The notes under the pieces: generated by a model | The model's input: only the letters and a program-made list of their open reading frames with translations | Told to the model about the DNA's origin: nothing | Database searches by the model: none | Assembly: GCA_044892525.1 (NCBI GenBank) | Contig: CM097887.1 | Coordinates: 87,150,397 to 87,214,396, forward strand | Reading direction: 5' to 3' | Source: Schmidtea polychroa | Taxonomy: Eukaryota | DNA: 64,000 nucleotides | Made by a program: the position numbers and the translations under genes | Part shown: one piece after another, positions 1-64,000 of the stretch | Numbering within the stretch: the first letter of the stretch is position 1 | How the letters are laid out: every line of letters starts with the position of its first letter

Positions 1-627
1 TTTAAGCGGAGGGCCCGCAACTCAATCTGGTCTTGAGCATTCTGAAGTTGTAGTTGGGTGATTAACTTCATCTTCTTCTTCATCTCCGCTGGTGGGAACC
101 AGGTGCACTCGAAGTTCCGACAGTGGGCCTTGACTCGTGTCCACTTAGTCCGGTATTCGTCTACCTGTCGTTGTGCCTGTTCCCTATCGGCTCGCATCTC
201 TTCCAAGAGTTTCTGCACTAAACAAAGGTAAGATCAATGATTTTTACATCGACATCGAGGGTCGGGCATTATTATGGGCATTAAGGCTAAAAGAAAGTAA
301 TCCCCTCGTCGTAGTCCTTTGCTATGCGCACCCCAAGACCGAGACCTAGTTGTCTTACTCAACCTATAGGGTTGTTGTCGCTATAGAAATGTGTATTCAA
401 CAATGATGATAGTCCACGTCATGGACATTACAAACAATCCACACAATTAAATTGTCACCGACCATCAAGACACAAACAAACCTTAAATAATTATGATGAA
501 CTGTTAAGGCCTAACATATTTTATTCAATCCTGGATTAAAGAGGTTTAATCCAGTACATAATATCACCTAATACACCCGACACTAAGGTCAGCACAAAAT
601 GATTAGTTTTGATCCCGAGTTTTCCGC

Positions 628-1110
628 CTACTCTCCGAATCCCGCGCTCTCCTTGGTCGAGCGGGTGGACGTTCGCGCGCGTCCGCGTGTCCTTGGTCGT
701 CCTGGTCCTCGTTGAGGCCGTCTTGGGTATTTTAATCCACGCTGAAGAGCCGCGGTCCGTTTCGGGTGACATTGGGCTCGAGCGTAGCCGTCGCAGTCTT
801 CTACCTCGCCAGCCAGAGTCGCTTTCTCGAGCCGGTGTAATCGGTCTATCGCATCCGTCACTTCGTCAAAAGCGTCGATCAAGGCTAACGACGCGTGGTT
901 GAGGTACGGCTCCACCTTCGGAATTACGGGGATCACGTTCTGGTAAGTCCAATCATGGATCTTGTACCAGATCCATCTAGACCTTAGGCGAGCGATTTCC
1001 GATTCTTCCCTCAATCGGACGGCTTCATCTGCCTCTTCGCCGCTACCTCCGCGGTTCCAGTCAGTCGACGAGTGACCTTCTCGTATCTTCTTTGGTTCGG
1101 TACTGAGCAT
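628..1110 (-). CDS. LTR-encoded 160-aa ORF (3' LTR copy), unknown function, basic C-terminus
   Basis: ATG preceded by CTTTTATCATTACAG-CC; locally GC-richer; identical protein in both LTRs. Confidence 0.5.
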   Translation of the reverse strand: MLSTEPKKIREGHSSTDWNRGGSGEEADEAVRLREESEIARLRSRWIWYKIHDWTYQNVIPVIPKVEPYLNHASLALIDAFDEVTDAIDRLHRLEKATLAGEVEDCDGYARAQCHPKRTAALQRGLKYPRRPQRGPGRPRTRGRARTSTRSTKESAGFGE

Positions 1111-2629
1111 GGCTGTAATGATAAAAGAGGTATTAGGCGAATCTTTGTCCCTCTATCTGTGGTCGTTTACTCCAACATGTCTAAACCCCCCATTACGATT
1201 TACATCCAAGCATACTAGGCATTCAATCCCATAGACCAATGATTTTGTATGTGAAGTAGATTAAATTACTAATTAATTTCCATATTGATTTATTTATCCG
1301 ATTAGATCGCGGATTACTAAATTAAATTAAATTTGTACATTGACGGTTGGTAAGTAAATTAAATTTAAGACAAAGAAAAATTAAAATTTCGTAAATTAAA
1401 TTAAGACAAAAATTAGAATTTCGTAAATTAAATCAGAATCGCATATTTCAAAGATTTTGTTTAATTTGATTAAAAATTAAATTTGTTATTCTTAATGTCT
1501 AATATTCTTCAAATTTTGGTTTAACGATAATATGCAATTACTATGCTACTAAGACCTACTACGAGGAGGGACATTACTACATATCGAGAAATTTTACTCG
1601 GTCTCTAGTAATACCTAACCGTAAGGGTTGTGAGTAGCTCCACCATCATCCCAGTTGGATAAGTAAAAGGACAAAAAAAAATTGGTTAGTTTTCCATTTG
1701 TTTAATTTTAGGAATTCGATCCTTCCAGCTTTCAGTCTCAACGAGGGGTGTATTCGGATGAATTCTGCAACAGTCGTGGCCTAATAATAATCTAACGTAT
1801 GCCAATTCCCCCATTTGTGACGCATTTGTGCCCCAGATTATGGGTAACCCCATTCTCGTGTTTATGGATATACATGTGGGGGAATACAGGACAAAATGTT
1901 AATCTGAAGAGGATTTAGTGAGGCTTTCTGCTCATTCCTCTGTCTACATCGTTGTTAAGCATTTTGCGGTGACTGATAATCTTTCCTGTCTATAAGTATT
2001 ATAATTTTATTTAAAAAATAAAAATTTTGTTCTTATTAAATTTAATTGAATAACTCGCTTTAACGTTATGTAATAATTTTTATATGTTTTTGTCAATTGT
2101 TTTCTCTTACATTTACATAATCAACGATTGTAATCATAGGACCCATTACTACTCCTTACTTTTCGCCTATGATCATGAGGTATATGTGTCCTAGCTTGAA
2201 TGGTCGATGTGTGGGATCCATCTTGGGGAATAACAGGGTTAAATTCGCCAAGACATCGGGGTTTTAGTCAAGGATCAGGACTTCCGCTGTCGAGGCTGAT
2301 GGTGATTGGTTCGTTTGCGAACACGCATGCATCGTCCATTTGGTCGGTCAGGGTAATTTCAGTGAGGGCACCCCTTAGTATTCAGGGTTACTTCTATAAA
2401 TAGAACCAATTTTATTGGTTAGAGTTTTCATTAGGGAAAGAGCAATAATTGATGTCGGTTTTGAAGTTTTCTATTAATAGAAACATTTCAGAAAATCGAT
2501 ATATTGGTTGGAGTAAATATATATGGAACAAAGGGGGGTAGGATCATTGTAACTAAATTTAGACCTAGAGGAATCCCAAAGATCGCTAATTAAATAAAAA
2601 AAAATTTGTAATAATTAATTAATAACGCA

Positions 2630-3150
2630 ATGACAAGGGTAGTGATAATAATAGTGGCAATGATAAGAGTGGAAGTGTTAATGGTAATAGCGCTAAATCA
2701 GTAATATTAAGAACATTAATAATGATCATCCTAATAATAATAATAATGACAACAGTGATAGTAACTACAATAATAATCATAACAGTAATAATAATGATAA
2801 TTATTATAANNNNNNNNNNNNNNNNNNNNNNNNNNNNNNNNNNNNNNNNNNNNNNNNNNNNNNNNNNNNNNNNNNNNNNNNNNNNNNNNNNNNNNNNNNN
2901 NNNNNNNNNNNNNNNNNNNNNNNNNNNNNNNNNNNNNNNNNNNNNNNNNNNNTTAATAAGAATAANNNNNNNNNNNNNNNNNNNNNNNNNNNNNNNNNNN
3001 NNNNNNNNNNNNNNNNNNNNNNNNNNNNNNNNNNNNNNNNNNNNNNNNNNNNNNNNNNNNNNNNNNNNNNNNNNNNNNNNNNNNNNNNNNNNNNNNNNNN
3101 NNNNNNNNNNNNNNNNNATACTAATAACAATAAGGTAAATTATAATGATA
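2630..3150. repeat. AAT/ATA microsatellite inside 3' LTR, partly N-masked
   Basis: (AAT)n-like flanks around N runs. Confidence 0.85.
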
Positions 3151-5074
3151 ATAAGTGTGAGTTCATAGTATTATAAGATTACTACGGATGGGGGAATCGT
3201 TTACGGAAAGTTAAGGGTGTTGTTAAGGTACAAACAAAAAACATCTTTAAAGATTTTATATAAGGTAGATTTCAATATATATAAAGGTAAGAATGAACGT
3301 TTTCTAAATGATTTTAGTTTATCATAATATATCATTATATTGAATAAAATTATGAATAATATCAACAGGATTCATTAACATACTGAACAATAGTTTGTGC
3401 AATTAGCCGACTACGAGAGCCTCTGTATTAATTTGAGTCTGGGATATTTCCCGTTTAGATGATCCTAGTGGTCTGTTTCCTATATCAGAATTAAGTGTTG
3501 ATTTTTGGTATGTTGTTTACAGAAAAGTCGAGTTAATTAAAATTTTCCTACTTTCCCGACCCAACTGGATACGGTACGATAGGCCTTATTGTAGTATGTT
3601 TCCCGCGATTACTTTCCCGAAGTTTATTTCGTCCGCATAGTCCCTATGACTATGCCAACTACCGGTATGGGTTTACCGCCCTACTCCTGGTTAGAACCAT
3701 TAGTTCGTGGCGACCTCCGGTTAATAAAAGGGGTTTATATTTTATGCATGTGGGGTCGTAGACCCAAAAATGGTGCATGTAGTCTTTAAATTGGAAACAA
3801 GGCTGATCAACATAGTGACTATAACCCGTTCACAATGCTGGTCACTCTTATTTCGTGATAGTAAGATTAAACAAAACAAAAAAAAAAAAAAAAGTTGATC
3901 AATATAATGAAATGAAATCACAAATAATAAAATAACAATTATAAATTAAATAACAATCATGATAAAATTAATCAATCGTCCTTACAATTAGTGGGTTCCG
4001 AATTTTTCAAGAAAAATTTTGGCATAAAAAGATTAAATTGTGACTAAAATGCGTCGGTATATATACCTATTTTGTACACGTGTATGTATTGATGCATTAA
4101 AACAAACTCGAATTCTTTTTATTCCAGAAGTTTCTATTTTGTAATTTTGATATTTTTAATGGCGATTTTTGCGTCATAATTTTTATTTTTATTTTTAAAA
4201 TTTTATTTCCTAAATATTTTTTGCTAATTTTTCCTCCATGATGGATTTGGAACGGTTCCAGAACATTCCATATTACTTTTAATTCAATTTTTATTTTTAA
4301 CTGATATTTTACGAATTTCTTTTTAAGAAATTTTATTTTTAATACTAATTTATTTATTTTTCTAAATTTTATTGTTTAAGGTAGCTTTTATGATGGTCAT
4401 CGCCATTTTTATAGAATGTTCTGGGTTTTTCTGGAATGTTTTTGCTACTTTTACCATCTTTTAAGTTATTCGAGTTTGTTTTTTGTAACTCTGTGTTTAT
4501 TTGGCTATTTTGAGTTAGATTTTGCATAACTTCTTGCTTTTGTATAATTTTATTTAATTTCTGTGTTTTAGGTTTTTGTTGTTTTTTCCTTTAATTACTA
4601 TTGGTTATTTGGTGTAGTTTTCAATATTTAACTATACTTTTTGCTTTTTGCATGCTGTGTACCTACACATTTCGGTCACAATTAGAAGTTTGGGTCTAGA
4701 AATCAGTTCTAGCCCAACATAAAACACTCGGGGGCCCATAAAATTGCGACCCGCAATTTAAATCACAAGATGAAGAAAATTATTTTTCAGAATACTTGCA
4801 CTATATTACAAGTGCCTACATGCAAATTGGGTCTACGAGCTACAGGGTCGTGACCTCAATACCCACATACATAAAAAGGCTACTATTATACTACATTCTA
4901 CGGATGGGTTGAAAGATGAAGAAAAAGAACGACCGAGGTCGGTCCACATAAAAATAAAATTATCATGCTCAAGAATCAATGTTATTAGTCATAATCAGTC
5001 TCAGTCTTTGAAATCACGATTGTTTGTTAATGTTTTATAATGTCATGAAATGTTTATACTGTCGTGATGTCACA

Positions 5075-6061
5075 TTAATAGAATTCGGTTGTTCGGGATC
5101 TCGTCTCGATGACGGCTCTGGTTTCAATGTTTGGGGAAGATTTGAAGTAGCTTGGTTGGTTCGTTGTTTGGACTAGCTGTTCTTCCATTGGGATACGAAT
5201 ACTTCTTGATTGTTCTTTTAGTTTGAGGGTTTTGTTTCTTCCTTTACTGGAATTGGGTTTGAGTGCAATCAGGCTCAGTACGGTGATGTTTATCATTAGG
5301 CTCGCCGCTAATAGGATCAATATTTTGAGGGATTCAGACTCTCTCGGTTCTATTACTTTGGGTTTGTTCATAATTTCTTTTAATTGGGTTGTATCCGCCG
5401 TTTCTGATTTTTCGGGCTTATTGAATTTGTTTTCTTCTGAGGTGACAACTTTCTTTATTGCTTCTAGGGTTTTAATCATCTTCTCGGAGTTCGTTGGGTT
5501 TTTGTTTATGGTAGTTAGGATTTCCCTTGTCATTTCTTTCAAGGTTTTCGTTACCTCGTTTTTAATGCTGGGTTCCTCTTTGATGATGGAAGTTATTTTT
5601 CCTTTCATTTCCTCCAAAGATTTTACTACTATTTCGCAATTGCTTGAACGTCCATAGGCGGTTGCTGTTACCTGTTGTTTTATTTCCTCTAATATTATTA
5701 CCACCATTCTCATTGCGGCTGGATCTGTTTGGGATTCTCTCTTTGATTTCTGACTTTGACATTGTTTGGCTAATGTTGCTATCTGGGTTCTGATAACTTT
5801 CATTTCTTGTTCTAACATTGTTTTTATTGTCTGAGTCATTTGCACTTCCGTTGATCCTTCAGTTGTTGGTGGACATTGCGAACATTGCAACTTGATTTGT
5901 TCGCATTCCTCATTGGGTTTTTCGCAGATTGATTTAAAGCTACTACATGTGCTATCTTCTCTACGGTATGGGTATTCTTTTTGGCATCTGATCATTGATT
6001 CTTCTGCTTGCAGGGTTCTTGGCAATGCCATTATAATCATCACCACAATTAGGCTTCTCAT
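5075..6061 (-). CDS. Type I membrane protein with one TACI/BCMA-like Cys-rich domain (TNFR-like)
   Basis: Signal peptide, CQKEYPYRREDSTCSSFKSIC...C, helical stalk, TM LKILILLAASLMINITVLSLIAL, tail containing PMEE. Confidence 0.6.
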   Translation of the reverse strand: MRSLIVVMIIMALPRTLQAEESMIRCQKEYPYRREDSTCSSFKSICEKPNEECEQIKLQCSQCPPTTEGSTEVQMTQTIKTMLEQEMKVIRTQIATLAKQCQSQKSKRESQTDPAAMRMVVIILEEIKQQVTATAYGRSSNCEIVVKSLEEMKGKITSIIKEEPSIKNEVTKTLKEMTREILTTINKNPTNSEKMIKTLEAIKKVVTSEENKFNKPEKSETADTTQLKEIMNKPKVIEPRESESLKILILLAASLMINITVLSLIALKPNSSKGRNKTLKLKEQSRSIRIPMEEQLVQTTNQPSYFKSSPNIETRAVIETRSRTTEFY

Positions 6062-6145
6062 CTTTACATATATATATATATATATACTTTAATAATAATT
6101 ACTTGGCTTTATTTACAATTTATTTACACGGTTAGTTTGTCTCAT

Positions 6146-6913
6146 TTATTGGGAGTCACCGACCTCATCCCTTAATTTTACGGGAGGTTCAGGTGCTCGT
6201 CTTTTGCTCAACTCGTTCATTCTTATTACTTCGAGTTGGGTTGCTATCAACTGTCTCTTTAGTTCTGGTATTTCTTGTAATTGCTTCTCCTTACTTTTCC
6301 ATTTTCTCTGTTTGATGGTCATTGTCGTCTGCAGTGTTTGCATGCTTCGTCGTTTTTGATTTAAAATTCTCCGGTAATTTTCTTTCAACTTCCAATGTTT
6401 TTCTGTTTCCTCTCTTTGTTCCTTGATCTCTTCCTTGAGTTTTACATTTCTCTTCTCGACTTTTTTACTTTCTCGCACTATTGTTTTTGCATAAGCATAT
6501 TGTGCTTCCAACTGTTCGATATAGACTTGGTCGATATTCACAATCTTTTTCAACTTCCTTGTTTCTGATTTCCAATAATCTTCGATTACTGCCTGAGCTC
6601 TCAACTCTACTATCTCTTGTCTCAGGTTTTTATTTTCTGTCTCTTTTCGTTTCGATTCATTTATTTCCCTCAAAATTTCTTGCTTGACAGTGTTTATCAA
6701 TCGTCTTGATTGAACCATTTGCTGTCTCAATCTCGTAATCTCTACATTTTGATTTGCAATTTTTGTTTTGAACAGATTCTTGCTGACTCTCCATTTATTA
6801 CTATAATATTTCATTGGTTCTTGTTTCATTGGTATCATATCTTGGCTTTGTTCCGGTTGGTCGTTTGACTTTCTTTCGTTACTCGTTGATTCTCTTTCTT
6901 TTAAATAATTCAT
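6146..6913 (-). CDS. Coiled-coil accessory protein (~255 aa)
   Basis: K/E/Q-rich heptads with W-K motifs; likely ATG at 6913, preceded by TTTTTGTAG-AT. Confidence 0.7.
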   Translation of the reverse strand: MNYLKERESTSNERKSNDQPEQSQDMIPMKQEPMKYYSNKWRVSKNLFKTKIANQNVEITRLRQQMVQSRRLINTVKQEILREINESKRKETENKNLRQEIVELRAQAVIEDYWKSETRKLKKIVNIDQVYIEQLEAQYAYAKTIVRESKKVEKRNVKLKEEIKEQREETEKHWKLKENYRRILNQKRRSMQTLQTTMTIKQRKWKSKEKQLQEIPELKRQLIATQLEVIRMNELSKRRAPEPPVKLRDEVGDSQ

Positions 6914-7052
6914 ATCTACAAAAATATACACATCATATTTCCTTTCGTCTTCTTTTTATTTTGAATTTTTGGTTTTTGTAATTTTTTATTTGGTTTTGGT
7001 TTTGGTTTTTTTTTTTTTTTTTTTTTTATTTACAGGCAACATCTCTCCTCGA

Positions 7053-8651
7053 CTAAATCCATGTTGCGTTATTTGGTTCGTTATTTTCTTCGAAGCCTTC
7101 ATCATTTGTGACTTCGGCAGGCTGTGGCACTTGCAACGGGAACGGGTAGAGCGGCATTAATAATATTGGTGGTTGTCTCCTTAACCGATCTACTTCCTCC
7201 CGCAATTCCGTTGAGATGTTTATTTCTTCATCCAACAAAAACGTTAATCTACTTTCGTTTTCTATCATTTCGTCTAATTCCTCTTTCAATCGTTGGGTCC
7301 TTTCCAGCGCTTTTAGCTTCTCGATTTCTGCTCTCAGATTCGCTTCGTTTTCTTCGAAGCATCGTTTTATTATTTCTGTTTCCTGTTTGGCCTGTTGAAT
7401 TGCCTTATCGCACTCCTCTCTACATTTCGCATTAAGCTCAATCTGATGCTTCCAATTCACATCCCTTTGGGTGTACATACCTTTATATCCGTTCATCTCT
7501 TGATTGGCTTCCTCCACTTCTGTTTGTAATTGTCGGATCTGTCGATCTTGCTCTGTCAATTGTTGTTCCCATCTCTTTTCCTGGTATTCATACCTTCTTA
7601 TCTCTCGAGTCTGTTTCTTTATGACTCTCCGTCTACCGTCGCTGGTCCGCGTCTTGATTCTATGTTCTCTACTCAATCGGCTGATCTCATCCTTTTGGTT
7701 TTCTATCGTTTCCCACATTTTAAATTCGTCTCTTTCTATCAGTTTCATTGGTAACTGTCTTAACTCCTCTTTGGTCTCTTTCCAATTCTTTTTCCATTTT
7801 CGGGCTTGATGCTTGAGACATGTTTCGGTTTCCTCAAATTTCTGCTGTCGTTTTCTCCACTCTACTTCTTCTTCTTCTCGCTGTGTAGCCCTGGTTTCGT
7901 AAAATTCTTGGTCTGCTTTTCGTAATCGCAGTTGTTCCTTGCTACTGATTTTCCAATAGAGCACTTGAGTTTGACTTCCTAGGTATTTATACTTCCATTT
8001 CTGAGCTTGTATTTTTATTTGTGTATTAATTCGTTCTAATACGTTATCTTTAACAATTGGTTCTCTATGCGGTGTTCTCCTCCCTTGCCCTCTGACTTCG
8101 TTTAGGGTCTTTTTGCATCTTTCCCATCTTTCTTTCATCATTGCGCATTTGCCCTTTACTTCTTCTAGTTCGGCCTTGTAATTTTGTATTTGATGTTCGT
8201 GACTATCATTCTGCCTCGTTTGGAGGGTTTCGTATTTTCGTTTCCATTGTTGCGCTTGTAGTTTTATTCGTTCCGTTTTACGCTGTTCCTCCTCGTATTG
8301 CTCCTTTGCTTCTCTAATTTGTGTCTTCTGCATTATTATCTCTCCGCATAACCTAACTATCTCCATAATTCGCTGAGTTCGTAAATTCGAGAGCTCTTCC
8401 TCCAATTCTTGGTATGTTGAGGTATTTCTCACATCCTCGGTTAATTCCTCTACCTGTTTCATCCACTTCTCTTTTGTTGCTAGTGCTTCCGCCTTCTCCA
8501 CTTCTAATTCTTGTTGCTTTTTCTCATACATGGTTTTGTACATATCTATTTCTCTCTTTACTCTTTCTGCTTCGTAGGCTTGTATGATGGATTTGTACTG
8601 TTCGAGTTGTTGCATCTCGGTTTCCACATAGGTTTGTGATTCTTTATTCAT
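7053..8651 (-). CDS. Coiled-coil accessory protein (532 aa)
   Basis: Long intact ORF; repeated QAxxWKxKY motif; Pro-rich C-terminus. Confidence 0.8.
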   Translation of the reverse strand: MNKESQTYVETEMQQLEQYKSIIQAYEAERVKREIDMYKTMYEKKQQELEVEKAEALATKEKWMKQVEELTEDVRNTSTYQELEEELSNLRTQRIMEIVRLCGEIIMQKTQIREAKEQYEEEQRKTERIKLQAQQWKRKYETLQTRQNDSHEHQIQNYKAELEEVKGKCAMMKERWERCKKTLNEVRGQGRRTPHREPIVKDNVLERINTQIKIQAQKWKYKYLGSQTQVLYWKISSKEQLRLRKADQEFYETRATQREEEEVEWRKRQQKFEETETCLKHQARKWKKNWKETKEELRQLPMKLIERDEFKMWETIENQKDEISRLSREHRIKTRTSDGRRRVIKKQTREIRRYEYQEKRWEQQLTEQDRQIRQLQTEVEEANQEMNGYKGMYTQRDVNWKHQIELNAKCREECDKAIQQAKQETEIIKRCFEENEANLRAEIEKLKALERTQRLKEELDEMIENESRLTFLLDEEINISTELREEVDRLRRQPPILLMPLYPFPLQVPQPAEVTNDEGFEENNEPNNATWI

Positions 8652-8733
8652 TGTCTAAATAATTACACTATTACTACCACTATTATTTCATACATTTATT
8701 ATCTACACTTTATACACGGAATTTTAGTTTTTG

Positions 8734-9912
8734 TTATTGATCGGCGTAGCGAAATCCTTTGATTCCCTGCGCAATCCTCTGTCTGCACATCGGACATTCC
8801 TTTACTTTTCTACTACACGTGGCGCATGCGATCAAATGTCCGCATGGCATATGAATAACTTCTACACTCCTCTCCCAACACATAGTACATTTGATATCTC
8901 GTAAGATAGCTGTTTTGACCATTGATTCTTCTTTTATTTTTGTTTCTGGTTTTTCCCTATACTGAGTTATCGCTCTGATCATATCGTACGTTGTTGTTGA
9001 TATATGTACGTTTTTCTGTAGTCTCTCTCTAATCATTTTCTTTACCCTTGTCGTGCCTATTCCGGCTGCTTTCAACGCTCTGCGCATATTGGGCTTGTCT
9101 ACAACTTCGTCAACCTCTTCTTCTGTTACCAGTACTTCTGGATATTCGGTTTCTTGTTCGCTGCGATATAGGCACCATACTTGATGTCTAATTTCTGGTA
9201 TGCCTTCTTCCGGTAATCTCTGTTGGCTTTCGCACCTTTCACACTTGAGTATTTGCTTTTCTGTCAGGTAGAATCCTCTTATTGCTAGTTCAGGTCCTCT
9301 CGTATCATCTCCGAACGTTTTCATTCTATTATCTGCTATTTGCGTGAGGAATTCCCCTTCACAAGTTGGAACATACTCATCAACGATTTTGGTTATCGCG
9401 ATGCTCATTTTCCCTCCTTTTTCGTCTTCAGTTTTCAATTTCTCCAAGGCTTCGTATTTGATTTCCGGTTTGTTGTGTACATCAAATCCCAGTACGAATA
9501 GACAAGTTGGAAATCGTTTACGATGTTCCTCCTTTGGGTGTTCTCCTTTTTTCCATTCTACTAATTTCCCTTTACAGAAACGACACGTTACTTGATCGGG
9601 TATCTCTGGTTTTCCGGAGAAGAAAAATCCGTCGCGTGCTAGCGCTCGGCTCTGTTCCTTGGTGAAAATGGTCTGATGTTCAAATGACAGATATCTCTGG
9701 TTCTCACATCTGAATTGCTCATTATCTCCCAGTTTCAAATTTTCATGTACCAAATTATAATCATTTCCCATTCTTCGATAATACGCGTAACTACTTGGTT
9801 TTGTTTTGCTGACTTCCGCATCCTTCACTCTTTCTCTAGGTGACGTATTGTCCTCTTCCTCTCTCATTGTGATCGTTTTCTTTCGGATATTCGGTCTCTC
9901 TTGATTAATCAT
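8734..9912 (-). CDS. Inhibitor of apoptosis (IAP)-like protein: BIR, degenerate BIR, UBA-like, RING
   Basis: BIR motif GFFF..DQVTCRFC..W...H...FPTC; second CxxC..H..C; C-terminal RING CTMC..PCGH..CATC..CPMC. Confidence 0.9.
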   Translation of the reverse strand: MINQERPNIRKKTITMREEEDNTSPRERVKDAEVSKTKPSSYAYYRRMGNDYNLVHENLKLGDNEQFRCENQRYLSFEHQTIFTKEQSRALARDGFFFSGKPEIPDQVTCRFCKGKLVEWKKGEHPKEEHRKRFPTCLFVLGFDVHNKPEIKYEALEKLKTEDEKGGKMSIAITKIVDEYVPTCEGEFLTQIADNRMKTFGDDTRGPELAIRGFYLTEKQILKCERCESQQRLPEEGIPEIRHQVWCLYRSEQETEYPEVLVTEEEVDEVVDKPNMRRALKAAGIGTTRVKKMIRERLQKNVHISTTTYDMIRAITQYREKPETKIKEESMVKTAILRDIKCTMCWERSVEVIHMPCGHLIACATCSRKVKECPMCRQRIAQGIKGFRYADQ

Positions 9913-10052
9913 CTATAATAAATTTCATCATTTCTTTTTGCATTTTCTTTTTCTAATTTTTATGGTTTTGGTAAGTTACTTTACTGTATACAATAACTTT
10001 ATATTTACTTTACATCGTTTTTACAAAATATTTACAGTTCCCTTCTATCCGT

Positions 10053-11477
10053 CTATCGTATTTCTATTGTTGGTCCTTCCTCGTCTAGTTCGATTAGGAA
10101 GAATATAGTGTCCTTTTCTATGTAGGACCCGTCATTAAACTGGTATAGCTGCATAAACTCTGCTACTCCTACCGCAGGATTAACCTCTGTAATCGGTTTA
10201 TTCCATGCTGGACTTGATGCTCGACAGCACATTATATGTGTCTTTTTTGATCCCAAGAGAGATATTTTTAATCTATGTCGGAATGGCCATGCTATTAGGT
10301 CGTCAAAATCTCCTTTACAGATTTGCATATATATGGCCATGCACCGATCTTTAAACTTTCCCTCACCATTTGGAAACCATCTCAATTTCATCTTTTATCC
10401 ATGTTTCTTGGCGTAGAATGGTTTGCTCACTATCGTTGTCTGGATTCCTTGCTTTGCTCGCTCCATTATTTCTGTTATTCCTTGGATTTTCCACATATAT
10501 GGCAATATTGGTAGTTCCTCTGTTGTCAGTTCCTTTGCAGTCCATTTGGTTTGTAGTTTAGTTACTTCGACTAATTTGTCGTCTAATTTCAACATCCTTT
10601 GTCTTACGGCTTCTCTCGTATTTTTGAAGCTTTCCTGTGAGCTCAGCATTTCTTTTATCATGATTTTATGTGATTTGAGTTCGTCTTTAACATCTTCGAT
10701 TGCCCTTGCTGTTAACTCTATTGCTCTCATCATCTTTTGCATGTGCTCGAATGTATTCTCCTCCACATGCTTCTTCATTTCTTCTGCTGGTAATTGTACT
10801 CTACAATCGAATGTTACCATTGGGCATTTTATCGTCTTTCTCGTGCATATCTCCCAATGTTCATTTAATCTGACGTTGTTAATTTCTCCACACTCGTTTG
10901 GGCATCTCCCTGTATATTCGTCGCAAATCCGTCTTTCTACTGCGTTTCGATGTTCCATTTCGATTTCTCTCCAATTAGCAGTTTCTCCGCAAAATTCGCA
11001 TTTTTCCGTTCGCGCTTCGCATTCCCCTTTATGTTTGGTTTTCTCTTTTCGTAAAAACTTTACCGTACATGCTTCGCATTCCAATTCTAGATATTCGCAT
11101 ACGTCTGTATGGGCTCTTAACTCCTTTACTCGACCTGTCCATTCGCATGACCTTTGGGTGCATCTTATTTTCACTTCTCTGATTTCTCGGTTCATTGCTC
11201 TATCCGGTATCGTGCCAGTGGGAACCAACTTAAATGCTTCTCCACATCCTGGACAAGTTTCTCGCTTTAGCTTGGCTAATCTTATAGCACACCCTCGGCA
11301 TAATCTACACCCGCATCGAGTTTGACTTGCTCCAATCAGTAGTCTTCTACATGCTGCATCGGCACATAATAGTCTCTCTTCGAACTCGTCCGGCTTGGCT
11401 TGATATTTTCTCATCAATTCATAGTTAATCTTTTGTTCCTCTGTTTCTCTCCGGTTCTCTTCCGCTTTGTTTTGCAT
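10053..11477 (-). pseudogene. TRAF-like adaptor/E3 (RING, TRAF Zn fingers, coiled coil, MATH) with one in-frame TAA at 10395-10397
   Basis: Reads PFYAKKHG*KMKLRWFPNG, where TRAFs have PFY...GYKM.LR..PNG; both halves are in the same frame; the MATH has the DDLIAWPF motif. Confidence 0.9.
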
Positions 11478-11566
11478 TCTACAATGATGACTTTTAATCT
11501 TGGGATTTCTACTTGGTTATAACTCTATTTATTTACAGGATTATTTACATTTCACTCCTTTCTCTC

Positions 11567-12022
11567 CTATACATCTACCGTCGAGTCCGGTTCCCCAGTT
11601 CCTGGTAGCCCGGTCATCCATTCGACTAAACTGGCAATATCATCATGTTGTCGATTTTCGTGTAACCTTCTAATTTCTTCCGCTTGCCATCTGATTTGGC
11701 TTATTAACTGATTGTTATTGTATTCTAGTTGCGCGATTATTTGGTGTTGTTCCTCTATTTTTGTAATATATATTGCATTTCTATTAATACTCTCTATCAA
11801 CGCCGTTTGGTTTCGTACCCAGTGCTCTTGAGTCTGATTTGTCAATTGGGTCATTAATTCACACTGTGCCCTCCACATGGATCCTGTTGGCTGACTCGGC
11901 TGGTTTGGCACGTTCATTTCCATCATGTCTACTGGATGTACATTCATAAGCGGCTGTTCTCTTACTTCAACAACATGTGGTATCCCATTTGGGTGTTCTT
12001 GCTCTTCGTTTCTCTGGTTCAT
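11567..12022 (-). CDS. 151-aa accessory ORF, Q/N-rich with coiled coil, unknown function
   Basis: ATG ORF with the same flanking motifs as its neighbours. Confidence 0.65.
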   Translation of the reverse strand: MNQRNEEQEHPNGIPHVVEVREQPLMNVHPVDMMEMNVPNQPSQPTGSMWRAQCELMTQLTNQTQEHWVRNQTALIESINRNAIYITKIEEQHQIIAQLEYNNNQLISQIRWQAEEIRRLHENRQHDDIASLVEWMTGLPGTGEPDSTVDV

Positions 12023-12170
12023 TCCTATTTATAATACATGGTCATCATACTTGTTTTTGATTTTTCTACATATTGTTTTAATTTACTACTTTTATTTTGT
12101 ACATATTACTACTATTATCACTACTTTTATCATTTCATTTATACATTATTTACAACAACTCCTCCTCTCG

Positions 12171-15100
12171 TTATACTAGTGTCGCCATGGGGCCGGAATG
12201 CAGCGTGCGCATTCCCCCATATCTTTCGTCCGTTAGTCGGTATATATCGACTTCGTGTGTCCATTCGTTAGGTGTGGGTATTTTTGGTAGTTCCGACATC
12301 CACAATCCGCTGGATTTGGGATCTCTTACCACCTCGTACTCTTCTAGATTCAGATTTTCTGTTGGAATACCGTATTCGAATTTTTCTACCTTGGGCCATT
12401 TTCTTCGGTTCCCGGGTTTTTGTTTACAGCTTTTGGTGGTTCTTATCCATTGGATCATTGCTAACGCTATTATCGTACTTACTATCGCGCTAGTTATCCA
12501 TATCATCTTTGTGATTATCGTTGTTCCATTATTTGCTTTTTCTGTCGTTAACATTATACTACCTGTGGTATTCGTTTCTGGTGCTTTGGTTTTCTTGAAA
12601 GCTTGATGTAGTCGTTCCTTCTCCTTCTCTGTTAGGTGACTGTGATTTTCTCGTTTCTCTCCCCCTTCTTGGTCTCGGGGTATCCATGGTATGTTTATTA
12701 ATTGGGCTTTTTGTCGAGTTATTGGTTGACATACGCTGGTTCCTCTTCCTTTCTTAAGGATACATACTTGGTATCGCTCTTTTCGTTTTCCTGTCTCCAT
12801 TTTAACGTCTGCACCTTGGTCTATCGGTGTTGTTGTACAGTCGATTATTCCCGTCTTATCCATTACACATATCCTTATGATTGGTTCTCCTTCTTGGTTT
12901 TTGACTGTAATTACCTCTTCACCTTTCTTGTTGAGGTTAATAGTTATCTGCACTTCCCGTCTTTCGTCTTTAATTACTTCGTTAATCCATGTTGTTGTTG
13001 TTATTAATTCGGTTTGATTTAGCTCTGTTGTTGTTTTTGTACTAACTGATTTCTTGGGCTTCTTGGTTGTTTTCTCCGTCAATGGACCTTGTTTAATTGC
13101 CATACTCCTTGGTTTGTCTTTTCTTGGTGCAGTTCTTGTTCCTTTACATACTATTATCCCTTGTGTTCCTGCGCATACCACAGTAGGGGTATTTGGTTTG
13201 ACCTCTCCCCAGAAGAATTTGTGATCCTGTGTCATATCAGTTACTATGCATATATCTCTGTCTTCTCTGATGCATACATGTGTAATTGATCGACTCCCTT
13301 TGTCCTCTATTTCGATATATTCTTCCAGAATGTTAAGTTGAAAATGTACTCCGGTTTCATTGGCTCTTTCTAGTTCCATTTCCTCTGTTGTTATGTCTAT
13401 ACAGATGTCATAATCTCCGCATAGCCCGGGGTCTCTTTTTTGGCTGCTAAAGATCTTTCCTTTTGTTATCGATCTGAAATCACAACTTACTCCTGTTCCT
13501 TCCATTAGTTGCACACATATTCCGACGGCGTTTCCGTCGTAATCGCTGACTTTTATCATAAATACTTCGCCTTCTTGGAAAGCTTCTCTTACGATTCTCA
13601 TATTTTTTGTTTCCGTTAAACAGATAGATGTTAATATTATAAATATTCTTTGTAGTAGGATTGGCTGGATTTGATTTCGAAACACTATGCTATGTAGTGG
13701 GGACTTTCGTTTTTTGTTTTCTGTTTTGTCGAATCCTTGATCTTCACCTCGACATTGGTCATCTTCGTCCTCTTCCAACTCCTCATCATCATCCGTTGTT
13801 TCTCCGCCCTCCGGATTTTGTTCTCTGTCGTTTTCCTCTGGGTTGTTATCGTTATCCCCCATCCTTTCGTCGTCGTCATCGTCGTCATTCCTCTCACCCG
13901 GGGTTTTCCCAAAAATGTCGTCCTCGACATTTGTCGCTTTGATCATCTCTTCGTATTTTTTAATTATTTCTTTTTTATCGTTGTGGATACTTTCTCGTTC
14001 TTCTTTGGTTCCTTGATATTTCCGTTGTTTCCGGTGCCATTCCCACACTAGTATTTCTAGTTGCTTTTTCATCGTATGTGCTTTTGTGCATTTCCACCAA
14101 TTACCTGTCAATTCTGCTCTATTTCTTTGTAATATTGCTTTAATGGTTTTTGGCATTGGTGGTCTTGAGTATATGGCGCTTCTTAGTACGATATTTTCGT
14201 TGTTCTGAAATTGATTTATATCAATTACTTCCGCTTTTAATTCGTTTTGTTTCCATTTGATTAACATTGCTGCGGTTCTGTCTAAGTTTCCTCTGATGGC
14301 TTCCAGAATTGTTTCAATGCTCTGTCTCAACACCTCAGCCTCTTCAGCGGTTGCATTTCCCGTGATAAAGTTTAGTATACTAGGTCTTTTTGACCTGACG
14401 GCATAACGTAAGATGGTTCGTTGTTTGTTATCTTTTTCTTTCAACGTGGATCCCGTTCTCAATAATTCTCTGAGTACTTCTCTTGACGCGCCTATTGCTA
14501 TGGCTTTCATCAGTGGAGTTTTTCCTTTACTGTTTTTGACGTTTGTTGATTGTTTGCAGTTTTCCATTATTCGTATAATCTCTAATGCTCGTTTTTCTTG
14601 TCCTGCTTTCACTGCATGATGGATTGGCCAGTTATTACTCAAATCACTTGTTAGGAACATGATTGGTAATCTCCGGATTAGTTCATATATTTGAGTCGGT
14701 ATTTGTAATCCTTCGGCATATCTTCGTCCTTTCGCATATCTTTCTGCTACTAACACTAGTTTGCCCAATACTTGGTATTTATTGGTTATATCGGCCCATT
14801 CTGGTACAATTTCTCGTGCTATTTTTACTGTCATATTCCATGTTGCTTGGCTCCTTGCCATTGCGTCAGCTTCGCTTTCTGCTTCGGTTCCTTTATGGGC
14901 GCTGCTGCTTGTTTCTCCCCTCAACATGAATATCCGTCTTGTCTGTGATCTAGTTAATCTACCGCTTACTTCTGGTTCCGTTGTGGCATTTGTTTGTGAT
15001 CTCGTGATTATCTTCCTTGTTTCTGGGTCTTTAGTGGCAGTTTTCGCTACTGCTTTACATCGACATGTATTAACGTAAATGGGTCTAATTAGTGGGTTGT

Positions 15101-16151
15101 TAACCAACTTTACTCTAGCGTTGTTCTCGTTTACATAAATGATTTCATATGGCCCTCTGCCATTACGTTGTAATTTCTTTGCTGTTCCTGGGATTAATTC
15201 GGGTGTTTCTATAATAACCCAATCTCCGACTTTAAATTGATGGTTTTGCACGTTCTTCTTTTTATCATGCAATTCCTTATAACTTTCTTGGTTGAATCGG
15301 ATGTTCATCCCTGCGGTTTTCCATATTTCTTGCATTCTCTCTTTGAACTTTGTCACATAATCATCTATCTCCATATATTGTGAGATTGGCGGTTGGTATT
15401 CGAGATCCATTGGCATGTTGCATTCCCTTCCGTACATGAGTTTAAACGGACTCATTTTCGTTGCTGAGTGTATTGACATTCGGTAAGCCATTAGGCACAA
15501 CTTAATATATTCATCCCAATCCTTTTGATGTTTACTTACATAATTGGACATCATGTCTATTAGTATGCCGTTAAACCTTTCTGTCTGCCCATTCGTTTGC
15601 GGGTGGTATGGCGAGGTTCTCAATTTGGCAATTCTGAAGTAGTTTGTTACTTCATTTATTATCTCGCTCATGAAGTTAGTTCCTTGGTCTGTTAAGATTT
15701 GTTTTGGAGTTCCATACCTGCAGCAGATCTCTTCTACTAATATCCTTGCAACCGTTCGTGCTTTTTGGTCTGGCATCGCAAATGCTTCAGGGAACTTAGT
15801 CAGATAATCAGTTATTACCAATATATACACATTTCCACTGTTAGTCTCTGGTAGTGGTCCAACTACATCCATTGCAATCATTGTCATCGGTTCTGGCGGT
15901 ATCGGCATTGGTTTCAATGGCGGCTTTAGTTTACTGCCCGTTGTTTTTCTGGTTGCGCATATCAAGCAGTTCTTTATCCATTCTTTCACGTCATCGCTCA
16001 TATTTGGCCAGTAATATTTCTGTTTGAGCCTTGCTTCTGTTTTCTTGGCTGACATATGTCCGCCCAATTTACCGTCGTGGTATTGAATCATAATTTCTTT
16101 CCGTCTACTTTCTGGTAGACACATCAGTCGTTTGTCGCCATCCATTACCAA
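12171..16151 (-). CDS. pol: Polyprotein C-terminal part: integrase, ankyrin repeats, acidic linker, second type I membrane protein
   Basis: HHCC zinc motif, D-D(35)E core (AMDVVG, TDQGTNF, QTERFNG), GPY, KGKTPLMKA ankyrins, TM near the C-terminus; joins the upstream ORF across an A8 run at ~16186-16193. Confidence 0.92.
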   Translation of the reverse strand: MVMDGDKRLMCLPESRRKEIMIQYHDGKLGGHMSAKKTEARLKQKYYWPNMSDDVKEWIKNCLICATRKTTGSKLKPPLKPMPIPPEPMTMIAMDVVGPLPETNSGNVYILVITDYLTKFPEAFAMPDQKARTVARILVEEICCRYGTPKQILTDQGTNFMSEIINEVTNYFRIAKLRTSPYHPQTNGQTERFNGILIDMMSNYVSKHQKDWDEYIKLCLMAYRMSIHSATKMSPFKLMYGRECNMPMDLEYQPPISQYMEIDDYVTKFKERMQEIWKTAGMNIRFNQESYKELHDKKKNVQNHQFKVGDWVIIETPELIPGTAKKLQRNGRGPYEIIYVNENNARVKLVNNPLIRPIYVNTCRCKAVAKTATKDPETRKIITRSQTNATTEPEVSGRLTRSQTRRIFMLRGETSSSAHKGTEAESEADAMARSQATWNMTVKIAREIVPEWADITNKYQVLGKLVLVAERYAKGRRYAEGLQIPTQIYELIRRLPIMFLTSDLSNNWPIHHAVKAGQEKRALEIIRIMENCKQSTNVKNSKGKTPLMKAIAIGASREVLRELLRTGSTLKEKDNKQRTILRYAVRSKRPSILNFITGNATAEEAEVLRQSIETILEAIRGNLDRTAAMLIKWKQNELKAEVIDINQFQNNENIVLRSAIYSRPPMPKTIKAILQRNRAELTGNWWKCTKAHTMKKQLEILVWEWHRKQRKYQGTKEERESIHNDKKEIIKKYEEMIKATNVEDDIFGKTPGERNDDDDDDERMGDNDNNPEENDREQNPEGGETTDDDEELEEDEDDQCRGEDQGFDKTENKKRKSPLHSIVFRNQIQPILLQRIFIILTSICLTETKNMRIVREAFQEGEVFMIKVSDYDGNAVGICVQLMEGTGVSCDFRSITKGKIFSSQKRDPGLCGDYDICIDITTEEMELERANETGVHFQLNILEEYIEIEDKGSRSITHVCIREDRDICIVTDMTQDHKFFWGEVKPNTPTVVCAGTQGIIVCKGTRTAPRKDKPRSMAIKQGPLTEKTTKKPKKSVSTKTTTELNQTELITTTTWINEVIKDERREVQITINLNKKGEEVITVKNQEGEPIIRICVMDKTGIIDCTTTPIDQGADVKMETGKRKERYQVCILKKGRGTSVCQPITRQKAQLINIPWIPRDQEGGEKRENHSHLTEKEKERLHQAFKKTKAPETNTTGSIMLTTEKANNGTTIITKMIWITSAIVSTIIALAMIQWIRTTKSCKQKPGNRRKWPKVEKFEYGIPTENLNLEEYEVVRDPKSSGLWMSELPKIPTPNEWTHEVDIYRLTDERYGGMRTLHSGPMATLV
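14355..14640 (-). other. About 3 ankyrin repeats
   Basis: NNWPIHHAV, KNSKGKTPLMKAI, KDNKQRTILRYAV. Confidence 0.8.
15030..16100 (-). other. Integrase domain
   Basis: H-H-CxxC, DDE, GPY motif. Confidence 0.95.
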
Positions 16152-19100
16152 TAGCCATTCTTTCTCGATTGTATATCTTTGACGATTTTTTTTCCATATG
16201 TTCTTTCAATCGATCATCGTTGTTGAATATTTTCATATCGTTTTTATCCAGGAATTCGATTATTAGTTTCAATTCGCTGTCTTCCTTTTGTTCGTTCTTT
16301 AGATTGGTAAAATCGATATCTTCCGCGATTATCATGCATATTCGCCTGACGTCATGATCCATGAGTTCTTCAAATACGAATCTCGACATGCAATCCGCAT
16401 TTGCGTTTGCTTTTCCTGACTTGAACTTGATGTATGGGGAATATTCTTGTAATTGCATTGCCCATCTCATTAATCGACTAGATGCTTCTTTATGTTGGCC
16501 CAACCAAACTAGAGGTTGATGGTCCGTAGTAATAATTATCTCGTGTCCCCATAATAAATATTTGAAATGTTTTATCGCCTGAATTATTGCTAAGGCTTCT
16601 CTTTCTGTGACCGAGTAATTCTTCTCGTGTTTTTTGAACGTCTTGCTATAATATCCGATGACTCTTTCTCGTTTCTCCTCATCCCATTGTCCTAGCACAG
16701 CTCCTGATGCATATCCACTTGCATCGGTTGCTAATAGAAAGGGCTTCTTGAAATCTGGATGTATTAAGATAGGTGAGGCTATTAACTTGTCTCTTAGCGA
16801 CTCGAACGCTATTTGCTGTTCTCTATCCCACAGAAATGGAGTGTCTTTTTTCGTTAGTTCCTGAATTGGTTTTGCTATAGTTGCATAATTTTTGATGAAC
16901 TTGCGGTAGTATCCGCATAATCCCAGAAATTCTTGTACTTGAGTCACGGTCTTCGTTATCGGACAATTCTTTATCTTTTCAACATTTCTCGGATCTGGTT
17001 CCTTTCCTTTTGCCGACACAATATGTCCTAAAAATGTGACTCTCTCCTTTGCCCAATCGCATTTTGACGGTTTCAATTTCAGCTTCCATTGTTTCAGTCT
17101 CACGAATACGTTCCTGATGTCGATTAAGTGTTGTTCGAACGTACCTGAATATATTAGCAGATCATCAATATACACCATACATTGTTTAATTCCGTGTGTC
17201 ACAAAGTTCATACACCTTTGAAACGAAGCAGCTGCGTTTGTTAATCCAAATGGCATCTTTTTAAACTGATATAAATCTTTTCCTATGGTAAAGGCTGTCT
17301 TTTCTCGGTCTTCTTCTTTAACTTTAATTTGCCAGTATCCGCTCTTTAGATCTAAAGATGTAAAGTATGCTGCTCCATGCAACATCTGTAACATTTCGTT
17401 TATGTCTGGCAGTGGATATGTATCCCTTTTTGTTACTGCGTTCAACCTCCGATAATCAATACAAAATCTCTGTGTACCGTCTTTCTTTTTGACCATTACT
17501 ACTGGGAATTGCCATGGTGAACAGCTAGGTTCTATTACTCCGGCATCTAACATCTTTTGTACTTCTTCCTCTGCTACCGTTTTTTGTGCTTCGGCTAATC
17601 GATATGGTCTTAACGTTATGGGTGTCTCATCTGTTAATGGTATAATGTGTTGAGTTACATCGCTAGTACCCAAATCCAAATCTGAAGCCGCAAAAATATT
17701 TTTAAATTCAATCAGTAGTTGTCGGAGTTGTTCCTTTTCGTCTTCATTTAGGAGTTCGCTATCGATGGTCCATAATTCTTTTTCGTCTGCTCCCTCGCTT
17801 TTTATCTCCGGCAGCTCAATGTTCATCATTGGTGTGAGTTTTCCAAGTCTCTCGTTTTCGTAGATTACTTTATCTTCCTCATCAAAATTGGTGATGTTGA
17901 TGGGTATCTCGTTATCCTCATTTATACTGACAATTTCTCTTGCCAATGGCAGCTCCCTTCTCTTCTCGAATTTTTGACTTGGTTCAAATATCATATCTCC
18001 TTTGGCTTCGTTATCGACCTTGACATAACATATTGTCTGGGTACGTGCTGGTATTATCATTTTTTCGGAGCATCTCACTTCTGTTCTCATTGTGCATATC
18101 TGTCCAGTTTTATCTTTTAATTTCATGGAACTCAAATCAATCACAATTTCTTTCAATAATTCCGGCATTACATCTGTTCCAATTATACATGATACGCTTA
18201 GCTGTCTAATGACTGCGAGGTACGTTGTAACTTTAACCCCTTTGTATTCGATCGTTGACCATACTCTTCCTACTACCGCTATGGATTGTTTGCTGCATGT
18301 TATTACATCCATGGTTGTTTCCTCAATGCATGGCCATAGTCTTCCTGGTAGCATATTCATATTTATTGCTGAGATATTTGCTCCGGTATCAATCATTGCA
18401 TCCATCTCTATTCCGTTTACTTCGACCGTGATAGTTAATGATGGTCCTGCTGGTGTCTGCAATACCGCGATCGTTCGTGTCTCCACCTCTTGCCCCACAT
18501 TTTTAACTGGCTTGATCATTGTTGGGTCCAGTGCTGCCCAATTTGGTTCATAAGCCATTGGATAAATATTCGGTACGGGTAATCTTCCGGTTCCCATTCT
18601 TATCCGTTCTCTCATTGTTCCTGGTCGTCGCATTGGTCCATTAGTTGGTGCCTGTAAATATGGTGATCCCCATGGTTTCATTTTTTCGTTTTCCCAAGTG
18701 GCTGTATTTTTGTTTATCAACATTACTCCTCCTTGATTATTATCGTCGTCGTCGAAATCATCATTGTCATCACTATCATCGTCTCGTCTGAGATTCATCC
18801 ACTTTTTCCACTTCCCGGTTCTTTTCGCTTTCTCTTGAGTTCTTTCTGCTTCTAATCTCATTATCACTTTGAACTTACGTCCGACTTCTTCGTCTGTTCC
18901 TTTCATTTGCGTTAATATTTTCAACAATCTTTTTATTCGATGAATATCCTTTGAGTGTCCATGCAACACCATTGTTTTCGCTAAGAACGGTAAGAATCCA
19001 ATTGCAAGTTTCCAATTTACTTTTCTCTCGCGCTTATAGATGTCAAAACATGCTAGCATCTGAGTTAGTATCACTCTAACTATTTGTATTATCAGAATAA

Positions 19101-22100
19101 TTCCGAGTATTCCTGCCATCATTTGGCCAAATACTAAAAATCTACCGCACATAGCCTTCATCATGTTTGCTGTTGCTTGTTGGTAGTGACTTGGTGATAA
19201 TAATAGCTCGTAGTTCGGGCTCTCCCCATAATTATTTCCTCCAGAAATAGTCACTATATTTGATAAGATTGCTTGTCTTTGCGCTGGGAATAACAGGTGG
19301 GCTCTTGCTGATTCGAGATCTTTTGGTGTATATAATCCACTCTGGGATACGTCTATCGGCTTGAACTCTAGTTCTGTTGTTAGTTCCGTCAATCCAAATT
19401 TCTTGGGTGTTACTACGATTGTTTTACTTGGGAATTGAACCCATTGTCCATCTTCTTTTTCATACATTGGTCCATATGCATTACTACAATTAAACAGATT
19501 TGGTTGAAACCCTACCGGGTTCATTACCCTAGTGACTGCTTGCACAAACCTGGGTTTACCTTCGTGAATAATTTCGAGTTCGTTTGCACACTTATCTCTT
19601 GGTATTGTAGGGTTTTCTGGCAATCTTGCCATTATCTTTTTGCATTGGTAGGTGTACATCACTTCGCCCACGATTCGTCCGAAATATCCTTCCTGTAATG
19701 GTAGTAACGGAATTGCGTTATCTGGATTTGTAATCGCCATTGCTAATTTTGTTCTCAGTATTTCTTTGTTGAGCAGGCAATCGTTTCTTAACAGGTCATG
19801 GTAGACTTTTTCCGTGGATGTTAATCCTCTGTGATATAAGAAATCCATCTTATTATTAGCGTATAAATATAGTTTGACATCCTTTTCGCTTAGTCTTCCG
19901 ACTGCATTTGCTAGGGTTCTCCGCGACAAGTAGATCCCTTTATAATTGGTGCTGATCACCATCTCATCGCATTTACTCACCATTTTGTTCTTTATGAACC
20001 TCATTCCTATTCCATCGTCTTTGGAGATTATCGCTGTGGGTGTTACTTCCGATTCCAATTTCGATGTTATTACGTCTTCTCTGAATCCTTTCCTTGCTCT
20101 CAACTCTTCCATCGCTCGTTTTTCTGCTTCTCCTTTTGGTTCACTGTATACTTTCCCTTGGATTTCTTCGAATATTGCTGTTTTGAGTAACATTAGTCGA
20201 CATACTTTCTGATCCGCATGGTATACCAGAGTTGACATCCCGGTTGAACATGATCGATCTGATGCGAGACAACTTGGGTATTTCTTCATTGCTTGCGTGT
20301 CAGGGTCGAAATAACCTTGGTACCTTTCTAATTTAGCTTCGTAGCTTTCTATTACAACCACTCCACTAACCAGTTGTCCGTTCAAGGTGTATGTTCCTGT
20401 CTCACATGTTCCGTCTCCTTTAGTGATTCTGCCTGCCGTATACACGCGAGTTGTTTTTATTTTTCCTGGTTCTGCAGCAATTTCAATCCCTTGCCTTAAG
20501 TGGATTCTCCCCGATCGGAATCCTTCCTCGCATTCCCCTCTTGATAGTAATATTACTGTCGATTCCAATCCCGGTTCTATGATTGTTGAGTGGGAGGATG
20601 AACCGCAGTGATGTGCAAATATCTTTCTGGTTACCGTACATTCTTGGACCATGGTTTTGATGAAATCTGCTTCTTGATATACGTTATACGAGACTGATGC
20701 CATGACCGTTTGTAATTTTCTTGGGTTTGCTGCTTTACAGTCTTCCGTATCCTTTAATGAATATTTCTCATGGATTTTTATGTTGTCGCAGTCGTATACT
20801 GCAAATGACTCCGTTCCTTTGATACACATCATCCATATCAGTATCGTGGTTATTATGGCGTTCATTCCCTTTCGGCTTGCTCTTGGGTCGTTCATATTGA
20901 TTGTTCCTTCGAATTCCGTTAGCAAATCGCGTAACTTTGCTTGCATCATTTCCGTTTGATCTTTCTTCCCAGTTGATTCGATGAAGTTTCTCCATCCCCC
21001 TTGTTCAAGTATATATGGTTCTATTGATCGTTTGATTATTTCTGTTACTGTGAATTCATAACCAGTTGCGTTATATTTTGGCATTCGTTTTTTATATTGA
21101 CCAATGACGTTATACATCAAATATGCTAATCCCACTAAATATCGATTTTGGTCCTCTGATCTGCTTAACAGATGTTCCACAATTAATCTGAGTTCCACGG
21201 GATCCTTTAACGTTAATCGAATTTTGTTATCCATGATTTTCATTATTATCGGTTTCAATACCGCCCATAATTGTTTGGCTTCGGTCGGGATATGATCCTT
21301 CCTCATTACTCTTTTCACATCTGGATTTGCTAACGCTAACATGTTAGCAAATAAGTCGTTTATCCATCGTGTCCCTTGTTCCCGGACGTTTGTTTTCACT
21401 TTGACTTGTTTTACTAATGCGCTTAGTTTATCCATTTTAGTTTTTACCTGTTCCATTTGTGCTTGAATTTTGGATTTTGGTTCCACCTCTGCTTTATCTG
21501 TTTTTGGTCTTCCTCTTGTTCGTCGATCCATAGCCGTTCCGGTTTCTTTCCGTTTTGGCGGATTGTAAGTTGTATCTTTTGACGTGGTCGCTCTTGGATC
21601 TACTCTCCAGTTACTCCATTCATCGGTTGTGGTTACATCTTTATTGGCACTTCCTCCCACATTATCTAAATCCGTCTCGGCTTCTGTTGTTTCCACTGGT
21701 TGTCTTTGCGCACATACAAATCCATTTAGATCATCAGTTGTTGGTTCACCTTCGTCGATAAATAGATCTCCCGATTGCGATGCTCTCATAATCTCGCCTG
21801 CTTCTACTATCTCTTGTAATTCGTCCAGTATTTCGTCTTCTCCTGTTGTTTCGATCGTCACTTCACTAACCGCATTCGGAACTTCTGGTGTGTCTAAACT
21901 TCCTGGTTGTTGTGTAGATGATTTGTGCTTTATTTCTCTTCTCCTTAATTCTCTCCCTGCAATTTTACTCACCGTTAATCTGTTCACAATTTCTCCTTGG
22001 AGTGGTGTCACACCAATTTCGATATCGTCGTCTAATGATCGTCCCTCGTGTTGTAAGTGGAATGGGAGTTCATAAGGTATTCTCTTTTTAACTTCCCTGA

Positions 22101-25100
22101 CCTTGGCTGTTGTGTAGAATTCCTTTTCCATTGGTTCAAAATCTGGCAAGAATATTTTTAGTTGATATTTCTCAGGTGAGTTTTCGGCCCACTCTTGTTG
22201 TTTCCATTTCCGGATGATTTCACCAAACTGTTCAGGGTACCATACGTATACCCGTCGATATTCTTCAATCGCTTTAACGATTTTTCGTAGGTTTTGAATC
22301 CTTTTGCATGATTCGGCTATCCATTTTGCTAGTTCTACTACCGCTCGTCGACGATTTTTCGCACCGTTTTGTAATATCTCCATCAATTCCTTACATTTTT
22401 GTGCTTCCAACAATGTTGCTGCTTCCTCCTCATCTGCGTCGGCGTCTATTGGTAGATGTCCTGAATCAGGCACTCTTCTCCTCATCATACAGATTCTCGG
22501 TTGATTTTCTGGTATGTTCAGTCGTTGGTTCATTTCTTGTTCTGTTTCAACTTCTACTCTGATCTGGATAGCATTGTCTTTCACAAATATTGATTGTTCA
22601 TTCTCAATGTAATTTAGACGTATTAATTTAGACGTCCCAGAGGCGATATTTTCTAATGTTGTTGGTCGTTGGTAGCAGGTGCTTCTTGGGTCTGGTTTCA
22701 TTGTTTCTTTATGTACGTTAAGGTTATCTTTCAGTGGTTCGATCGCTATCGTTACCTTTCTGCTAAACGGCCATGGTACCTTATCGTCATAATTCCCTTT
22801 GCAGATGATGAAGAATGCCGACACATAATTTCCTTTTCCTACCCCATCTCCGTTCGGGTATATTCGCAATTTCATTTTGTACTCACCTAATCCTGAGTAG
22901 AACGGTGGACTTACTAATCGTGTGATTTTCTCTTCCCTTGCTGATTTTATCTTTTCCATCCAATTCTCAATTTTCCACGTGAATGGTGCTAACCTTACCG
23001 GTTCTCGTATATCCTCATCTTCTCCTGATTGTAACTCATTTTGGAATTCTTGTGGTAATATATCCTGGTAGGTATCGATTGGTTTCTCTCTTACCCATAC
23101 TGCTGCGATCTCTTCGGGTATATTATCTATCCAATTTGGTTCCAACTTTTGCTGCTCCCAATCCCATCGAGCTTCACTTTCGATCCACACTTTTTTCCAT
23201 GGTATCAGTTTGCAATCTTCGTCATTGAAGGCTGCTACTTTTAGTTTATCATCCTTTAGCCAATGGTTATAAATATCTATTATTCGATCCATCTTTGCTC
23301 TCATCCCCCATTGGAATCTTTTAATTTGTTGCTCTGTTTTGGTGGCGTTTTTGTGTCCACCCGATGGTTCATCCATCGCGATTATATTGATGACGGCTCC
23401 ATCTTCCCAGATTCCTAGTTCGTAAATTACAGTTCGGTCTCCTCTTTCTAACATATGCCGGTTGTACATTATTATCACATCTTCGATCATTCCATCCTCA
23501 CTATTTTCTCGAGCTTTTTGGATGATCTCTTGATCTATGATTTGCACTAACTCGTCAACTTGGCAATCGGGGTCAACTTCTATTATTTGTTTCTCTTCAT
23601 TTGGCAACTTCACCTTTATTTTTATCGTTTCTCGTTCGCATTTGGTTCTCTCGTATTCTCCGTATTTAGATATCAATTCTGTCGCTCGTTTATCTTCGAA
23701 TCTCATAATTTCCGTGTCTCGTACGTCTTTGACAAATTGTTTCATTAGTTGTGGCCATCTTTCTCTCAGTCTATTAATATATTTTCTTGCCTGATCGATA
23801 GCTTGTTTAACCAAGATTATTTGGTTTTCTTTCATTATTTTTCGTTCGATCTTTTCCAATTCTGGTTCCACTTCATTGTTAAACACTTGTTGGATTTTCT
23901 GGAACATTTCTGCCACTGATTCGTCGTCTCTGGTTTTCTCTAAGGTTAAGATGTTAGTTTCGTTTGGCCCTATCATCGCATCTACCAAATGTATGCCCAT
24001 TTTAAATTTGTAACCATCGACATATAATTGTTTATTTTTATGGCTCGTTCCCATTTTTTCCTGTACCCAGTTGTACAGTTCATCGGTATTTGTTCCTTTT
24101 AATTCAATAGTCTGTATCTGAATCTCTGGGTGTTGAATACTTACTTGATATTGATCTGGGCCTGCTTCCTTTAGTTTCTCTTTATATTTTGTTGCTAAAT
24201 CTTTCCATGCTGCCGTTATTATACCTCCTTCACACTGGTATACTTGAGTTATAAGTTTTACGCATTTTCTATATGTTAACTCGTTGATGTAGCTCTCATT
24301 CCGCTCTATTTCTGTTACTGTGTCGAAAATTTCCTCAAATATCTCCTCATCATCTTTTTCTATCATTGATTTCATGTCATCATTTTCACTCTCATCGCTA
24401 CTTTGAGGTGTTTCACTGTTTGGAGGTGTTTTCGGTTCGTTGTTTTCCTCACTTGACTGAAATAATTCGCCTCCCAGGCTACTCACCTCACTTTTCTCAT
24501 CTTCCTGATCCGTCTGATCACTCCGCATTTGTCTCAACATGTTTATTTTAGCTTTGGTATGTGGTTCTTTCTTTTCGAACCACTCATTTTTCCTGAACCA
24601 ATGCTCTTTCACTTTTTCTTTAATTTGTTCCTCAGTTAATGTAGGGTTTTCGTTTTTGATTCTGTCTTCGATTTTTTGTAGTAGTACCCTCTGAATTCGA
24701 TTTTTTGTAACTATCTCATTGCTTTTTGGTTCGTCTTTACCCTCATCTCTTTTTTGTCTTTTTTCTTTCTCCTCTTGGGTAAATTCTTTAATCAATTGTA
24801 TTTTCTCTTCACTGCTTAATTCTGTTCGTTGGTCAATCTCTTTTTCTTTTGTTATTTTTATCTCCTGGTTTATTATCAGATCACTCCCTTCGTTGTTAAC
24901 ACACTGCTCCGCAGTGTGCGATTCCTCTTTATTTGTTAACCTCATCATATTTATTCTTCCGGGATTCGCTTCCCGTTGTTTCCATCTTTCTTGAATTTCT
25001 CTGGCTTCTTCGTTTTGTAATCTTTGCCATTCGATTCGTTGTTGGTCTTGTTGTTGCTTACTTGGTTGTTTCCGGATTTCTTCGGTGCTCTGCATCATGT

Positions 25101-25335
25101 TGATTCGTTGTTGTTGATTATTAGTCGGTATTCGCTGGATCATATCTTTTAATTGTTCGATTTCCTGCATGAGGTTGATTTGTGTGTTCCGTATTGGATT
25201 GTTTGATCCTGGTTGGTTTGGTTTGGCTCTCATCGTGCATTCTCTTGCCATGTGTCCAGGCTGGTTACAATTGTAGGCATCGTGGGACCTCTGCAGATGT
25301 TTTCCGTGTGGCCTCTTCTCCCACACTTTTGACAC
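16105..25335 (-). CDS. pol: 3076-aa polyprotein: Zn knuckle, coiled coils, UBLs, MATH, Bcl-2-like, Env, PR, RT, RNase H
   Basis: Uninterrupted ORF; IDTGA, YIDD, LATDASG...EREALA...TTDH...ADCMSR. Confidence 0.95.
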   Translation of the reverse strand: MSKVWEKRPHGKHLQRSHDAYNCNQPGHMARECTMRAKPNQPGSNNPIRNTQINLMQEIEQLKDMIQRIPTNNQQQRINMMQSTEEIRKQPSKQQQDQQRIEWQRLQNEEAREIQERWKQREANPGRINMMRLTNKEESHTAEQCVNNEGSDLIINQEIKITKEKEIDQRTELSSEEKIQLIKEFTQEEKEKRQKRDEGKDEPKSNEIVTKNRIQRVLLQKIEDRIKNENPTLTEEQIKEKVKEHWFRKNEWFEKKEPHTKAKINMLRQMRSDQTDQEDEKSEVSSLGGELFQSSEENNEPKTPPNSETPQSSDESENDDMKSMIEKDDEEIFEEIFDTVTEIERNESYINELTYRKCVKLITQVYQCEGGIITAAWKDLATKYKEKLKEAGPDQYQVSIQHPEIQIQTIELKGTNTDELYNWVQEKMGTSHKNKQLYVDGYKFKMGIHLVDAMIGPNETNILTLEKTRDDESVAEMFQKIQQVFNNEVEPELEKIERKIMKENQIILVKQAIDQARKYINRLRERWPQLMKQFVKDVRDTEIMRFEDKRATELISKYGEYERTKCERETIKIKVKLPNEEKQIIEVDPDCQVDELVQIIDQEIIQKARENSEDGMIEDVIIMYNRHMLERGDRTVIYELGIWEDGAVINIIAMDEPSGGHKNATKTEQQIKRFQWGMRAKMDRIIDIYNHWLKDDKLKVAAFNDEDCKLIPWKKVWIESEARWDWEQQKLEPNWIDNIPEEIAAVWVREKPIDTYQDILPQEFQNELQSGEDEDIREPVRLAPFTWKIENWMEKIKSAREEKITRLVSPPFYSGLGEYKMKLRIYPNGDGVGKGNYVSAFFIICKGNYDDKVPWPFSRKVTIAIEPLKDNLNVHKETMKPDPRSTCYQRPTTLENIASGTSKLIRLNYIENEQSIFVKDNAIQIRVEVETEQEMNQRLNIPENQPRICMMRRRVPDSGHLPIDADADEEEAATLLEAQKCKELMEILQNGAKNRRRAVVELAKWIAESCKRIQNLRKIVKAIEEYRRVYVWYPEQFGEIIRKWKQQEWAENSPEKYQLKIFLPDFEPMEKEFYTTAKVREVKKRIPYELPFHLQHEGRSLDDDIEIGVTPLQGEIVNRLTVSKIAGRELRRREIKHKSSTQQPGSLDTPEVPNAVSEVTIETTGEDEILDELQEIVEAGEIMRASQSGDLFIDEGEPTTDDLNGFVCAQRQPVETTEAETDLDNVGGSANKDVTTTDEWSNWRVDPRATTSKDTTYNPPKRKETGTAMDRRTRGRPKTDKAEVEPKSKIQAQMEQVKTKMDKLSALVKQVKVKTNVREQGTRWINDLFANMLALANPDVKRVMRKDHIPTEAKQLWAVLKPIIMKIMDNKIRLTLKDPVELRLIVEHLLSRSEDQNRYLVGLAYLMYNVIGQYKKRMPKYNATGYEFTVTEIIKRSIEPYILEQGGWRNFIESTGKKDQTEMMQAKLRDLLTEFEGTINMNDPRASRKGMNAIITTILIWMMCIKGTESFAVYDCDNIKIHEKYSLKDTEDCKAANPRKLQTVMASVSYNVYQEADFIKTMVQECTVTRKIFAHHCGSSSHSTIIEPGLESTVILLSRGECEEGFRSGRIHLRQGIEIAAEPGKIKTTRVYTAGRITKGDGTCETGTYTLNGQLVSGVVVIESYEAKLERYQGYFDPDTQAMKKYPSCLASDRSCSTGMSTLVYHADQKVCRLMLLKTAIFEEIQGKVYSEPKGEAEKRAMEELRARKGFREDVITSKLESEVTPTAIISKDDGIGMRFIKNKMVSKCDEMVISTNYKGIYLSRRTLANAVGRLSEKDVKLYLYANNKMDFLYHRGLTSTEKVYHDLLRNDCLLNKEILRTKLAMAITNPDNAIPLLPLQEGYFGRIVGEVMYTYQCKKIMARLPENPTIPRDKCANELEIIHEGKPRFVQAVTRVMNPVGFQPNLFNCSNAYGPMYEKEDGQWVQFPSKTIVVTPKKFGLTELTTELEFKPIDVSQSGLYTPKDLESARAHLLFPAQRQAILSNIVTISGGNNYGESPNYELLLSPSHYQQATANMMKAMCGRFLVFGQMMAGILGIILIIQIVRVILTQMLACFDIYKRERKVNWKLAIGFLPFLAKTMVLHGHSKDIHRIKRLLKILTQMKGTDEEVGRKFKVIMRLEAERTQEKAKRTGKWKKWMNLRRDDDSDDNDDFDDDDNNQGGVMLINKNTATWENEKMKPWGSPYLQAPTNGPMRRPGTMRERIRMGTGRLPVPNIYPMAYEPNWAALDPTMIKPVKNVGQEVETRTIAVLQTPAGPSLTITVEVNGIEMDAMIDTGANISAINMNMLPGRLWPCIEETTMDVITCSKQSIAVVGRVWSTIEYKGVKVTTYLAVIRQLSVSCIIGTDVMPELLKEIVIDLSSMKLKDKTGQICTMRTEVRCSEKMIIPARTQTICYVKVDNEAKGDMIFEPSQKFEKRRELPLAREIVSINEDNEIPINITNFDEEDKVIYENERLGKLTPMMNIELPEIKSEGADEKELWTIDSELLNEDEKEQLRQLLIEFKNIFAASDLDLGTSDVTQHIIPLTDETPITLRPYRLAEAQKTVAEEEVQKMLDAGVIEPSCSPWQFPVVMVKKKDGTQRFCIDYRRLNAVTKRDTYPLPDINEMLQMLHGAAYFTSLDLKSGYWQIKVKEEDREKTAFTIGKDLYQFKKMPFGLTNAAASFQRCMNFVTHGIKQCMVYIDDLLIYSGTFEQHLIDIRNVFVRLKQWKLKLKPSKCDWAKERVTFLGHIVSAKGKEPDPRNVEKIKNCPITKTVTQVQEFLGLCGYYRKFIKNYATIAKPIQELTKKDTPFLWDREQQIAFESLRDKLIASPILIHPDFKKPFLLATDASGYASGAVLGQWDEEKRERVIGYYSKTFKKHEKNYSVTEREALAIIQAIKHFKYLLWGHEIIITTDHQPLVWLGQHKEASSRLMRWAMQLQEYSPYIKFKSGKANANADCMSRFVFEELMDHDVRRICMIIAEDIDFTNLKNEQKEDSELKLIIEFLDKNDMKIFNNDDRLKEHMEKKSSKIYNRERMAIGNGWRQTTDVSTRK
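16380..17700 (-). other. Reverse transcriptase and RNase H
   Basis: RFCIDYRRLN, LDLKSGYWQ, MPFGL, YIDD, TDAS. Confidence 0.97.
18110..18450 (-). other. Aspartic protease
   Basis: AMIDTGANIS ... IIGTDVM. Confidence 0.92.
18960..20805 (-). other. env: Envelope fusion glycoprotein, chuvirus/Monjiviricetes-like (class III)
   Basis: Signal-like segment, then FAVYDC..YSL..C, many conserved-looking Cys, GYFGRIVGEVMYTYQC, SGLYT, C-terminal TM segments. Confidence 0.8.
20975..21440 (-). other. Bcl-2-like domain
   Basis: BH2-like IEPYILEQGGWRNFIE; weaker BH1-like LIVEHLL..DQNRYLVGLAYL; helical. Confidence 0.6.
22548..22985 (-). other. TRAF-type MATH domain
   Basis: FTWKIENW..SPPFYS..YKMKLRIYPNGDG..YVS.F..CKG.YDD.VPWPF. 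Confidence 0.9.
23380..24150 (-). other. Two ubiquitin-like domains (23380-23625 and 23940-24150); a weaker third at 21975-22168
   Basis: IKIKVKLPNEEKQIIEVDPDCQVDEL...IMYNRHMLE and TIELKGTNTDELYNWVQEKMG...QLYVDG follow the ubiquitin pattern. Confidence 0.55.
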
Positions 25336-26345
25336 ATCCTTGCTCTATAACATTCATTGCTCCAATGCCCTGATCGTTGGCATATGTTGCACGTTCGATT
25401 GTCGTTGTTCCTGAAATTATTAGTGAAATTTTGAATATTACCTCCATTGTCTTGGTTTCTCGTTTGTGGGGTTTTGAACAACTGTTGCGATCCTGGGATG
25501 AATTGATTCATTACTGGATTTGCATTATTGACTTGGTTGTTTGTGGTTGTTGTTGTTGTTGCTGGAGCTGCTGGAGCTGCTGTCATTGCTGCTACTTGTA
25601 TTGGTGTTAGGTAAGTTTCACATTTGTTGGCTATTTTTAGTGCTTCTTCTAGCGTCTCTGGTGCTCGACATCCCAAGGTTGCTCGTATATCTTCTCGTTT
25701 CATGCCATCTACGAATACGGCTATTATCTTGTCTTCCGGAACTGGCTGATTTGAATCGAAGGCTTCTCGTGCTAGTCGTCTCAATTCGCATGCGTACAGT
25801 GCGTTGGATTCGTTATATTTCTGCTTTCGATGCAGAAAGTCTAACATTTTTCGATTTCCCTCTTTTTCGGTACCGAATGTTTTTATTAAAAACTCCTTGA
25901 TCTCTTTCCACGTTCTCAACTTTGTTGCATCACATTTCGCCTCCAAGTATACATCTTGGGCGCTTCCCTTTAGATATAGGGGTATTCGTTCTCGTACGAC
26001 TATGTCTGGCCAGTGACATATCGTAATGTATACTTCAAATTCTTTTATAAATGTTTCTAGCTGGTTTATATTTCCATCGAATGGCTCTCCTCGAAATTTC
26101 TCTCTGAATTCTCCAATGTTGACGTGCACATTACTTGTTTCCGGTGGGTCCGTTACCCTTTGTTCATTCGTGTTTCCGTCCGACATTATCTCTTGGCACA
26201 GTACGGTTATCTCTGTTGTCTCGGATATATTTTCCTCTTCTTCAGTTGATTCGACGTCGCTTATTGGATCTAATTCGGTTCGTTTGAAATCGTCGCTGTT
26301 CTCAAATTCGTTAGTTAAACTGTCTGATTCAAATACTGTTTCCAC
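25230..26345 (-). CDS. gag: Gag (capsid plus two CCHC knuckles); true start uncertain
   Basis: PFDGN...FIKEFE...LYLKGSAQDVY capsid motif; CNICQRSGHWSNEC and CQKCGRRGHTENIC. Confidence 0.92.
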   Translation of the reverse strand: METVFESDSLTNEFENSDDFKRTELDPISDVESTEEEENISETTEITVLCQEIMSDGNTNEQRVTDPPETSNVHVNIGEFREKFRGEPFDGNINQLETFIKEFEVYITICHWPDIVVRERIPLYLKGSAQDVYLEAKCDATKLRTWKEIKEFLIKTFGTEKEGNRKMLDFLHRKQKYNESNALYACELRRLAREAFDSNQPVPEDKIIAVFVDGMKREDIRATLGCRAPETLEEALKIANKCETYLTPIQVAAMTAAPAAPATTTTTTNNQVNNANPVMNQFIPGSQQLFKTPQTRNQDNGGNIQNFTNNFRNNDNRTCNICQRSGHWSNECYRARMCQKCGRRGHTENICRGPTMPTIVTSLDTWQENAR

Positions 26346-27264
26346 TGATGCTTGTTTCTTGTGTAGTTTTCTGTTTTTCTTGGCTCTTTCTATCTCTTCC
26401 TTTTCTAATAAACTGAGGTTTCCTTTACTTTTTCGTCTGGTTCGGCTAGCTATATTATCAATTTTTCCTCCTTTTAATATCCTTTGATAAATTTTCTACT
26501 TCGTCGATCGAGCTTGATGTTTCTAATTATTGTCTTGCTTTACTCTTTGCGATTCTCTAATTCCTCTTGGGTTTGGTTTCTTTAATTCTTCGCTTTTGAT
26601 TGATTTCTTTATATCTCTTGCTTTCTATTACTTTCTCGATTTCTTTGATTTCTTTCTGAATTGTTTGCTTTATTCTAAAATAATTAACACCTCTAGTACA
26701 TATCATAAATTCTCTTTATTAAACCCTTCATTTACTTCCCATTTTCCCTTTATTTTACTGTTCCTTCGCTTCAAATTTCTAACTTTTCTACACTTCTCGT
26801 TATTCGCCCCATTTTGACTTTAAGTTGATTTTAAATTATCTATAACTCGTATCAATTATCTATATAGTCGTATCAATTATCTATCCCTTTTATAATCATC
26901 ATAGAAATATAATATCAATCACATAAATATCAAAATAAACATATCATTAATAAATAAAATTCAATAATTCAACTACTATCTATTCGTTCGCTTTTCCCCA
27001 TCCAAAGACTGGTCTCATTTTTACTTGCGCCGGCGCTCTATCATAATTTCCCTTTACTTATTACATATTTAACGCACTTAATCTATTTCAATTTAATCAA
27101 TTCCATAGTTAATCATCAATGCTTTGGTTCGCGCGACCTCTGCATCTACCTTTATTTACCATCGACTCCCTGACCGGTTCAATCAACTCTCCTATTTCAT
27201 TTAAATCATTTCACTCAATTACCATCGGCTCCCTGGCCGGTTTAATCAACTCATTTTAATCTCA

Positions 27265-27581
27265 TGAAGTCTTTTACGACTCCTCGACGCCTGGGCTTTT
27301 ACACCGTTACGCCATATAATCCATTATTACCCATCAACGCTTTGGTTTGTTGGACCTCCACGTCGGCATCGGCTTCCGACCGGTTTAATCATAATTTGAA
27401 GTCTTTTACGACTCCTCGACGCCTGGGCTTTTACACCATTACGCCATATTATCCATTGTTACCCATCAACGCTTTGGTTTGTTAGACCTCCACGTCGGCA
27501 TCGGCTTCCGACCGGTTTAATCATAATCTGAAGTCTTTTACGACTTCTCGACGTCTGGGCTTTTACACCATTACGCCATAT
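27265..27581. repeat. 132-bp tandem repeat, about 2.4 copies, in the 5' leader
   Basis: Units start at 27265, 27397 and 27529. Confidence 0.9.
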
Positions 27582-27744
27582 TCGCGGTCTTCGGTCCCTG
27601 ACCGGTTTCAAATGCCCTAAATGAGGTTTCTTCAACCCCTCGACGCTTTCGGTTTTTACACCTACTATCGTCCCTACCGCGATTAAATTGAGTTGACAGT
27701 TGGCTTTCGGACTAATTAAAATTTAAGGCTCCTCCTACTCAAAT

Positions 27745-28260
27745 TCCTAATCTGCTGAGGCCTCACAACTGGTTCAATTCTTGGCCGCTTATTGAAAAGA
27801 GTCTAATACCGGTAACTCTAATCTCATCGCCGTTTCACTGGGCCTATCGGTACTCGGTGTGGGCATCCGGGTTTTGTACCGACCTCTGCTAGCAATAATC
27901 ACGAAGAAAAAACATCCTATCTGTCAGGATTTAAAAAACATGGAAATGCCTAATCGCCTCGATCGTGCTCTCAAAAGTGATGAACCAGATCTCCCGACTA
28001 GTGAAGATAAAAGGAAATTGGATATGCAGTTGACTTTCGGTCCTCTGCCTCACAACTGGTCCAATCTTGGTTGCCTATTGAGTACGAGTCCTTTACCGGT
28101 TGACTCGCATCTCACAACCGTTTCACTGGGCTCCTTAGTACTCGGTGTAGGTAACTTGGTCTCTCTCGCTCGCTACCCTTCCGGGTTTTTGTACCAAGTC
28201 CCGCTAGCATCTCAAAAAAGTGCGCCCAATACTCGGTGTGGTATCCGGGGTTTTGTATTG
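27745..28260. repeat. Diverged ~300-bp direct repeat in the 5' leader
   Basis: GCCTCACAACTGGT, CCGTTTCACTGGG and TACTCGGTGT blocks recur. Confidence 0.7.
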
Positions 28261-28994
28261 GGTGATCCAGTATCATCAGTCCCTTGGCTGATAATCTCCT
28301 GGACACTACAGTCCGGTGGTTAGCCGCTGTACTCGGGTGCCTCATCACTCGCTAGGGAAAAATCATTATTCCTCATCCGATTTGAAGTCCAAAAACGGTT
28401 TCTTCAAATCCGCAGCTGCTCTCGGATTAAATTTTTAACATTTAGCGCGCGTTTTTCGATTTTTATTTTATTTTCTATTTTTATTTACCCTTTTAGTCAA
28501 TCCCCGTTTCCCAGACAAAAAAATATAATAATCGCGTTTTTCGTCTCTCATAAGTGGTGATCAGTCACTCGACAGAAACTCCCCAACATTTGCGATGGAT
28601 CCTATCACATTCTCTTGTCAGGGTGATCAGGTTTTCCCCATCCGGGTAAGTGTCGTAAGGACGATGCACTTATCATCCCCTTATCCCATATCTCTCTATG
28701 CCAAAAATAATAACAGGAAGAAAAGAAAGTGGGAATAGAAATCGTACCGATCTTATAGATCAGCTCATTTATACGACTAAATCAGCCCCGTTTCCAACTT
28801 TACTTTTTGTTGTACTAACTGCTATGTTGCTTGTCTATTTATTTAACGTCTTTTGTGTCCTTTATATGTTTATGTTTCTCGTATGTTTTACACCTTTCGG
28901 TTGCTATAGGAGTTTTATCATAATTTATTATTTATTTTATCATTTCTTATTCATTCATAACTCGCTTCTTTATCATTTATTCACTCACATCTCC

Positions 28995-29477
28995 CTATGG
29001 GAGGTATACTACAACTCTTTTTCGAACGTTCGTATCGCATGCATTACATCGTTTTACTTTTTCTGCGCAATTCTCGCAGTAGCATAAATGGCCACAGGGT
29101 ATCATCATTACCCGTATTTCGTTGTTTCTACATATAAGGCATTTTCTAAAATCTTTAACTTGGTGTTCAATTGCTTCTCTGATTTCGTCTTCGATTGTTT
29201 CCATTTTTATCATTATCTCTTGCCATTTGATGTTAAACTTCGCATTATCCAATCGTAAATTTTGGATTTGGTAAACTCTTTCAGTAGTCAGTTCCGCATT
29301 GGGTGTTGCTATTCTCATCATAACACATACTTCCTCAGCTTGCGGTCTTGGTTTCAAGCTCAGTTCATCTTGGATTTTTAATAACTGGTCTGCTTTTCGA
29401 TTTAGTCGTTGTAGTGAATTGCTTGTCAAATTAACAAAGTTTTCGAGTTTCTTTACAATGTAGCCGGCTAATTCCAT
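28995..29477 (-). CDS. ORF upstream of gag: coiled coil plus IAP-type RING
   Basis: CLIC..MIPCGH..CENC..CNAC..VVVYLP at the C-terminus. Confidence 0.85.
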   Translation of the reverse strand: MELAGYIVKKLENFVNLTSNSLQRLNRKADQLLKIQDELSLKPRPQAEEVCVMMRIATPNAELTTERVYQIQNLRLDNAKFNIKWQEIMIKMETIEDEIREAIEHQVKDFRKCLICRNNEIRVMMIPCGHLCYCENCAEKVKRCNACDTNVRKRVVVYLP

Positions 29478-30188
29478 CTAATTACAATTTATTAATTTAA
29501 AATTTATTAATAACCCACATTATTTTTCCCATTTAATAATACTCTTATTATCCCTTTCCCCGGTGTCATGATTATTCATATTTTTGGATTTTATTCAGAT
29601 AATGTCGCCCTTGATTTGTTCTTCTGTGCGAATCCCTTGTCCATAATTTTAGTTATTTATTATATTCATTTTATTATATATAATCCATATCCCGTTATCC
29701 CATCATATTCCTCACGTTTTTTAAATTAACTTTGATTACATTATTCATTTATTTCATATTCGTTGGCGTGCTATCCCCCCTTTTTTCCCTATTTTTAAAT
29801 TTTTCTTATCTCATTTATTTACATTTTTTAATCATTGGTATTTACAATTTTATTATATTTTTGTTTTTTATTTCGTTTTTCATTTATAATCATTTCGCCT
29901 TAAGTCATTCATACAATATTCTAGTATCGGATTTCATTACCTTCTTATATTTGCTCAATTTGAAAACTTTCATCCATTACTTAAAAATTCAACATTCATT
30001 TACATCATATTAGTTTCTATTTATCAGACATTTATTTTCCTCATACTAGTTTCCACGTATCAGGCATTCATTTTCATCAAACCAGTATCTATACATAAGA
30101 TTGTTGTATTTTGAAACATAGTAAACTTTCCATTTGTGCTTCCCGATAACCTATTTTTGCCGTTTCTTTCATCAAAAAGATGTTTCCA

Positions 30189-30206
30189 ATCCCGGCTGAG
30201 CCCCCA
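30189..30206 (-). promoter_or_regulatory. Primer binding site, tRNA-Pro
   Basis: Minus strand TGGGGGCTCAGCCGGGAT is complementary to a tRNA-Pro 3' end (ATCCCGG..GAGCCCCCA) and lies 4 nt from the LTR CA. Confidence 0.9.
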
Positions 30207-30536
30207 AATTTGTATGGTGGGTTACAGGTACTGTAAATCTTTTTACCTCCTCATGCTGTTTCCAGCGTAACCCAGTATACAATTCATAGCTGACCACTTG
30301 AAACCCGTTGAGCAATCAACGTTGGTACTGTATCAAGGGTTTGGGCACTAGCAAAAAGTGAGCATGCTTAACATACTATAATTGTCTAGCACCCACTGGG
30401 GTTCACGGACTGCCGTTAGAAGGCCTATGTCCGATTTCTTTTCGTCCCCGTTACAACAATTAACATTATAATAAAAGGAAATCAAAATGCCCGCTATGGA
30501 CGCACTGTGAAGATTTATTTTGACAACATGAATCGC

Positions 30537-31001
30537 TTATCGTGTGCTGGTCGGTTCTCTTGGCGTAGCCTCTGATTCAGTAGCATGGAGAGCTAATTGG
30601 GCCTGGCTGGCCTGCCTTATCCTCGCTCGTGCCGCTTTTCCCGGCCGAATCTTCTTCCTTGGGGTTACTATTGTGGGGGCAGGTTCCTTTGGTCGATGGA
30701 GCAACTCATCTAAAGGCCGGATCTTGGCAATGACCTCTCACTCCAGCTCCTGTTGATGCACCTTGGCTCCCAGTTCCCTCACCCTTAAGCGGAGGGCCCG
30801 CAACTCAATCTGGTCTTGAGCATTCTGAAGTTGTAGTTGGGTGATTAACTTCATCTTCTTCTTCATCTCCGCTGGTGGGAACCAGGTACACTCGAAGTTC
30901 CGACAGTGGGCCTTGACTCGTGTCCACTTAGTCCGGTATTCGTCTACCTGTCGTTGTGCCTGTTCCCTATCGGCTCGTATCTCTTCCAAGAGTTTCTGCA
31001 C
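30537..31001 (-). pseudogene. Second LTR-encoded coiled-coil ORF, 155 codons with one internal TGA (30738-30740)
   Basis: The frame stays open for about 66 codons past the TGA (EVIAKIRPLDELLHRPKEPAP...); no ATG; preceded by CTTTGTTTAG; partial copy at 1-218. Confidence 0.4.
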
Positions 31002-31410
31002 TAAACAAAGGTAAGATCAATGATTTTTACATCGACATCGAGGGTCGGGCATTATTATGGGCATTAAGGCTAAAAGAAAGTAATCTCCTCGTCGTAGTCC
31101 TTCGCTATGCGCACCCCAAGACCGAGACCTAGTTGTCTTACTCAACCTATAGGGTTGTTGTCGCTATAGAAATGTGTATTCAACAATGATGATAGTCCAC
31201 GTCATGGACATTACAAACAATCCACACAATTAAATTGTCACCGACCATCAAGACACAAACAAACCTTAAATAATTATGATGAACTGTTAAGGCCTAACAT
31301 ATTTTATTCAATCCTGGATTAAAGAGGTTTAATCCAGTACATAATATCACCTAATACACCCGACACTAAGGTCAGCACAAAATGATTAGTTTTGATCCCG
31401 AGTTTTCCGC

Positions 31411-31893
31411 CTACTCTCCGAATCCCGCGCTCTCCTTGGTCGAGCGGGTGGACGTTCGCGCGCGTCCGCGTGTCCTTGGTCGTCCTGGTCCTCGTTGAGG
31501 CCGTCTTGGGTATTTTAATCCACGCTGAAGAGCCGCGGTCCGTTTCGGGTGACATTGGGCTCGAGCGTAGCCGTCGCAGTCTTCTACCTCGCCAGCCAGA
31601 GTCGCTTTCTCGAGCCGGTGTAATCGGTCTATCGCATCCGTCACTTCGTCAAAAGCGTCGATCAAGGCTAACGACGCGTGGTTGAGGTACGGCTCCACCT
31701 TCGGAATTACGGGGATCACGTTCTGGTAAGTCCAATCATGGATCTTGTACCAGATCCATCTAGACCTTAGGCGAGCGATTTCCGATTCTTCCCTCAATCG
31801 GACGGCTTCATCTGCCTCTTCGCCGCTACCTCCGCGGTTCCAGTCAGTCGACGAGTGACCTTCTCGTATCTTCTTTGGTTCGGTACTGAGCAT
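31411..31893 (-). CDS. LTR-encoded 160-aa ORF (5' LTR copy)
   Basis: Identical to 628-1110. Confidence 0.5.
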   Translation of the reverse strand: MLSTEPKKIREGHSSTDWNRGGSGEEADEAVRLREESEIARLRSRWIWYKIHDWTYQNVIPVIPKVEPYLNHASLALIDAFDEVTDAIDRLHRLEKATLAGEVEDCDGYARAQCHPKRTAALQRGLKYPRRPQRGPGRPRTRGRARTSTRSTKESAGFGE

Positions 31894-33409
31894 GGCTGTA
31901 ATGATAAAAGAGGTATTAGGCGAATCTTTGTCCCTCTATCTGTGGTCGTTTACTCCAACATGTCTAAACCCCCCATTACGATTTACATCCAAGCATACTA
32001 GGCATTCAATCCCATAGACCAATGATTTTGTATGTGAAGTAGATTAAATTACTAATTAATTTCCATATTGATTTATTTATCCGATTAGATCGCGGATTAC
32101 TAAATTAAATTAAATTTGTACATTGACGGTTGGTAAGTAAATTAAATTTAAGACAAAGAAAAATTAAAATTTCGTAAATTAAATTAAGACAAAAATTAGA
32201 ATTTCGTAAATTAAATCAGAATCGCATATTTCAAAGATTTTGTTTAATTTGATTAAAAATTAAATTTGTTATTCTTAATGTCTAATATTCTTCAAATTTT
32301 GGTTTAACGATAATATGCAATTACTATGCTACTAAGACCTACTACGAGGAGGGACATTACTACATATCGAGAAATTTTACTCGGTCTCTAGTAATACCTA
32401 ACCGTAAGGGTTGTGAGTAGCTCCACCATCATCCCAGTTGGATAAGTAAAAGGACAAAAAAAAATTGGTTAGTTTTCCATTTGTTTAATTTTAGGAATTC
32501 GATCCTTCCAGCTTTCAGTCTCAACGAGGGGTGTATTCGGATGAATTCTGCAACAGTCGTGGCCTAATAATAATCTAACGTATGCCAATTCCCCCATTTG
32601 TGACGCATTTGTGCCCCAGATTATGGGTAACCCCATTCTCGTGTTTATGGATATACATGTGGGGGAATACAGGACAAAATGTTAATCTGAAGAGGATTTA
32701 GTGAGGCTTTCTGCTCATTCCTCTGTCTACATCGTTGTTAAGCATTTTGCGGTGACTGATAATCTTTCCTGTCTATAAGTATTATAATTTTATTTAAAAA
32801 ATAAAAATTTTGTTCTTATTAAATTTAATTGAATAACTCGCTTTAACGTTATGTAATAATTTTTATATGTTTTTGTCAATTGTTTTCTCTTACATTTACA
32901 TAATCAACGATTGTAATCATAGGACCCATTACTACTCCTTACTTTTCGCCTATGATCATGAGGTATATGTGTCCTAGCTTGAATGGTCGATGTGTGGGAT
33001 CCATCTTGGGGAATAACAGGGTTAAATTCGCCAAGACATCGGGGTTTTAGTCAAGGATCAGGACTTCCGCTGTCGAGGCTGATGGTGATTGGTTCGTTTG
33101 CGAACACGCATGCATCGTCCATTTGGTCGGTCAGGGTAATTTCAGTGAGGGCACCCCTTAGTATTCAGGGTTACTTCTATAAATAGAACCAATTTTATTG
33201 GTTAGAGTTTTCATTAGGGAAAGAGCAATAATTGATGTCGGTTTTGAAGTTTTCTATTAATAGAAACATTTCAGAAAATCGATATATTGGTTGGAGTAAA
33301 TTATATAAGGAACAAAGGGGGGTAGGATCATTGTAACTAAATTTAGACCTAGAGGAATCCCAAAGATCGCTAATTAAATAAAAAAAATTTGTAATAATTA
33401 ATTAATAAC

Positions 33410-33762
33410 GCAATGACAAGGGTAGTGATAATAATAGTGGCAATGATAAGAGTGGAAGTGTTAATGGTAATAGCGCTAAATCAGTAATATTAAGAACATT
33501 AATAATGATCATCCTAATAATAATAATAATGACAACAGTGATAGTAACTACAATAATAATCATAACAGTAATAATAATGATAATTATTATAANNNNNNNN
33601 NNNNNNNNNNNNNNNNNNNNNNNNNNNNNNNNNNNNNNNNNNNNNNNNNNNNNNNNNNNNNNNNNNNNNNNNNNNNNNNNNNNNNNNNNNNNNNNNNNNN
33701 NNNNNNNNNNNNNNNNNNNNNNNNNNNNNTTAATAAGAATAACCATAATAATAATGATTATG

Positions 33763-33795
<33 letters not shown>

Positions 33796-34110
33796 TTACT
33801 GATAATAATAATAATAATAATACTAATAATACAGTCATACCCCGGATAACGTTGCCCCGAATAAAGTTGTTTTGCTGTAACGTCGGTCCACCATGGTGAA
33901 AAAGGATCTTTTAAATCTATTTAATTGCGAATTTTTTTCTTAATTATAATTGCTTCGTATAACGTTGTTTCGGTTAACATCGCGTTTTTCTGGAACCATT
34001 TAACAACGTTAACCGGGGTATGACTGTAATAATAATAATAATGATAATAATCATAATAATGATAATGATAATATTGATAATACTAATAACAATAAGGTAA
34101 ATTATAATGA
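33410..34110. repeat. AAT microsatellite inside 5' LTR
   Basis: Counterpart of 2630-3150. Confidence 0.85.
33832..34026. mobile_element. 195-bp Tc1/mariner-pogo-type MITE inserted in the 5' LTR
   Basis: TIRs CAGTCATACCCCGG(A/T)TAACGTTG match at 22/23; TA on both flanks. Confidence 0.85.
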
Positions 34111-37100
34111 TAATAAATGTGAGTTCATAGTATTATAAGATTACTACGGATGGGGGAATCGTTTACGGAAAGTTAAGGGTGTTGTTAAGGTACAAACAAA
34201 AAACATCTTTAAAGATTTTATATAAGGTAGATTTCAATATATATAAAGGTAAGAATGAACGTTTTCTAAATGATTTTAGTTTATCATAATATATCATTAT
34301 ATTGAATAAAATTATGAATAATATCAACAGGATTCATTAACATACTGAACAATAGTTTGTGCAATTAGCCGACTACGAGAGCCTCTGTATTAATTTGAGT
34401 CTGGGATATTTCCCGTTTAGATGATCCTAGTGGTCTGTTTCCTATATCAGAATTAAGTGTTGATTTTTGGTATGTTGTTTACTGAAAAGTCGAGTTAATT
34501 AAAATTTTCCTACTTTCCCGACCCAACTGGATACGGTACGATAGGCCTTATTGTAGTATGTTTCCCGCGATTACTTTCCCGAAGTTTATTTCGTCCGCAT
34601 AGTCCCTATGACTATGCCAACTACCGGTATGGGTTTACCGCCCTACTCCTGGTTAGAACCATTAGTTCGTGGCGACCTCCGGTTAATAAAAGGGGTTTAT
34701 ATTTTATGCATGTGGGGTCGTAGACCCAAAAATGGTGCGTGTAGTCTTTAAATTGGAAACAAGGCTGATCAACATAGTGACTATAACCCGTTCACAATGC
34801 TGGTCACTCTTATTTCGTGATAGTAAGATTAAACAAAACAAAAAAAAAAAAAAAAAAGTTAATCAATATAATGAAATGAAATCACAAATAATAAAATAAC
34901 AATTATAAATTAAATAACAATCATGATAAAATTAATCAATCGTCCTTACAATTAGTGGGTTCCGAATTTTTCAAGAAAAATTTTGGCATAAAAAGATTAA
35001 ATTGTGACTAAAATGCGTCGGTATATATACCTATTTTGTACACGTGTATGTATTGATGCATTAAAACAAACTCGAATTCTTTTTATTCCAGAAGTTTCTA
35101 TTTTGTAATTTTGATATTTTTAATGGCGATTTTTGCGTCATAATTTTTATTTTTATTTTTAAAATTTTATTTCCTAAATATTTTTTGCTAATTTTTCCTC
35201 CATGATGGATTTGGAACGGTTCCAGAACATTCCATATTACTTTTAATTCAATTTTTATTTTTAACTGATATTTTACGAATTTCTTTTTAAGAAATTTTAT
35301 TTTTAATACTAATTTATTTATTTTTCTAAATTTCATTGTTTAAGGTAGCTTTTATGATGGTCATCGCCATTTTTATGGAATGTTCTGGGTTTTTCTGGAA
35401 TTTTTTTGCTACTTTTACCATCTTTTAAGTTATTCGAGTTTGTTTTTGTAACTCTGTGTTTATTTGGCTATTTTGAGTTAGATTTTGCATAACTTCTTGC
35501 TTTTGTATAATTTTATTTAATTTCTGTGTTTTAGGTTTTTGTTGTTTTTTCCTTTAATTACTATTGGTTATTTGGTGTAGTTTTCAATATTTAACTATAC
35601 TTTTTGCTTTTTGCATGCTGTGTACCTACACATTTCGGTCACAATTAGAAGTTTGGGTCTAGAAATCAGTTCTAGCCCAGCATAGATGACGAGGGACTAG
35701 CTTGTCCGTTATTCGTCTCATATTAGGCATGCCTGCGATGATAAGAGGAGTATTAAAGTATTTCATAACATACCTTCGTTTTTTCTTTTGGAGGTTATAT
35801 TAGCAAACGGCCAGAACAAATTCCAAGTTCCGAACCCTATATTAGACTTAATTTAAAGAGACGTTCTTTATCTTTTAACTTGGCAGTCTACATTATCCAA
35901 ATCAAGTCAAGGGAAAACTTTTGTTTCCGGACTATAAAAATTTAAATTAACAAACTTAGACCAGGGGGATCTTCATCGTTTTTAACTTCAAATATTAAGC
36001 TTCAAATTTAAGATTCATAATAATTTTCAGCGACACCAGTTTAAATTCACAAAAGATATATATATAAAAATTTGAACCAACGAAACCATCTTGTCATGTT
36101 ATGCAAATGCTAATTAAAAAATCAAATTCCCAAATTTAAGGTATTGTTTTAAATTATCAATTATATCAAGGAATTATTATGTCAACAAGCGGATAATTTA
36201 AGGCCATTTTTATTTCAATTATTAAGGCTTTATAATCATATGTGTGGTTTTCTACTGAAACCAATTGTATGGAACTGAATGGTAATGCTTGGAGCTTTAC
36301 CCAAACCACTTACCTTTCTTCTAATTACAATTATAGTAAGTGGAATTTTCGTCATAAAGTAAGTTTCGTTGCTAAAATTAAGATGATTTTCTAGGTATCT
36401 GTTATCAGTTAGCGTTTTGTTCATGAAAAATTAATATCTTCTACCGACAATGGAAATTTACCGGTCGATTAAATATGGTAGAGATTCAAGCTTTCAATGC
36501 CTAACTCAATTCAACCGGACTTAATAAACGAATCAACCTCTATTATATTCGGTTTCGGTCGAATGATATTCGTATACTATTCTGGGTAATTTATGCCCCA
36601 GATTGGAATTTCTCGAGAAGTTCAAAAATTTATTCTTCCCGTCTCGGTTTCGGTATAATGCACACGTGGAGAATCTTGGGTGATTTTGTTGGATATATTT
36701 GTCGTTTTCTACTAAACTGTTTATGTAGACCACCTAATATAATTTTTGATCTCCCCTTTTTCTGAGGAATTATTTGTTGGAATATATTTATCATCTTTTA
36801 TCTACAAACGGATAACAAAAAATTTTGGAACGGCTTTAGGAGTTATCTTCTTGGCATACATGACGGGTGTTGTATCTAGCGTCACTTCTCTATAGACCAG
36901 GGGTTCTTAACCTTTTCAAACTTATGCACCCCATAAATATATAATTGGTACCGACGGACCCCTGAAATGTTAAAAAATTAATAAATTGATAGTAAAACAC
37001 ATACATTTTTTAATAATTATTTATAAATCTGTTTATTCAGCTTCAAACAAAAATAATAAAGAGTAGTGTGGTTATATACCCAACCAAAACAGCCCCCCAA

Positions 37101-37890
37101 CAAAAACATGCCTCCAAATCACTTAAGCTATTAGAAAAACAACCTAAAACTTATACTTTTATAGTATTTTAACCCTATATTTTGAAAACAACCACCCTTA
37201 ATGACTCTAACTGTTTTAATCTTTAAAGCCTCAAACTCAAAAGCTTCAAACTAAAAAGAGAATAGAAAAGAAAATGGCATTATGAAAAAGTTAGAGGGCT
37301 ATTTGATCTTTATCAGATTATTGATTTTAAATTATATAAATTAAAAAATAAATGAAAAATAGTAAAACTGCTCTGAGGGGACAGTGGTATTTTTTTTTTC
37401 ACTGTCCCCTCAACAGTTTTTTTTGATCCGGATCATTTTTTTATTTATCAACCTCTTTCGTTTATCGAATCTCTTCCAATATACAAGCTGGCCAGACTCA
37501 TACATCAGAATCAATCCGATAATAGCAGCACGCCTTATTATTCGCTTCTCGCTCACGAAGTCGATTTCAACGGCGTTTTAAGCGTGCTGCTCGAAAGTAC
37601 AAATGAATTCGAAAGCGAATCCGAAAGAGGTCCGAAAACAACTGAGAAATAAATGTGCACATTACCGGGATCGATCCGGGGGTGTTCGAAAGACAGGTGG
37701 CGATAATTACCGGTTCGCCACCATCACCCGTTTCAATAATTTTCTTTTCATATTTATGTTTAAAAATAAAATAATTAATAAAATAAATAAAATAAATAAA
37801 ATAAAATAAAAATAAATAAAATATACAACTACTTATAAATCTAAGATACCCACACTATTATTTTCAAATTTTTAATATTATTTTATGTTG

Positions 37891-38200
37891 AAAAAAAAAC
37901 TAACCTCAGATGTGATTTGAACCGCTAGCATTTTGAACCACTGTGCCAGTCTATTCCCACTGCGCCATCAAGGTTTGAATTTTTGTCATTTTTTTAATTT
38001 TTATTATAAAAAAATAAAATAAAATAAAATAAATAAAATAAAATATACAAGTACTTTATAAATATAAGATACCCACACTATTTTCAATATTATTTTCAAA
38101 TTTTTAATATTATTTTATGTTGAAAAAAAACTAACCTCAGATGTGATTTGAACCGCTAGCATTTTGAACCACTGTGCCAGTCTATTCCCACTGCGCCATC
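37891..38200 (-). ncRNA. Two tandem tRNA-derived/Pol III type-2 cassettes (37891-37969 and 38123-38200) in a 231-bp duplication
   Basis: A-box TGGCGCAGTGG, B-box GGTTCAAATC, T-run downstream; cloverleaf is degenerate. Confidence 0.45.
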
Positions 38201-38532
38201 AAGGTTTGAATTTTTGTCATTTTTTTAAATAATCGATTCAAGTTCTTCTATTCTTTCCTGTAATTGTTTTATTTTATCTAATCTTTTCTCAGCTACTTCT
38301 ACTGCATTCATGTAAAAATGTCGATACTTTTCATTCTCTACCACCAACTCTTTAATGTATTCTGATGGTTCTTCTTCTCTTCTTTTTATTCTCTTAAGTT
38401 TAACTTCATTCAATTCATTTCTCATTCTTTCAATAAAGTCAATCATTTTTATAAATTATTTTTTTATTGAATTCCCTTTTATTTTTATTTTTATTTTTCA
38501 ACTTTTATTTTTATCAACTTTAATATATAAAA

Positions 38533-39357
38533 ATGAATAATATAAATCTTAAAATTCAAGAAAAAAATAAATTAAATCTTGATTATAATAAAGAATTTAC
38601 TCATGAAATTAAAAAAAATGATATTTTAAAAATCTCGCCAACTTCAGGATCGATTGCAAACTTAAATCGTAGGGGTGATATAGTTTTTCAATCTCTTCAA
38701 ACATCAAACCCTATAGATATTTGTAATGCCAAATTATATTATAAAATCGAATTAGAAATTGAAGCAAACAAAGATATAACCCTAGAAAATAATTTCTTTC
38801 CAAATTTATTCTCCAACATGAGATTAAAACTAGGATCATCAGAAATTGAAACTGTTTTGCATCCGGGAGTATATTCTACAATGTTAAATTTTATTTTGAC
38901 TGGTTGTGATTATAAAAACGAATATGGTGAATTAACAGGTTGGATTCCTGATGTTAATAAAGGGGATTTAGATAAAGATGGTTTAGATGTAAACCATGGT
39001 TACCATAAAAGAGCTGAACTTTATAAATCTAAAAAATTTGAAGGTTATTTTGAATTAAAACACTTGTTTGGATTCCTTCAAAACTATAATCGTATACTTC
39101 ATAATGTTTTTATAGAATTCATCTGTAATAGAGTAGAAGGTGATAAAAGATTGTTCTATGGAGCTGTAGATACAAAAGCTAAATTAAAATTAAAAACACA
39201 GGTAAGGGATCCTTTGGTTATCATAGGTTCTATAAGAAGATCATGGTTCCTTATGGTCGACGGTGAGCGGCTCATTTGTAAGGGAGCATGTATCGTCAAA
39301 TTTCTTTGGTTAGCGAGTCTGATAGGGGTACCCTTCGGTTTACAGTGTTGTTCCTAA
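38533..39357 (+). pseudogene. Polinton/adintovirus major capsid protein, N-terminal part
   Basis: LN..GDI.F ... LENNFFPNLFS.MRL.LG..EIE...PG..STM pattern; similarity appears to stop at ~39200. Confidence 0.55.
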
Positions 39358-39646
39358 TAATAACAGCGGTTCTATTGGTCGAATTTGGCTATGAGGGAAA
39401 AATCGATAATGTCAACTTTTTTGAATTTTACTATTAATAGTAATATTTTGGGAATCGATAAATTGGGTTATTAAACTATATAGTTAATTATTAGGACAAC
39501 GTTATTAATTATGCGGTTAAGGGGTGATAATAAAAAGAATAAAACATTGATTTATTATTCAATTCTCCTTTTTATTAAATCAATTTTAATATGTCAATTG
39601 TTGATGATAATAACTAAATGGCACTAAATAATAGCCACATCATTAA

Positions 39647-39863
39647 CACGTTGACTACCACCATATATATAAATACTACATTCCTACGGTGCCGTAGTAC
39701 ATTATAGACTGTGGCAGTCGGCGGTACACGCGGCATCTAGTAAATACCGTTTTCATTATGTGCCGCCGGCTGTACACAGGTTATTTTTTATCTGTTAAAA
39801 AAAATGTTTTGTGGTATAAAAATGTATTGTGTACTGTGGGCGGGGCATATGGCAGTCAACGTG
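39647..39863. mobile_element. piggyBac-type MITE
   Basis: TTAA flanks; TIR CACGTTGACT(A/G)CCA 13/14. Confidence 0.75.
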
Positions 39864-39959
39864 TTAACATTAATTTATTATTCAATTTTTCTCTTTATCG
39901 AATTAAATTTTATGTCAATTGTTAATAATAATATCTAAATAGTACTAAATAATAGTACT

Positions 39960-41186
39960 AAAAAAATATCATTTGGTCCGGTATTAGTTTTCATTCTGTT
40001 AAAATACTGCTCCATAATTCGATAGATGTTTTCGGAGTTCTTTTATATATTTTGTCCTTCAAGATCGACCATAAATTTTCTATTATGTTTATGTCAGGTG
40101 ATTTTGAGTGCTAATTACTTATGACGCAAATACATTTCCTAACCAGAAATTCTGTTGTAGACTTCGAACGATAGCATGAAGCACCATCGTGTATAAAAGT
40201 AATTTCCGGAGAACAAAGGTCTTGAAGGCCTATTTCAATAACAGTTTGATAAGCAGCAGAATATAATCTTCTCGGAAATTTTATCAACATTCGTTTTACA
40301 TCACCTAAAATAGATACCCACACTAATATTAAAATACCTCCTTGTCGCACTGTTTTACACGTATATTTGTTCTTAAAACGATTATTTATAGGTTTTTGAA
40401 CATAACGACACCGAGTGGTATATAAGTCAAACCGTACCTCATCACTAAACATTACATTATTCCAAAATTCTTGAATTAATGAATTATAGGATTTGCACCA
40501 AGCTATTCGTTTCCGAATTTGAACCTTATTTAAAAGCGGCTTTTTAGATCTTAATCTTCCATATAAGCCACTTTTTCTTAAATTTCGTCGAACTGTCCAA
40601 ATTGACAGTTTTTCGTTCGTTTTTACCTCTCGAGATATTTCTCTAGCAGTCTCAAAGGGATTTCTTTTTGAATGTATTAAAATTGATCTTCTCTCTCTTT
40701 CCGATGATTTCAATGGGCGTTCACTCTGCTGTTTTTTTAACTGGTCCACATCGTAAATACTTTCGCAATATGTAACTTATAGTTGTTTGCTTCATACAGA
40801 GAAATTTAGACACTTCCATTTAACTTTTGCCTATCAATAACTTATCTACTATTAATTCTTTAATTTCTTCAGAAATCTTTGGCATTTCTAAAAGATATAT
40901 TAAAGGGTTATAAAATAAATATAAAAAAATAAATTATCAATCAAAAATATGTGAGAACATTATATAGAATAAATTTCTAGCAAAAACGTTTGCTTGTTTA
41001 AAATTACCAAAGTTCAATAATAAATTCAAACAAATGAAATTTTTAAAAATATTTCTTTTCTATTACATTACATTATTAACATTTAACATTCTTGAAAAGA
41101 TTAGTCATCGTACGAAACATACATAAATATATATTAATGATTATCTGATTTTATTTTATTTATTAAATCTTTTGCTCGCCACAGTA
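39960..41186 (-). mobile_element. Tc1/mariner element, frameshifted transposase, left end missing
   Basis: ORF 40111-40749 with HTH, FSDE and FIHDGAS, continuing out of frame as AQSPDINIIENLW; probable right terminus near 41186. Confidence 0.85.
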
Positions 41187-41214
41187 TCCAACCTGATGAT
41201 GACAGGAAAACTAT

Positions 41215-41216
<2 letters not shown>

Positions 41217-41280
<64 letters not shown>
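41217..41280. repeat. (AT)n microsatellite
   Basis: Pure AT dinucleotide run. Confidence 0.95.
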
Positions 41281-41282
<2 letters not shown>

Positions 41283-41902
41283 TATCGTGAAACGAATGTT
41301 TGATGGGCGCTTTCTTATAATTAAATCGTTGCTATGTTTTTTAAGTGAAAAAAGTGAAAATTATGACTAAAAAGTGCAATATATGACTATAGTCAGAGGT
41401 GCTTTACTTAGATATTAAGATTTCACCCAGACATGGTCCATGAACAGATTTCTTATTTGTCGACACAGATTATTTTATATGAAAATCAACGAAAAGATTT
41501 CTTTTCGATATAAATTTCGCATTTTTAAGGAATAATTTTTATAATATTTGGTCGAGACATCCTTAACAAAAAAGTTGCATCTTGATTCAGTTAAGAAGAT
41601 TCTGAAATAAAATCCTCGAAAAGTTTCTTGGTTTTTCTAGGAATTAAGAAAGGGTAAAAACAATCGATAATACTCAAAAATTCGGCTATGTCCGACGGAC
41701 TTGGAAATATTTTCAACGCTTCTATTTATGACAGTGCATTGTAAAATTTACATATTTTGATGGGACTTTCAACTTTCTATAGTAATTTTAAATGGGAATT
41801 TCAAATCTTTGTTCAAATGTATACTGTCATTGCGGCAACTATGAATATTTGTTTAAATAAACTCATTTGATTAATATATAGTAATATTAATATGTATGTA
41901 AA

Positions 41903-42427
41903 TTGCTTGTTGAAAAATGCAACAAAATATATTGGCATCGAGGTTCAGAATCTGAAAATGGTTTGACGCATTCAGAGTTCTGTAAAGTTCAAATGAAAAT
42001 TATAAAGGGGTTTGATAAAGATTGGACAAAACGTTTACAAAAGAGAGATGTCATCATCATTGATGATTTGTATCAAGAAGCCAACAAAAAACAGGAATTT
42101 AATAATTTGTTTACAAAGATTTCTAGACATGTTGGAGTTACAGTTATTTTTATAACTCAAAATCTTTTCCATAAAGGAGGAAATCATAGAACTCGTAATT
42201 TAAATGTACATTATCTAAAATTTTTTAAAAACCTTAGAGATGCAACAGTTATTGATTTTCTAGCAAGACAATCACACCCAAACAATAGGAAGTTTCCTCT
42301 AGAAGCATTTCAAGATGCAACTAAAATTCCTCATGGATATTTATTTCTAGACTTTACCCAAAATGTTCGGATGAATTACGAGTTCGAACAGAAATATTTA
42401 ACAAAAACAGTATATAAACAAAGTTGA
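41903..42427 (+). pseudogene. Polinton packaging ATPase, Walker A missing
   Basis: IIIDDL..LFTKISRH..VIFITQNLF..RT..LN..Y..FKN.RD..LARQ..GYLFLD. Confidence 0.85.
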
Positions 42428-43049
42428 TCAAGTGAAAAGATTAATAATGTCTTTTCAAAACGTAATTGTCAAACCTTCAAAGAAATTGAAGAATTTGATT
42501 GCAAAGCGTAAGAATAGGAAAATTACAAATAAAATTCCACCGAAAACTAGTTACACGAAACCAAAAAAGTTTCAATTATACAAACGAAAACCTAAAGATT
42601 TTATAGCATCTAGACAAATCAAAATTCCAAGGAGCTTACTATATTCTAATTCTTTGCTGGCTCCTAAACAATCAAGAATGACAATTTTATAAGCATTCCC
42701 TACATTTGTGATAGATGATTTACTTAACATTATAATGAATGTTGTACATGGTAAGGTAAATATTAGCAATGCAAGGAAACATATTTTGGAAAAACACAAG
42801 AGATCGCTTCTATCACTTGTAAATAGCAAAAACAAAAAACAAATGAGATGATTATGTATAGCTGCATTAATTCCTCTTGCATTATCTTTATAAGGTGGAG
42901 CAGGTTTATTAGGAAGTCGAAGTTCATAAACAATGGATGGTACTCCTTCATTACCGAATTTCAAACTTGAATTTAATCCAAATTGTTGCAATGGAGAAAA
43001 TTTAGACAAATCTAAAAGACCCAGCATCTTTTGGAGGAATCGACAGACT

Positions 43050-43975
43050 AAAGAAAGCAATAAAGAAATCAACGAATGAGACAAGCAATTGGTTATTGAT
43101 CCAATTTGCATACAGTCTCAACAAACTGATGTTAAAAAGATTTCCAACAAGAGCATATAAAACATTTGGTATTGATGATTTATGGCAAGCGGATTTGTTA
43201 GAAATGATTTCATATTCTAGTATCAACAAAGGTTACAAGTATATTTTAACACGTATTGACATATTTAGCCGATTGGCGAGAGCTATACCTGTTAAAACTA
43301 AATCTGCTAATGAAATTGCTCAAGCGATAAAGAGTTTATTTGCTGATGGACATCCCGATAATTTGCAAACTGATTTGGGTAAGGAATTTCACAAAAGTAA
43401 AGTTAAACAAATTCTAAAAGAAGAATACTGTTCATTCTCAATATAAGGTAGCCTATGTCGAACGATTTAATCGTACATTGAGAAATAAATTGAAAAAGTA
43501 TTTTGTATATAAAGGCAATAAGACATGGATACATGTTTTACAAAATCTAATTCATTCATATAATCATTCCTCGCACCGTTGTTTAAAAGAATTATGACCA
43601 GTTGATGTTTCAAATGATAATCAAGTCAAATTATTGCTATCTCGACAAGTTCTAAAATCCAAGAAATCAAAATATAAAATCGGTGATTATGCAAGAATAT
43701 CGAAAAATAGTGCTTCTCCATTCATTAAAAACTTTGATAATAATTGGAGCGATGAGATTTTTCAAATTTTGAAGATTAACAACAAACAGAGTCCTGTAAT
43801 GTATGTCATTAAGAATTATGATAACAATGAAATTATAAGTAAAATTTATGAGCAAGAATTGCAAGTTATTCCAAGGCCTACAATTTTTAGAATACAAGAA
43901 ATTCTAATGACTAGAGGAAAAGGAAAGCATAAACAATATTACGTTAAATGGCACGGTTATCAAAACCCTACTTGA
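43050..43975 (+). pseudogene. Polinton retroviral-like integrase with chromodomain, fragmented
   Basis: DDLWQADLLEM..GYKYILT.IDIFSR, LQTDLGKEF, KYKIGD..RI, YYVKWHGY. Confidence 0.85.
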
Positions 43976-43996
43976 ATACTGGAATCTCAGTTGAAA

Positions 43997-44908
43997 TGAA
44001 TAAAACTAACTTTTACATGATTTTACCCAGCAATAGCTCTCCTTTAATCCATCCAAATGACAATGCTAGTAAATTTATTGTTGAACTTCAAAATCCAATC
44101 TATTTAATTGGTTATTGGGAAGTGTCCTTGTTGAATTTTACATTTGTATACAATCTCTTTCCGTTTTACAGCAAATCCAAGATTGAATATACCAAGATGA
44201 AATCAGTATCAGAAATTGTTAAAGCTAAGATAATTCAAGACAGCTATGAAATGATCTATCAAGCAAATACAAATGCGATAATATATGTTGAAGATAGATA
44301 TTTATACTTTCAATGTTTGAAGCGACCATTTCAATTTTTATTTGAAACCTTAACTGATGCAAAACGTCTAAGATTTACTCTATATCTATACATTTCAAGA
44401 TGATTTGTATGTTATAAATCTCGATCAATTACAAATTTATTTAACAAAACATTGTGCAAATATTTTCACTGTTGTGGAATTAGATAAATTTTTTAAATTT
44501 CAAATGAATCCGACTGTTGGCCAAATGAAATTTGACTTTAATTTGGTAAAGACATTAGGATTATCAAAAGAAACGTATATACAAAACTTAAAAGTTAACG
44601 AAGGAACATCGAAACCAAAAATAATTAAACTTCATCAATAAATGTTCATTTATAGTAATATTGTTGAATCTGTAATTGTTGGTGATGTTAGTGTTCCTCT
44701 TTTGAAAGCAGTATGGGTTGAAAAGCATGAAGATGAAGTGGTACAGATAACGATTGAAAATCCTATGTATTTATCTGTTGCAACATCATGTATAAACAAT
44801 ATAGAAATTAATATACGTGATGATTCTGGAAAATTGATAAACTTTTCAAAAGATTCAAAAACCCATTTGACTTTACATTTCGAAACGCGAATATTGTGCG
44901 TTATATAG
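43997..44908 (+). pseudogene. Polinton minor capsid (penton), fragmented
   Basis: FYMILPSNSS...WEVSL at the N-terminus; MFIYSNIVE..VGD..VPLL...NIEINIRDDSG at the C-terminus. Confidence 0.7.
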
Positions 44909-45900
44909 TGATAGCCAAACTGGTGGAGAATTACATTCTTGAGAAGTCTCCAATTAAGAACATAATTCTTCTTGGGATGATGTGTAAGCATCAACTTCTC
45001 AAGCTTTTTATTTCTTTTGGTGTAAAATTAATTCATGTACATAGGGCACTTCAATTCACAAACGATAATATTTTTAAAGATTATATCGATACCAATACCC
45101 GACTTAGGGCGGAATCGAGTAAGGCCTCGGATAAAAATTATTATAAGTTATTAAATAAAAGTCTCTACAGCAAAACCGTAGAGAATATGAAAAAACGCCT
45201 GAATTTGCGGCTATGCAATTCTGCTTCTAGGCTAATTACATATACATCTAAACCAACGTTTAAAAGGACTTATGAAAGTGACAATGACTAAGTATCAGTC
45301 TTGCTAAATAAGAAAGCTATTTGTTTAGATAGACCCAGCTACATTGGACAATCTGTTCTTGATCTATCGAAACTTAGAATGTATCAGATACAGTATGAAG
45401 AGTTACAAAAATATCGTAACGAATTCAACTGCCAAATTAATATCGTTGCTGCGGACACTGATTCATTTTTTCCTTGAAGTTATTAACTGTAAACTTGATG
45501 TTCTTTTATATGCAATGATCCGAGATAATTTGTTAGACACTTGTAATTATGATCTTACTCATCCCTTATACAGTAAAAACCTTGATTCTGTCATTAGAAA
45601 GTTCAATGGCGAGGATAAAGGTCTTAAATATATGGAATGGGTTTTTCTTTGACCTAAATGTTATAGCTTGTTAGGCGAGGATGAAAGTAAAAAAGCTAAG
45701 GGAGTAACATTGAAAGGTAGTGACATAAAACATCAGTCGTACCTGGATTGTTATAATACTAACCAAATTTTTCTATACTGCAAACTAGAATAACTAGCAA
45801 AAATCACCAGCTATTCACCATAAAAAATGAAAAAACTGCACTTACCAACGCAGATGATAAAAGGGTTTGGGTGGGGAAAAATAAAAGTTATGCATATGGA
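44900..45900 (+). pseudogene. Protein-primed DNA polymerase B, C-terminal fragment
   Basis: YKLLNKSLYSKTVENMKKR; RPSYIGQSVLDLSKL; KKAKGV. Confidence 0.8.
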
Positions 45901-47513
45901 CATTATATGGGAGGTGACTCATTTGCTGTTCAATAATTCGATCCGGATCTATCATACTCGCAACTCAAAGAATTAGCTGAAGATATACCGGATGTTATTT
46001 AAATAAATCTTAGAATTAAATGTATAATAAGTTTGACTAATATATTTTGAACATTTTTGTCTCAGTTTTTGTAAATTAGTAAAAAAGAGTATTAAGAATT
46101 ACATATAAGAATTAATAATTTAAATTTAAATTAAATAAATTAAATAATAAAATAAAGAAATAAAATTATATTACTTAATTAGATAAAAATAATGAAATAA
46201 AAGGAAATAATTAATGAAAATATTTGTTAAATTCTGATTAATTATTGAGTCATAAGGGGGTACCAACTTGTTGCCATAAGCCCATATCTACCTACTAGCC
46301 GAATTTTAGAGAATTATCAATTGTTTTTATCTTTTCTTAATTCCTAGAAAAACCAAGAAACCTTTCGAGGATTTTATTTCGGAATCTTTTTAATTGTATC
46401 AAGATGCAACTTTTTTGTTAAGGATGTCTCGACTTGGTTTTCAATGTTCCAAAAATTATTCCTTAAAAACGTGAAATTTATATCGAAAAGAAATCTTTTC
46501 GTTGATTTTCATATAAAATAATCTGTGTCTACAAATAACAAATCTATTTCATGGACCATGTCTGGGTGAAATCTTAAAATCTAAGAAAAGCACGTCTGAC
46601 TTTAGTCAGAAATTGCACTTTTTTCACTTAAAAATCAATAATAGCAGTTTTAATCAATAAACACATAAAAATCAATATATGCGCGAGAACTCATCGATCA
46701 AAATCCTTGATAATTCATAATACATTCGGACAGCCGAATTTTTGAGAATTATCGATTGGTTTTACCTTTTCTTTATTCCTAGGAGAACCAAGAAACTTTC
46801 CGAGGAATTTATTTCAGGATTATCTTTTAGTTGAATCAAGACGCAACTTTTTTATGGAGGATACTTCGACTAAATATGTGGCGTTCTCAAGGTAGCCCAA
46901 AAATATTGATTGATTACACTTTCTTAATTCCTAGGAGAACCAAGAAAATTTTCGAGATCTTTATTAAAGAATCCTCTTAGTTGAATCAAGACGCAACTTT
47001 TTCGTTAAAGATGTTTCGACTAAATATACTTGGTTCCCAATGTGCCAGAAATTATTCCTTAAAAATGCGAAATTTATATCGAAAAGAAATCTTTTCGTTG
47101 ATTTTCATATAAAATAATATGTGTCTACAAATAACAAATCTTTTTCGTGACCATGTCTGGATGAAATCTTAAAATCTAAGAAAAGCACCTCTGACTTTAG
47201 TCAGAAATTGCACTTTTTTCACTTAAAAATCAATAATAGCAGTTTAATCAATAAATACAGAAAAAATAATATGTTATATATCATTGATCAAAACGCGCGA
47301 TAACTCATCAGCAGGGGAGGGAGATATATGCGCGATAACTCATACTGATTCATGGAGCTCACATCTACCTACTAGTAAAGAATGTAATGACCAAAACAAG
47401 AACCATATCTTAGTTAGTTTCTTATTAGATCTTACCGGTTCAAGTTCAATTATATCGTTACACGATAAGGATTTCAGTTGATTCGCGAAAACGATAGAAC
47501 ATATACCCTAGAA

Positions 47514-49301
47514 CAGTGTTTCTCAAAGTGGGGTTAGGGTACAAATGTTAAGGGTACTTCAATAAAATAATATTAGAAAAAATATTGTAAAAGAAAATTG
47601 TAAATTCATGCAAAAATGGAAAAATTAAATGAAATTACAAAGAATGTGATTTAATATGTAACGGGTAGATTAAGAATATATATTTTTTTAAATATAAAAA
47701 ATATTTTGTAATGATACGTTGTCATTGAACCTTTCTGCATGTTGAGTTAGTGTTAACAACTTTTTTGCTGCGAAATAATGTCAATAGTGCTTTTAAAATC
47801 TTTTTGCTGAAAATATTACATTTGGTGTGATTATTTGCTAACTTAATTACAATTTTGGGGAAATCACCAGACCTTTTATTTTGTTAGCATAAATATTAAG
47901 TTATGAAAACTAGGCAATAATATAATTTTAATAAACAACTCGCAAATAACATAATTTTAATAATTCCTGAAGTAAAAATCCAAAAATATCGATTAGATTC
48001 AGAATTCAAATGAGAAGTTAATGTGTTTTTTTGCAAAAAAAAATAATTCAGTAAAATTGTCATCATGAAAAATTATCAAGATGGAGCAACATCTATGTTA
48101 AGTCACAAAAGTGGACTTAAATCTCGAATACAACGTGTGAATCATTCAATAAAGTGGATTCATTGTATTATACATCGAGAAGTATTAGCTGCGAAGCAAT
48201 TAAATGAAGATTTAAATTCTGTCTTAAAAATGAGTGTTAAAGTAGTAAACTTAATAAAATCAAGATCGCTGAATTCGCGCCTTTTTAAAGTGCTATGCCT
48301 TGATATGGGATCTATTTTCACTACATTATTACTTCACACAGAGATTCGCTGGCTGTCACGTGGAAAAGCATTGAATCGAATTTCTACGCTAAGAGCAGAG
48401 ATTGCCATTTTCCTAAGAGAAATAAACTCCGATTATGCACAATATTTCGAAAACGAAATATGGCTTTGTAAATTGGCATATCTCTGTGATATTTTCGATA
48501 AACATAACGACCTAAATCTTCAATTACAGGGAGTTAATTCAAATATATTCAGAACACGTGATAAAGTAAATGCATTCAAGAAAAAAATATTGTTGTGGAA
48601 GACAAATGTGGTAAAAAATGGAAATTTTACATCATTTCCACAGCTTATTAACTTTGTAGAAGAAAATGAAATTGTTTTAAGTGAAAATTTGAAAACGACA
48701 ATAATCACACATTTAGAAAATTTAGAATTAAGTTTCGAACAATATATTCCTAGTTTGGATGAAGAGGAATATAATAAAAAGCTTTGGGTTATAAATCCAT
48801 TCAATGATAAATTTATTGAACAAGCCTGAATTTCAATTGTCATGAAAGAAAAGCTAATGGAGCTTTCTGTGGATTCCACAATGAAAATGGAAGAAAATGT
48901 GTCAACTTTTTGGCAAAAAATTAAAAATGAATACATCGAATTGAGAAATGCAGCTCTCATAGAACTTTTACCATTTCCAACAACGTATTTGTGTGAGGCT
49001 AGTTTTTCCGTTTTAACGGAATTAAAAAATAAAATTCGAAATAGGTTATGTCCTGAAAATGATTTAATTTTGGCTTGCAGCACCATTAAGCCAAGGACTG
49101 AGCTTCTAGTTGCAGCCAAACAGACTCATTGTAACCATTAATTATTTTATTTTTTATATATAAAAAAAACTAATAAAAAGTTATTGTTAGTTGTAAAAAT
49201 TGTTGTTTTAGTTATATTTGCATAATAAAATTTTACTAGGGTACTTCAAAATTTAATAAATTACGAAAGGTTACTTTACGTAAAAAGTTTGAGAAACACT
49301 G
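47514..49301 (+). mobile_element. hAT (Buster/Charlie) element, internally deleted
   Basis: 14-bp perfect TIR CAGTGTTTCTCAAA; perfect 8-bp TSD CCCTAGAA (nnnTAnnn); C-terminal transposase 48065-49141 (DGA, HCIIH, RWLSRG, YLCEASFS) with one in-frame stop. Confidence 0.95.
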
Positions 49302-50764
49302 CCCTAGAATAATATATTGAATTGATATTAAAATCAATAAAACCTGGTGTTAAAACTATTCAGGTGGAAAAGATAATTTTATTTCGATGTCAGTAAACGA
49401 AAAAGTAATAAAAAACGAGTATGTGCGAAGAAACTTTCATTTAACCAAGCTCGTCCAGATACAATAATATTGGTTATCAGTACTTTGAATATAGAATCAG
49501 CCCTAGAGAAAAGGTTCCTACCAGAATCTATAAATATTTGCTATTTACACCTCTAATTTGACAGTATCTCAATCGCTACCAACAACCGTAAATTTGGTTT
49601 ATTTAGAATAAAATGAGAATAGTGACATTGAGAGTTCAATACATCGCGTCCTAGTTGTATGATGGAATTTCATTAAATTTGATGATTAAAACGAATTTTC
49701 ATTTATAGCAGCCATTAGTACTGATATTTACCTATGATCATCACCTTTATTAAGATGTTTATAATGCACGTGCACCGAATCCCAAATTATTGTCACAATA
49801 ATTTTTAAAATATATTATAACTTCCCAAGGTCTAAAATTTTTAATATAATCTACTCAATATTTACAGTTTTTTATACTTTCTTTCAATATTGATTGTGTC
49901 CACGCATGTTCGGTGCTAGGATAATAATCAGTTTGAAATTTTCATATTGCTGTCTTTGATTTCAAGAAATAATAGATTATTAATATTTATTTATCCATTT
50001 AATAATACAAAATTCTTGTTTATAGACCTTAATAGTGAACACAAATTTTAAAAATAATGATTCATGAAAAATAACACCGTTTTAGTGCCTGCATGAAAGT
50101 CACTCATTGTAATCGGTTTCCTCCGCTTGTGTAATATGTACCATTTCCATATATTGTATCTGATATAAGCTAATAAATATATACAGTGCCGGATAAATGT
50201 ACACAAATACTTTTAGTGATATACAGTCATAACAACGGGCAAATGGAAAATACATCCTGTTCTGTCCACATCCTTCAAAATAACAAATGAACACACAATT
50301 TTTATTTTAATGTGCTTTGTTGTATCTTCTATTTAACCACAAAATATGACGTGAATTATATGTCGTACAAATTATTTCTTTATTGCGAATTCAATTTGAA
50401 ATGGTATCTGATTTTGGCTATTACCGCTTCGGTTGTGCTGATTAATCAAAGCACACTTAGAGTCAGATTAATAATTGTTAATATTTTATTTCACAGACAA
50501 CCTAACTTATTCATGTTTATAAATTTGTATTAAGAAGAGTTAATTAAGGAATAGTACAATAATGAAGGTTGTTACGAAATAGATCAGCCAAAATAGAGGT
50601 CGACTTGTATTTGTTTTTAAATTAATTCACATTTTAATTAAATAATTATTGCGATCTCACAAATGATCCAACGCTCTATGTGTAGCCCACAAATTCGAGC
50701 CCGTTAAATAAAGGTCAATCAAACATGATAAAAAATGTCAAATCGCAGTAGACATTTATTTCAA

Positions 50765-51204
50765 TTATAAAAATGAGTTGATAGTGGGTTTGATGTCATA
50801 TTCATAATTGGAATCTTCCTCCGACGAATTCATTGAAATACAGGAATTTGGATCAATGCCTTGATAATTGTCAATAATTCCGGGATCAGAGATCATCAGA
50901 CTAATATCTTCTTTAATAATGTGGTTATTAATAAACTTCTTATTATTTACTAGTGAGCCCGCTTTAATTCTATAAAAATTAATTTTGCACTAAAATAAAA
51001 GACTTACAACATCCGATTGGTGGCCAAAGTAGTTTGTTCTGTAAATTTGTTGTTTAACTGATTGAGAGTATCATCTAGGCGCTTCTGTATTTCATTCATC
51101 AGCAAACCTTGATTGTTTTGTTTTGCCTCCCTGTAGCTTTCGCGAATCCGAGTTTCTTGTAATAGCAGATGTTCAATTTCGTTTTTTACATTTACCACTT
51201 GTTT
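50765..51204 (-). CDS. Probable last two exons of a host gene (51008-51204 and 50765-50969), unknown product
   Basis: TTTAG acceptor, GTAAGT donor, 38-nt intron ending TATAG; the phase-2 join keeps the frame open to a TAA. Confidence 0.45.
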
Positions 51205-53801
51205 CTAAACAGAGGAAAACAAAAAATAAAAAATTTCATCAATCTTTGAAAATTTCATTAATTTTTCTTCGACTGTTTTTACCGATTTAACACAAAATTT
51301 CAACACTGCCACTCAAAAAAGATGAATGAAATTCTTCAAGTTAAAAAACAGAAATAATTGAATAAAATCAAATTATTCTACTGATTAGCAATTAATGGAA
51401 TATACATGAAAAGACTGTAATATTTTAAGCAACGAATCATCATCATTAACAGAAGTGATGTAGTTCTAATGAATATTTGATTACTTTGGCCTATACGATA
51501 TAAATATCTTGATTATGATGTTTATTAGTTCTCCCAATTAGTTTACTACAACTCTACAAGCTGAAAAATATACCTTTTATAAATGTAGTTATACTCGTGA
51601 AATATTGATAGCATTGTGGGAAGTTCGAACAAATTAGTAACAAAAGATTGTTTAAATCTCTTTCCAATCATTGTATGAATATGTATATTTCATTTTAAGC
51701 GATGGACAATAGCGTAACAGTGGGTCGCCATTCCAATTGAGGTAACAATTATGTACGTATAAAGTTTTATTTCGTTTATCATATCACTAAAACCTACTTG
51801 TAAAAAGTAAATGAAATTTATAAGCTAACGAACTATAATGAATCATATGTGGGGTTACAGTTCATTTAAGATGATTTCCATAGCACTGCCACTGTTAATA
51901 ATTTGTATCTTTGTGGTAATAAAAGAAACCATTGTGATAAAAATAAAAAATCAAGGTTGACGAAATACCATTGAAAGAACTGTCATAAGCTTCTCTTTAT
52001 CATTGTGATTGTGAAGCAGATAATAAAAATAATACCCTACTCTGTATATTAAAAATGATTTTAATGATTCATAACCATTTATAACAAATTCTACAAAATT
52101 CTTTATCACAGCAAATTTTTTAGGGCCAACTGGATTCAAAAATTCTAGATAAAAATTTATTAGGATTTCAAAAAATCCAACGAAATATTTAATTTAATTT
52201 ATAAAAAAACATTTTTTAAGTTTTGCCAAAGGTTTCTCTAGTAAAGTATTAATTTTGCATTGAATTTTTGTGTTTTAATACTATTTTAGTGTTTTTAAAT
52301 TAAATGTAAAGTGAGAGAAAGTCAATATTTTATAAAAAATATATATAATGAAGTGCTGGGCTGCCAAAAATGTATACCTGAGACTATAAAAAGATTATTT
52401 TTATTTATATTGGGTTGTAATTAATAAAATATAACTCAAAAAACTACAGAAAACCACAGAATACATTGCGACCAGCTGAGGGTTAAACCAGATCCAATCT
52501 CAATTATTCAATTATTTCAGGTTTCATTATCATCTTTTCTTTTGTTATTTACGCATTAACCTAGCCATCAAAATGTATCTCATGAATCTTTTAAGGCATT
52601 TGATGTTTTATTTCCATAAAAACATATCCAAATCACTTGAAAAAGGCTGTGCTTAAAATTCGCGAATATCAAAAAAACATCAATATCTATTTTTACTGAT
52701 TCATAGTCAATTTTTTAATAAATATAATGTCAATTGAAAATGAAAAGAAATCAGAGGTGAAAATCAAAAGTTCTTATAATATTATTTAACATTTTAAAAT
52801 TACTTTGAAATAACTCTAGAAATCAAGTGATTAAAAATGTCTATAACTCTCATTTTTATTTTAATGACTTATTTTCAAGTATTCAAGAATTCTGGAACCC
52901 AAAATGAAGCTATATTTATAATTATTTAAATGTATTTTCCGATTTATTTTAATATGAAATAAATTATAAATACTATTTCACTAAATTTAAAATATTGTGC
53001 GCTTTGTGAAATTATAAGTCACGCGTAATTAATTGAGCTAACGAATATTGAAAAATGTAAAATGTGGGCTAAAAACAACCAAGTGAAGACTGCCGGAACA
53101 GGTGAACATTGAGTGATTTGAATCAATATAATTCCCTCACGGTTGATTAAATGTGAAATATTAAAAATCTCAGCAAAATTGAAATAATTCCACCTTGTCT
53201 TGGGTTGCCTAGAATCCCATTGAAATATGATACAATCTTTCCTAGACTTATTATGAAGGTCCTTCCTAACTATAGATTTTGATCTCGCATCTCTCTAATT
53301 AAATATTTTGAGTTTTCATTCTAGTAACTACACTATCAAATATATTAATTATATGTAATTTTGTAGTCCATGAATTGAAAATTGTGTTGGTAATGTTTTC
53401 AAAATGTGTATGTATAAACTTTTTAATATTACATCTATATGTAATTAGTATTTTTTAAGACCTTAACCAAGACCGATTAGAAGTACATCGTTCAAAAATC
53501 ATTGGATTTAATTCTGTGAAGGATATAAAAATATAATTTTAACCGGGCCTATCAGAATTTGAAAATTTTAATTAAACTAATAATTACAAAATAAAATAGT
53601 AAAATGCCATATTTTAACAATTAAATTAAATTTTTACAATACCGTAAGATGGGGCCTTATAAGATGCCGACCGCAATTATTAATTTCATCAGTATCCGGT
53701 CGCAACCAGATTAATTTGAAGAAAGCGTTGAATTTTTCTGTACACTACCCTAAATTCGATTTTGTGTATCTGGAAAAATGTATCGATTTAATTCTATAAT
53801 T

Positions 53802-55188
53802 CAGTCATACCTCTATATAAAGAAGCGGAAGAGACCAAAAAATTACTTCGTTAAATGAAGGTTTCGTTAAATATAGGTAATTCTTTTTTTCGATGCGATA
53901 ACAGAGGCCAGGTTGACAGCTATTCGCTAATTTAATTGTAATTGGGAACCCTAGATAGTTTAATTAAATTTCGTACTTGTGAGTGATAAAATTGCTTTTC
54001 CGTGATGTTTGGAACCATTTATAGCAATTGTAGTAGATGTTTTTCCGAATTATTTATTTGACAATAGAAGCAAATAATAATCAGAATGAAGGGGAGATAA
54101 ATATAAGAAAATCTGAAATCTGATTTTTTTCTAATGCTGACAAGTTGCACGCTGTTGACCAGTAATTTGTTCAAGTTCATCAATTTGTAGGTTATCGATC
54201 CAGCGTTGGTTGCAAAAGGAACATAGAATATTAATACTGTCAATTGCCGCAGACAGAGTAATAGTAGGATTTTAAACGTTCATAATATTGACACATTCGT
54301 CGTCCGACTAACAATCTTTGCTGAGCGTACCTGATGCAATCGTAAAAATATGTGTGTGCTAGGGAAATTTTACACTTATTTGTTTAAGAATGTCCTCGTT
54401 GATAATTATTTCCTCCGTGACAGCCATTTCATCCACGTTTATGTAGTCTTCGATAGAGGCGCAATTAATGACTAATGAAAATAAACGCCGAAAGTAGCCA
54501 AACAGACTGAGCACCTCACCGCTACCAATAATTTCCGGATTTTCAAGCGAATCACTAGGTATATGGAGATGAAAAACAAAACCTGAGTGTTTGAACCAGT
54601 TTGCTAAAGTTGTTGATGGCATAATCATCAATAACTTTCGTTTGTCTGTTCCATTAAACTTTGCACAGACTGTTAGATGAACCTTGCTTTTCTTTCCCCC
54701 AGGACATGGTTATCATTTGAAGACAAGAGTGTGAGATGAAAGCAGGTCGCAGAAGAGACTTATCCCATCAGCATTGTATACGTTTACAGGTGAAAAACAA
54801 TGTAAATAACATGTAAGTATATTCTTAACCAAGGTTGCAGTATCCTGTGAATCTGCTGATATGAGTTTGAAAACTAGTCCGTGTCTCCTTTAAAACTTCT
54901 TTATGTATCCATTACTTCCTTTGAATTCTTTTATAACCAAGACTTTTGGCAAATTGCTTTAACTTGGCTGCGAGAAGTGGTTCCTTCACTAGAACATTTT
55001 TAAAACGCTGCTGAATAACACACAGAACGAAAGCACACACACGCTAAGAGTCATTGACTTCGTTATAGAGATAAAATTAAAACTAAAATTCTTGGTTGGT
55101 ACAAGAAAATCCTTTGTTAAAGGGAGGTTAAATAGAAGGGAAATATATGGGGGACCAAAAATTGCTTCGTTAAATAGAGGTTCGGTTG
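53802..55188 (-). mobile_element. pogo/Tigger element, degenerate and deleted
   Basis: Imperfect TIRs (CAGTCATACCTCTAT / CAACCGAACCTCTAT); remnants resembling EFKGSNG, YNAD and GGKKSK; ORF 54359-54631. Confidence 0.7.
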
Positions 55189-55505
55189 TATATAGATTTT
55201 AGTAATAATTTCTTCAAAATTCTTAATAATAAGTTTTTATACAAACATTAAAATGATGTTTTGCAATTCAATATTTAACACGTGACCGGATTTTGAAACT
55301 TCGATCAGCTTTGATACAATGTTTTTTACTTTTATTAAAACGCTGAAACGTGATGTATAATAAAATGATAACGACTGTAAAATATTATTTGTAGCTTTAA
55401 TAGAAGAATAAAACTATGGTAAAAACTGAATCAAAACCGACTGGGTTTGAAATTTAAAAAATTGGAGAAATAAGCTTTATTTTATTTAACTAAAATTCAG
55501 TTTAA

Positions 55506-55685
55506 CCCTTAAAAACTGAAATAGAATTACGAGGAATTTTTGACCATCGTGTTCAAACCTGCAAGTTGTGGTGGTGAGTTTTACAGACGAAAAAGGGTCT
55601 TACTGGTTTGGAACGCGAAAATGTTTTGATTTGAATTGAATGGAGTTTTTATGATGACCGTCTGTAAACGATTTTAGTTAAAGGG
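55506..55685. mobile_element. piggyBac-type MITE
   Basis: TTAA-CCCTT ... AAGGG-TTAA. Confidence 0.55.
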
Positions 55686-57166
55686 TTAATATTTATAAAT
55701 ATCGTATAATTTTGTGGCTAATAGTTTATGAACTCGTTCCATATATTTTCAGATAAGGTTATGTTTGTATTAAACATTTGTTTTTTATATATTTCTAAGT
55801 TTTTATTTGAAAATTAAATATAATTCATAATAAATTTCTCACGATTTATGCTGTATAAAATCAAAATATATTTTTTAACAACTAATAGTTTCTTCCTTAA
55901 TAACTTTAGTACTTACAATATCTGTTGATTGTTTTACAATGCTTTCTCTTCACTTGTCCAGGAATGTCAAAACCTTCAATTAATAGTGCTAATTTTAGTA
56001 AAAAATTTCAATTTTAAACTTTTCATAAATTTTCTTTCATCATTCATTCCTAAATAAATAACTTATAATTTTCATTTAAAAATACCATTAAATTGAATTT
56101 TAATACTAGTGGGCATAATTTTCCTAAAAGCAAAATAAAATTTCGGTTCGTACCTTTCGATTCTCGGGTTAGATAATAAGGGAATTCTAAATAATGTGTT
56201 TTTTCGGTAAAAAACGGAAATTGTCTTATATTAGGGCTAATAGGGTGATAATTTGCATTATTATAATGCATTATGAAATAAAAGTTCAATAAAACTAAAT
56301 CTCATATTGCAATTTTCTTGAAATCGTATTTAAATAATCTATCATTTCAAACTTTTAATCTTGTACGTATTGTAGGTATGCAAATAATTACTTAAAAACT
56401 AGAAAATAATATTTACCAGTTTTGATAAATTTTTAAGAATATTAGTAAAATTATTTTATTTCATGTCTATAGTAATAAGTAAAAATCTAATCTCTCTGAA
56501 ATCGAAATAATATCTTTAAAGCATTAACTCGCCAGACTTTGCCAAAGACAGTAATCTATTTTATTAAACACGGCGGCTCAGTCACTCAATGGGCTCTCGG
56601 TATGCCACAAGTGATAAGTAGAATATTAACATTCCGTTGCGTTGAATGTCTATAGCGATATATTTAGGTGAATAATATCGTTACGATAACCTAATGAAAG
56701 TAATATAACTTTACTATATTTAATTTTATATATATTATAATTATTTTAAACGTCCAGGCATGAAACGAGAAATCATCCAGACATCGTCAGATGGTGATCT
56801 AAAGAATTCCTAAAATGATCATAAATTAGATGATTCGAAAGTACAGTCGTTATAGTTACAGCCCAAACAGAATATAAATCATAAAAATTACATATTGGTA
56901 CAAGATTGATATAGAGACAAAAGTGCAAGCAAAAATATTAGTCCCTTTCGTTGAATTAAAATATTAAACAGTGCAACATTGAGCAAGCCAAGAGCTATCT
57001 TACTTCATTCTAGGCCCCAGGAAAAACGATGCATTGATTTTCCTGTTCGCAAGAATTAAAATATGAACGGTCAATAAATTTTAACCTGTATAATTAATAG
57101 TATTTTCAAAAAAAAACTGTAAAGAACATTGCAACAGAATATTGCTTTTAAGTGAATTGATTTTAA

Positions 57167-57385
57167 CCCTTTGAGAGCCAAGGGGCGTATTGGCGCTCCT
57201 TGATACACTAGTCGAAATGGCCAGGATTTTAAGTGCCAAGCCAAAAATTATTCTTTTTGTCTTTAAAATGCTTTTAATAAAAAAAGCTTTGGAATTATTT
57301 AAGAAATATTTTCAAATTTCTATTTTCCACTAGCAATGTTACATTTTTAGTTAATTATGAAAAAATCATGTTAGCACTCCAAGGG
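57167..57385. mobile_element. piggyBac-type MITE
   Basis: TTAA flanks; TIR CCCTTTGAGAGCCAA versus CCCTTGGAGTGCTAA (12/15). Confidence 0.65.
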
Positions 57386-59365
57386 TTAATCACCTAGTAC
57401 CCTATTTACTATGGATACCCTGAATAAATTCTCAACGTTCCATGTGTTTGGATAGATGATGAAATAAAATGTCAACAATCATTAATTTGACCCCAAGCAT
57501 AATTCAATAACAACAATAACAATACCCAATAATATATTGAAGTTATTAGTCGTTACAATACAATTTGATTATTGATTACAATTACACAAGATGATTCAAC
57601 AAAAGGTTTTCAGGGCTTAATGCGACACTCCATGAAGAATAACTAAAAACTATACTAACAATAACTTAATTGCCGTTTTCAGCTTAAATCTGTCGGTGTA
57701 ATTCATTCGGTTGCTTTCCATTACCTTGATTTAACAACTCCGCATCCTTAAATTCGCCAAACAATTTCGTTTTATTTTTCAAACAAATTTCAATTTCTTA
57801 CCAACTTCTTTTAATACAATATTGCCAATCTCTAATTTTGGTCAATAAACATTTTTAATTAAGCACGGTATTCCAAAGGCTTCACTTTTACACATTTTTT
57901 CCAATTATCAAGTTCTTCGAAAACAAATTTTATTTTTGCTTCCTCACATTTCAATTTGCAAATTTATACTATTTAGTGTTGATTAATAGATTTGTGACCG
58001 ATTTGGTTTTTTATTAGGTATATCTTTTACCAACGATAAACTAATCTCAATACCAATAGACAACTAATCGACAGTTATCCCTGAGACCTATACGACTAAA
58101 TAACACTACTGGTCAATGGTTTTCTTAATGTTAATATTACATTTAGAGTATCTCTCTCTTTATTATGGTGCTGAGAATGAGCACGTAGCTTTTCAGTGCT
58201 AAAATTAATAAAGAATTGAGTTTGATCAATAATTGAGAAAAGCTTACTAATTTCGATTGGAAGTGATGATATGCGACAAATGAAATTTTAAGAATTTGTT
58301 TTTGATATTGAAATTAAAAAATTTTGCAAATATATAAATCTTTGAGTTTGGCATTTTCCAAGTTTTTCCGAATTTTTATAGAAATTTTCGTAGGGCGTTA
58401 AAATTTTAAGAACCCAGTGTATCCATAAATCTACATTTGTTATAAGTAGTGCATCAATTTAATAGTTTTTCAATCTCTTGCATAGGGGGGTCTATACTAT
58501 ACTATAGACTCTATAGCAACCTTTACTTCACAACTGTTAATGATGCCATTTAACAATATTTAATATTATAAATTTCTATTAGTATTTCTACAGTAGTCAT
58601 TTTACAATGATTAGTTTCAGTATTATCTATGCTAAATGTATATAACAAAATCAAAAAATATAGAATATAAGAATTTGAAAAATATTGTTTCTTAAAAATT
58701 AAAAGCATAAAGTTTTGATGTGGAAATTCTTAAAGGGCGAATTAGCGATACATTTTTATAGATTTTATTTTCTTGATTCTCATGTGTAAAATCTTTGACT
58801 CCCGTACAAATATCATAACCAACGGATATTCCAGCTTTATTTGCATAGAGTAAACAGTTAAGATCATTATAACTTGAATAGTTTTTGGGATAAAATTTTG
58901 TTGGTTTAGGAATTTGAATTATTAAATAAAATTTGATATTTTTTTATTAATTAAATATTTTCAAAAAAATTAAATATTATTAAACGATGAAATTATCATC
59001 TAATGGTGCTCTGTGGAGCTTATTACATTAAAAAGTCTATTCTTTGGACAGAAGCGAAACTGTTGAATCTCAAGTAGACCTTACAATACTGTGTCAAAGC
59101 ATTAAAAATAATTTTGTAGAATATATTAGTTGTCATGGATCATTTCTGGAATACAATCCAATATTTAATTATAAATTTGACAGGAATAATAAAGAACGAA
59201 AATTTCTGTATATTAAAAGGTACACGTAATAAATATTACAGTTTATTAAGATTAATTATATTTATAAATACAATTTCAAACGTTTTCCAAAATAAATAAT
59301 ATCTAAATTTTCAAAAAAAACCATTTCGTTCTGAAACATCAAATTATACACATTCAATTAAATAT

Positions 59366-59738
59366 GATAACCCGTCAAAAGGGCCCCGATAAAAGGGCCG
59401 TTGGCAAAAGGTGAACGTTAGGACCGCGTAGATAGAAAATTGAATTGGATCTTAGTGAATGGTGATAATACTCAACTTTATAACTACATACTATTATTAA
59501 ATGCCTGTAAGCAAGCATGACTCTGTTTCTCCTTCTGTAAACAAGTATTCACACACAAGTATTCCGTTACATTTTGCTTGCAAACAAATTTTTTTGGGTC
59601 AACCACGTAAATGCCATACAATAATTTATGCGTGCAACAAAGATTTTCTGGATTTCAGTTTGAGTTTGCAGGATCATTATCACTATGCAAGGTCAAAATA
59701 ATGTAGTGCAAGAAATAATAATAAAATAATGACGTTTC

Positions 59739-59772
<34 letters not shown>

Positions 59773-60799
59773 GTAGCGTATAGCTTAATGCCCGTTTCGT
59801 CGTCGAGAAAATGACATCGAGGGCGTCCCCAAGGCTAAAAAAATCACAACATAGCTCCGCTCAAGGAATGTGGTGATGATCGAAACCGAGGAGAATTCAG
59901 CAGGGCCGTCTTTAGAATTGTGGTGGCCAACGAAACATTATTTATGGGGACCCTATATCGTAAAAAAGGTCAGAAAAAAATTCGATTTTTTAAATTATTA
60001 TTAAATATAAAAAATTCAATTTCCGTACGTCAGTACGTTTCCGTTCGGAAATTGAATTTACTTACCATTACTTATGCATTAATTCAGATTTATTCAAGTA
60101 CCATCGAATGACACAGTGTTAGACATGGTGCTTTAAGAAGTTTAGTATTATTATTATTATTTTTGAACGCAGTCTATTATTAATACAAATTTCTTGCATG
60201 TATGATTTATAGACATATAAATAATGTCTTAATTTCTGGGGGGGGGGGAGAAATTTGTGACATACTTGTAGGGGGTCTAGAATTTGTGACTTTTATTGTA
60301 TGTATGTTGACTTCAAAACGACACCAATATTGTATTGTGACGTTGCTATGATGAGGTCATCCGTGACGTTTTAAGTGTCAACTGGTAAGTGCCAAAAGAA
60401 TGCTTACCTATCTCTGGCTACAAACGATTTGGACTGTTTAAAATAGGTTCTATACGTTTGCTATTACACGTGCATATGGTTTTGGCGGGGGAGTAGTTGG
60501 AATTTTATATGGATCAGGAAAGGCCGGAATAGTAAATTTGGCACGAATTCGATCAATCTTGTCAGTGAAGAATTCACGGAATGCGTTATCAAGAAAAGAT
60601 GTATCAGGCTGGTCAGGAACAGAATATGTGGCGGTGTGGTGTATAATAGAATTTAGGGCTTTTTAGAGCGAGTGGGGATAAGTGTATAGTTGTTGATGGG
60701 GTGTGAAACTTCCGGAAACAGTGTGTTTTTGTTTACTCAGTGTTTACGCGGCTCAATTGGCGGCGGTCTTTTTGCCAGGGGCCTTTTTGACGGGTCACC
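59366..60799. mobile_element. Non-autonomous TIR element with AT flanks
   Basis: Termini G(A/G)T(A/G)ACCCGTCAAAA(G/A)GGCCCC are inverted; contains a LINE-like scrap (FREFFTDKIDRIR, ~60540-60600, minus). Confidence 0.45.
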
Positions 60800-63565
60800 A
60801 TTAGATATATAAAGTTATAAATTATTTAATATGCATATTAAATTTATTATTAAATTCATTTCACACCATGTAATATAAAGGTTTACATTAGGAACCTCTT
60901 AAAAATGCACGTAAAAAACTATACCGTTAATTATTATATTAATGATCATAACCGCAATTGTCATTTTAATAGTAATATTTTTAATTTAATCAAAGACCAG
61001 ATTATTTTTAAAATAAATTAATTAAACTATAGTCGTTGTGAAATTTCTCATAAAAATATTTTTTCTATGAATGAATTCTAGGTGTGAACGGTGAATACAC
61101 ACATACAAAGCCATTTGGATCAAAGCCATGGTAGTTAATTACATGGATCGTCCGCTATTGGATTATCTTCGTGAAATAGCATTTTCCAACGGTGGGTGAA
61201 TGTAACTTAAACTTACAAGTTTAGTTTTTAACTTGTAATTTTTATCAGTTCAAGTTTTAGAATTATATTGCGTTATATATTCTTCCAATTTTTTATTGGA
61301 GGCTTAAGATGAAAAAATTATAATAGTTAATATTTTGTAAGTTAGAAAAAATAACATTGAATGAAAATATAAACTTATTTATTGTTTTGTTTTCTCTATT
61401 AAAGATCATAATAATAAACAAGACACGGTGATTAACGGAAAGGTATTTGTGCGTGCGGATGTCAGAGTATAACGAATTTAAAAACTATTATACTTTAAAT
61501 CTTTATTTACACAAACTATTATATTATTATTTGTATATACTATTTACTAAACACTCTAAAATTATTTTATAATATAAATTACTCCAAAATTAAGTGATTT
61601 CAAACTAATTACAATTGCAACCAATTATTAATAGAAATCATAACTGATACAAGACTATGGAGAATTTCCGGAGCTCTGGGTGGTATTAATAGTGTTTCAG
61701 AAAACAAACTGCAAAATATTTTTATCATTTTCTCTAACTAATTTGTATTAATATCTCCGGGGAAAAGTGAATTTATGACAATAGATAACACTTATAAATC
61801 AATTTTTTAATAAGACTGATATATCAATATTTAACTACGGTGACAAACAATAAACTTGATCATCACTTCAAAACCTCTTCATATGTTGTATAGACCTTAA
61901 TGATCTAGATGGCTCTATTTATAATAATGGGGTAAATTTTCTTCTCTATCATACTTCAAACTAAGAAAATGATACACAATTACAAAATCTTGCGTTATTT
62001 CAATAGTATAACAAGAAAGCAAAAAGTGACACTCATACAATGTAAATTCAAGAAATAAGGGAAAGGACAGCTAGAAAGATTATTTTGTCCATGTAAATTT
62101 GTGACCTTATAGTTTTTTTAATTATTAGTTATTTAATAGTTATTATAATATATTATAATAATAATTATAATATAATTACACGAATCTTTTATCCTTTTCA
62201 TCTTTGATCTACTAGTATTGGTAGGTCGCAGGTAGTCCACATTTTACCCGTTCGTGTCGTTTCCGACGCAACCCAATATACAATCAGTTGTTTTACCACC
62301 TGACACCCGTTGAGTGATCAAAATTGGCAATGTGTCGCATTATATTGATTCCAGTGGCCTTGATTGTTAATCCAAACCAACGAGAAAAACCTAATTATTG
62401 ATTCTTTTGGAATGAAAATATTTTCGTTATTAGTATTTATGTGACGTGGCAGCTAGTTGTTATGGATCGAGAGTGATTTAAGAGTGGATTTAAGAGTGAC
62501 ATCATCATAACAATTCATAATAGATTATGCCACTATGCATGTTAATTACGTATCGGTTATGGGAATTGACAGTATTGAAAGGGTTGTTTTTAACACAAAA
62601 AAAAACTCTTTCTAGTATGAATTGATTTAGTGACTTAATTTAAACTAAATTAAAGTGATCGTTCAAATTTGTATTTGACTTTTGTGTTGTCGGCTCTCTT
62701 TTTGATTTTTTAGAGGGTCGACCTGGATTTGGTTCATTTTAAAACTTATAATTTATTTTAGTACCTATTTTAATCCCTTGAGGTTCGGTTAATTTGATCC
62801 ATTAATAGGGACTAGGCCTCGGTTACAAAGCACAATGATCTGTCCCATTCGTCATTTTAATTAACATTAAATCTACTTCCATTTTCATTGTATTCTGTGG
62901 GGATTTTACATCTAAAGGTTTAGATATTCGTTTCTCTCATACCATTGGACGTCGGGAAATGAGCTCCTAGTGTCTTATATAGTAAGATAGAACTCAGAAG
63001 TTTGAATGTTGATTTTGTAAATGTAGTCCTCGTGTACTATAAGCAATTATATTACAGAAAAATAGAAAATTGTTCATCATACACGGCCTACTGCACTCTA
63101 GTGCAATGGACCCTTTATGTTATGTACTAAGACCTTGGAACTACGAACAAACTAAAAGATTGTTGTAGATCCCAATCTGCATATATAGATTTTATCGCCG
63201 TGGTATTCCGTAATACTGGGCTTACCTATTGCCAACATAGCACAGAGCTACCCAAACGCATTCCATGTAAAAACTCCATCTACTAGTCGAATCACAGGAA
63301 TTATTCCGATAAACAACGCACTATAATGATGAACAGAATAGTACAACTGCCACTTCCTGTTGCACATATCATATTAATTGGTTGTGAAGTGGCTGTGGGC
63401 CTTAAAAAATAATGCTCAATTACAGGCTGTGAAAATGATTCCGTGTTAAAAACATAAAACCAAAATTCAAAAATCCCAGGCTGTCGTTTATTTTATAATA
63501 CATAAAAATCAAACATATACTTACTTTCAAAAATTCACAAATAGGTTAATAGATTCAGTTATACT

Positions 63566-64000
63566 GTGACTGAAAATGCGTATTTTTAGCGTAATTTTAG
63601 TTTGTAGGCGTACATTGATTCAGTAAAACAAATTTGCATTATTTTTATTCTACTTAATTTTGAATTTTCATCAATTTTGATGGCGATTTTTCGTAATACA
63701 ACTACTCCTTACTTTCCAAGAGCATAAAATTAAATCGTGACTAAAATTAATAAATTGTGNNNNNNNNNNNNNNNNNNNNNNNNNNNNNNNNNNNNNNNNN
63801 NNNNNNNNNNNNNNNNNNNNNNNNNNNNNNNNNNNNNNNNNNNNNNNNNNNNNNNNNNNNNNNNNNNNNNNNNNNNNNNNNNNNNNNNNNNNNNNNNNNN
63901 NNNNNNNNNNNNNNNNNNNNNNNNNAGTATGTGGACATGCATTGATTCAGTAAAACAAATTTGCATTATTTTAATTCTACTTAATTTTGAATTTTTATCA
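63566..64000. repeat. Tandemly duplicated AT-rich repeat around an N-run (63760-63925)
   Basis: CATTGATTCAGTAAAACAAATTTGCATTATTT occurs twice. Confidence 0.6.

Follow-up and report, generated by a model that had tools for sequence, protein, structure and literature searches.

Structure of the element and its polyprotein

The window, which is the whole 64,000-nucleotide stretch of Schmidtea polychroa DNA analysed, contains at 1..35682 the greater part of a single Ty3/Gypsy LTR element of 36,251 bp. An earlier note on this DNA had described one ~36-kb Gypsy element here, correctly, with the left end now placed 569 bp outside the window. The element and all features given below are on the minus strand; its ends are TG...CA, and the target duplication is 4 bp long. 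The 3′ LTR (1..4719, starting 569 bp to the left of the window) has a full length of 5,288 bp and the 5′ LTR (30215..35682) is 5,468 bp, and the pair show 20 differences over about 4,980 aligned bases (99.6% alike). A PBS-like 18-mer recognised by its sequence at 30189..30206 is presumably of the tRNA-Pro type.

The copy in the window is damaged at three sites. Its polyprotein frame is broken near 25,230-25,344, at the junction of gag with the rest, and near 16,105-16,205; the TRAF ORF contains a stop at 10,395-10,397. In other copies the frames are continuous over both polyprotein junctions, for which reason programmed frameshifting there was rejected. A 4,791-codon frame is open in 6 of the 150 scored MATH matches. 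The window copy is a young but broken member of a giant, high-copy, envelope-carrying type of planarian element, and the family encodes one polyprotein of ~4,800 aa and seven accessory genes under selection.

Gag (25230..26186), with capsid and CCHC knuckles (Pfam Retrotrans_gag and zf-CCHC), is followed by ubiquitin-like domains 1 and 2 (23377..24153), a MATH (TRAF-C) domain (22549..22983; Pfam 1.5e-28, TRAF3 in the PDB 1e-28) and ubiquitin-like domain 3 (21961..22176). The ubiquitin-like domains were located by profile search, and a profile of the 3 repeats in the window plus 7 from relatives matches ubiquitin, ISG15 and Rad23, with single domains reaching 1.5e-7. Ankyrin repeats are found further along, at 14361..14624 (Pfam Ank_2, 3e-8). 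All three domain types had been named in the earlier note and are borne out by these searches. The Bcl-2-like domain that it also named (20950..21387; dN/dS 0.10) stands in part, as a weak profile match: all 60 matches listed for a 4-sequence profile are to Bcl-2 or Bcl-xL, over the BH2 helix only and at E about 1e-3. Pfam gave no match to this domain within the window, and the counterpart in a relative matches Pfam Bcl-2 at 1e-4.

The envelope fusion glycoprotein (19036..20868) is in frame between the Bcl-2-like domain and the protease, at approximately aa 1510-2100 of the polyprotein, with the protease at 2305. It matches PF24664 (Monjiviricetes_fusion) at 3.4e-66 and has a signal segment and a transmembrane (TM) segment by hydropathy, in agreement with the fusogen claimed earlier, and is a fusion protein of the chuvirus/mononegavirus type sited between gag and protease. 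Confirmation of a class III (gB-like) fold was not obtained from structure: no sequence in the PDB matched the protein, its AlphaFold model (pLDDT 37) was unusable and the fold search with that model uninformative.

Protease, reverse transcriptase (RT) and RNase H (16441..18432) and integrase (15216..16115; dN/dS 0.02) were assigned by Pfam. The best PDB match of the RT is Ty3 RT at 3e-88, against 1e-29 to 1e-32 for gammaretroviral and foamy virus RTs, and on this ranking of similarities, which is not a tree, the RT groups with Ty3/Gypsy and not with Retroviridae.

The end of the polyprotein is a second putative surface protein (12174..13673; dN/dS 0.21). Hydropathy predicts a type-I topology with a signal-like segment, a Cys-containing ectodomain, a TM segment (12,435-12,524) and a tail. 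The earlier claim of a second surface protein is upheld as far as this predicted topology goes, but no known fold or homologue could be attached to it: searches gave one marginal, repeat-driven match, no informative homologue and no usable atlas match, and comparison with the proteins at this position in related families C and D and in other relatives gave no significant similarity.

Accessory genes and a possible receptor-like ORF

Six of the seven accessory genes lie downstream of the polyprotein, and the seventh, a 160-aa ORF with an IAP-type RING (28995..29477; Pfam 8.7e-12, dN/dS 0.16), is in the 5′ leader and has a homologue in family F that is 30% identical. The gene nearest the polyprotein end encodes a strongly conserved 151-aa product of no family (11567..12022; dN/dS 0.03), with a positional counterpart in family F. 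Next is a full TRAF (10053..11477; Pfam zf-TRAF and MATH, dN/dS 0.15-0.21) with a RING-like domain, zinc fingers, coiled coil and MATH, the frame of which has 487 codons in other copies, and then a 392-aa IAP with a BIR and a C-terminal RING (8734..9912; Pfam and PDB, dN/dS 0.18), for which the homologue search returned one homologue. These findings confirm the earlier description of a TRAF with a second MATH, an IAP and a second IAP-type RING. Two coiled-coil ORFs of no family, of 532 aa (7053..8651; dN/dS 0.23) and ~255 aa (6146..6913; dN/dS 0.27), each have a homologue in family F. The closest relatives found for the TRAF are genes of the same genome. A MATH tree of 33 rows, with long branches, resolved the origin of neither element MATH, and no donor is claimed.

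The accessory genes are likely to be made from spliced sub-genomic RNAs, since a TAG occurs 0-3 nt upstream of six of the seven start codons. The same is true of 40 of 680 background ATGs, and none of 20,000 shuffles reached six. This acceptor-like TAG is retained in 55 of the 56 alignments of those six ORFs to other copies. Among the loose ends listed (19 of 37 and 24 of 744), from runs whose RNA status is a guess, none was a leader or spliced-leader junction at the acceptors. Runs presumed to be RNA gave contigs over 30, 30 and 28 of 30 bins, and poly-T loose ends occur at four sites in one run of similarly guessed status; neither observation is counted as evidence.

The last accessory gene (5075..6061) is a 328-aa ORF for which hydropathy predicts a type-I membrane protein, comprising a signal-like N-terminus, a six-cysteine segment, a coiled stalk, one TM segment and a tail that carries a PMEE motif. 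Of the 122 copies scored, 118 have it open, and its dN/dS is 0.28 overall and 0.09 in the cysteine segment. The earlier note had called it a TNFR-like receptor, and this was not confirmed. The ORF may be a mimic of the BCMA/TACI-like TNF receptors, with a tail that recruits the MATH/TRAF and IAP of the element for constant survival signalling, for which EBV LMP1 is the model; we consider this rather unlikely. The two atlas matches listed are the cysteine-rich domains of TACI (0.78) and BCMA (0.76), but atlas scores below 0.9 count only as leads, and a third of shuffled proteins attain 0.8. Pfam, the PDB and the homologue search gave no match to the ORF, and a search of the genome with the Pfam models for TACI and BCMA had no match above cut-off, this ORF included. 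Every divergent copy that covers the six cysteines (9 of 9) has all of them, with the protein being 88-93% identical. An unrelated membrane protein with only three ectodomain cysteines occupies this position in family F. The PMEE motif, which we take to be of the TRAF2-binding type, is present in 7 of the 9 copies covering it, but the same type of four-letter motif occurs three more times in the ORF outside the tail. The TRAF and IAP genes are neighbours, but family F has a TRAF without an IAP. Across the full ORF, third-position excess falls short of significance (p=0.085). The AlphaFold model of the ORF (pLDDT 42) was unusable, and a complex prediction of a trimer of the polyprotein MATH with the 57-aa tail scored 0.05, a result that speaks neither for nor against binding.

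Selection and recurrence across copies and families

Values of dN/dS are 0.00-0.33 across all 23 regions compared, far below 1, though somewhat low because kappa=2 was assumed while observed transitions are more frequent, and the comparisons share one branch. For 7 of 8 ORFs the third-position excess is significant at p<0.05. Purifying selection acts on every gene of the element. The accessory ORFs recur in other copies: six of them are in identical order in all 6 subfamily-B copies, two of which have one shortened ORF, and a search with one accessory ORF gave 828 first-look candidates, of which 122 were scored. Absence from other copies and a dN/dS near 1, two of the three conditions that the earlier note had named as refuting its reading, are not seen.

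That the locus is a one-off chimera, a misassembly or neutral captured host DNA is therefore extremely improbable. In its favour are the three lesions of the window copy and the likeness of the TRAF to host-like genes of that family without introns (22-29% identity). Against it are the target duplication and the matching LTRs, and the recurrence of the cargo in many copies with the same gene order, together with purifying selection throughout, refutes it.

Selection of this kind means that the proteins aid replication of the element, without telling how, and TRAF, RING and UBL proteins could serve budding or the degradation of restriction factors. The cargo varies between families. Family F has the TRAF, RING, Bcl-2 and UBLs, and lacks the IAP and the polyprotein MATH; in families C and D the cargo is reduced to UBL-Bcl-2-env. 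It would thus be a modular captured toolkit and not one fixed receptor-to-IAP circuit. The families of one genome form a natural gradation, compact at one end (UBL-Bcl-2-env) and fully loaded at the other (with TRAF, IAP, RING and the receptor-like ORF added), and, given purifying selection on all of the cargo and its variation between families, the idea of a role in apoptosis and ubiquitination is testable gene by gene.

The element may instead be an intracellular retrotransposon with no infectious stage, using its envelope proteins and cargo for assembly, trafficking and escape from degradation within one cell. RING, UBL and MATH domains have general roles in the ubiquitin system, which would suit such a life cycle, and a passage of the eLife survey PMC13524379 states that the label 'errantivirus' implies no shared amplification mechanism. 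On the other hand, Env and RT are under equal constraint (dN/dS 0.04 each) and Env retains both the signal and the TM segment, and a second membrane protein is encoded downstream of integrase in families C, D and F as well, and also in distant relatives. Both are hard to explain without budding or entry, and they weaken the intracellular alternative, which we regard as decidedly unlikely.

Proposed biology and relation to known elements

We think it fairly probable that this Burro/GYPSM1-type element spreads from cell to cell as enveloped particles, and that its IAP, Bcl-2-like, TRAF/MATH, RING and UBL proteins preserve the producer cell or quiet stress or immune signalling. Cleavage by the protease and by signal peptidase would release Gag, the cargo, Env, the enzymes and the second membrane protein from the polyprotein. 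Drosophila gypsy passes from soma to germ line and, by analogy, the envelope may be used to reach dividing stem cells. The producers are likely to be somatic (gut) cells, as gut expression is known from S. mediterranea BURRO1: according to the relevant passages of PMC8532177, BURRO1 derepressed under PIWI knock-down is intestine-enriched, and highly expressed transposons are seen only outside neoblasts. The stem or germ cells suggested earlier as an example of the host cell are accordingly not favoured. A more elaborate version, in which an infectious, retrovirus-like agent of flatworms has two surface glycoproteins (fusogen and attachment) and a private TNF-receptor pathway (BCMA/TACI-like mimic, TRAF, MATH adaptor, IAP, RING ligase and Bcl-2 homologue), the pathway being translated from a ladder of spliced sub-genomic RNAs and keeping infected cells alive, is doubtful.

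Burro1/GYPSM1 of Schmidtea mediterranea was reportedly described by Jurka in 2007 and Grohme in 2018. The earlier note was right that giant Burro elements are known in Schmidtea, along with their size and some domains. Section 7 of a 2019 review (PMC6431247) gives Burro1/GYPSM1, like the window element, a length of >30 kb, multi-kb LTRs, an internal region of ~25 kb and a high copy number, with a single large ORF running from gag to integrase (4,873 aa, against the 4,791 codons here). It lists MATH_TRAF, BIR, ankyrin, BCL2 and Ubi/SUMO domains and places env in frame between gag and pol. The features shared are the three-knuckle Gag, MATH, Ubi/SUMO-like, BCL2, pre-protease env, ankyrins, BIR and coiled-coil (Smc-like) ORFs. 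The window element is of the Burro/GYPSM1 type, matched by described features and not by consensus sequence identity. The same section proposes that these elements are integrated proviruses that meddle with host apoptosis and ubiquitination, leaving the role of the cargo as an idea. The suggestion that the integrated cargo system might be new was therefore overstated, as layout, most of the cargo and both the provirus and apoptosis ideas were already published there.

Differences from Burro1 are also apparent. A dUTPase-like domain reported between PR and RT of Burro1 (PMC6431247), a call that relied on HHpred, was not detected in the window element, where Pfam gave no match over 17,785-18,144. 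Section 7 of that review, in its account of Burro1, includes no TNFR-like ORF or post-integrase membrane protein and no separate set of full TRAF, IAP and RING, and makes no mention of selection data or of signals resembling splice acceptors. The receptor-like ORF, second membrane protein, selection data and acceptor-like TAG were not found in print, and the figures or supplements of the original Burro descriptions may list accessory ORFs. The Burro-like element of Dugesia tigrina (PMC6431247) has the same backbone and, like family F, has an accessory TRAF and no polyprotein MATH, whereas the window family has both, plus the IAP.

The longest of six S. mediterranea entries in PMC13524379 (2026), a gB-type GAG-ENV-POL errantivirus, resembles the window element in gene order, LTRs and the presence of many near-identical copies, and about 44 of 63 residues of an env segment agree in a by-eye count. 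With sequence identity of about 70%, it is a relative and not the same family. The main text of that paper does not use the word Burro, and the passages concerned do not treat accessory cargo. Element-borne MATH domains may inflate the TRAF expansion reported for planarians (PMC6109357, in the part concerned), although a good number of the best-scoring MATH matches in this genome have the look of host-type genes. Burro elements are a major component of planarian genomes.

Large DNA viruses carry apoptosis and TNF-pathway cargo, such as the baculovirus IAPs, the vBcl-2 of herpes- and poxviruses and LMP1 of EBV. The window element is like them, by analogy, in having captured IAP, Bcl-2-fold and TRAF-pathway proteins, and unlike them in being an LTR element with RT and integrase. 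If the 328-aa ORF were truly a TNFR mimic, this would be an LTR element with a whole signalling pathway of the sort carried by large DNA viruses.

Structure and coding content of the element

The window contains a single LTR element, which lies on the minus strand. Both the 5′ LTR (30,215-35,682, -) and the 3′ LTR (ending at 4,719, -) have TG...CA ends and, because the 3′ LTR extends 569 bp beyond the left edge of the window, the element is 36,251 bp long. A 4-bp target duplication is present on both sides, and a second copy is likewise flanked by another 4-bp duplication. Comparison of the LTRs gives 20 mismatches over ∼4,980 aligned positions (N stretches left out), indicating a young insertion. 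The 5′ LTR is followed by an 18-nt primer-binding-site-like sequence, presumably of the tRNA-Pro type. No purine-rich tract was found before the 3′ LTR (4,720-4,745); a GC-rich 12-mer, also found in a related family (family F, below), stands in its place, and its opposite strand is similar to the primer-binding site. The long 5′ leader includes 132-bp tandem repeats (27,265-27,581). Each LTR contains an ORF of ∼160 aa (31,411-31,893 and 628-1,110, both -) with an acceptor-like CAG immediately ahead of the ATG and an AT-hook-like GRP tail. This ORF, which resembles the U3-region genes of complex retroviruses, shares 58-86% identity across divergent LTRs, with weak conservation in family C.

In the sense direction, a 160-aa RING ORF in the leader precedes a polyprotein that begins with gag, including CCHC knuckles, followed by two ubiquitin-like domains (UBLs), MATH, a third UBL and a Bcl-2-like domain. 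Next is a fusion glycoprotein (PF24664, 3.4e-66) bearing a signal and a TM segment, and after it come protease, RT, RNase H, integrase, ankyrins and a second type-I membrane protein (12,174-13,673, -). Six separate 3′ ORFs then predict a 151-aa protein, a TRAF, an IAP, two coiled-coil proteins and a 328-aa type-I membrane protein (5,075-6,061, -). The RT is nearest to Ty3 in PDB comparison, UBL identity is backed by a 10-sequence profile, and the IAP matches BIR and RING structures of NAIP, XIAP and cIAP. The Bcl-2 match is confined to BH2 in the element, and one relative has a Pfam Bcl-2 match. The window copy is defective: its reading frame is broken near 25.3 kb and again near 16.15 kb, and TRAF contains a stop. 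Frames are uninterrupted at these points in other copies. A 4,791-codon open frame encloses 6 of the 150 scored MATH matches.

Outside the element, inspection revealed Polinton/Maverick-like gene fragments (38,524-45,652; ATPase-like, rve integrase-like and DNA-polymerase-like), amid which lies a Tc1-like transposase piece (40,111-40,776). A hAT-like piece is located at 48,047-48,829.

Conservation among copies and the 328-aa ORF

In six subfamily-B copies (∼96% identical), the six accessory ORFs of the 3′ part keep their order, with one ORF shortened in two of the copies, and five copies include the leader RING. When the window was compared pairwise with five B copies, dN/dS was 0.00-0.33 in all 23 regions: 0.04 for RT and env, 0.10 for Bcl-2, 0.15-0.21 for TRAF, 0.18 for IAP, 0.21 for the second surface protein and 0.28 for the 328-aa ORF (0.09 in its cysteine segment). 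One branch is common to all comparisons, and values are somewhat low because real transitions exceed the fixed kappa of 2. Of eight ORFs put through a frame-based check, seven showed a third-position excess at p<0.05; the 328-aa ORF did not reach that level (6/6/14, p=0.085). For that ORF, 828 first-look candidates were found; 118 of 122 scored lack an internal stop, a share biased upward because the best-scoring candidates were scored. An earlier note would have been contradicted by accessory ORFs missing from other copies or by dN/dS near 1; the ORFs recur in other copies, and dN/dS is far below 1. Shared gene order and the dN/dS range refute a chimera and a neutral cargo.

That note had also described a cell-death/TNF-signalling toolkit. 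Its anatomy and domains were largely right, but the TNF-receptor label for the 328-aa ORF is unproven. Pfam, PDB and database searches gave no match for this ORF. Six cysteines are retained in 9/9 divergent copies, 7/9 tails include a PMEE motif, and the atlas (protein look-up) rows shown include the cysteine-rich domains of TACI (0.78) and BCMA (0.76). However, both scores fall below the 0.9 lead threshold, the motif type occurs three further times outside the tail, and family F keeps TRAF but lacks the 328-aa protein. A receptor-mimic circuit is considered unlikely.

Putative expression signals of the accessory ORFs

A TAG ends 0-3 nt ahead of the ATG in 6 of 7 accessory starts, the 328-aa ORF having AAG instead. 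Among background ATGs, 40 of 680 have such a TAG, and six were reached in none of 20,000 shuffles. TAG is retained in 55/56 alignments of those six ORFs to other copies, and in family F precedes TRAF and the 151-aa counterpart. Spacers between accessory ORFs are 82-148 nt and contain TGTAAATA seven times, frequently overlapping AATAAA (shuffle mean 0.12, maximum 2 in 5,000 shuffles, for a motif chosen after being noticed). It is enriched directly 3′ of stop codons (spacers 6,062-12,170), and may act as a poly(A) signal (UGUA+AAUAAA) or as a Pumilio or forkhead site. The TAG and spacer pattern fits spliced sub-genomic RNAs, which would arise in cis from the LTR leader or by spliced-leader trans-splicing. 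Among the loose contig ends listed, no splice junction was observed at the accessory acceptors. One contig from sequencing run X5 joins window position 10,013, which is not at a canonical acceptor, to LTR sequence lying within its first ∼120 nt. Runs X1 and X2 (two studies) each have contigs that carry fragments of 9,942-10,982 and 22,925-23,842 inside unrelated sequence; these may be piRNA-cluster-like, or host loci into which pieces of TRAF and UBL/MATH were captured.

Related families and published Burro elements

Further families of the same genome share this backbone. Families C and D (L110-L111, L114-L115, L118-L119, L123; env 34-36% identical) are compact (gag-UBL-UBL-Bcl-2-env-pol) and encode, 3′ of integrase, a beta-rich type-I membrane protein that is complete in C and partially covered in D; the retrieved sequence contained no match to MATH, TRAF or IAP. 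In family F (RT 78% identical), there are a RING, a TRAF, both coiled-coil ORFs, two ankyrin regions and a second membrane protein, but neither IAP nor polyprotein MATH. Its last ORF also predicts a membrane protein, for which no similarity to the 328-aa ORF could be detected. Family F is a second giant high-copy family, with 359 first-look candidates (L208, L212-L214; G000:C2:35.885-35.916 Mb). A fusion protein ahead of pol and a membrane protein at the end are likewise found in database proteins P0003, P0004 and P0006. P0004 and P0006 are polyproteins of 3,108 aa and 4,844 aa with several extra aspartyl-protease-like domains. These layouts thus mark env before pol, combined with a second membrane protein, as a feature of the clade, and show the death and signalling cargo to be modular. 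Among the sequences found, those nearest to the TRAF and MATH of the element (22-46%) are several TRAF ORFs that are intronless and full-length (454-487 aa; L155-L160, L199-L210). Some of them are paired, and most of their flanks lack an element-like gene cassette.

Beyond the anatomy and selection, we infer, with somewhat more confidence than doubt, an enveloped element that would probably be transmitted from cell to cell and whose captured, selected cargo would protect or quiet the producing cell. PMC8532177 reports BURRO1 as intestine-enriched upon smedwi-2 RNAi and highly expressed transposons as confined to non-neoblasts, neoblast expression arising in triple PIWI knock-down; somatic producer cells are therefore favoured over the stem or germ cells suggested earlier.

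The literature search found no receptor-like ORF, second membrane protein, gene-by-gene selection, family series or acceptor signals; figures in Grohme 2018 and Jurka 2007 may bear on these. Family F, with its accessory TRAF and neither IAP nor polyprotein MATH, is similar to the published D. tigrina layout. According to PMC6431247, Burro1/GYPSM1 has a 4,873-aa ORF1 with three knuckles, MATH_TRAF_C, Ubi/SUMO and BCL2, env between BCL2 and protease, and BIR, ankyrins and accessory ORFs; these elements are proposed to be integrated proviruses interfering with apoptosis and ubiquitination. PMC13524379 lists six elements of S. mediterranea that have the GAG-ENV-POL order and a gB-type env, and env of its element number 6 shares ∼44/63 residues, counted by eye, with that of the window. 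These resemblances point to a planarian host. In every feature open to testing other than the dUTPase-like domain, the window element belongs to the Burro kind.

Follow-up and report, generated by a model that had tools for sequence, protein, structure and literature searches.

In mammals, the TNFR2/CD40-TRAF2-cIAP1/2 complex includes a cIAP component, and EBV LMP1 and herpesvirus saimiri STP are TRAF-recruiting mimics. Burro1/GYPSM1 of Schmidtea mediterranea is a giant Gypsy-like LTR retrotransposon of more than 30 kb with LTRs of about 5 kb, and the available portions of its description report a polyprotein of 4,873 aa containing gag, MATH and ankyrin, with env lying between gag and pol, together with BIR cargo, accessory ORFs and a dUTPase found by HHpred (PMC6431247). 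Its B-IAP (Lee et al., Dev Cell 2026) is cited in PMC13465017 as protecting stem cells against caspase-mediated death. IAP cargo and MATH cargo are already published for Burro; a TNFR mimic on a retrotransposon was not found in the literature searched, and Lee 2026 and Grohme 2018 may already describe the ORFs reported here.

Within the window (the whole 64,000-nucleotide stretch of Schmidtea polychroa DNA that was analysed), three intronless minus-strand ORFs encode an orphan type I membrane protein of 328 aa (5075..6061; hereafter the receptor), an IAP of 392 aa (8734..9912) and a TRAF (10053..11477; 474 aa when intact). These coordinates are the same as those given in the earlier note, which had described a TNFR-like receptor, a TRAF and an IAP side by side within 6.4 kb; Pfam bears out the IAP and the TRAF, the latter broken in the window by a private stop, and leaves the TNFR assignment unconfirmed. 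All three are real genes, carried as cargo by a giant retroelement and each under purifying selection. The element is a young Burro-type Gypsy LTR element of about 36 kb with at least 122 copies (91.5-100% identical, mean 94.7%). Its 3' LTR (2..4721, minus strand, extending beyond the window start) matches the 5' LTR (30785..35684, minus strand) in two aligned stretches, one of 2,809 nt at 99.75% identity and one of 1,606 nt at 99.3%. The gag-MATH-env-PR-RT-RH-IN-ankyrin polyprotein (12171..26186, minus strand; domains by Pfam, including env, a fusion glycoprotein) is split into three frames of 318, 3048 and 1324 aa in the window copy and forms single open frames of 4,791 aa in other copies.

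By architecture and description the element resembles Burro1 in its length above 30 kb, its LTRs of about 5 kb, its giant polyprotein (4,873 aa in Burro1 vs 4,791 aa here), its BIR cargo and its accessory ORFs, and the IAP resembles B-IAP in combining BIR and RING and in being carried by a giant retroelement of a planarian. It differs in that the available portions of the Burro1 description mention neither a TNFR-like or membrane accessory ORF nor a full-length TRAF (PMC6431247). BCL2-like and dUTPase-like motifs gave no Pfam match in the present element. Four further minus-strand ORFs are present. An ORF of 160 aa upstream of gag carries an IAP-type RING (28995..29477; zf-C3HC4_3, E 9e-12), and a strongly conserved ORF of 151 aa (11567..12022; dN/dS 0.06) has a 29% homologue in a sister family of elements. 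Two charged, coiled-coil-like ORFs separate the receptor from the IAP, one of 255 aa (6146..6913; dN/dS 0.16; no Pfam match) with a positional counterpart in the sister family and one of 532 aa (7053..8651; dN/dS 0.12) with a homologue of about 31% there. The earlier note mentions neither of these two ORFs, nor the giant-retrotransposon context or the break in the TRAF.

The membrane protein and its six-cysteine domain

The receptor is predicted to be a type I protein comprising a signal, a six-cysteine domain, a helical-repeat stalk, a single transmembrane stretch (approximately aa 246-267) and a 61-aa tail, hydropathy reaching maxima of 1.4 at aa 1-19 and 2.6 at aa 247-265. The cysteine domain (aa 26-63; 5873..5986, minus strand), a candidate degenerate single TNFR-type CRD, has cysteines at positions 26/39/46/53/60/63 and hence a spacing of x12-x6-x6-x6-x2. 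It is under very strong purifying selection: the changes shared between copies in aa 20-64 comprise 12 synonymous and 0 replacement changes (p 1.4e-9), against 28 synonymous and 45 replacement changes in the stalk (Fisher p 4e-5), and the shared-allele dN/dS of the whole ORF is 0.28. The stalk of about 180 aa is built of helical repeats of approximately 25 residues (z 5.1), a feature presumably foreign to the TNF receptors used for comparison.

Kinship with TNF receptors is plausible, judging from the cysteine spacing and from the ESM Atlas, where TNFR-family clusters (Grindelwald twice, BCMA/TACI, Fn14 and Wengen) make up five of the seven matches listed, with scores of 0.77-0.80, under the Atlas line of 0.9 and with low recognition. 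Because residues 1-80 alone gave no usable match there, and given these scores, the resemblance may reflect topology. The residues F42-x3-C46-x6-C53-x3-K57 lie in the register of the C2 module of Grindelwald, C-x3-C-x11-C-x3-C (PMC8024323), and other residues stand in place of both cysteines of the outer disulfide. An AlphaFold model of the cysteine region places two C-terminal helices in this C2-like segment at low confidence (pLDDT 49; 42 for the other receptor model). Searches with such low-confidence models (pLDDT at most 49) returned nothing at E<=0.001 in Foldseek and a best Z of 2.6 among 48,161 chains in VIA-align, and are uninformative. The receptor matched no Pfam family, no PDB sequence and none of 1.84 billion representative sequences; a further homologue search restricted to proteins of 180-574 aa found none, and pattern searches for remoter relatives recovered its own family and simple repeats. 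The 'TNFR-like' label is unconfirmed by family, sequence or fold searches; the missing profile and sequence matches lower TNFR membership without excluding it, since Grindelwald itself is described in the same source as having very poor homology (PMC8024323). Matches of the cysteine domain to pIgR (E 0.13-0.27) were discarded as chance.

With the single-CRD receptors (Grindelwald, Fn14, BCMA and TACI; PMC8024323), the receptor shares a type I topology, one small N-terminal cysteine domain, the lack of a death domain, a short tail that contains a putative TRAF site and the weak Atlas neighbourhood; it differs in a spacing that misfits the C2 consensus, in its long helical-repeat stalk and in a sequence similarity that is not significant. 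We consider it somewhat probable that the protein would be displayed on the host cell by its stalk and, acting as a decoy or mimic, bind a conserved extracellular host partner, for which a TNF-family ligand is the likeliest candidate. An element-borne protein directed at host TNF/TRAF signalling would have parallels in the poxvirus TNFR decoys (PMC8401223) and in the TRAF-recruiting mimics EBV LMP1 and herpesvirus saimiri STP, although these come from large DNA viruses of vertebrates and the poxvirus decoys are soluble; no homology is claimed.

The strongest competitor, unlikely but carrying real weight, is that the membrane protein is unrelated to TNFRs, a fast-evolving viral-type surface protein whose cysteine knot would bind another host protein and whose tail motif would be a chance match. 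Roles proposed for such a protein, each on the same unlikely footing, are attachment, superinfection block or immune-cell contact. The lack of homology or fold support for a TNFR fits this explanation, as do the fusion glycoprotein carried by the element and the sister family, in which the same slot holds an unrelated type I membrane protein (HHalign probability 0.09%) with a YxN tail motif. The coherent Atlas neighbourhood of single-CRD TNFRs, the C2-like register with paired cysteine loss and the death-pathway character of the neighbouring cargo speak against it.

The receptor tail, the two MATH domains and the IAP

The receptor tail was said to match the TRAF2-binding consensus through PMEE (aa 291-294; 5180..5191, minus strand). 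The match is present, at a frequency that does not exceed chance: [PSAT]x[QE]E occurs in 25.7% of 20,000 shuffles of the tail and in 29% of 61-aa windows from the element's proteins, and the ectodomain contains three further matches. Its loss among copies, which the earlier note had named beforehand as a refutation, did not occur: PMEE is conserved in 32 of 34 (the others reading PLEE and PMEK, so that 33 of 34 keep PxEE). Nearly the entire 61-aa tail is conserved as well, and the PMEE codons have no shared changes, synonymous or replacement, hence no selection signal in either direction. The tail contains no TRAF6-type PxExx[aromatic/acidic] motif.

The cassette TRAF contains zf-TRAF and MATH by Pfam, a coiled coil and a RING-like region recognized by its cysteine pattern only, the RING and zinc fingers being well preserved. 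Its window copy has a stop at codon 361, within MATH, that splits the product into 360 and 112 aa; across 37 near-full-length copies this codon is sense in 35, masked in one and a stop in the window copy, and the TRAF is intact in 20 of the 37. Px(Q/E)E is read in TRAF2 by R393, Y395, S453-455, F456 and C469 (PMC6125299). At the equivalents in the cassette TRAF, R393 is R in 26 of the 37 copies, M in six, I in four and K in one, F456 is W in 25, R in ten and G in two, Y395 is F, the serine triad is S-P-A and C469 is V/A. Judged from these aligned positions, the receptor groove is eroded and polymorphic while the tail stays constant, and copies whose TRAF has M or R at groove positions still carry PMEE; groove and tail could nevertheless be co-adapted. 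A second MATH domain, inside the polyprotein (22528..22992, minus strand; TRAF3 match, E 1e-30), has RIYPNGD and S-[T/A]-C-Y in all 17 copies covered, retaining the R, Y, D, S and aromatic hot spots in 17/17 with T at C469, and its groove agrees with S-A-C-Y of a host TRAF. The groove argument depends on few aligned positions, as both MATH domains have the same overall dN/dS (0.23-0.26). A word search with the MATH of the cassette TRAF as query found no homologue.

The IAP consists of one intact BIR with CCHC ligands (Pfam, E 5e-16), a degenerate BIR-like stretch, a helical linker and a C-terminal RING (E 2e-12), and has a dN/dS of 0.16, with 0.04 for the RING. Its BIR is closest to XIAP BIR2 (49.7 bits), with cIAP2 BIR1 also matched at 44.5 bits. 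It is not of the cIAP1/2 type, having one intact BIR vs three, no CARD detected by profile search and XIAP BIR2 as its best single-domain match. Two BIR pattern searches recovered its own family and single-copy loci, and found no further multi-copy IAP family.

The earlier note had inferred a self-contained survival/NF-kB-JNK switch or a decoy complex. In a self-contained signalosome of this kind, the stalk would cluster the receptor, PMEE would recruit the cassette TRAF and the TRAF would bring the IAP to give a ligand-independent survival signal. The same three protein types indeed make up the mammalian complex, although the cassette TRAF lacks Y395 and two serines of the triad and often R393 and F456 (TRAF2 residues from PMC6125299). 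Also in its favour, all three are intact together in 16 of the 33 copies holding them, PxEE is widely retained, the TRAF2-binding BIR of cIAP2 is among the BIR matches, and the IAP and the Cys-rich receptor are jointly present here and jointly absent from the sister family, a co-occurrence based on two families only. In the sister family, however, the IAP occurs in 0/21 loci, TRAF, CC and terminal ORF lie contiguously in 14/21 and a TRAF2-type motif occurs in 1/16 tails, so that TRAF is retained without IAP or Cys-rich receptor; moreover, no protein clearly homologous to NF-kB was recognized in the model planarian (PMC13563047). Given a tail motif at chance frequency, an eroded groove and a sister-family TRAF on its own, the self-contained triad is improbable; a receptor mimic is plausible. 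The broader proposal that the element encodes a complete TNF-receptor module (a pre-clustered single-CRD mimic, a re-tuned TRAF and an IAP ligase) rewiring planarian stem-cell death signalling is likewise improbable.

Selection on the cassette and a proposed action on host death signalling

Passive hitch-hiking, with conservation merely reflecting copy youth, would suit the high identity between copies and the breakage of both TRAF and pol in the window copy, but is hardly credible given a shared-allele dN/dS of 0.06-0.28 in the six cassette ORFs, zero shared stop codons and private changes nearer neutrality (0.24-0.50). Contigs from four presumed-RNA sequencing runs span the cassette, which establishes neither expression nor splice joints.

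An action on TNF/TRAF/IAP death signalling, as first suggested for this locus, is plausible for cargo that is selected in all three genes. We regard it as an evenly balanced proposition that these genes act on the host pathway in parallel and not as one self-made complex; the more specific idea of a retrotransposon-borne TNF-receptor mimic acting through host TRAFs ranges from tentative to, at best, equally balanced. PMEE, if functional, which is rather doubtful, would recruit a canonical MATH, from host TRAFs or the polyprotein, and not the neighbouring TRAF, which may be an adaptor of altered specificity or an interfering one. The IAP would block caspases, and on balance the cell copying the element would survive; for the Burro IAP, a benefit to host regeneration has been reported. 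If this is true, the invariant extracellular domain would extend the reach of the element from the cell interior to cell-to-cell signalling, as in large DNA viruses, and the 45-residue cysteine domain is a candidate bait for the little-known TNF-type ligands of planarians.

Six-frame family searches, a blunt method, recovered no candidate ligand gene for TNF and no candidates for RHD; since planarian RHD genes are reported, such a search is too blunt for proving absence. A search for TACI-CRD2 gave a single match, judged to be chance. The host genome encodes many TRAFs and contains one classical TNFR-type exon, which scored below the cut-off.

The retroelement and its accessory genes

The window carries a single LTR retroelement on the minus strand, with LTRs at 2-4721 and 30785-35684 (99.75% and 99.3% identity in two aligned blocks). 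The Pfam domain order of its coding region, gag, MATH, viral fusion glycoprotein, protease, RT, RNase H, integrase and ankyrin, agrees with that described for the planarian Burro/GYPSM1 elements (PMC6431247). The polyprotein is split over three frames in this copy, and open frames of 4,791 aa occur in other copies within the 781 Mb genome (four large contigs). Six intronless accessory ORFs lie downstream of pol, all of the following on the minus strand where located: a 151-aa ORF (11567-12022), a TRAF (10053-11477), an IAP (8734-9912), two coiled-coil-like ORFs and a 328-aa membrane protein (5075-6061). The last, hereafter the receptor, is present in at least 122 copies (122 scored among 828 candidates) at 94-100% identity, four of which contain an internal stop.

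An AG was found at most three bases upstream of the ATG in 7/7 accessory ORFs, and TGTAAATA(A) motifs are present in most of the spacers (6062-6145, 6914-7052, 8652-8733, 9913-10052, 11478-11566, 12023-12170 and 29478-29520), which suggests that the ORFs may be expressed as separate spliced, polyadenylated mRNAs; splice joints were not found in cassette-covering contigs from four sequencing runs presumed to be RNA. Three orphan ORFs (6146-8651 and 11567-12022) are under selection as strong as that on TRAF and IAP (dN/dS 0.06-0.16) and also have counterparts in a sister family, and are thus seen as the older core of the cassette. Upstream of gag, 28995-29477 encodes another RING protein of IAP type, which has a coiled N-terminus and lacks a BIR. 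At its end (12171-13700) the integrase frame encodes a predicted second membrane protein, in which a signal-like stretch is followed by an ectodomain containing Cys, a membrane span and a tail; the sister family has one as well. The leader between LTR and gag contains a tandem repeat (27265-27582; 132-bp unit, 2.4 copies), and the nested repeats outside the element, direct as well as inverted (41340-47247), are probably another transposon.

Identity and constraint of the receptor, IAP and TRAF

The earlier note had proposed a TNFR-like receptor, a TRAF and an IAP encoded side by side. The IAP is borne out by Pfam (BIR, E 5e-16; RING, E 2e-12); its BIR, compared with single domains, matched XIAP BIR2 best (49.7 bits), then cIAP2 BIR1 (44.5), and a CARD was not found. 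The TRAF has the expected zinc fingers and MATH domain, but the window copy is broken by a stop at codon 361, which is sense in 35 of 37 near-full-length copies and masked in one. MATH and BIR cargo of Burro-type elements has been known from 2007-2019 (PMC6431247), and a Burro1 BIR-RING protein protects stem cells according to a 2026 paper cited in PMC13465017. What is new here is that the element encodes an orphan surface protein whose Cys domain is invariant.

This protein has a hydrophobic N-terminus, six Cys within aa 26-63, a stalk of ~25-residue helical repeats (lag-25 z 5.1, reached by 0/1,000 shuffles), a single membrane span and a tail of 61 aa that bears PMEE. The TNFR label gained no support from Pfam profiles, from sequence searches of two large protein collections and PDB sequences, or from a fold search, for which the predicted models were too poor. 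Five of the seven displayed ESM Atlas rows were Grindelwald (twice), BCMA/TACI-like, Fn14 and Wengen, at scores (0.77-0.80) that the tool grades as no more than a lead, and a query of just residues 1-80 returned no usable match. Grindelwald itself is described as having very poor homology to other TNFRs, and the disulfides of its C2 module (C-x3-C-x11-C-x3-C) are nested (PMC8024323). Against this description, F42-x3-C46-x6-C53-x3-K57 of the receptor can be read as a C2-type module minus the outer pair, and a weak predicted model places two helices over this region. It is preceded by C26-x12-C39. An x12 Cys spacing also occurs in BCMA and Fn14. We lean slightly towards kinship with TNFRs, without assigning the protein to the family; that it is a surface protein unrelated to TNFRs, as the empty profile and sequence searches would allow, we consider rather unlikely.

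Selection was assessed in 40 loci fetched from a BIR search, picked for score diversity rather than at random (two did not belong to this family), plus the window; after removal of partial copies per gene, 34 receptor, 39 IAP and 37 TRAF copies were used. From counts of codon alleles common to at least three copies, which are not tree-based and come from copies that recombine, dN/dS was 0.28, 0.16 and 0.18, respectively, compared with 0.36-0.50 for private alleles, and none of the three genes contained a shared stop codon. Constraint within these genes is strongest in the Cys domain (aa 20-64), where 12 shared changes are synonymous and none is a replacement (p 1.4e-9); the corresponding synonymous/replacement counts are 28/45 for the stalk (Fisher p 4e-5) and 6/5 for the tail (Fisher p 0.014). 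This would be consistent with a surface binding a partner that the element has no power to alter.

The PMEE motif and its possible MATH partners

PMEE, noted earlier as a TRAF2-binding consensus, is indeed kept among copies (30/30 nearest loci; 32/34 wider copies, the others being PLEE and PMEK, one each), and the loss that would have told against the earlier proposal was not seen. However, 57/61 tail columns lack a shared variant, the PMEE codons themselves show zero shared changes, synonymous or replacement, a TRAF2-type motif arises in 26% of shuffled tails, and 29% of windows of 61 aa from the element's proteins contain one, so selection on the motif itself is not demonstrated.

In TRAF2, R393 and Y395 are reported to contact the second Glu and S453-455 the first, with F456 and C469 in the pocket (PMC6125299). 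Aligned to TRAF3/5 chains, the cassette TRAF has F at Y395 and S-P-A at the serine triad, and varies at 393 (R/M/I/K in 26/6/4/1 of 37 copies) and 456 (W/R/G in 25/10/2); PMEE is retained in lineages with M and R at these groove positions. The MATH inside the polyprotein (22528-22992, minus) has RIYPNGD and S-[T/A]-C-Y in all 17 copies covering the groove (20 fetched plus the window), resembling a host TRAF. The cassette MATH also has the longest stem (1.02) in a 30-row tree whose deep nodes are unresolved. Whole-domain dN/dS is similar in both MATHs (0.23-0.26), which counts against the groove argument. This evidence, read from sequence, that the neighbouring TRAF would be a poor partner for PMEE is likewise new. 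The cassette MATH occurs in distinct alleles (window 10053-10400 and copies L061-L100; ~85% vs 96% identity) differing at the receptor groove, which could reflect diversifying selection against host partners.

The sister family and host death signalling

A sister family found by MATH search retains the TRAF (29% identity), the 151-aa ORF (29%) and a coiled-coil ORF (31%), in the order TRAF, two coiled-coil ORFs and a terminal membrane protein; this run is contiguous in 14/21 loci, and the terminal ORF has at least 150 matches. The terminal protein (G000:C2:35914843-35915508; 5344-6012 of the fetched locus L132) has no detectable kinship with the receptor (HHalign 0.09%) and lacks the six-Cys domain; its tails carry a TRAF2-type motif in 1/16 and YxN in 13/16. 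It is fast-evolving (identity down to 50%), has a conserved Glu within the membrane span and gave no Pfam match. The IAP was found in 0/21 of these loci. Since the TRAF is kept where the IAP and six-Cys receptor are missing, it is a cargo independent of the triad. This counts against the self-contained complex of the earlier note, which we consider improbable; equally, IAP and Cys-rich receptor do occur together in one family (two families are too few to weigh co-occurrence).

Host death signalling as a plausible target survives from that proposal. Our best reading, held at even confidence, is that the element's cargo would interfere with it in parallel, the membrane protein probably acting as a receptor mimic. 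The genome contains dozens of TRAF-type MATH loci, and in the model planarian TRAFs are reported as expanded and required for cell survival (PMC6109357, PMC7586133). One exon (G000:C3:78915304-78915390; L193:1500-1587) resembles the classical TNFR repeat (PF00020, 24.9 bits, below cut-off) and probably belongs to a host TNF receptor. The NF-kB output suggested earlier is doubtful, because clear NF-kB homologues are described as not identified in the model planarian (PMC13563047); output via JNK/p38 or caspases appears likelier. Host TRAF-like genes with uninterrupted frames of 454-476 aa, some paired, lie at 16.2-29.2 Mb of G000:C2 and at 15.0 and 28.4 Mb of C4 (L133-L139), adjoined by large clusters of intron-containing TRAFs.

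Follow-up and report, generated by a model that had tools for sequence, protein, structure and literature searches.

A predicted membrane protein with a strongly constrained cysteine domain in a giant LTR retroelement of Schmidtea polychroa: a possible TNF receptor-like mimic

Gene content of the element and architecture of its last ORF

The window, a stretch of 64,000 nucleotides from Schmidtea polychroa that was analyzed as a whole, carries on its minus strand an LTR element of 36.25 kb, which is giant and Burro1-like by its layout and is flanked by a target duplication of 4 bp (Table 1). Based on the Pfam assignments, the gene order is polyprotein, TRAF, BIR-RING IAP, two coiled-coil-like open reading frames (ORFs) and, in last position, an ORF of 328 aa. 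The original prediction had described this ORF as retroelement-borne, which is confirmed by its location within an element whose LTRs are more than 99% identical. In the window copy, the polyprotein region is divided over three frames and the stand-alone TRAF gene over two pieces. In other copies of the element, open frames of the former reach 4791 codons, and in several of them the latter forms a single 474-aa frame.

Table 1. Features of the LTR element, including the parts of the 328-aa protein, in window coordinates
Feature	Window positions	Strand	Details
3' LTR	1..4719	-	start lies outside the window, 569 bases to the left; identity to the 5' LTR above 99%
160-aa ORF with Arg-rich end, in the 3' LTR	628-1110		same ORF as in the 5' LTR
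328-aa ORF, predicted type I membrane protein	5075..6061	-	final accessory gene before the 3' LTR
Predicted cytoplasmic tail, aa 269-328	5078..5257	-	PMEE at aa 291-294
Predicted transmembrane helix, about aa 245-267	5261..5329	-	central Asn258; hydropathy up to 2.59
Linker and long helical stalk, aa 65-235	5357..5869	-	heptad-like hydrophobic pattern
Six-cysteine domain, aa 20-64	5870..6004	-	C26-x12-C39-x2-F42-x3-C46-x6-C53-x6-C60-x2-C63
Predicted signal peptide, aa 1-19	6005..6061	-	hydropathy 1.42
Accessory ORF, 255 aa	6146..6913	-	coiled-coil-like, no family; ORF and Pfam scan
Accessory ORF, 532 aa	7053..8651	-	coiled-coil-like; ORF and Pfam scan
IAP gene (BIR and RING), 392 aa	8734..9912	-	Pfam BIR E 5e-16, RING E 2e-12
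Stand-alone TRAF gene (zinc fingers, MATH)	10053..11477	-	Pfam
Accessory ORF, 151 aa	11567..12022	-	no family; ORF and Pfam scan
Gag, MATH, Monjiviricetes-type fusion glycoprotein, protease, RT, RNase H, integrase, ankyrin	12171..26186	-	Pfam
Polyprotein MATH	about 22534-22998	-	TRAF3-like, E 1.4e-30
Tandem repeat in the leader region	27265-27582		132 bases, 2.4 copies
160-aa ORF with IAP-type RING	28995-29477		between the 5' LTR and gag
5' LTR, about 5.5 kb	30215..35682	-	
160-aa ORF with Arg-rich end, in the 5' LTR	31411-31893		same ORF as in the 3' LTR

The element shares with Burro1/GYPSM1, a giant gypsy-like LTR element of planarians, a size of over 30 kb, an env gene between gag and pol, and a cargo of MATH/TRAF, BIR, ankyrin, and Smc-like genes (PMC6431247). 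The ORF1 of Burro1, with about 4,800 aa, is also close in length to the 4791-codon open frames found here. The element is therefore Burro1-like, an assignment of architecture and not of comparison with a Burro1 sequence. Cell-death genes are a known cargo of Burro elements, and a protective effect of the Burro1 IAP on planarian stem cells was reported (Lee et al. 2026, as cited in PMC13465017). In the accessible text of the Burro1 description, no membrane or TNFR-like ORF is named (PMC6431247).

All six accessory ORFs have an AG at most 5 bases upstream of their ATG (positions 6062, 6914, 8652, 9913, 11478, and 12023, minus strand), compared to a background of 0.28 per site. For the five accessory ORFs that were checked, almost every copy retains this AG, and it directly precedes the start codon of the 328-aa ORF in 49 of 49 copies. 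These AGs are likely splice acceptors, which suggests that the six ORFs are made from separate spliced messages. Parts of the 328-aa ORF are covered by contigs of sequencing runs that are only guessed to be RNA, and this coverage is no evidence of expression. In one such run (X4), seven contigs finish in a T run at about window position 4331, which would imply a poly(A) site as early as about 390 bases inside the LTR. A seeming LTR-to-IAP junction was rejected, having no acceptor at the site and an equal-depth contig on the LTR itself. Relatives of the LTR-internal 160-aa ORF, at 48-72% identity, are present in many other LTRs.

The 328-aa ORF probably encodes a single-pass type I membrane protein with its cysteine domain outside, a topology that was read from hydropathy. 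The signal peptide and membrane helix named in the original prediction were both recovered in this way as hydrophobic stretches, the former varying in sequence between copies and retaining its hydrophobicity. The peptide it quoted corresponds to aa 26-46 and has the C-x12-C-x6-C spacing, with Phe42 located three residues after C39. Its count of six domain cysteines (26, 39, 46, 53, 60, and 63) is likewise correct, and two more cysteines (101 and 142) are found in the stalk. It had left out the long helical stalk, the x6-C-x6-C-x2-C end of the domain, and the missing Asp-x-Leu motif. The residues between C26 and C39, corresponding to the putative hairpin loop, read QKEYPYRREDST and contain no Asp-x-Leu. 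C60 and C63 may form other or interchain bonds. The domain is separated from the membrane by ~180 residues that are predicted to be helical where modelled; in the AlphaFold2 model, which covers aa 19-143, helices span aa 68-111 and 114-137, with block pLDDT values of 77-95 in their cores.

Strong purifying selection on the cysteine domain

Across the genome (G000), 828 candidate copies of the ORF were found. The best 122 were scored and are full length with 94-100% identity; 118 of these have no internal stop, in a sample that is biased to intact copies. More diverse copies were sampled through matches to the IAP gene. Here, the ORF is present in 49 of 52 loci, including 39 full-length copies without gaps (37 distinct), of which five contain a stop codon. 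In 20 stop-free copies, dN/dS equals 0.27 for the whole ORF. By part, the ratio is 0.53 for the signal peptide, 0.38 for the stalk, 0.20 for the tail, 0.14 for the membrane helix, and 0.04 (dS of 0.20) for aa 20-66, the cysteine domain.

Among the 37 distinct copies, the variants shared between copies in the cysteine domain (aa 20-64) comprise 11 synonymous and no nonsynonymous changes, in contrast to 32 and 57, respectively, in the remaining ectodomain (Fisher P = 4e-5, which is only approximate because the copies are not a random sample and may recombine). Changes private to single copies were also found in the domain, namely 11 nonsynonymous ones and one stop, in line with what is expected after insertion. 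Phe42 is present in all 37 copies and every domain cysteine in at least 36 of them, so that the cysteine pattern, on the conservation of which the original prediction had staked itself, is conserved among these copies. In the tail, the shared variants amount to 7 nonsynonymous and 9 synonymous changes, and its constraint is not significantly different from that of the stalk (P = 0.17).

The cysteine domain is thus under strong purifying selection, and selection has maintained the ORF as an accessory gene of the element, located alongside its TRAF and IAP genes. A frozen outer domain likely faces one unchanging partner, which is not necessarily a TNF-family ligand. Judged by its codons, this 45-residue domain would mark a conserved binding partner, whatever its fold.

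Resemblance of the outer domain to TNF receptor domains

The original prediction identified the domain as a cysteine-rich domain (CRD) similar to those of TACI and BCMA. In this family, 12 residues separate the first two cysteines, a C-x3-C occurs late, and six cysteines form three disulfides. The domain of the 328-aa protein has a spacing of x12, x6, x6, x6, and x2, with Phe at the position of the third family cysteine; given the spacing after C46 (x6, x6, x2), only its first half fits TACI/BCMA. When the domain was shuffled 200,000 times, C-x12-C-x6-C was recovered in 0.6% (strict) to 3.2% (loose) of the shuffles, and in 9% if a first gap of 11-13 was allowed. The cysteine spacing alone is weak evidence, because many small cysteine families could have been its target.

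An ESM Atlas feature search with aa 20-68 returned TACI-CRD2 (0.83) and BCMA (0.79 and 0.76) as the best three of 30 matches, the TACI-CRD2 match sharing 153 of 256 features with the query. The ten best family matches all fall within one family or clan, and with the TACI, BCMA, and BAFF-R families taken out, the search gave no usable match for aa 20-68. These look-alike families are those of the hypothesis that had been fixed in advance. Atlas scores below 0.9 serve as leads only; a score of 0.8 is attained by one in three shuffled proteins, scores for protein parts lack calibration, and the model may be reacting to the very cysteine spacing on which the original prediction was based.

Pfam gave no match for the whole protein or for four cuts of the domain at E values up to 10, although HMMER filters remove most Pfam matches above 0.1. 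Similarly, the ORF was not among the matches when the genome was searched with PF09305, PF09257, and PF00020. No homologue was found among 1.84 billion representatives (full HMMER scan), in three word-based protein searches that covered proteins of near and shorter lengths and a query of aa 20-68, or among viral and metagenome contigs, and sequences from the PDB gave only chance matches (best E of 0.2). These negative searches are not decisive, because Grindelwald, a genuine TNFR, is described as having poor sequence homology and no Asp-x-Leu (PMC8024323) and is missed by PF00020 according to a preprint (10.1101/2024.07.27.603686).

An AlphaFold2 model of the domain, built without an alignment (mean pLDDT of 65), shows helices at about aa 37-46 and 50-60 and no beta-hairpin or strand. 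The modelled helices agree with the second module of Grindelwald, Fn14, BCMA, and TACI, which is a helix-loop-helix (PMC8024323). Fold searches with two single-sequence models found no match, which says little because their pLDDT was 65-68 and the domain has only 51 residues. The AlphaFold2 model, itself weak, thus has helices after C39 and no hairpin.

The 328-aa protein has in common with TACI, BCMA, and BAFF-R a small cysteine-rich outer domain and one membrane helix, in addition to the Atlas likeness. However, these receptors are described as type III proteins that lack a signal peptide and bind their ligand via Asp-x-Leu at the hairpin tip (PMC5360319, PMC8024323), whereas here a signal peptide is predicted and Asp-x-Leu is absent, and there is a stalk of ~180 aa. 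There is also no match to PF09305, PF09257, or PF09256. The predicted signal peptide, missing Asp-x-Leu, differing spacing, and stalk together place the protein outside TNFRSF13/17, leaving a possible looser single-CRD likeness. Grindelwald and Fn14 are likewise single-domain receptors that combine a hairpin with a helix-loop-helix (PMC8024323), but Grindelwald has eight cysteines and a C-x3-C-x11-C-x3-C module, in contrast to six cysteines with a different spacing and no sequence match here. Of the TACI/BCMA-like CRD that was originally proposed, the C-x12-C-x6-C spacing stands, with an Atlas score of 0.83 as a lead, while the lack of a Pfam match, of Asp-x-Leu, of type III topology, and, in a weak model, of a hairpin speaks against it. 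Homology of the 328-aa protein to TACI/BCMA is not established; that it works like a single-CRD TNFR is plausible.

No host donor gene was identified by the genome searches with PF00020, PF09305, and PF09257, which produced 8, 1, and 3 sub-threshold matches, respectively. Of the eight PF00020 frames, six were translated. Two of these (L093 and L094), which lie near each other at about 78.91 Mb of G000:C3, have the appearance of exons from an ordinary multi-CRD host TNF receptor, with a best E of 0.03 that falls short of the Pfam cut-off, and do not resemble the six-cysteine domain. In addition, neither tblastn with the domain as query nor a scan for cysteine patterns revealed a divergent relative in 174 loci (1.28 Mb), and no homologue was present in the stretches fetched from element families reached via the fusion protein, Bcl-2, and the LTR ORF. 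A search for TNF ligands with PF00229 had no match and is uninformative, since its controls were silent too. A flatworm survey reported TNF ligands from five free-living species, though not from every one, and a single NGFR-like receptor in each species; the accessible text of this survey names neither Schmidtea nor Dugesia (PMC7519573).

TRAF docking and candidate functions

The PMEE sequence in the predicted tail is kept in 36 of 37 copies and fits the TRAF consensus (P/S/A/T)-x-(Q/E)-E, which is also present in the tail of BCMA (PMC5360319). By chance, the consensus turns up in 27% of shuffled tails (5.9% if Pro is required), and the ectodomain of the 328-aa protein contains three more matches. 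Modelling of tail residues 281-312 with the polyprotein MATH of the element in ESMFold2 resulted in an ipSAE of 0.43, compared to 0.02 for the best control, with runs agreeing on at least 80% of contacts and a partner pLDDT of at least 46. Among 78 solved pairs, 51 attain the ESMFold2 mark, as do 2 of 108 mismatched ones; passes at 0.60 or under account for only 5 of the 78 solved pairs and for all 4 mismatches that passed. The score lends weak support to docking, because peptides are uncalibrated and solved TRAF-peptide complexes may have been memorized.

The polyprotein MATH shares 44-45% identity with two TRAF loci in other parts of the genome and keeps the Arg, Tyr, and Ser residues that we take to line the peptide groove. 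In the stand-alone TRAF, the groove positions are changed and vary between subfamilies, making it a less likely partner of the tail. Within the MATH of this gene (window 10053-10391, L013-L031), the subfamily differences are mainly found at groove-lining positions, and its dN/dS of 0.28 is the highest among the neighboring ORFs.

We tentatively favor, with slightly less than even confidence, a TNFR-like receptor mimic that acts as a single-domain TNF receptor. The protein would reside in the plasma membrane, presumably at the cell surface, with an outer domain that would adopt a hairpin-plus-helices fold closed by C26-C39. The stalk and Asn258 would cluster or oligomerize the protein, and PMEE would recruit a TRAF, with the polyprotein MATH or a host TRAF as a more probable partner than the stand-alone TRAF. 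TNFR-TRAF-cIAP signaling is known and forms the basis of the IAP recruitment step, in which TRAF docking would engage IAP-dependent survival signaling in the element-carrying cell.

A parasite-encoded, receptor-level handle on TRAF, NF-kB, or death signaling is likewise provided by cytomegalovirus UL144, the poxvirus Crm decoys, and EBV LMP1. These are carried by large DNA viruses of vertebrates, whereas here an LTR retroelement also brings its own TRAF and IAP. The element and viral TNFR mimics are already known, and a TNFR-like gene on an LTR retroelement may be new. Our literature search returned no report of such a gene in Burro or other LTR retroelements, although the texts or supplements of the main Burro papers may describe the ORF.

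In a wider reading, the element would encode a complete TNF-receptor survival circuit, with single-domain receptor, TRAF, and IAP adjoining, and the receptor gene would have been captured from an invertebrate. Pro-survival signaling would then start at the membrane, as in EBV with LMP1, with every tier encoded by the element, and the donor of the TACI/BCMA/Grindelwald-type receptor would have been lost or gone unrecognized. We consider it unlikely that this combination holds as a whole. If true, the receptor tier would join the loose inhibitors of the Burro cargo into a pathway that could sense or mimic an outside signal, and it would hint at a flatworm lineage of single-domain TNF receptors, besides the NGFR-like receptors that were the only ones in the survey (PMC7519573).

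Alternatively, although this leans toward the improbable, the ORF could encode a virus-type accessory glycoprotein for attachment, receptor blocking (superinfection exclusion), or particle assembly. Its cysteine domain would then bind a conserved surface protein of the host, and its likeness to TACI would come from nothing more than a generic disulfide hairpin. The element encodes a fusion glycoprotein and no named attachment protein, and the long stalk would hold a small head off the membrane. Moreover, a frozen domain fits any conserved receptor partner, and all profile searches were negative. Additional support comes from a second high-copy giant family (150 scored matches), which was found via TRAF matches and carries a TRAF and two related coiled-coil ORFs. 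In 17 of its 21 loci, the last ORF is predicted to encode a type I membrane protein, in which no more than two ectodomain cysteines are invariant and the six-cysteine domain is missing, so that ending in a membrane protein gene may be common among such elements in general. However, homology between the last ORFs of both families, plausible by eye, is not significant: it failed in BLASTP, hhalign gave an E of 0.34, and in a shuffle test 294 of 500 shuffles scored as high. The Atlas search, which named only TACI/BCMA-type domains, and the weak support for MATH docking of the tail also argue against this accessory glycoprotein.

The last ORF of the second family (L156:3344-4012, L175-L194) is 184-222 aa long, with subtypes that are only 40-50% identical. 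Conserved features of this ORF are the membrane helix, a C-x5-C pair, and a single Glu in the tail, which mostly belongs to a [P/S]-x-E triad. At L156, no IAP lies between the TRAF and the coiled-coil ORFs. The six-cysteine domain and an IAP occur together in one of the two families, a sample too small to count.

Distinctly unlikely is a TNFR-derived decoy or dominant-negative protein, the outer domain of which would trap a death or immune ligand of the host, or a host receptor, as its tail soaks up host TRAFs without signaling. Viral TNFR decoys are common, and the Atlas and selection evidence would suit one. Furthermore, Pfam found no death-domain family in the 60-aa tail, and the genome contains many TRAF loci outside the Burro1-like family. 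On the other hand, Asp-x-Leu is absent, the TRAF and IAP of the element itself are better suited to active signaling, and flatworm TNF ligands were reported in five surveyed species only, with no Schmidtea or Dugesia among those named in the accessible text (PMC7519573). A passenger or chance frame without function is extremely improbable: it would fit the empty homologue searches and the stops in 5 of 39 full-length copies, but is largely refuted by the codon pattern (dN/dS of 0.27 overall and 0.04 in the domain, approximate P = 4e-5) and by the AG before the start in 49 of 49 copies.

Among the other mobile elements encountered, a multi-copy element (L056:4792-9674) carries a Bcl-2-like ORF beside ATPase-like and integrase-like genes and, by eye, looks like a Polinton or adintovirus.

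Follow-up and report, generated by a model that had tools for sequence, protein, structure and literature searches.

HIV, foamy viruses and the adenovirus major late unit each rely on a single promoter and leader donor, with many acceptors placed before the genes. HIV Rev is described in PMC3315495, which also deals with Cer1, a gypsy element of C. elegans with a cis-spliced subgenomic mRNA and splice sites that are skipped for the full-length RNA. As portrayed there, Cer1 has a single spliced mRNA, seen both with and without SL1; its gag-pol mRNA is unspliced. In the nematode SL2-type and flatworm operons treated in parts of PMC12582326 and PMC8629364, genes on the same strand lie approx. 100 nt apart, with an acceptor before each start. 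Burro/GYPSM1, as outlined in PMC6431247, exceeds 30 kb, is bounded by LTRs and occurs in hundreds of copies; it carries Gag, MATH, an in-frame fusion glycoprotein, PR-RT-RH-IN, ankyrin and BIR cargo, and separate accessory ORFs. The Burro section of that paper does not address accessory ORF expression. A literature search turned up no description of Burro transcript splicing, although one may exist in print; the papers on Burro1 and B-IAP, Grohme 2018 and Lee 2026, may cover transcripts.

The window, i.e., the whole stretch analyzed, comprises 64,000 nt of Schmidtea polychroa DNA (GCA_044892525.1, CM097887.1:87,150,397-87,214,396) and contains an element that resembles Burro/GYPSM1 in the respects listed above. 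It is a Burro-type giant Ty3/gypsy element, an assignment made from architecture and cargo, with Burro compared by description. For a host dynein, the best named matches come from flatworms (79-80%). We propose that the accessory mRNAs of the element are probably made in the manner of complex retroviruses, by cis-splicing of a single LTR leader to a series of acceptors. With these and with adenovirus it shares one promoter, one leader donor and alternative acceptors just before the genes, and it has a small Arg-rich ORF. In contrast to complex retroviruses, it belongs to Ty3/gypsy, its donor lies upstream of the primer-binding site, its putative introns reach 29 kb, and its leader holds a phase-1 micro-ORF. 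Unlike Cer1, with its one spliced mRNA, it has about ten predicted acceptors.

Layout of the element

The element is approx. 31 kb long, with its genes on the minus strand, long LTRs that are 99.3-99.6% identical to each other, and the order PR-RT-RH-IN (Table 1). The motif just inside the 5' LTR is presumably the primer-binding site, going by established retroelement anatomy. The polyprotein, in three pieces here, is a single 4624-aa ORF in one copy of a second family (family G, 25-34% protein identity to the window element). The fusion glycoprotein (PF24664), PF22486 and RT share one ORF, with the glycoprotein upstream of pol, and PF00653 (BIR) and PF12796 (ankyrin) are found in other ORFs of the element. 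LTR ORF1 sits within the LTR and is repeated at 628-1110. A protein search with the IAP returned one mollusc match, and BIR and DNA searches returned siblings alone (91-99%). Among ORFs of at least 90 aa, compact env-bearing elements showed no comparable accessory cluster.

Table 1. Features of the element and positions in the window
Feature	Position	Strand	Remarks
TATA-like box GTATATATAC	35021..35030	-	GT kept in 40/42 aligned LTR copies
Predicted leader exon, ~60 nt	34950..35009	-	Initiator-like (T/C)AGTC site; start inferred from motifs
5' splice donor GTAAGG	34944..34949	-	In 41/44 diverse LTR copies; 30/30 nearest copies
5' LTR, ~5.5 kb	30217..35682	-	TG...CA ends, common to other LTRs; N stretches inside
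Predicted acceptor AG, LTR ORF1	31896..31897	-	23/24 aligned LTRs; two bases before ATG vary
LTR ORF1, 160 aa	31411..31893	-	Arg-rich C-terminus; no Pfam match
Predicted acceptor, LTR exon 2	31001..31002	-	Branch-like (C/T)T(A/G)AT ... YAG^TG; phase 1
LTR exon 2	30537..31000	-	Coding from acceptor onward; stop interrupts window copy; AATAAA 17 nt past its stop
Primer-binding-site-like sequence	30189..30206	-	Just inside 5' LTR end; same motif behind family G LTRs
Predicted acceptor AG, RING ORF	29478..29479	-	Kept in sibling contexts examined and family G
RING-finger ORF, 160 aa	28995..29477	-	PF13920
Predicted ninth acceptor	26675..26676	-	Opens 488-nt ATG-free stretch ahead of gag ATG
Polyprotein region, gag-MATH-fusion glycoprotein-PR-RT-RH-IN-ankyrin	12171..26186	-	Pfam; three ORF pieces in window copy
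3' boxes	6121..12154	-	TGTA begins 16-18 nt past all six stops; TGTANATA complete at five
Predicted acceptor AG, ORF 11567-12022	12025..12026	-	Context, host-model score, sibling retention
ORF, 151 aa	11567-12022	-	Accessory ORF of 3' cluster
Predicted acceptor AG, TRAF-like gene	11479..11480	-	Context, host-model score, sibling retention
TRAF-like gene	10053-11477	-	Premature stop in window copy (10395-11477 + 10053-10391)
Predicted acceptor AG, IAP-like gene	9913..9914	-	Context, host-model score, sibling retention
IAP-like gene (BIR + RING)	8734-9912	-	Pfam
Predicted acceptor AG, ORF 7053-8651	8655..8656	-	Context, host-model score, sibling retention
ORF, 532 aa	7053-8651	-	No Pfam match
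Predicted acceptor AG, ORF 6146-6913	6916..6917	-	Context, host-model score
ORF, 255 aa	6146-6913	-	No Pfam match
Predicted acceptor AAG, ORF 5075-6061	6062..6063	-	AAG common in host introns (12/73)
ORF, 328 aa	5075-6061	-	Hydrophobic N-terminus
3' LTR	1..4719, running on past window start	-	Own promoter ~4066, leader ~4045, donor ~3985

Acceptors ahead of the accessory genes

As a first-pass annotation had noted, an AG precedes each of the eight accessory ATGs on the minus strand, and seven of the eight are YAG. The distance from AG to ATG is 0, 2, 3, 0, 1, 2, 0 and 2 nt for the ATGs at 6061, 6913, 8651, 9912, 11477, 12022, 29477 and 31893, respectively. The short gaps claimed for the 3' cluster (~80-150 nt) also hold, with measured spacers of 148, 89, 140, 82, 139 and 84 nt. 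Among control minus-strand ATGs (four sets of 211-453), an AG lies within 0-3 nt in 16-36% and a YAG in 7-13%; depending on the set, the chance probability is 5e-7 to 3e-4 for eight AGs in eight and 7e-8 to 4e-6 for at least seven YAGs. Similarly, the first ATGs of chance ORFs have an AG in 68/468 cases and a YAG in 32/468.

The sites were also scored with a splice model built from 73 host dynein introns, 6 of the 79 inferred introns having been left out for low alignment margin. The eight acceptors outscore the 569 other non-coding AGs of the element (p 1.6e-5), and in 6/8 cases the acceptor ranks first within its own spacer. Compared with host acceptors their scores are somewhat lower (p 0.07), those at 11479 and 31896 falling at the 4th percentile. 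In siblings, acceptor AGs are retained in 95/95 comparisons versus 728/803 for other spacer AGs; the copies compared are related, so p-values are overstated. Moreover, 7/7 family G genes have an AG within 0-6 nt and 6/7 within 0-3 nt, with changed offsets, and the acceptor of LTR ORF1 is present in a different LTR type whose ORF is only ~40% identical. The reading of these AGs as splice acceptors is well supported.

A predicted leader exon and donor in the LTR

The predicted leader lies between a promoter-like region and a donor whose distance from the TATA-like box is fixed although the intervening sequence diverges. The base preceding the donor is A in 39/41 copies; the donor in the window itself is weak, ranking at the 10th percentile among host donors. 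A single LTR promoter and a major 5' donor, as expected of retrovirus-type leader splicing, are present at the sequence level. Other donor candidates (33004, 32942, 32402, 32019 and 31141) were rejected, as they are not common to LTR types. The leader contains an ATG at 34989, in a weak context and in phase 1 to the donor. Among the copies having both ATG and donor, this phase is found in 33/40 (27/34 distinct sequences), with ATG-to-donor lengths mostly of 37 and 40 nt but also of 43, 49 and 55 nt; T occupies position -3 in 39/40.

An acceptor missed in the first reading opens LTR exon 2. Its AG^TG start (^, splice joint) is found in 47/52 distinct homologs and in 24/24 of the aligned LTR set, the changes in the first codons are synonymous, and 18 of the 47 AG^TG homologs lack an in-frame Met before codon 32; because of these three features, the exon would require a phase-1 cis partner. 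LTR exon 2 is homologous (E 5e-6) to a family G LTR ORF that has a complete ATG. The family G leader has CCAAT, TATA, an initiator-like site and a CAG^GTAAAA donor but no ATG, and the homologous LTR ORF starts AG^ATG. In the copies compared, leader ATG and exon 2 start covary between families. The frame of the leader ATG fits 3/8 accessory genes, which is the chance expectation. An exon-copy intron tail is seen in four family G LTRs and is absent from the window's LTR.

The polyprotein, too, has a predicted acceptor. The ATG-free layout ahead of gag recurs in all 16 siblings with a matched gag start (of 20 fetched) and, with a length of 579-580 nt, in 3/3 family G copies; in both families the ATG-free run begins at an acceptor (P ~5e-7). 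A second candidate gag acceptor, at 26471, is in frame with gag.

The box behind the stop codons

The Pumilio response element, with the consensus UGUANAUA, lies in the 3' UTR and is bound by a PUF protein. The stop-anchored boxes of the 3' cluster have the form TGTA-N-ATA and lie 12-20 nt past the stops; the full box was observed at 5/6 stops against 0.08 expected, and in family G at 4/5 against 0.1 expected. The first-pass annotation took the box, together with the short gaps, as resembling nematode operons, a view that the data do not bear out: AATAAA within 60 nt of the stop is found in 4/6 cases (2.3 expected) and in family G in 1/5 (1.95 expected). With hexamers not enriched, a combined CFIm and AAUAAA signal is unsupported, and UGUA is reported not to be enriched ahead of planarian poly(A) sites (PMC5068929). 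A role as 5' splice donor was likewise rejected, since T precedes the GT in 10/10 boxes as against 10% of host donors. Positioned just beyond the footprint of the terminating ribosome, the TGTANATA box is likely a Pumilio-type mRNA control element and not a cleavage signal.

A proposed single leader in cis and the alternatives

In the proposed mechanism, transcription would start near 35009, and the leader would be joined to the acceptors at 31896, 31001, 29478 and 26675, the last giving the gag-env-pol mRNA; this mRNA, too, would be spliced because the donor precedes the primer-binding site. By extrapolation, the leader would also reach the six cluster acceptors, 23-29 kb away, with one mRNA per gene; RNA left unspliced would be the genome. 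In the 5/8 genes whose frame the leader ATG does not fit, ribosomes would scan past it, given the T at -3, and start at the gene's own ATG; such scanning would explain why an ATG is kept right behind the AG. Directly visible in the DNA are the candidate acceptors and the donor, the conservation of both, and the agreement in phase of leader ATG and exon 2. The proposed introns of 23-29 kb are to be compared with a longest sampled host intron of 7,064 nt, in a sample of 10-20-kb stretches. In contig sets over 3118-16600 and 26100-33590, which are not recorded as RNA and look DNA-like or shallow, no GT-AG joint at the acceptors was among those listed; neither stretch contained the 34949 donor and the acceptors in transcript order, and the result weighs neither for nor against splicing. 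The A-tails in contigs at 4331, 29800 and 27912 were discounted, as all lie on genomic A-runs. No leader-exon fossil junction was found beside 52 leaders in the fetched loci.

The first-pass annotation had considered both splicing from an LTR leader and a nematode-like SL operon. Its acceptors and the leader route are well supported, the latter by the conserved leader and donor and by the phase match with exon 2; the operon is not supported. In an operon, a polycistronic RNA would be cleaved and polyadenylated within every spacer, and the next AG would receive the host SL by trans-splicing. The cluster has a 3' splice site ahead of each downstream gene and short spacers, which resemble those of S. 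mansoni operons (median 99 bp in the data given in PMC12582326); its acceptors are distant from the LTR donor, planarians have SL trans-splicing according to the same source, and the spliced mRNA of Cer1 takes SL1 in the account of PMC3315495. However, AATAAA is not above chance in the spacers of the window or of family G, the spacers are A-rich (T 0.19-0.41) and as short as 58 nt in one family G case, and a conserved cis donor lies upstream, whereas the criterion quoted in PMC8629364 is that there be none. Flatworm SLs, moreover, end in an ATG, whose frame would be wrong for exon 2 and for 4/8 sites. An operon is therefore unlikely, although SL use may be a side route at distal acceptors; in parasitic flatworms, SL acceptors are often cis-spliced too (on average 66%, a figure taken from PMC12582326).

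A separate promoter for each accessory gene, followed by a short 5' intron whose donor pairs with the nearby AG, is quite unlikely. Donor-like GTs do lie 41-100 nt before the AG in some spacers (6102, 9979, 10008), distances that match or exceed those of short host introns (40-58 nt), and many LTRs have a GT site ~140 nt ahead of exon 2. Nevertheless, spacers of 58-148 nt leave little room, they share, as judged by eye, no TATA/initiator layout like that of the LTR, and in the 139-nt spacer ahead of 6913 the only GTs are beside the stop box, with its unfavorable preceding T, and within the final 20 nt. The element's own leader might instead be supplied in trans, from short RNAs of solo LTRs to the acceptors of full-length transcripts: 1334 first-look candidates carry the leader region, most diverged LTRs examined have no internal region behind them, and siblings with near-identical interiors differ greatly in LTR type and all have the donor. 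This source of the leader is very unlikely, as positive evidence is lacking and cis-splicing is simpler for the same DNA. A broader version, in which trans-splicing supplies the distal genes with the host SL or with the 60-nt leader of solo LTRs, is doubtful; the cluster would then be a trans-spliced cassette similar to an operon, each of its mRNAs tuned by stop-anchored Pumilio elements. Finally, the AGs could be unused, as products of chance or relics of gene capture; that no RNA junction was seen in the DNA-like or shallow contig sets fits this, but the chance tests, the host-like scores and the retention across families at 25-34% protein identity with changed offsets make it most unlikely.

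Significance

Burro elements carry regulators of apoptosis and ubiquitin, and one of these, B-IAP, reportedly acts in support of planarian stem cells (cited in PMC13465017). On piwi knockdown, Burro RNA rises according to PMC8532177. How genes 20-29 kb behind a huge polyprotein are expressed is a practical question, and the predicted start site, donor and ten acceptors given here are testable in public planarian RNA-seq. If cis-splicing of one LTR leader is confirmed, a Ty3/gypsy lineage would independently have arrived at the design that complex retroviruses use, with one leader and many acceptors, at a larger scale. Moreover, the micro-ORF of the leader would complete a start codon across an intron, and solo LTRs would be able to make two spliced proteins of their own.

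Element and copies

The accessory ORFs belong to a single giant LTR retroelement, which lies on the minus strand of the window. Its LTRs, ~5.5 kb each, are 99.3-99.6% identical between the 5' and 3' copies, and the remainder of the 3' LTR lies in the adjoining locus, L031. Pfam domains of the polyprotein region are Gag, MATH, a Monjiviricetes-type fusion glycoprotein, protease, RT, RNase H, integrase and ankyrin; those of the accessory ORFs are RING, TRAF/MATH and BIR+RING. The Burro architecture set out in section 7 of PMC6431247 has the same layout, and by it the element is of the known Burro type. A first look at the genome gave 455 candidates for the 3' cluster. The best named matches of a host dynein are flatworms.

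Most siblings (close copies, L199-L218), 93-99% identical in the 3' cluster, have LTR middles other than that of the window (30217-35682); identity in LTR ORF1 between these LTR types is only about 40%, and 27367-30011 is only 82-86% identical to these siblings. Comparison of the copies suggests exchange of LTR and leader by recombination inside one family. LTR ORF1 (31411-31893) has an Arg-rich tail at its C-terminal end, and in one sibling LTR type (L200) it terminates in KRGRPRK, which we take to be AT-hook-like. The final ~240 nt of the LTR (30215-30450), conserved even across LTR types with unalignable middles, may form a structured RNA or an element used in priming. A 132-nt tandem repeat (27265-27581) occupies the non-coding stretch between the RING gene and gag. 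At 4733-4775, the purine-rich tract is absent before the 3' LTR, and the motif CGCAATTTTA...GGGCCCC... is found instead, common to family G, a second, divergent family of this element type (L175). Outside the element, 38533-45652 and 48065-49141 hold decayed ORFs, labeled by eye as Polinton/Maverick-like plus a hAT-like transposase fragment.

Probable acceptors before the accessory genes

The first-pass annotation had placed an AG 0-3 nt before each of eight accessory ATGs, and all eight contexts were confirmed exactly. Against four control ATG sets, the probability of AG at 8/8 is 5e-7 to 3e-4 and that of YAG at at least 7/8 is 7e-8 to 4e-6; YAG occurs at 32 of 468 first ATGs of chance ORFs. 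The host splice model used the 73 introns with clear margins among 79 inferred from dynein genes. These end in TAG (43), CAG (17), AAG (12) or GAG (1), so a single AAG in a set of eight is unremarkable. By this model, the eight AGs score above the element's remaining non-coding AGs (p 1.6e-5), six being the best in their own spacer, and somewhat below host acceptors (p 0.07), with the weakest two (11479 and 31896) at the 4th percentile of host sites. Among siblings, the AG is conserved in 95/95 cases at four cluster sites versus 728/803 for other spacer AGs, the remaining two cluster sites having one copy each. The AG at 31896 is kept in 23 of 24 LTRs (~68-80% identity), in which the two bases before the ATG vary.

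Family G accessory proteins are 25-34% identical to those of the window, and the IAP gene is absent. There, an AG lies 0-3 nt before the ATG in 6/7 genes (28% background) and 0-6 nt before it in 7/7 (41% background), the 6-nt limit having been chosen post hoc on data already seen; the counterpart of 5075-6061 was assigned by position and N-terminus, without a tblastn match. AG-to-ATG offsets vary among orthologs, so the putative acceptor persists with its phase left free. In family G derivatives with internal deletions (L164/L175, L193/L194), the LTR start is fused a short way ahead of the final three accessory genes, at junctions that do not lie at the acceptor.

Predicted LTR leader, exon 2 and the gag start

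Predicted expression signals of the element
Feature	Position	Strand	Basis or note
TATA-like box	35030	minus	LTR comparison
Initiator-like site	about 35009	minus	sequence motif
Donor GTAAGG	34949	minus	LTR comparison
LTR exon 2 acceptor	31002-31001	minus	conservation onset at branch-like motif and YAG/TG
Ninth acceptor	26676-26675	minus	opens 488 nt without ATG up to gag start

A second coding exon, missing from the first-pass list, lies within the LTR. In 52 distinct homologs of this exon 2, the junction is AG/TG in 47, AG/CG in 1 and offset or decayed in 4; codons directly after it show synonymous variation, and an in-frame Met is lacking ahead of codon 32 in 18 of the 47 AG/TG homologs. As read from these alignments, exon 2 needs an upstream partner ending one base into a codon.

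That partner is the predicted LTR leader, donor-ended and with its ATG in phase 1. A promoter-like and donor region lies ~650 nt into the LTR. The donor is found at this distance in 41 of 44 diverse LTR copies despite divergent sequence between, and is preceded by A in 39 of the 41. ATG-to-donor distance gives phase 1 in 33/40 copies (27/34 distinct sequences), with lengths changing in steps of three, and five of the seven copies off phase 1 hold stops. All 30 nearest copies have the donor, which scores lower in the window's own two LTRs than in the other 28. Family G is a contrast case: its leader comprises CCAAT, TATA, an initiator-like site, a 22-nt first exon without ATG and a CAG/GTAAAA donor, and its ORF homologous to LTR exon 2 has its own complete AG/ATG. 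The first intron of the G3 LTR (L187/L188), also present in G1, G2 and L175, measures 46-50 nt, and its 3' end duplicates the 26-28 nt preceding the donor, a feature not found in the window's LTR. Downstream of the predicted leader, a conserved block (33081-33307), in which a CTA(A/T)4TAG site accompanies several CCAAT boxes, is possibly an enhancer or second promoter.

The ATG-free stretch before gag has a chance probability of about 5e-7. This layout recurs in 16/16 siblings with a matching gag start (20 fetched) and in 3/3 family G copies. Splicing is therefore probable for the mRNA of the polyprotein as well.

Mode of expression

TGTA begins 16-18 nt past 6/6 internal stops (0.87 expected), and the full TGTANATA follows 5/6 stops in the window and 4/5 in family G (expectation about 0.1 in either case). 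This 3' box, which we take to match a Pumilio element, is anchored to the stop codon, not to the following AG. AATAAA near stops is at chance level (4/6 versus 2.3 expected in the window, 1/5 versus 1.95 in family G). In S. mediterranea, PMC5068929 describes UGUA as not enriched upstream of poly(A) sites. The box had been taken as a sign of an operon; we read it as a putative mRNA-level element, and on that reading the operon, which requires cleavage between genes, loses its chief support. A stability element of Rous sarcoma virus protects long 3' UTRs from decay, and by analogy the box might possibly do the same.

Two routes had been proposed, cis-splicing from an LTR leader and an operon resolved by spliced-leader (SL) trans-splicing. 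The conserved donor and phase match favor the former, and the latter is not upheld. Flatworm SLs carry an ATG at their 3' end (PMC12582326 and PMC9851317), and an AUG placed at the exon 2 junction is in the wrong frame, open for just 1-68 codons. At distal acceptors, SL trans-splicing is a possible side route, since SL acceptors of parasitic flatworms are often also cis-spliced (PMC12582326). Cer1, as described in PMC3315495, is a precedent for a gypsy element that combines cis-splicing with SL1. No splice joints at the relevant sites were seen in the read contigs examined, none of which is on record as RNA, and 0/52 leaders in the fetched loci abut an exon start. The significance of the p-values is overstated by the relatedness of the copies.

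For the cluster, extrapolating from the LTR exon, the leader would be joined to acceptors 23-29 kb away. Its ATG frame matches only 3/8 genes, and the five out-of-frame genes would need leaky scanning past the weak-context leader ATG. Splicing of one leader to many acceptors is the mode of complex retroviruses and of the late unit of adenovirus. Expression of this member of a known element family is likely to follow the same leader-to-many-acceptor pattern.

Follow-up and report, generated by a model that had tools for sequence, protein, structure and literature searches.

The window, a stretch of 64,000 nucleotides from Schmidtea polychroa, carries a Burro-like gypsy element of about 36 kb on the minus strand, and all features located below lie on that strand. 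The 5′ LTR (30211–35682) is preceded in coordinates by a PBS-like stretch at 30189–30206, and the 3′ LTR (1–4719), which extends beyond the window, is 99.3–99.8% identical to it. Each LTR measures about 5.5 kb, the two LTRs are 30.8–31.0 kb apart, and the internal region is about 25.5 kb long. The copy number is high, with 453 candidate loci, of which the 40 scored gave 97–100%. The LTR interior of all 16 copies examined is unlike that of the window copy, and an older subfamily of the element is represented in 2 of the 40 LTR flanks.

Domain matches define a Gag-MATH-fusion glycoprotein-PR-RT-RNase H-IN-ankyrin coding region at 12171–26186; the polyprotein is split over three frames in the window copy and forms one open frame of 4672–4791 codons in other copies. 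A 5′ ORF of 160 aa at 28995–29477 contains a RING domain (Pfam) and has AATAAA 12–13 nt past its stop. The accessory ORFs downstream of the polyprotein encode a 151-aa protein without a Pfam family (11567–12022), a TRAF-like protein (10053–11477; interrupted by an in-frame stop in the window copy but 474 aa long in several others), a 392-aa IAP-like protein with BIR and RING domains by Pfam (8734–9912), a 532-aa protein without a Pfam family that is charged and coiled-coil-like by eye (7053–8651), a 255-aa protein without a Pfam family (6146–6913), and a last protein of 328 aa with, by eye, a hydrophobic N-terminus and one hydrophobic stretch (5075–6061). Protein searches gave one mollusc IAP and no homologue of the 532-aa ORF.

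The planarian Burro/GYPSM1 elements are described as larger than 30 kb including LTRs, with an internal part of about 25 kb, a polyprotein ordered Gag-MATH-env-PR-RT-RH-IN-ankyrin in a single frame, and as present in hundreds of copies, with RING, BIR and coiled-coil/Smc-like accessory ORFs and a BCL2-like motif between MATH and env (PMC6431247, the section on these elements). The window element resembles them in size, LTRs, domain order, RING and BIR (Pfam), coiled coils (by eye) and copy number. The comparison is by description, and that published section gives domains only, without junction motifs or regulation. At the position of the BCL2-like motif there was no Pfam match, and a BH2-like stretch was recognized by eye only. 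The C. elegans gypsy element Cer1 likewise has an accessory protein, produced from a spliced, SL1 trans-spliced mRNA; it differs in having a single accessory mRNA, and the part of its description that was available mentions no stop-proximal motif (PMC3315495).

A search of the minus strand found TGTAAATA at 12147, 11542, 11530, 10029, 7027, 6121 and 6110. These are all the positions of the original prediction, whose spacers of 16, 17, 16, 18 and 17 nt after the stops at 12171, 11567, 10053, 7053 and 6146 were the same on remeasurement. The first box past the polyprotein stop (12147–12154) is present in 17 of 18 copies and is followed by TGTATAAA at 12138–12145. The 151-aa ORF is followed by two boxes, 17 and 29 nt past the stop (11530–11549); the first is found in 19 of 19 copies, and the second overlaps AATAAA. 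The TRAF box (10029–10036) is exact in 18 of 19 copies, and the box behind the 532-aa ORF (7027–7034) lies 16 or 18 nt past the stop in the copies; the AATAAA behind it is peculiar to an A-run of the window copy. The 255-aa ORF has two boxes, 17 and 28 nt past the stop (6110–6128), both overlapping AATAAA, the first in 20 of 20 copies. The doubling at 11530 and 6110 was confirmed, as was the TGTATAAA at 17 nt past the IAP stop (8734), which is followed by TGTAGATA at 26 nt (together 8700–8716) and kept at 17 nt in 18 of 19 copies. GA-richness, previously noted for four of the spacers, proved not to be a required part, the spacers of the IAP gene, the 255-aa ORF (cc255) and all of family B (see below) being A/C-rich.

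Two further sites depart from this arrangement. The last ORF is followed at 14 nt by a degenerate AGTATAAA (5053–5060), which reads AGTAAAAA in most copies and lies 17–18 nt past the stop in the older subfamily; its sequence is off the Pumilio consensus, and it was rejected as a Pumilio element. The 5′ leader contains two TGTAAATA boxes (29816–29846) with no long-ORF stop attached; of 16 copies examined, the 15 that have a PBS all carry two or three TGTANATA there.

Conservation across copies was high. TGTAAATA is retained in 108 of 115 junction copies, and in 19 copies the variable sites amount to 3/64 within boxes versus 114/469 elsewhere in the junctions, the spacer length being held while the spacer sequence changes. 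A search with MATH uncovered another family in this genome (family B; the window element belongs to family A), whose accessory proteins are only 27–45% identical to those of family A. Family B carries TGTATATA or TGTAAATA at 13, 18, 15 and 22 nt past four of its five internal stops, retained in 15–16 of 16 copies, and TGTA(N)ATA also lies 16–18 nt before three of its ATGs. The stop-proximal box is absent from the fifth family B internal junction, from the last ORFs of both families and from both RING ORFs. Searches for further families by PBS pattern, env, LTR and Bcl-2 yielded the older subfamily, unrelated elements and a third Burro-like family, which has a single accessory ORF and lacks the box (4 loci). 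The "fixed" spacing originally proposed holds within family A and fails in family B; the spacing is constrained at 13–22 nt, not fixed.

The placement of the boxes past stops is not due to chance. In the window as a whole, the 8-mer is mildly enriched (15 versus 7.0 expected; 2 of 100 shuffles reach 15). Calculated post hoc, the probability of this placement is close to 1e-13 if the junctions are modelled as a Markov chain and close to 1e-6 once presence of the box is taken as given; the 13–22 nt range was chosen after family B had been examined, and these p-values are overstated because the copies are related. Over 11 junctions, TGTANATA occurs at 19 sites versus 1.49 expected (maximum of 6 in 3000 shuffles), with position 5 free (A10, T6, C2, G1). 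The antisense count is 1 versus 0.34 expected. Family A junctions have 13.2 sites per kb, coding DNA one site in 20.4 kb, and the 5.5 kb LTR none. TGTA alone is also enriched in the junctions (39 versus 17.1 expected), and ATA occupies positions 6–8 in 19 of the 39 TGTA sites (p = 5e-12, likewise overstated).

Predicted splice acceptors, consisting of AG 0–3 nt before the accessory ATGs, lie at 12025, 11479, 9913, 8655, 6916 and 6062, and at 29478 for the RING ORF. The AG is altered in 2 of 186 cells across copies, and AG also precedes 7 of 30 host GPCR first methionines. Among the matches listed for contigs of five runs, whose library types were guessed, there was no canonical splice joint and no junction poly(A) end.

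The boxes are conserved UGUA(A/U)AUA sequences 13–22 nt past stops, and we consider it slightly short of an even chance (about 0.47), judging from sequence, that they are Pumilio response elements repressing or destabilizing each mRNA. The Pumilio response element (PRE) has the consensus UGUANAUA, and Pumilio acts in the 3′ UTR (PMC5758885, in the part available). This consensus with a free position 5 is matched by the 19 sites; the sense strand and the place downstream of the stop, as judged from the gene layout, also fit a PRE. The likeness extends to several sites per junction and to a host protein with the canonical code. The arrangement differs from known PREs in belonging to a mobile element, which repeats the candidate site once for every cistron and keeps its distance to the stop nearly constant. 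The repeats of the host Pumilio, assembled from exons, carry S-R-Q, N-Y-Q, C-R-Q, N-H-Q, C-R-Q, N-Y-Q, S-N-E and N-Y-Q, eight triplets that we take to equal the human PUM recognition code. Of the two readings originally offered, the Pumilio element is favoured, since only position 5 varies and ATA at 6–8 stays.

If so, each accessory ORF would become the first OR​F of its own spliced mRNA by way of the AG before its ATG. The path of the ribosome takes in the initial 15 nt of a 3′ UTR, and miRNA sites close to UTR ends are more effective (PMC4532895, in the portion available). The first site would then be the nearest position not swept by the terminating ribosome and possibly the best place in a long 3′ UTR. 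Host Pumilio bound there in the cytoplasm may recruit CCR4-NOT, by analogy with its action elsewhere, and, speculatively, the IAP, TRAF and polyprotein might thereby be held down in stem or germ cells that are rich in Pumilio.

Some observations do not sit easily with the Pumilio reading. The first IAP box TGTATAAA and the AGTAWAAA of the last ORF are off consensus though conserved. One family B box, at 13 nt, lies within the 15-nt ribosome path. The sites before family B ATGs and in the 5′ leader are less readily explained by a role in the 3′ UTR. The end-of-UTR rule derives from work on miRNAs, not on Pumilio.

A nuclear 3′-end signal, the other reading originally offered as UGUA plus AAUAAA, appears unlikely. 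Here CFIm25 would bind the UGUA repeats, cleavage would be directed some 20 nt further on by an AAUAAA that overlaps them or lies close by, and the downstream AG would serve the next gene in an operon-like manner by trans- or cis-splicing. The reading still stands because the host has a CFIm25 gene, and the TGTA enrichment and the AATAAA found 26–33 nt past the stop in all five short junctions (55–89 nt) agree with it. Furthermore, AATAAA and a GU-rich tract stand between the last family B ORF and the 3′ LTR, so these elements might have internal poly(A) sites. The reading is weakened by the AATAAA count, which is not enriched in the 11 junctions (12 versus 10.7 in shuffles) and is zero in two of them. 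CFIm25 is not known to read beyond UGUA, which leaves ATA at 6–8 unexplained, and it is not evident why a factor of the nucleus should stay at least 13 nt from a stop. Known CFIm25/AAUAAA signals share with the junctions the repeated UGUA near AAUAAA; they differ in that here the full 8-mer is conserved and tied to the stop codon, and the S. mediterranea poly(A) signals show no upstream UGUA enrichment in the portion of PMC5068929 that was available. RNA-like contigs (library type guessed) span four junctions, and the three T-run ends among the matches listed (run X5; 5747, 8564 and 8932) are all within ORFs. These ends follow A-rich coding DNA and may reflect internal priming.

Somewhat less probable still is a protective role, in which the boxes, bound by Pumilio or a different UGUA reader, would mark stops as genuine, so that nested mRNAs whose kilobase-long 3′ UTRs extend over the downstream genes would escape nonsense-mediated decay. 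In this view the polycistronic genome of Burro elements would be punctuated by a PUF element measured off by the ribosome, with Pumilio bound where mRNA enters the terminating ribosome. Such a role would account for the upper spacing limit in junctions of 55–160 nt, for spacers kept in length with free sequence, and for the boxless last and RING ORFs, which have their own AATAAA or a short tail. The precedent is the Rous sarcoma virus RSE, a position-dependent element immediately behind the gag stop with kilobases of genes beyond; it differs in being a single 400-nt element bound by PTBP1 (PMC4764554, as far as available), as opposed to 8-nt A-rich boxes, one per cistron. Pyrimidine-rich PTBP1 sites of the RSE type were not found in the junctions, which are 48% A and 10% C. 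The family B 369-aa ORF has downstream genes yet no box, and none of the papers listed in the literature search describes Pumilio as a shield against nonsense-mediated decay. A DNA element, namely a TATA-like or forkhead site in an internal promoter of the next gene, seems improbable. The boxes are strand-specific, as a TATA box is, and lie chiefly ahead of a further gene; GTAAATA, which agrees with the forkhead consensus, is found 15 times versus 8.0 expected (51 of 3000 shuffles), and TATAWAW 18 times versus 10.9 (101 of 3000). However, these enrichments are far below that of TGTANATA, TGTATATA and TGTACATA are no forkhead sites, and forkhead RYAAAYA is broken in 9 of the 19 sites by T, C or G at position 5. 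Moreover, the distance to the next ATG ranges from 25 to about 140 nt, the distance to the previous stop is tight, and tandem boxes lie 10–14 nt apart. The notion that the boxes have no present function, being relics of one duplicated junction cassette or the usual host 3′ UTR, is largely refuted and the least probable of all. Some spacers are similar by eye (purine-rich start, GTTG end), but once the boxes are masked, z is above 2.5 in only 2 of 55 junction pairs, and the boxes outlast their flanks and survive in family B. The box is not a host norm because none of 75 host stops (30 GPCR, 45 TRAF) has it at 13–22 nt. The functional role originally argued for is backed by the conservation of the boxes among copies and between families, as well as by this absence from host stops.

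Four other candidates were rejected. A shared RNA fold did not emerge (z above −1 in 9 of 10 junctions, −2.0 in one), and read-through fusion is ruled out by junction lengths that differ in frame. A single miRNA seed fails on the TGTATATA variant, as does the planarian m6A motif DRAYW (PMC13594981, in the part available).

The literature searched, with subscription journals outside its scope, contained no paper that treats this motif in Burro elements and no account of how Burro controls six or seven accessory genes, including regulators of apoptosis and immune signalling. Salvetti in 2005 is said to have found Pumilio essential for planarian stem cells; a Pumilio site on each gene, if true, would wire Burro elements to that factor. 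The protective role, if true, would give Pumilio a new task and the retroviral RSE a counterpart among invertebrates; the copies, in their hundreds and each with about eleven sites, could also draw Pumilio off stem-cell mRNAs. The junctions are 55–170 nt long, and the natural spacer series of 13–22 nt with free sequence bears on how near a stop a PUF site works, whether repressing or protecting. Two single contigs from run X1 also differ in their spacers, 16 and 18 nt by eye, and the box, or the first five letters of it, follows again.

The box past the stop codons of the element is a real, selected RNA motif that is specific to the element; the type of motif is known and its arrangement is unusual. 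All seven boxes of the original prediction were found at their positions (12147, 11542, 11530, 10029, 7027, 6121, and 6110, minus strand), as were the spacers of 16, 17, 16, 18, and 17 nt past the stops and the variant TGTATAAA at 17 nt past the IAP stop. The last ORF (328 aa) had AGTATAAA at 14 nt past its stop and no other box, and the RING ORF of the window was followed by AATAAA and no box. The count of the 8-mer in the whole window was enriched only twofold; the P value for box placement in a post hoc test was ~1e-6, even conditional on the presence of the 8-mer.

The element that carries the boxes is a giant LTR retroelement of the gypsy type, encoded on the minus strand of the window, with a 5′ LTR of ~5.5 kb at 30211–35682 and a 3′ LTR of the same ~5.5 kb type running from 4719 off the left window edge, the two being 99.3–99.8% identical. 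The LTRs enclose the RING ORF, six accessory ORFs including TRAF and IAP, and a region encoding Gag-MATH-fusion glycoprotein-protease-RT-RNase H-integrase-ankyrin. This layout agrees with that of the planarian Burro/GYPSM1 elements in section 7 of PMC6431247 and is the basis for taking the host to be a planarian. The family of this element (family A) has a high copy number (453 candidates; the 40 scored were all 97–100%). The window copy is disrupted in the polyprotein and TRAF; in other copies the polyprotein frames reach 4791 codons and TRAF has 474 aa.

We took 21 family A loci, of which 18–20 were anchored per junction (the stretch from a stop to the next ORF). The boxes proved conserved across copies: 108 of 115 junction copies carried the first box of the window unchanged, and 113 had a box-like 8-mer at 15–18 nt past the stop. 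Variable sites amounted to 3/64 in boxes vs 114/469 elsewhere in the junctions (19 copies, five junctions; Fisher p 7e-5), and to 3/55 vs 68/355 for A/T sites alone (p 0.006), both tests overstating the significance because the copies are related. An older subfamily (L046 and L053; 58–88% amino acid identity) retained TGTA at 17–18 nt and a full box past the 255-aa ORF. A box pair in the 5′ leader (29816–29846, ~320–340 nt past the PBS) was kept in 15/15 copies despite differing flanks.

A second family of the same genome (family B; 434 candidates), whose exemplar L069 came from a MATH search, has the gene order of family A minus IAP; its integrase region is 57% identical to that of the window and its accessory proteins 27–45%. 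Its boxes were TGTATATA at 13 and 45 nt past the polyprotein stop, TGTAAATA at 18 and 28 nt past the 119-aa ORF, TGTATATA at 15, 29, and 41 nt past TRAF, and TGTAAATA at 22 nt past the fourth accessory ORF; the 369-aa ORF had no stop-proximal box. These boxes were retained in 15–16 of 16 copies, and none was found past the last ORF (0/16 copies) or the RING ORF (0/3). Only one of the five family B junctions lies within 16–18 nt, which indicates that the spacing is constrained and not, as had been claimed, fixed.

Judged from its sequence, the junction motif is the Pumilio element, UGUANAUA (PMC5758885). The pattern TGTANATA occurred 19 times in 11 internal junctions vs 1.49 expected (3000 dinucleotide shuffles, maximum 6), with A10, T6, C2, and G1 at position 5, and its first site lay at 13–22 nt, a range chosen post hoc, in 9/11 junctions vs 0.15 expected. 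Bare TGTA was also enriched (39 vs 17.1 expected), and ATA came after 19 of these 39 sites. The antisense motif was not enriched in the junctions, nor was the motif depleted in coding DNA (1 vs 1.66 expected). Of the double likeness first proposed, the Pumilio half is favored and the AATAAA half is weakened, AATAAA showing no enrichment (12 vs 10.7 expected in the 11 junctions). The same genome encodes CFIm25 and also a Pumilio protein; the recognition residues in the eight repeats of this Pumilio are S-R-Q, N-Y-Q, C-R-Q, N-H-Q, C-R-Q, N-Y-Q, S-N-E, and N-Y-Q, as in the human code.

Our leading interpretation, held tentatively at a probability of a little under one half, is repression. Splicing would place each accessory ORF first on a separate mRNA, Pumilio would occupy the first free stretch 3′ of the stop, and the bound protein would repress by way of CCR4-NOT. 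The ribosome path covers the first 15 nt of the 3′ UTR, and miRNA sites work better close to the UTR end (PMC4532895); we infer by analogy that this rule may extend to Pumilio. A CFIm25/AAUAAA 3′-end signal is unlikely: AATAAA lies at 26–33 nt past the stop in 5/5 short junctions, but it lacks enrichment, the AATAAA downstream of the 7027 box is part of the window copy's own A-run and differs in most copies, and UGUA is reported not to be enriched upstream of planarian poly(A) signals (PMC5068929). Such a signal and Pumilio binding may occur together. A protective role resembling that of the RSV RSE (PMC4764554) would account better for the upper spacing limit and for the missing boxes past the last and RING ORFs; it is quite unlikely, requiring a Pumilio function for which literature listings and abstract beginnings gave no precedent. 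The same kind of sources contained no earlier description of the box.

Forkhead and TATA patterns were weakly enriched in the 11 junctions; a promoter of the next gene fits poorly and is improbable. A relic or a host norm, also a poor fit, is hardly credible. TGTANATA stood at 13–22 nt past none of 30 GPCR and 45 host TRAF stops (the latter 29 distinct flanks), and the first 150 nt past all 75 held 2 sites; these stops were defined by long open frames without annotation, and the GPCR and TRAF families stand for part of the transcriptome. No interpretation explains why one family B junction lacks a box, why the IAP box (TGTATAAA) is conserved although it departs from the consensus, or why there are a leader pair and TGTA sites ahead of some putative acceptors.

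No box was present at 4 loci of a third Burro-like family, which has a single accessory ORF, and a smaller env-gypsy family (L021, L023, L025, L031, L033, and L035) had TGTATAAA 20 nt past the integrase stop in five loci and 25 nt in one. No common RNA fold of the junctions was found. Host TRAF is greatly expanded (G000 C2, many loci, L073–L100), with near-identical 3′ flanks. A multi-copy Bcl-2-like ORF adjoins Polinton-like genes (L150–L154, ~4720–5140, sense strand); in many copies an in-frame TAG precedes more BH2-like coding, the candidates being a shared old stop, read-through, or a small intron.

Contigs of the sequencing runs X1, X2, and X5, none recorded as RNA, span four junctions. 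Beyond the polyprotein and 151-aa stops, two single X1 contigs have different spacers, 16 and 18 nt long, that lead into the box, either whole or as its first five letters. Among the contig ends listed, no canonical splice joint was found, and three T-run ends of X5 lay within ORFs, adjoining A-rich DNA. X1 and X2 contigs depart from the element at 9942 and 10982, placing the TRAF segment in another context.

AG lies 0–3 nt 5′ of ATG in all seven accessory ORFs of the window (RING counted), and 2 nt ahead of ATG in an LTR-internal ORF (31411–31893 and 628–1110) whose 160-aa product has an arginine-rich end. The LTR interior (30448–34900) is unlike that of five aligned family A copies (from L182–L197), the match being confined to the LTR end and internal region (76–91%), and LTR anchors taken from the window anchored 0/16 copies; the window copy thus seems to join a different LTR type to the same internal region. 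A 132-nt tandem repeat (2.5 copies, 27265–27581) lies between the RING ORF and gag, and a short inverted repeat, ATTGCGGGNCGCAAT, common to both families, directly precedes the 3′ LTR (window 4744–4758; L069 8189–8204).

Follow-up and report, generated by a model that had tools for sequence, protein, structure and literature searches.

The locus analyzed here raises the question of how an envelope glycoprotein (Env) encoded in the middle of a retrotransposon polyprotein would be made and brought to a membrane. The window, a stretch of 64,000 nucleotides from Schmidtea polychroa, carries on its minus strand a giant, young, and multicopy Ty3/gypsy element of 36.25 kb. The reading we regard as quite probable is that its Burro-type envelope domain is a predicted class III fusogen that shares the frame of one polyprotein of ~4,700 amino acids (aa) with Gag-linked cargo before it and the protease (PR) after it. 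An internal signal likely threads this fusogen into the endoplasmic reticulum (ER), and host signal peptidase and the element's own protease likely cut it free.

A preliminary description of this DNA had presented the arrangement as novel, on the premise that env always forms a separate open reading frame (ORF) 3' of integrase. That premise is contradicted by the Burro elements of planarians, for which an env lying in frame between gag and pol was described in 2019 (Arkhipova and Yushenova, PMC6431247, citing Jurka, 2007, and Grohme et al., 2018, for Burro/GYPSM1), and by GAG-ENV-POL elements with a gB-type env in three phyla, flatworm, nematode, and bryozoan (Chary and Hayashi, eLife 2026, PMC13524379). 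The in-frame layout is real and is already published for planarian Burro elements.

A Burro-type element and its reading frame

Burro-type elements exceed 30 kb and have multi-kb long terminal repeats (LTRs), and the window element, with LTRs of 5.3-5.5 kb, TG...CA ends, and a 4-bp target-site duplication, is built accordingly. Its 5' LTR occupies 30215..35682 (all features given here are on the minus strand), with the duplication coming next on the plus strand, while its 3' LTR covers 1..4719 and starts 569 bases ahead of the window; the two are 99.0-99.8% identical over three blocks, or about 99.5%. No tRNA gene was found within the 64-kb window. Between the LTRs, Pfam matches place the gypsy enzymes in the Burro-type order PR-RT-RH-IN, preceded by env and accompanied by MATH, ankyrin, and BIR cargo. 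Specifically, an accessory ORF with a RING finger (28995..29477; zf-C3HC4_3, E 9e-12) lies upstream of gag, and is followed by the Gag capsid and zinc knuckles (25230..26495; Retrotrans_gag, Ty3_capsid, zf-CCHC), a MATH/TRAF-C domain within the polyprotein (22549..22983; E 1.5e-28), and a weakly matched BCL2-like domain (20965..21357) that ends ~35 aa upstream of the env signal. Past env are an aspartyl protease with a DTG motif (18157..18432), reverse transcriptase and RNase H (16441..17493), integrase (15546..16115), and ankyrin repeats (14361..14624; Ank_2, E 3e-8), and then accessory ORFs with TRAF-type zinc fingers (10395..11516) and with IAP-like BIR and RING domains (8734..9912), both by Pfam. 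Three more accessory ORFs lie at 5075..8654, for which the Pfam scan gave no confident family; two are coiled-coil-like, and 5075-6088 has a signal and a transmembrane (TM) segment by eye. In all, ~1,450 aa of cargo (MATH, ubiquitin-like, BCL2-like) separates Gag from env. A BCL2-like domain has been described in Burro (PMC6431247); here, all 26 PDB matches of the stretch are Bcl-xL, yet at E values of only 1-2.2, and the homologous stretch of relative P0007 matches Pfam Bcl-2 at E 1e-3, under the Pfam cut-off.

Within a stop-to-stop frame of 3,079 aa (16105-25344), the env segment (18958-20868) takes up aa 1493-2129. Pfam domains follow along this frame in the order zf-CCHC (24-37), MATH (788-932), Monjiviricetes_fusion, aspartyl protease (2305-2396), RT (2618-2776), and RNase H (2839-2968). 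The position of env inside a polyprotein upstream of PR, as first described, is borne out by this order and frame. The further claim that env is in frame between Gag and protease is confirmed with a qualification: env shares its frame with PR, RT, and RNase H in the window copy and with Gag in sister copies, but the Gag frame of the window copy is broken. The capsid domain (25608-26084) and integrase (15546-16115) of this copy lie outside the env frame, with two breaks, near 25230-25344 and near 16105-16205, which may reflect mutation or assembly error. Burro-type elements have a single Gag-to-IN ORF of ~4,800-5,100 aa, and in the present family 32 of the 78 genomic copies scored have env within a stop-to-stop frame of at least 4,700 aa. 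With coordinates paired by eye, at least 27 of these 32 join env to a Gag match, and at least 16 join env to both Gag and the C-terminal ectodomain. The env match is free of stops in 77 of the 78 copies, and 11 sister copies differ from the window env by 15-20 synonymous and 2 non-synonymous codons. Since the loci had been ranked on their protein scores, this synonymous excess carries a bias.

In arthropods, endogenous viral elements (EVEs) derived from chuvirus glycoprotein (G) are frequent near LTR fragments (10.1101/2022.06.22.497255), and a passive chuvirus insertion, or an assembly artefact, might likewise have come to lie in frame by chance. Against this, env holds the same position in the 78 copies scored, as well as in relatives that share 28-45% identity, and the frame is intact. 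Moreover, in an unrooted FastTree env tree of 120 rows (31 of 151 were left out by length), the polyprotein-embedded envs form one branch of 14 rows with SH-like support of 96. On the strength of this shared position and single branch the insertion or artefact reading was rejected as having next to no chance of being correct. In the same unrooted tree the embedded-env branch stands apart from Tacheng tick virus 4 G, and P0057, a BEL/Pao-type row with DUF5641 followed by env, falls far from it. A protease domain follows env in the same protein in 13 of 24 relatives scanned. Some relatives carry several protease domains, an arrangement of which the literature searched gave no account.

Assignment of the envelope to class III

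The env segment matches Monjiviricetes_fusion (PF24664) with E 5e-69 alone and E 3e-66 within the whole frame, scoring 233 bits against a cut-off of 27. When compared with the PDB as a single sequence, env returned one chance match only (E 1.4); a profile of 104 relatives returned herpesvirus gB exclusively (38/38 among the matches listed, best E 0.0033). Among the matches listed, this restriction to gB favours class III over an F-type (class I) Env. Consistent with the profile result, and independent of it, an AlphaFold (AF2) model of env (pLDDT 89.9, pTM 0.70) has the gB-type overall fold with a long central helix of 48 residues. The preliminary description had called env chuvirus-like and class III, with a fold check against chuvirus G and herpes gB in view, and Foldseek matched the predicted model to both: to chuvirus G with E 2e-38 and TM-scores up to 0.62, and to gB with E 5.6e-14 and TM-scores of 0.18-0.41. 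A VIA comparison of the model gave Z 10.9 and an rmsd of 8.7 Å over 422 residues, the PDB matches listed again being gB. Taken together, family, profile, and predicted structure indicate that the assignment to a class III fusogen fold holds, and the model confirms the Burro env as class III by predicted fold rather than gypsy F-type, the relationship drawn in the Burro review (PMC6431247).

Several known systems share parts of this picture. Chuvirus (Monjiviricetes) G and herpesvirus gB resemble the window env in PF24664 membership and predicted class III fold, at about 18-21% and 10-13% identity, respectively, but are stand-alone proteins with an N-terminal signal, whereas the window env is embedded. 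Anakin is likewise an LTR element with a chuvirus-type glycoprotein, although it belongs to BEL/Pao and not to Ty3/gypsy (Dezordi et al., 2020, PMC7642597). Also similar are Smed_errantivirus_1-6 and kin, in which a gB-type env, modeled as AF2 trimers, also lies upstream of pol with its ectodomain between a signal and a TM (PMC13524379). By eye, the window env agrees with the Smed_errantivirus_6 row at 35 of the 50 residues with which their alignment begins; the window element is a diverged relative and not the same sequence. That article speaks of ORF order, and the terms 'polyprotein', 'in-frame', 'single ORF', and 'fused' were not found in its main text.

Membrane topology and processing of the polyprotein

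Env topology was called from simple hydropathy. The two strongest hydrophobic stretches of the 3,079-aa frame, aa 1497-1508 (signal-like) and 2075-2093 (TM), flank an ectodomain of ~560 aa. Accordingly, env is divided into a predicted internal signal (20806..20868), a fusogen ectodomain of gB/chuvirus G type with a membrane-proximal helix (19123..20805; Pfam, profile, model, and fold matches), and a TM helix (19066..19122; Kyte-Doolittle (KD) value 2.53), the last two features also being visible in the model. The glycoprotein of ~615 aa with its own signal and TM that was first described is thereby recovered: 18960..20866 spans 636 aa including the signal, and ~615 aa is the part after it. The ectodomain is full-length, with conserved cysteines and only one N-glycosylation sequon. 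Among relatives, the TM of P0011 is visible in hydropathy, and a hydrophobic signal precedes env in all 16 rows that hold the env N-terminus (21 rows were examined, of which 5 begin inside env; two rows come from one cluster). By eye, only some 5 of 15 rows have a methionine shortly before the hydrophobic core, and so the signal is internal in most.

Two features bear on which side of the membrane the downstream enzymes face. Firstly, a conserved, proline-kinked helix past the TM (18964..19020), helix-break-helix in the model, is moderately hydrophobic (KD 1.28; 0.26-1.71 in relatives). Were this helix to span the membrane, PR would end up on the luminal side, which counts against threading; the helix is likely membrane-associated and not a second pass. 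Secondly, a positive-inside bias is clear in the window env (five K/R after and two before) and not clear across relatives. From hydropathy and conservation, we infer that the data are best read as ER threading of Env while Gag and Pol stay in the cytosol.

On this reading, one genomic RNA would yield Gag-cargo-Env-PR-RT-RH-IN-Ank followed by a second membrane protein. The segment at aa ~1494-1513 would act as an internal signal bringing the ectodomain into the lumen, where disulfides would form, and signal peptidase would free the Env N-terminus directly ahead of a conserved 'YDC' motif. The TM at 2075-2093 would stop transfer, such that PR, RT, and IN remain cytosolic, and PR would cut the cytosolic parts, probably at repeated [RKQ]-I-[NC]-[ML]-[MLI] sites, also separating itself from the Env tail. 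There are six occurrences of this candidate motif in the 3,079-aa frame; they fall at domain borders and none is in the env ectodomain, and around PR there are only looser variants. A shuffle test returned 0/2,000, a value that overstates significance because the motif was defined from the same sequence. The spent signal, left on the upstream fragment, would anchor the BCL2-like domain to a membrane, much as the capsid anchor of flaviviruses does. Flavivirus polyproteins combine an internal signal, a luminal glycoprotein, and cytosolic enzymes with processing by host and viral proteases; the likeness would be one of analogous processing and not of homology, and the window element differs in having a class III rather than a class II protein and in being reverse-transcribing. 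Finally, Env trimers on budding particles would fuse with the membrane of another cell, and the element would thereby move between cells.

The fixed Env:Pol stoichiometry first described, and with it equal amounts of newly made Gag, Env, and Pol, would follow from the single frame only in the absence of spliced or internally initiated RNA. Env or Env-Pol might instead come from such an RNA, or env might be spliced out for Gag-Pol, in which case the single frame would be the genome layout and not the main product, and ratios would not be fixed. In the window copy the signal begins right at an AUG (20865) whose context is good, which would allow a separate start and counts against a single product; in addition, a single frame yields no Gag excess over Pol, and a huge excess is the rule among LTR elements. 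We nevertheless consider this alternative improbable. A methionine near the signal is uncommon among relatives, as noted above, a simple pattern search of the 600 nt upstream found no pyrimidine-rich acceptor-like site, an env RNA would read on into Pol since no stop follows env, and purifying maintenance has kept one long frame in many copies. Contigs of presumed-RNA runs span both env borders and show no env-skipping joint among those listed (at least two, short and upstream of env); contigs of this kind do not represent transcripts and miss rare forms, and so give no verdict on splicing.

The fusogen might also serve something other than enveloped particles, namely cell-cell fusion or transfer at the cell surface or internal membranes, or host manipulation beside the BCL2, BIR, TRAF, and MATH cargo. 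The many apoptosis- and ubiquitin-related domains of the element fit such a role, and the literature examined holds no report of particles. Against it, the full-length ectodomain with conserved cysteines, membrane-proximal helix, TM, and tail is like those of viral class III proteins, and the compact relative P0012 has Gag-env-PR without cargo. A role outside enveloped particles appears more doubtful still.

A second membrane protein and the biology of the family

The polyprotein ends in a second predicted signal, a cysteine-containing, beta-rich ectodomain, and a TM (12450..13670; hydropathy and model). By hydropathy, a signal-ectodomain-TM unit after integrase is present in the window and in three of four long relatives reaching there (P0002, P0005, P0157); P0015 has a signal after integrase with an unclear anchor. 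For the second ectodomain, searches returned no Pfam family, no Atlas match, and no longer homologue among 2,984 candidates, and the C-terminal units of P0002, P0005, and P0015 are not detectably similar to it. Its single-sequence model is poor (pLDDT 46.7, with one beta domain of ~90 aa at about 75) and has no Foldseek match at E 0.001. A bolder and distinctly tentative proposal is that Burro-type elements might be enveloped viruses that enter cells with two glycoproteins, both cut from a single polyprotein with four ER crossings. One would be the conserved class III fusogen ahead of PR; the other, a rapidly exchanged membrane protein for attachment or immune modulation, would occupy the usual env slot after integrase. 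The spent env signal would double as tail anchor of a BCL2-like anti-apoptotic protein.

Cleavage motifs, the topology of signal and TM, and a second membrane protein past integrase are not described in section 7 of the Burro review (PMC6431247), and the literature searched gave no account of an ER-threading model for such elements, of a second signal-ectodomain-anchor unit after integrase, or of a repeated candidate protease site. With the window element, a known group gains a young member of high copy number. It raises the questions of how a retroelement would assemble particles if a membrane-threaded polyprotein supplied Gag, Env, and Pol in equal numbers, and whether elements of this kind pass between the somatic and stem cells of a regenerating animal. 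Now that the predicted signal and anchor of Env, the candidate protease sites, and the second membrane protein have been mapped, these questions of particle and transfer are directly testable.

Structure and genomic copies of the element

The element is a Ty3/gypsy LTR element of 36.25 kb on the minus strand. One of its LTRs spans 30215-35682; the other starts outside the window, 569 bases ahead of it, and reaches 4719. Both end in TG...CA. Their sequence identity of 99.0-99.8% over three blocks, together with the 4-bp duplication on the flanks, marks the insertion as young. The long leader between the 5' LTR and gag holds a 132-bp tandem repeat (2.4 copies, 27265-27582). Outside the element, at 38524-45291 (+), are Polinton/Maverick-like fragments matching a double jelly roll capsid, an A32-like ATPase and a type B DNA polymerase, and a Tc1-like transposase fragment is located within the same region (40111-40776, -).

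The env segment (18958-20868, -) corresponds to aa 1493-2129 of a 3,079-aa frame (16105-25344, -), along which Pfam domains occur in the order zinc knuckle, MATH, Monjiviricetes_fusion (the env segment; E 5e-69), aspartyl protease, reverse transcriptase (RT) and RNase H (RH). The strongest hydrophobic stretches of this frame by hydropathy are a signal-like stretch at aa 1497-1508 and a transmembrane (TM) stretch at aa 2075-2093. Domain order and hydropathy thus bear out the preliminary description, which had placed an env with its own signal and TM in frame upstream of the protease (PR). The capsid and integrase (IN) of this copy lie in frames different from that of env. Among 78 genomic copies scored out of 2,708 env candidates, the env match is free of stops in 77, and a reading of env as a passive insertion is scarcely credible. 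A frame of at least 4,700 aa surrounds env in 32 of the 78; with coordinates matched by eye, that frame also contains a Gag match in at least 27 of the 32, and both Gag and the C-terminal ectodomain in at least 16 of the 32. Since the long env frames of sister copies hold both ends in this way, the element family possesses a single Gag-cargo-Env-PR-RT-RH-IN-ankyrin-membrane protein frame for which no frameshift is needed.

Predicted fold, relatives and precedents

A PDB search with a profile of 104 relatives returned herpesvirus gB alone among the matches listed (38/38, best E 0.0033). The AlphaFold2 model of env (pLDDT 89.9) contains a central helix of 48 residues, and in Foldseek searches the leading match was chuvirus G for viral models (E 2e-38, TM-scores reaching 0.62) and gB for solved structures (E 5.6e-14, TM-scores 0.18-0.41); a VIA structural comparison gave Z 10.9 with an rmsd of 8.7 A over 422 residues. 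Together, profile matches and model comparisons provide good support for env as a predicted class III fusogen, and the earlier class III proposal, including its suggested fold comparison with chuvirus G and gB, holds on the predicted model.

A library search with env yielded 954 matches at E 0.001, the best 150 of which supplied the details of relatives. The nearest relatives among the matches listed are polyproteins (28-45% identity), and 13 of 24 relatives scanned carry a protease domain downstream of env in the same chain; one, P0012, is a compact Gag-env-PR protein. An unrooted FastTree was built from 120 env segments, after 31 of an initial 151 had been excluded by length; in it the 14 polyprotein-embedded envs form one branch (SH-like 96), and both the G protein of Tacheng tick virus 4 and a BEL/Pao-type env fall outside that branch. 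Two to six aspartyl-protease-like domains per polyprotein are seen in relatives P0001, P0002, P0004, P0006, P0009, P0012 and P0157, the last (4,844 aa) having six DTG/DSG motifs, two of them downstream of integrase. The Burro-like env-pol polyprotein P0005 was deposited under Flavobacteriaceae, as a hypothetical protein from a genome bin, and its source is probably a mis-binned animal contig.

The env is real and, by its predicted fold, class III, and this kind of element is already known from published work. The ORF1 of Burro, a giant planarian Ty3/gypsy element, is 4,873 aa long and places env after BCL2 and before PR; this env matches mononegavirus glycoproteins and was described as the first to lie in frame between gag and pol (Arkhipova and Yushenova, 2019; PMC6431247); that report ties Burro env to gypsy Env, whereas the env studied here is class III by predicted fold. 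A gB-type env in GAG-ENV-POL order is reported from Nematoda, Bryozoa and Platyhelminthes, including six Schmidtea mediterranea elements (Chary and Hayashi, 2026; PMC13524379), and the env of one of these, Smed_errantivirus_6, matches the present env by eye at 35 positions among the first 50 of the alignment. Anakin, a BEL/Pao element with a chuvirus-type glycoprotein, was described by Dezordi et al. (PMC7642597), and BURRO1 RNA is reported in somatic cells under SMEDWI-2 knockdown (PMC8532177). Among the papers listed in our literature search, none treats the threading of the Burro polyprotein into the ER, its protease sites or a second membrane protein, although the text, figures and supplements of earlier reports may hold topology or the second protein.

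Predicted second membrane protein and cargo

At the end of the polyprotein, after the ankyrins and in the usual env slot, lies a second predicted signal followed by a Cys-containing, beta-rich ectodomain and a TM (12450-13670, -). This unit is laid out likewise in relatives P0002, P0005 and P0157, and in P0015 with a doubtful anchor. The second ectodomain showed no similarity to the C-terminal ectodomains of the three relatives compared (P0002, P0005 and P0015), two of which look fibronectin-III-like by eye, and family and fold searches with it gave no match. An accessory ORF (5075-6088, -), in which a signal peptide, Cys-rich N-terminal part, coiled region and TM are recognized by eye, constitutes a third predicted membrane protein, for which family searches returned no confident family.

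Pfam identifies a RING ORF upstream of gag (28995-29477, -), and a TRAF-type zinc-finger ORF and an IAP-like BIR-RING ORF downstream of the polyprotein (8734-11516, -). Given these ORFs and the MATH domain of the polyprotein, the element carries, as judged from sequence, the parts of a TRAF-IAP set. Ubiquitin-like stretches flank MATH at ~21900-22140 and 23365-23622 (-), the upstream one a weak Pfam match (E 0.026) and the other recognized by eye.

Proposed topology, processing and spread

Of 21 rows surveyed for the signal, five begin within env; the remaining 16, all with an env N-terminus, show a hydrophobic core, then small residues, then a YDC/FDC motif ahead of env. Because a Met stands a short way ahead of the core in only ~5 of 15 rows (by eye), the env signal is predicted to be internal in the majority of rows; in this copy an AUG is present shortly ahead of the core. 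The ectodomain is followed by one strong TM and a conserved proline-kinked helix (Kyte-Doolittle-type hydropathy score, KD, 0.26-1.71), which we infer to be membrane-associated and not a second pass, since a second pass would place PR, RT and IN in the lumen. As a weakly supported BCL2-like domain ends ~35 aa upstream of the env signal, the spent signal could serve as its tail anchor. A viral polyprotein with four membrane passes, two glycoproteins and a signal-anchored BCL2-like protein is a tentative picture, and one we doubt more than we favor.

The motif [RKQ]I[NC][ML][MLI], a pattern picked after the sequence was seen, occurs six times in the 3,079-aa frame, at domain borders (25182, 25107, 24957, 24549, 22497 and 16344, -): four sites are downstream of the zinc knuckles, one after MATH and one after RNase H. 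Looser variants flank PR, and a scan of the frame found no occurrence in the env ectodomain. These repeats are candidate PR cleavage sites.

Expression of env from a spliced or internally started RNA, in place of one polyprotein RNA, is judged unlikely, and less likely still is use of the fusogen for something other than particles. In contigs of presumed RNA runs, none of the joints listed skips env, though such contigs cannot in themselves decide splicing. The probable course is that a single RNA would be translated into a single polyprotein entering the ER co-translationally at the internal env signal, that signal peptidase would free the Env N-end while PR would cut its cytosolic tail, that Gag and Pol would remain cytosolic, and that particles bearing the putatively fusogenic Env would carry the element from cell to cell.

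Follow-up and report, generated by a model that had tools for sequence, protein, structure and literature searches.

A predicted Bcl-2-fold domain directly upstream of the predicted internal Env signal peptide in a Burro-type gypsy retroelement of Schmidtea polychroa

In the present study, we analyzed 64 kb of Schmidtea polychroa DNA (the window), in which a giant retroelement carries a diverged, predicted Bcl-2-fold domain before Env in the same reading frame. Between the two lies a hydrophobic helix that, on sequence comparison, is the signal peptide of Env by descent and not a captured Bcl-2 tail. We lean towards a reading, resting on sequence and a predicted model, in which this internal signal stays on the Bcl-2 side after cleavage as an ER anchor and the domain has a likely job in cell survival; we hold this combination to be slightly more probable than even.

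A single giant LTR element fills part of the window on the minus strand. It is a virus-like gypsy retroelement of the Burro type, with LTRs of about 4.9 kb each and a spacing of 30.8 kb. Three overlapping frames (Gag; zinc knuckle to RNase H; integrase and ankyrin) are followed by BIR-RING and TRAF-like genes, and the pol order is PR-RT-RH-IN. The features of the element are as follows.

30785..35684, minus strand: 5' LTR, paired with 2-4721
28995-29477, minus strand: lone RING, upstream of gag
25230..26495, minus strand: gag frame (PF03732, PF19259)
16105..25344, minus strand: 3079-aa open frame with zinc knuckle, MATH, Bcl-2-like, Env, protease, RT and RNase H
22549..22983, minus strand: MATH domain (PF22486, E 1.5e-28)
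21502..21525, minus strand: basic motif RRTRGRPK, presumably AT-hook-like, just upstream of the Bcl-2-like domain and also present in elements without Bcl-2
12171..16205, minus strand: frame with integrase, ankyrin and a C-terminal membrane protein (Pfam, hydropathy)
10053-11516, minus strand: TRAF-like gene, in which a stop separates the zinc fingers and the start of MATH from the end of MATH
8734..9912, minus strand: IAP-like accessory gene (BIR-RING) of this element (PF00653, E 4.8e-16; PF13920)
5075-8654, minus strand: two coiled-coil-like frames and one frame with signal-like and transmembrane-like helices
2..4721, minus strand: 3' LTR, 99.3-99.8% identical to 30785-35684; the window begins at or within this LTR

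In the window copy, frame breaks lie between the gag frame and the 3079-aa frame and between RNase H and the integrase frame. We scored 145 of 1724 candidate copies in the same genome, all of which had identities of 97-100%. Since about 50 of these 145 (hand count) have an open frame of at least 4770 aa, the family is a single-frame one, of which the window carries a broken copy. Outside the element, long inverted repeats (84-93%) at 41340-41688 and 46296-47247, about 5 kb apart and with tandem subunits, are perhaps a DNA transposon.

The feature in the preliminary description (20805-21440) is real and corresponds to aa 1302-1514 of the minus-strand frame 16105-25344. The region around it is composed of the following parts.

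20956..21393, minus strand: Bcl-2-fold domain, aa 1318-1463 of the 3079-aa frame (profile match, E 2.3e-6; predicted model)
21133..21159, minus strand: BH1-equivalent, with DQNR in place of NWGR, aligned with two host NWGR genes
20983-21000, minus strand: BH2-like motif GGWRNF
20866..20982, minus strand: linker, which holds TINMN (20890-20904) and ends in the basic n-region RASRK (20869-20883)
20806..20865, minus strand: predicted internal Env signal peptide and putative C-terminal anchor of the upstream product; cut predicted between 20806 and 20805, with T and S at -3 and -1
19138..20805, minus strand: Env ectodomain, a Monjiviricetes-type fusion glycoprotein (PF24664, E 3.4e-66; N-terminal part, model positions 25-186)
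19045..19137, minus strand: Env transmembrane helix (hydropathy), a putative stop-transfer that would return Pol to the cytosol

The claim of a Bcl-2-like domain was borne out by a profile match and by a predicted fold in the Bcl-2 class. Relatives were collected via the Pfam Bcl-2 model for family B and via Env for families C, D and E, together with three metagenome loci. A profile of the window and nine relatives picked through Env alone, which excludes family B and, therefore, holds no rows chosen for Bcl-2 likeness, gave matches over helices 4-8 to Bcl-2 (E 2.3e-6) and to Bcl-xL (E 9e-5). PF00452 was matched at E <= 0.1 by 16 of the 22 aligned members (best 3.2e-7; the window's own sequence was not among them) and independently by four library relatives at E <= 0.0021. 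The window sequence alone reached E values of only 0.6-1.6 against Bcl-xL, although 35 of 35 rows were Bcl-xL.

An AlphaFold2 model built from 22 element-only rows (pLDDT 66, pTM 0.67) was compared with 48,161 chains. The top 33 rows were all Bcl-2 folds, and the first unrelated row had a Z of 6.1. The best structural match was KsBcl-2 (Z 12.0, rmsd 2.7, 130 aligned), and BHRF1 and A179L reached Z 11.8 and 11.6, respectively. Residues 5-150 of the predicted model align with Bcl-2 folds as a helical bundle around central helix 5. The comparison with Bcl-xL and viral Bcl-2 proteins proposed in the preliminary description yielded a predicted bundle of the Bcl-2 type. Foldseek also ranked Bcl-2 proteins first, at E about 0.01. 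A single-sequence fold of the domain was set aside, and the ESM Atlas returned no usable match for the domain. Word-index protein searches were blank where a full HMMER search found relatives, and their blanks carry little weight.

A chance helical region that is not Bcl-2 would fit with the lack of a Pfam Bcl-2 match for the window sequence alone, the lack of a Foldseek match at E 0.001 and the single-sequence pLDDT of 42. However, this explanation is largely refuted by the Env-picked profile, the 16 PF00452 matches among 22 members, the structural Z of 12.0 and the four independent PF00452 matches, and we give it almost no credence. These results support a diverged Bcl-2-fold domain, as a prediction from the model. 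The domain is under purifying selection in four subfamily pairs (omega 0.14, 0.44, 0.40 and 0.20); Env and the signal gave 0.03-0.15 and 0.04-0.22 in subfamily pairs, all by a simple counting method without intervals, and the window's own family was not measurable.

The helix between the domain and Env, MNAIITTILIWMMCIKG, starts at 20865 on the minus strand. As the preliminary description stated, it is the first hydrophobic helix: it provides the first 15-mer with a mean KD of at least 1.9 in the 3079-aa frame, and no such 15-mer occurs in the short gag frame upstream. The proposed cleavage sequence GTES/FAVYDC was also found, with its boundary at 20806/20805, and the predicted cut fits the register of free glycoproteins. 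The spacing of about 30 aa from BH2 needs correction, as 42 residues separate the BH2 Trp (1451) from Met1494. A basic n-region is present in 11 of 12 element rows and small residues occupy -3 and -1 in 11 of 12 (rule-based); the cut falls three places before Y/F-D-C in element rows. The uncharged core comprises 16 residues in the window and 11-24 across rows, and the uncharged run measured in the 12 element rows spans 12-23 residues.

In free Monjiviricetes-type fusion glycoproteins (PF24664), xx[AG]YDC comes after the signal, at the register seen in the element. Their signal is N-terminal with nothing upstream, unlike the internal signal of the element. In the full HMMER search, we examined the best 150 of 668 matches; 125 of these 150 had the motif, and 88 had a Met start no more than 45 residues before it. 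Among the same best 150, the -1 residue was A, G, S or C in 75 of 86 short-N-terminus proteins with upstream residues, mostly of length 15-25, some such library proteins being gene-calling fragments. The Pfam Env model begins within the helix (model positions 4-12). Because the register is common to free glycoproteins and the Pfam model starts inside the helix, we consider the helix to be the signal peptide of the glycoprotein family, with cleavage expected at GTES/FAVYDC.

The helix belongs to Env by descent because it is kept where Bcl-2 is absent. Again among the best 150 of 668 matches, a Bcl-2-like domain was detected in 9 of the 36 with more than 45 residues upstream (element profile E < 1e-6), and four of these nine also match PF00452 weakly. 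Several in-frame Gag/Env/Pol polyproteins keep the signal without Bcl-2. Where Bcl-2 is present, it is always directly before the signal, at a spacing of 20-59 residues; the linker length varies threefold across rows, and the domain-helix-Env layout is common to 17 element lineages.

The Env tree comprised 39 rows (13 Bcl-2-bearing, 12 Bcl-2-less and 14 from free glycoproteins) and left out five Bcl-2 rows with short Env and seven long-upstream rows. The window family was sister to the Bcl-2-less P0008 (97/85). The Bcl-2 label needs five changes on this tree, the backbone of which is weak and mostly unresolved. A single clean Bcl-2 clade was not seen, and 0% of 200 bootstrap trees on this weak backbone had one. 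Since the helix is retained in Bcl-2-less relatives, including the sister P0008, its conservation needs no Bcl-2 role. In these sequences, the helix appears to follow Env, and Bcl-2 to come and go in front of it. P0009, named in its source as a hypothetical protein of a Flavobacteriaceae MAG, is actually an Env-PR-RT-IN gypsy polyprotein and likely represents eukaryotic contamination of a bacterial bin.

The suggestion that a Bcl-2 tail anchor doubles as the Env signal holds in part: the signal character and the cut register agree with it, whereas the helix is Env's by descent and is kept without Bcl-2. Judged as a tail anchor, the helix lies 20-59 residues after BH2 and is short and signal-like. 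When an internal signal comes after a large cytosolic region, its N-terminus stays in the cytosol on insertion, which is the orientation of a tail anchor. Together with the predicted cut downstream of the helix, this topology makes dual use as signal and anchor likely.

Taking the observed domain order, homology and 17-lineage layout as a starting point, we infer topology, cleavage, trimming and a survival job as follows. The Gag side would be made in the cytosol by the ribosome, and the helix would then engage the translocon of the ER, its N-terminus remaining outside. After a signal peptidase cut at GTES/FAV, Env would pass into the lumen, and Pol would be put back in the cytosol by the transmembrane helix of Env. 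This would leave the Gag-side precursor held at the membrane next to Env, with Bcl-2 as the domain nearest the membrane. The element protease would later trim this precursor to about 560 residues, namely, a ubiquitin-like part, an acidic linker, Bcl-2 and the anchor. From the ER surface, the product would most probably keep the producing cell alive together with the element's IAP, via a non-canonical groove. We propose a survival role on the basis of the fold, the selection, the element's IAP and the reported protection of stem cells by the IAP of Burro1 (Lee et al. 2026, as cited in PMC13465017).

A signal that is cut by signal peptidase resides in the ER and not in the mitochondrial outer membrane. 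The claim of an anchored Bcl-2 protein in its native topology stands as far as the helix would be left on the Bcl-2 side; the membrane would be that of the ER, and the product of about 560 residues or more is not Bcl-2-sized. The size follows from the motif [RK]I[NCF]M[MLI], which is repeated at domain borders (six seen versus 0.03 in shuffles, for a motif defined after seeing the sequence). These sites, listed below with the stretches that appear ubiquitin-like by eye, are likely sites of the element's protease, as judged from their sequence and position.

25168-25182 (looser match), 25093-25107, 24943-24957, 24535-24549, 22483-22497, 16330-16344 and 14922-14936, minus strand: protease-site-like motifs
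22483..22497, minus strand: RICMM, aa 950-954, the nearest such motif upstream of the domain, with putative cleavage
23353-23631, 21940-22173 and 23920-24162, minus strand: ubiquitin-like stretches

No well-scoring protease-site-like motif was found in aa 960-1325. The closest one (aa 951) lies some 560 residues upstream of the cut, so the upstream product would be larger than a Bcl-2 protein. Of these up to three stretches, only that at 23353-23631 had a Pfam match, a weak one to PF21403 (E 0.0014), and it ends in GG at aa 664; the one nearer the domain (aa 1058-1135) had no Pfam match and ends in AG. A Gly-Gly cut of the ubiquitin type that frees the domain was rejected, as the nearer stretch ends in AG and no GG is common to the families.

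The main alternative is that the helix is only a transient signal and that the Bcl-2 product is set free by signal peptide peptidase or the element protease, to act in soluble form or as particle cargo, in the manner of the HCV and pestivirus core. The short core (best 19-mer KD 1.35 in the window) is only moderately hydrophobic and contains Thr and Cys. It looks closer to a cleavable signal than to a stable anchor, which argues against the anchor, and may be removed by signal peptide peptidase. As described in PMC8310223, hepaci- and pestivirus polyproteins have a cytosolic protein with the first envelope protein's signal behind it, and signal peptidase separates the two, as predicted here; internal signals are retained as anchors on the upstream product, and signal peptide peptidase trims the signal remnants of the core. 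The upstream protein is the core in these viruses and a captured host-type regulator ending the Gag-side precursor here. The partial protease motif TINMN in the window linker, which is unchanged in the 20 of 20 copies read, also fits with release; such weak I-N-M motifs were seen eight times in the three frames versus 1.3 expected by chance. However, TINMN scores about 2 versus 5.5-15 for held-out boundary sites, at rank 33 of 4820 windows. No conserved protease site was found in the linker across rows. Furthermore, the short linkers (20-23 residues) of family C and P0011 have no such site by eye, and families C, D and E have uncharged runs of 20-23 residues. We consider release unlikely, but worth keeping in view. 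Intracisternal A-particle Gag uses a signal-like anchor, a precedent that our literature search did not confirm.

Alternatively, Env might be translated from its own message, spliced or initiated internally and beginning at Met1494, in which case the helix would be an ordinary N-terminal signal that is rarely joined to Bcl-2. This Met is exactly 20 residues before the cut in the window family and B1, which is the usual length of a free signal. However, it is absent in B2, C, M85 and 1 of 20 window-family copies, none follows the stop in M83, and the 60 nt before Met1494 are purine-rich without a pyrimidine tract. Two of 12 rows have no Met from BH2 to the cut and others have Met solely in the hydrophobic core, which argues against a separate start. 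As Met is not conserved, we regard a separate Env message as very improbable. In contigs of four runs of presumed type, which cannot show absence and carry no weight here, none of the 15 joints listed (of 16) touches the signal region. In a single metagenome copy, a stop (L083:3058-3060) separates the Bcl-2 domain from the Env signal, and no Met occurs from this stop to the cut; a decayed copy or an error is likely.

The GGWRNF named as a BH2-like motif in the preliminary description is present. The region reads YILEQGGW; the Trp of GGW is invariant in 22 of 22 rows, and the first Trp of W-x(4)-GGW is Tyr in the window. In contrast to the viral Bcl-2 homologs of dsDNA viruses (KsBcl-2, BHRF1, A179L, F1L and M11L), with which it shares the predicted fold at 12-13% identity and a C-terminal hydrophobic helix (PMC11209288, PMC9027176), the element domain lies within a retroelement polyprotein, has a long N-terminal extension and has lost NWGR. 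Its helix also differs from their tails as an Env signal with predicted co-translational insertion into the ER. NWGR occurs in 0 of 17 element lineages; its Gly is kept in 1 of 17 and an Arg or Lys in 12 of 17. According to PMC9027176, the Gly and Arg of NWGR are important for Bcl-2 family interactions, whereas PMC11209288 describes poxviral proteins without recognizable BH motifs that still bind Bak, Bax and Bim. Any BH3 binding by the element domain is, therefore, putative.

The loss of NWGR raises another explanation, in which the anchor is real but serves particle assembly, with Gag tied to the ER by Env, and the Bcl-2 fold does not bind BH3 and acts as a scaffold or signaling modulator with the element's MATH/TRAF-like proteins, like poxviral A46, A52 and B14. 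These three proteins act on NF-kB. They occur among the fold matches, several helix-keeping lineages lack the domain, and MATH and TRAF-zinc-finger genes lie within the same element. However, A52, A46 and B14 (Z 6.4-8.0) stand low in the ranking, below the members that bind BH3 (Z 9-12), the Arg position is basic in 12 of 17 lineages, and the poxviral precedent for BH3 binding without BH motifs applies here as well. We consider this explanation improbable and continue to favor an ER-anchored domain with a survival job.

Other parts of this genome and of related elements have similar arrangements. In the window, the polyprotein ends in a further internal signal-like helix with an ectodomain, a Thr-rich stalk and a transmembrane helix behind it (13617-13661 and 12453-12497, minus strand). 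The same design, noted for L078, L082 and L085, occurs right after integrase in families B and C, and between protease-like domains in L085. Pfam gave no informative match for the polyprotein-terminal ectodomain, which is possibly a second surface protein. Two dispersed multi-copy repeats of the genome (L036-L041, L049 and L050; L043-L048) bear Bcl-2-like genes that stand alone and have hydrophobic tails of their own; one repeat seemingly has an intron and the other adjoins a frame that is TBP-like by eye. Both are likely other mobile elements with captured Bcl-2.

The Bcl-2-like domain and its position before Env are already known from Burro. Burro/GYPSM1 elements of planarians are giant gypsy LTR retroelements of more than 30 kb with long LTRs (PMC6431247, citing Grohme 2018 and Jurka 2007). 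Their polyprotein of about 4,800 aa comprises three zinc knuckles, MATH, a BCL2-like motif, Env, protease, ankyrin and BIR, and Env, in frame between BCL2 and protease, was presented as the first in-frame case (PMC6431247). Compared with this published description, the element family of the window has the same size class and long LTRs, a single frame for Gag, MATH, BCL2-like, Env and Pol, and also ankyrin and BIR. Burro ORF1 is 4,873 aa (PMC6431247) and most open copies here are 4,791 stop to stop; unlike the single Burro polyprotein, the window copy is split over three frames. PMC6431247 is silent on a signal peptide, cleavage, anchoring and the BH1 of Burro. Our literature search did not find the signal and anchor reading, the domain limits, the BH1 loss or the 17-lineage spread for Burro, although Grohme 2018 and Lee 2026 may cover them. 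After PIWI loss, BURRO1 RNA appears in differentiated tissues according to PMC8532177, the consulted part of which does not mention Bcl.

More tentatively, and with considerable doubt, we propose that a captured Bcl-2 was parked before the Env signal, such that one host cut yields a mature fusion protein and an ER-anchored viral Bcl-2 at 1:1. As a working Bcl-2 encoded by a retroelement, with a remodeled BH1 groove and together with the IAP, it may protect expressing cells, including planarian stem cells. The viral Bcl-2 proteins surveyed in PMC11209288 come from dsDNA viruses. The domain limits, the cut site and the BH1 caveat make the anchor reading testable. If true, it would explain the membrane access of a Gag that has no hydrophobic segment of its own. 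It would also provide the element with a second, membrane-bound survival module that is made one for one with Env, thereby extending the story of the Burro1 IAP.
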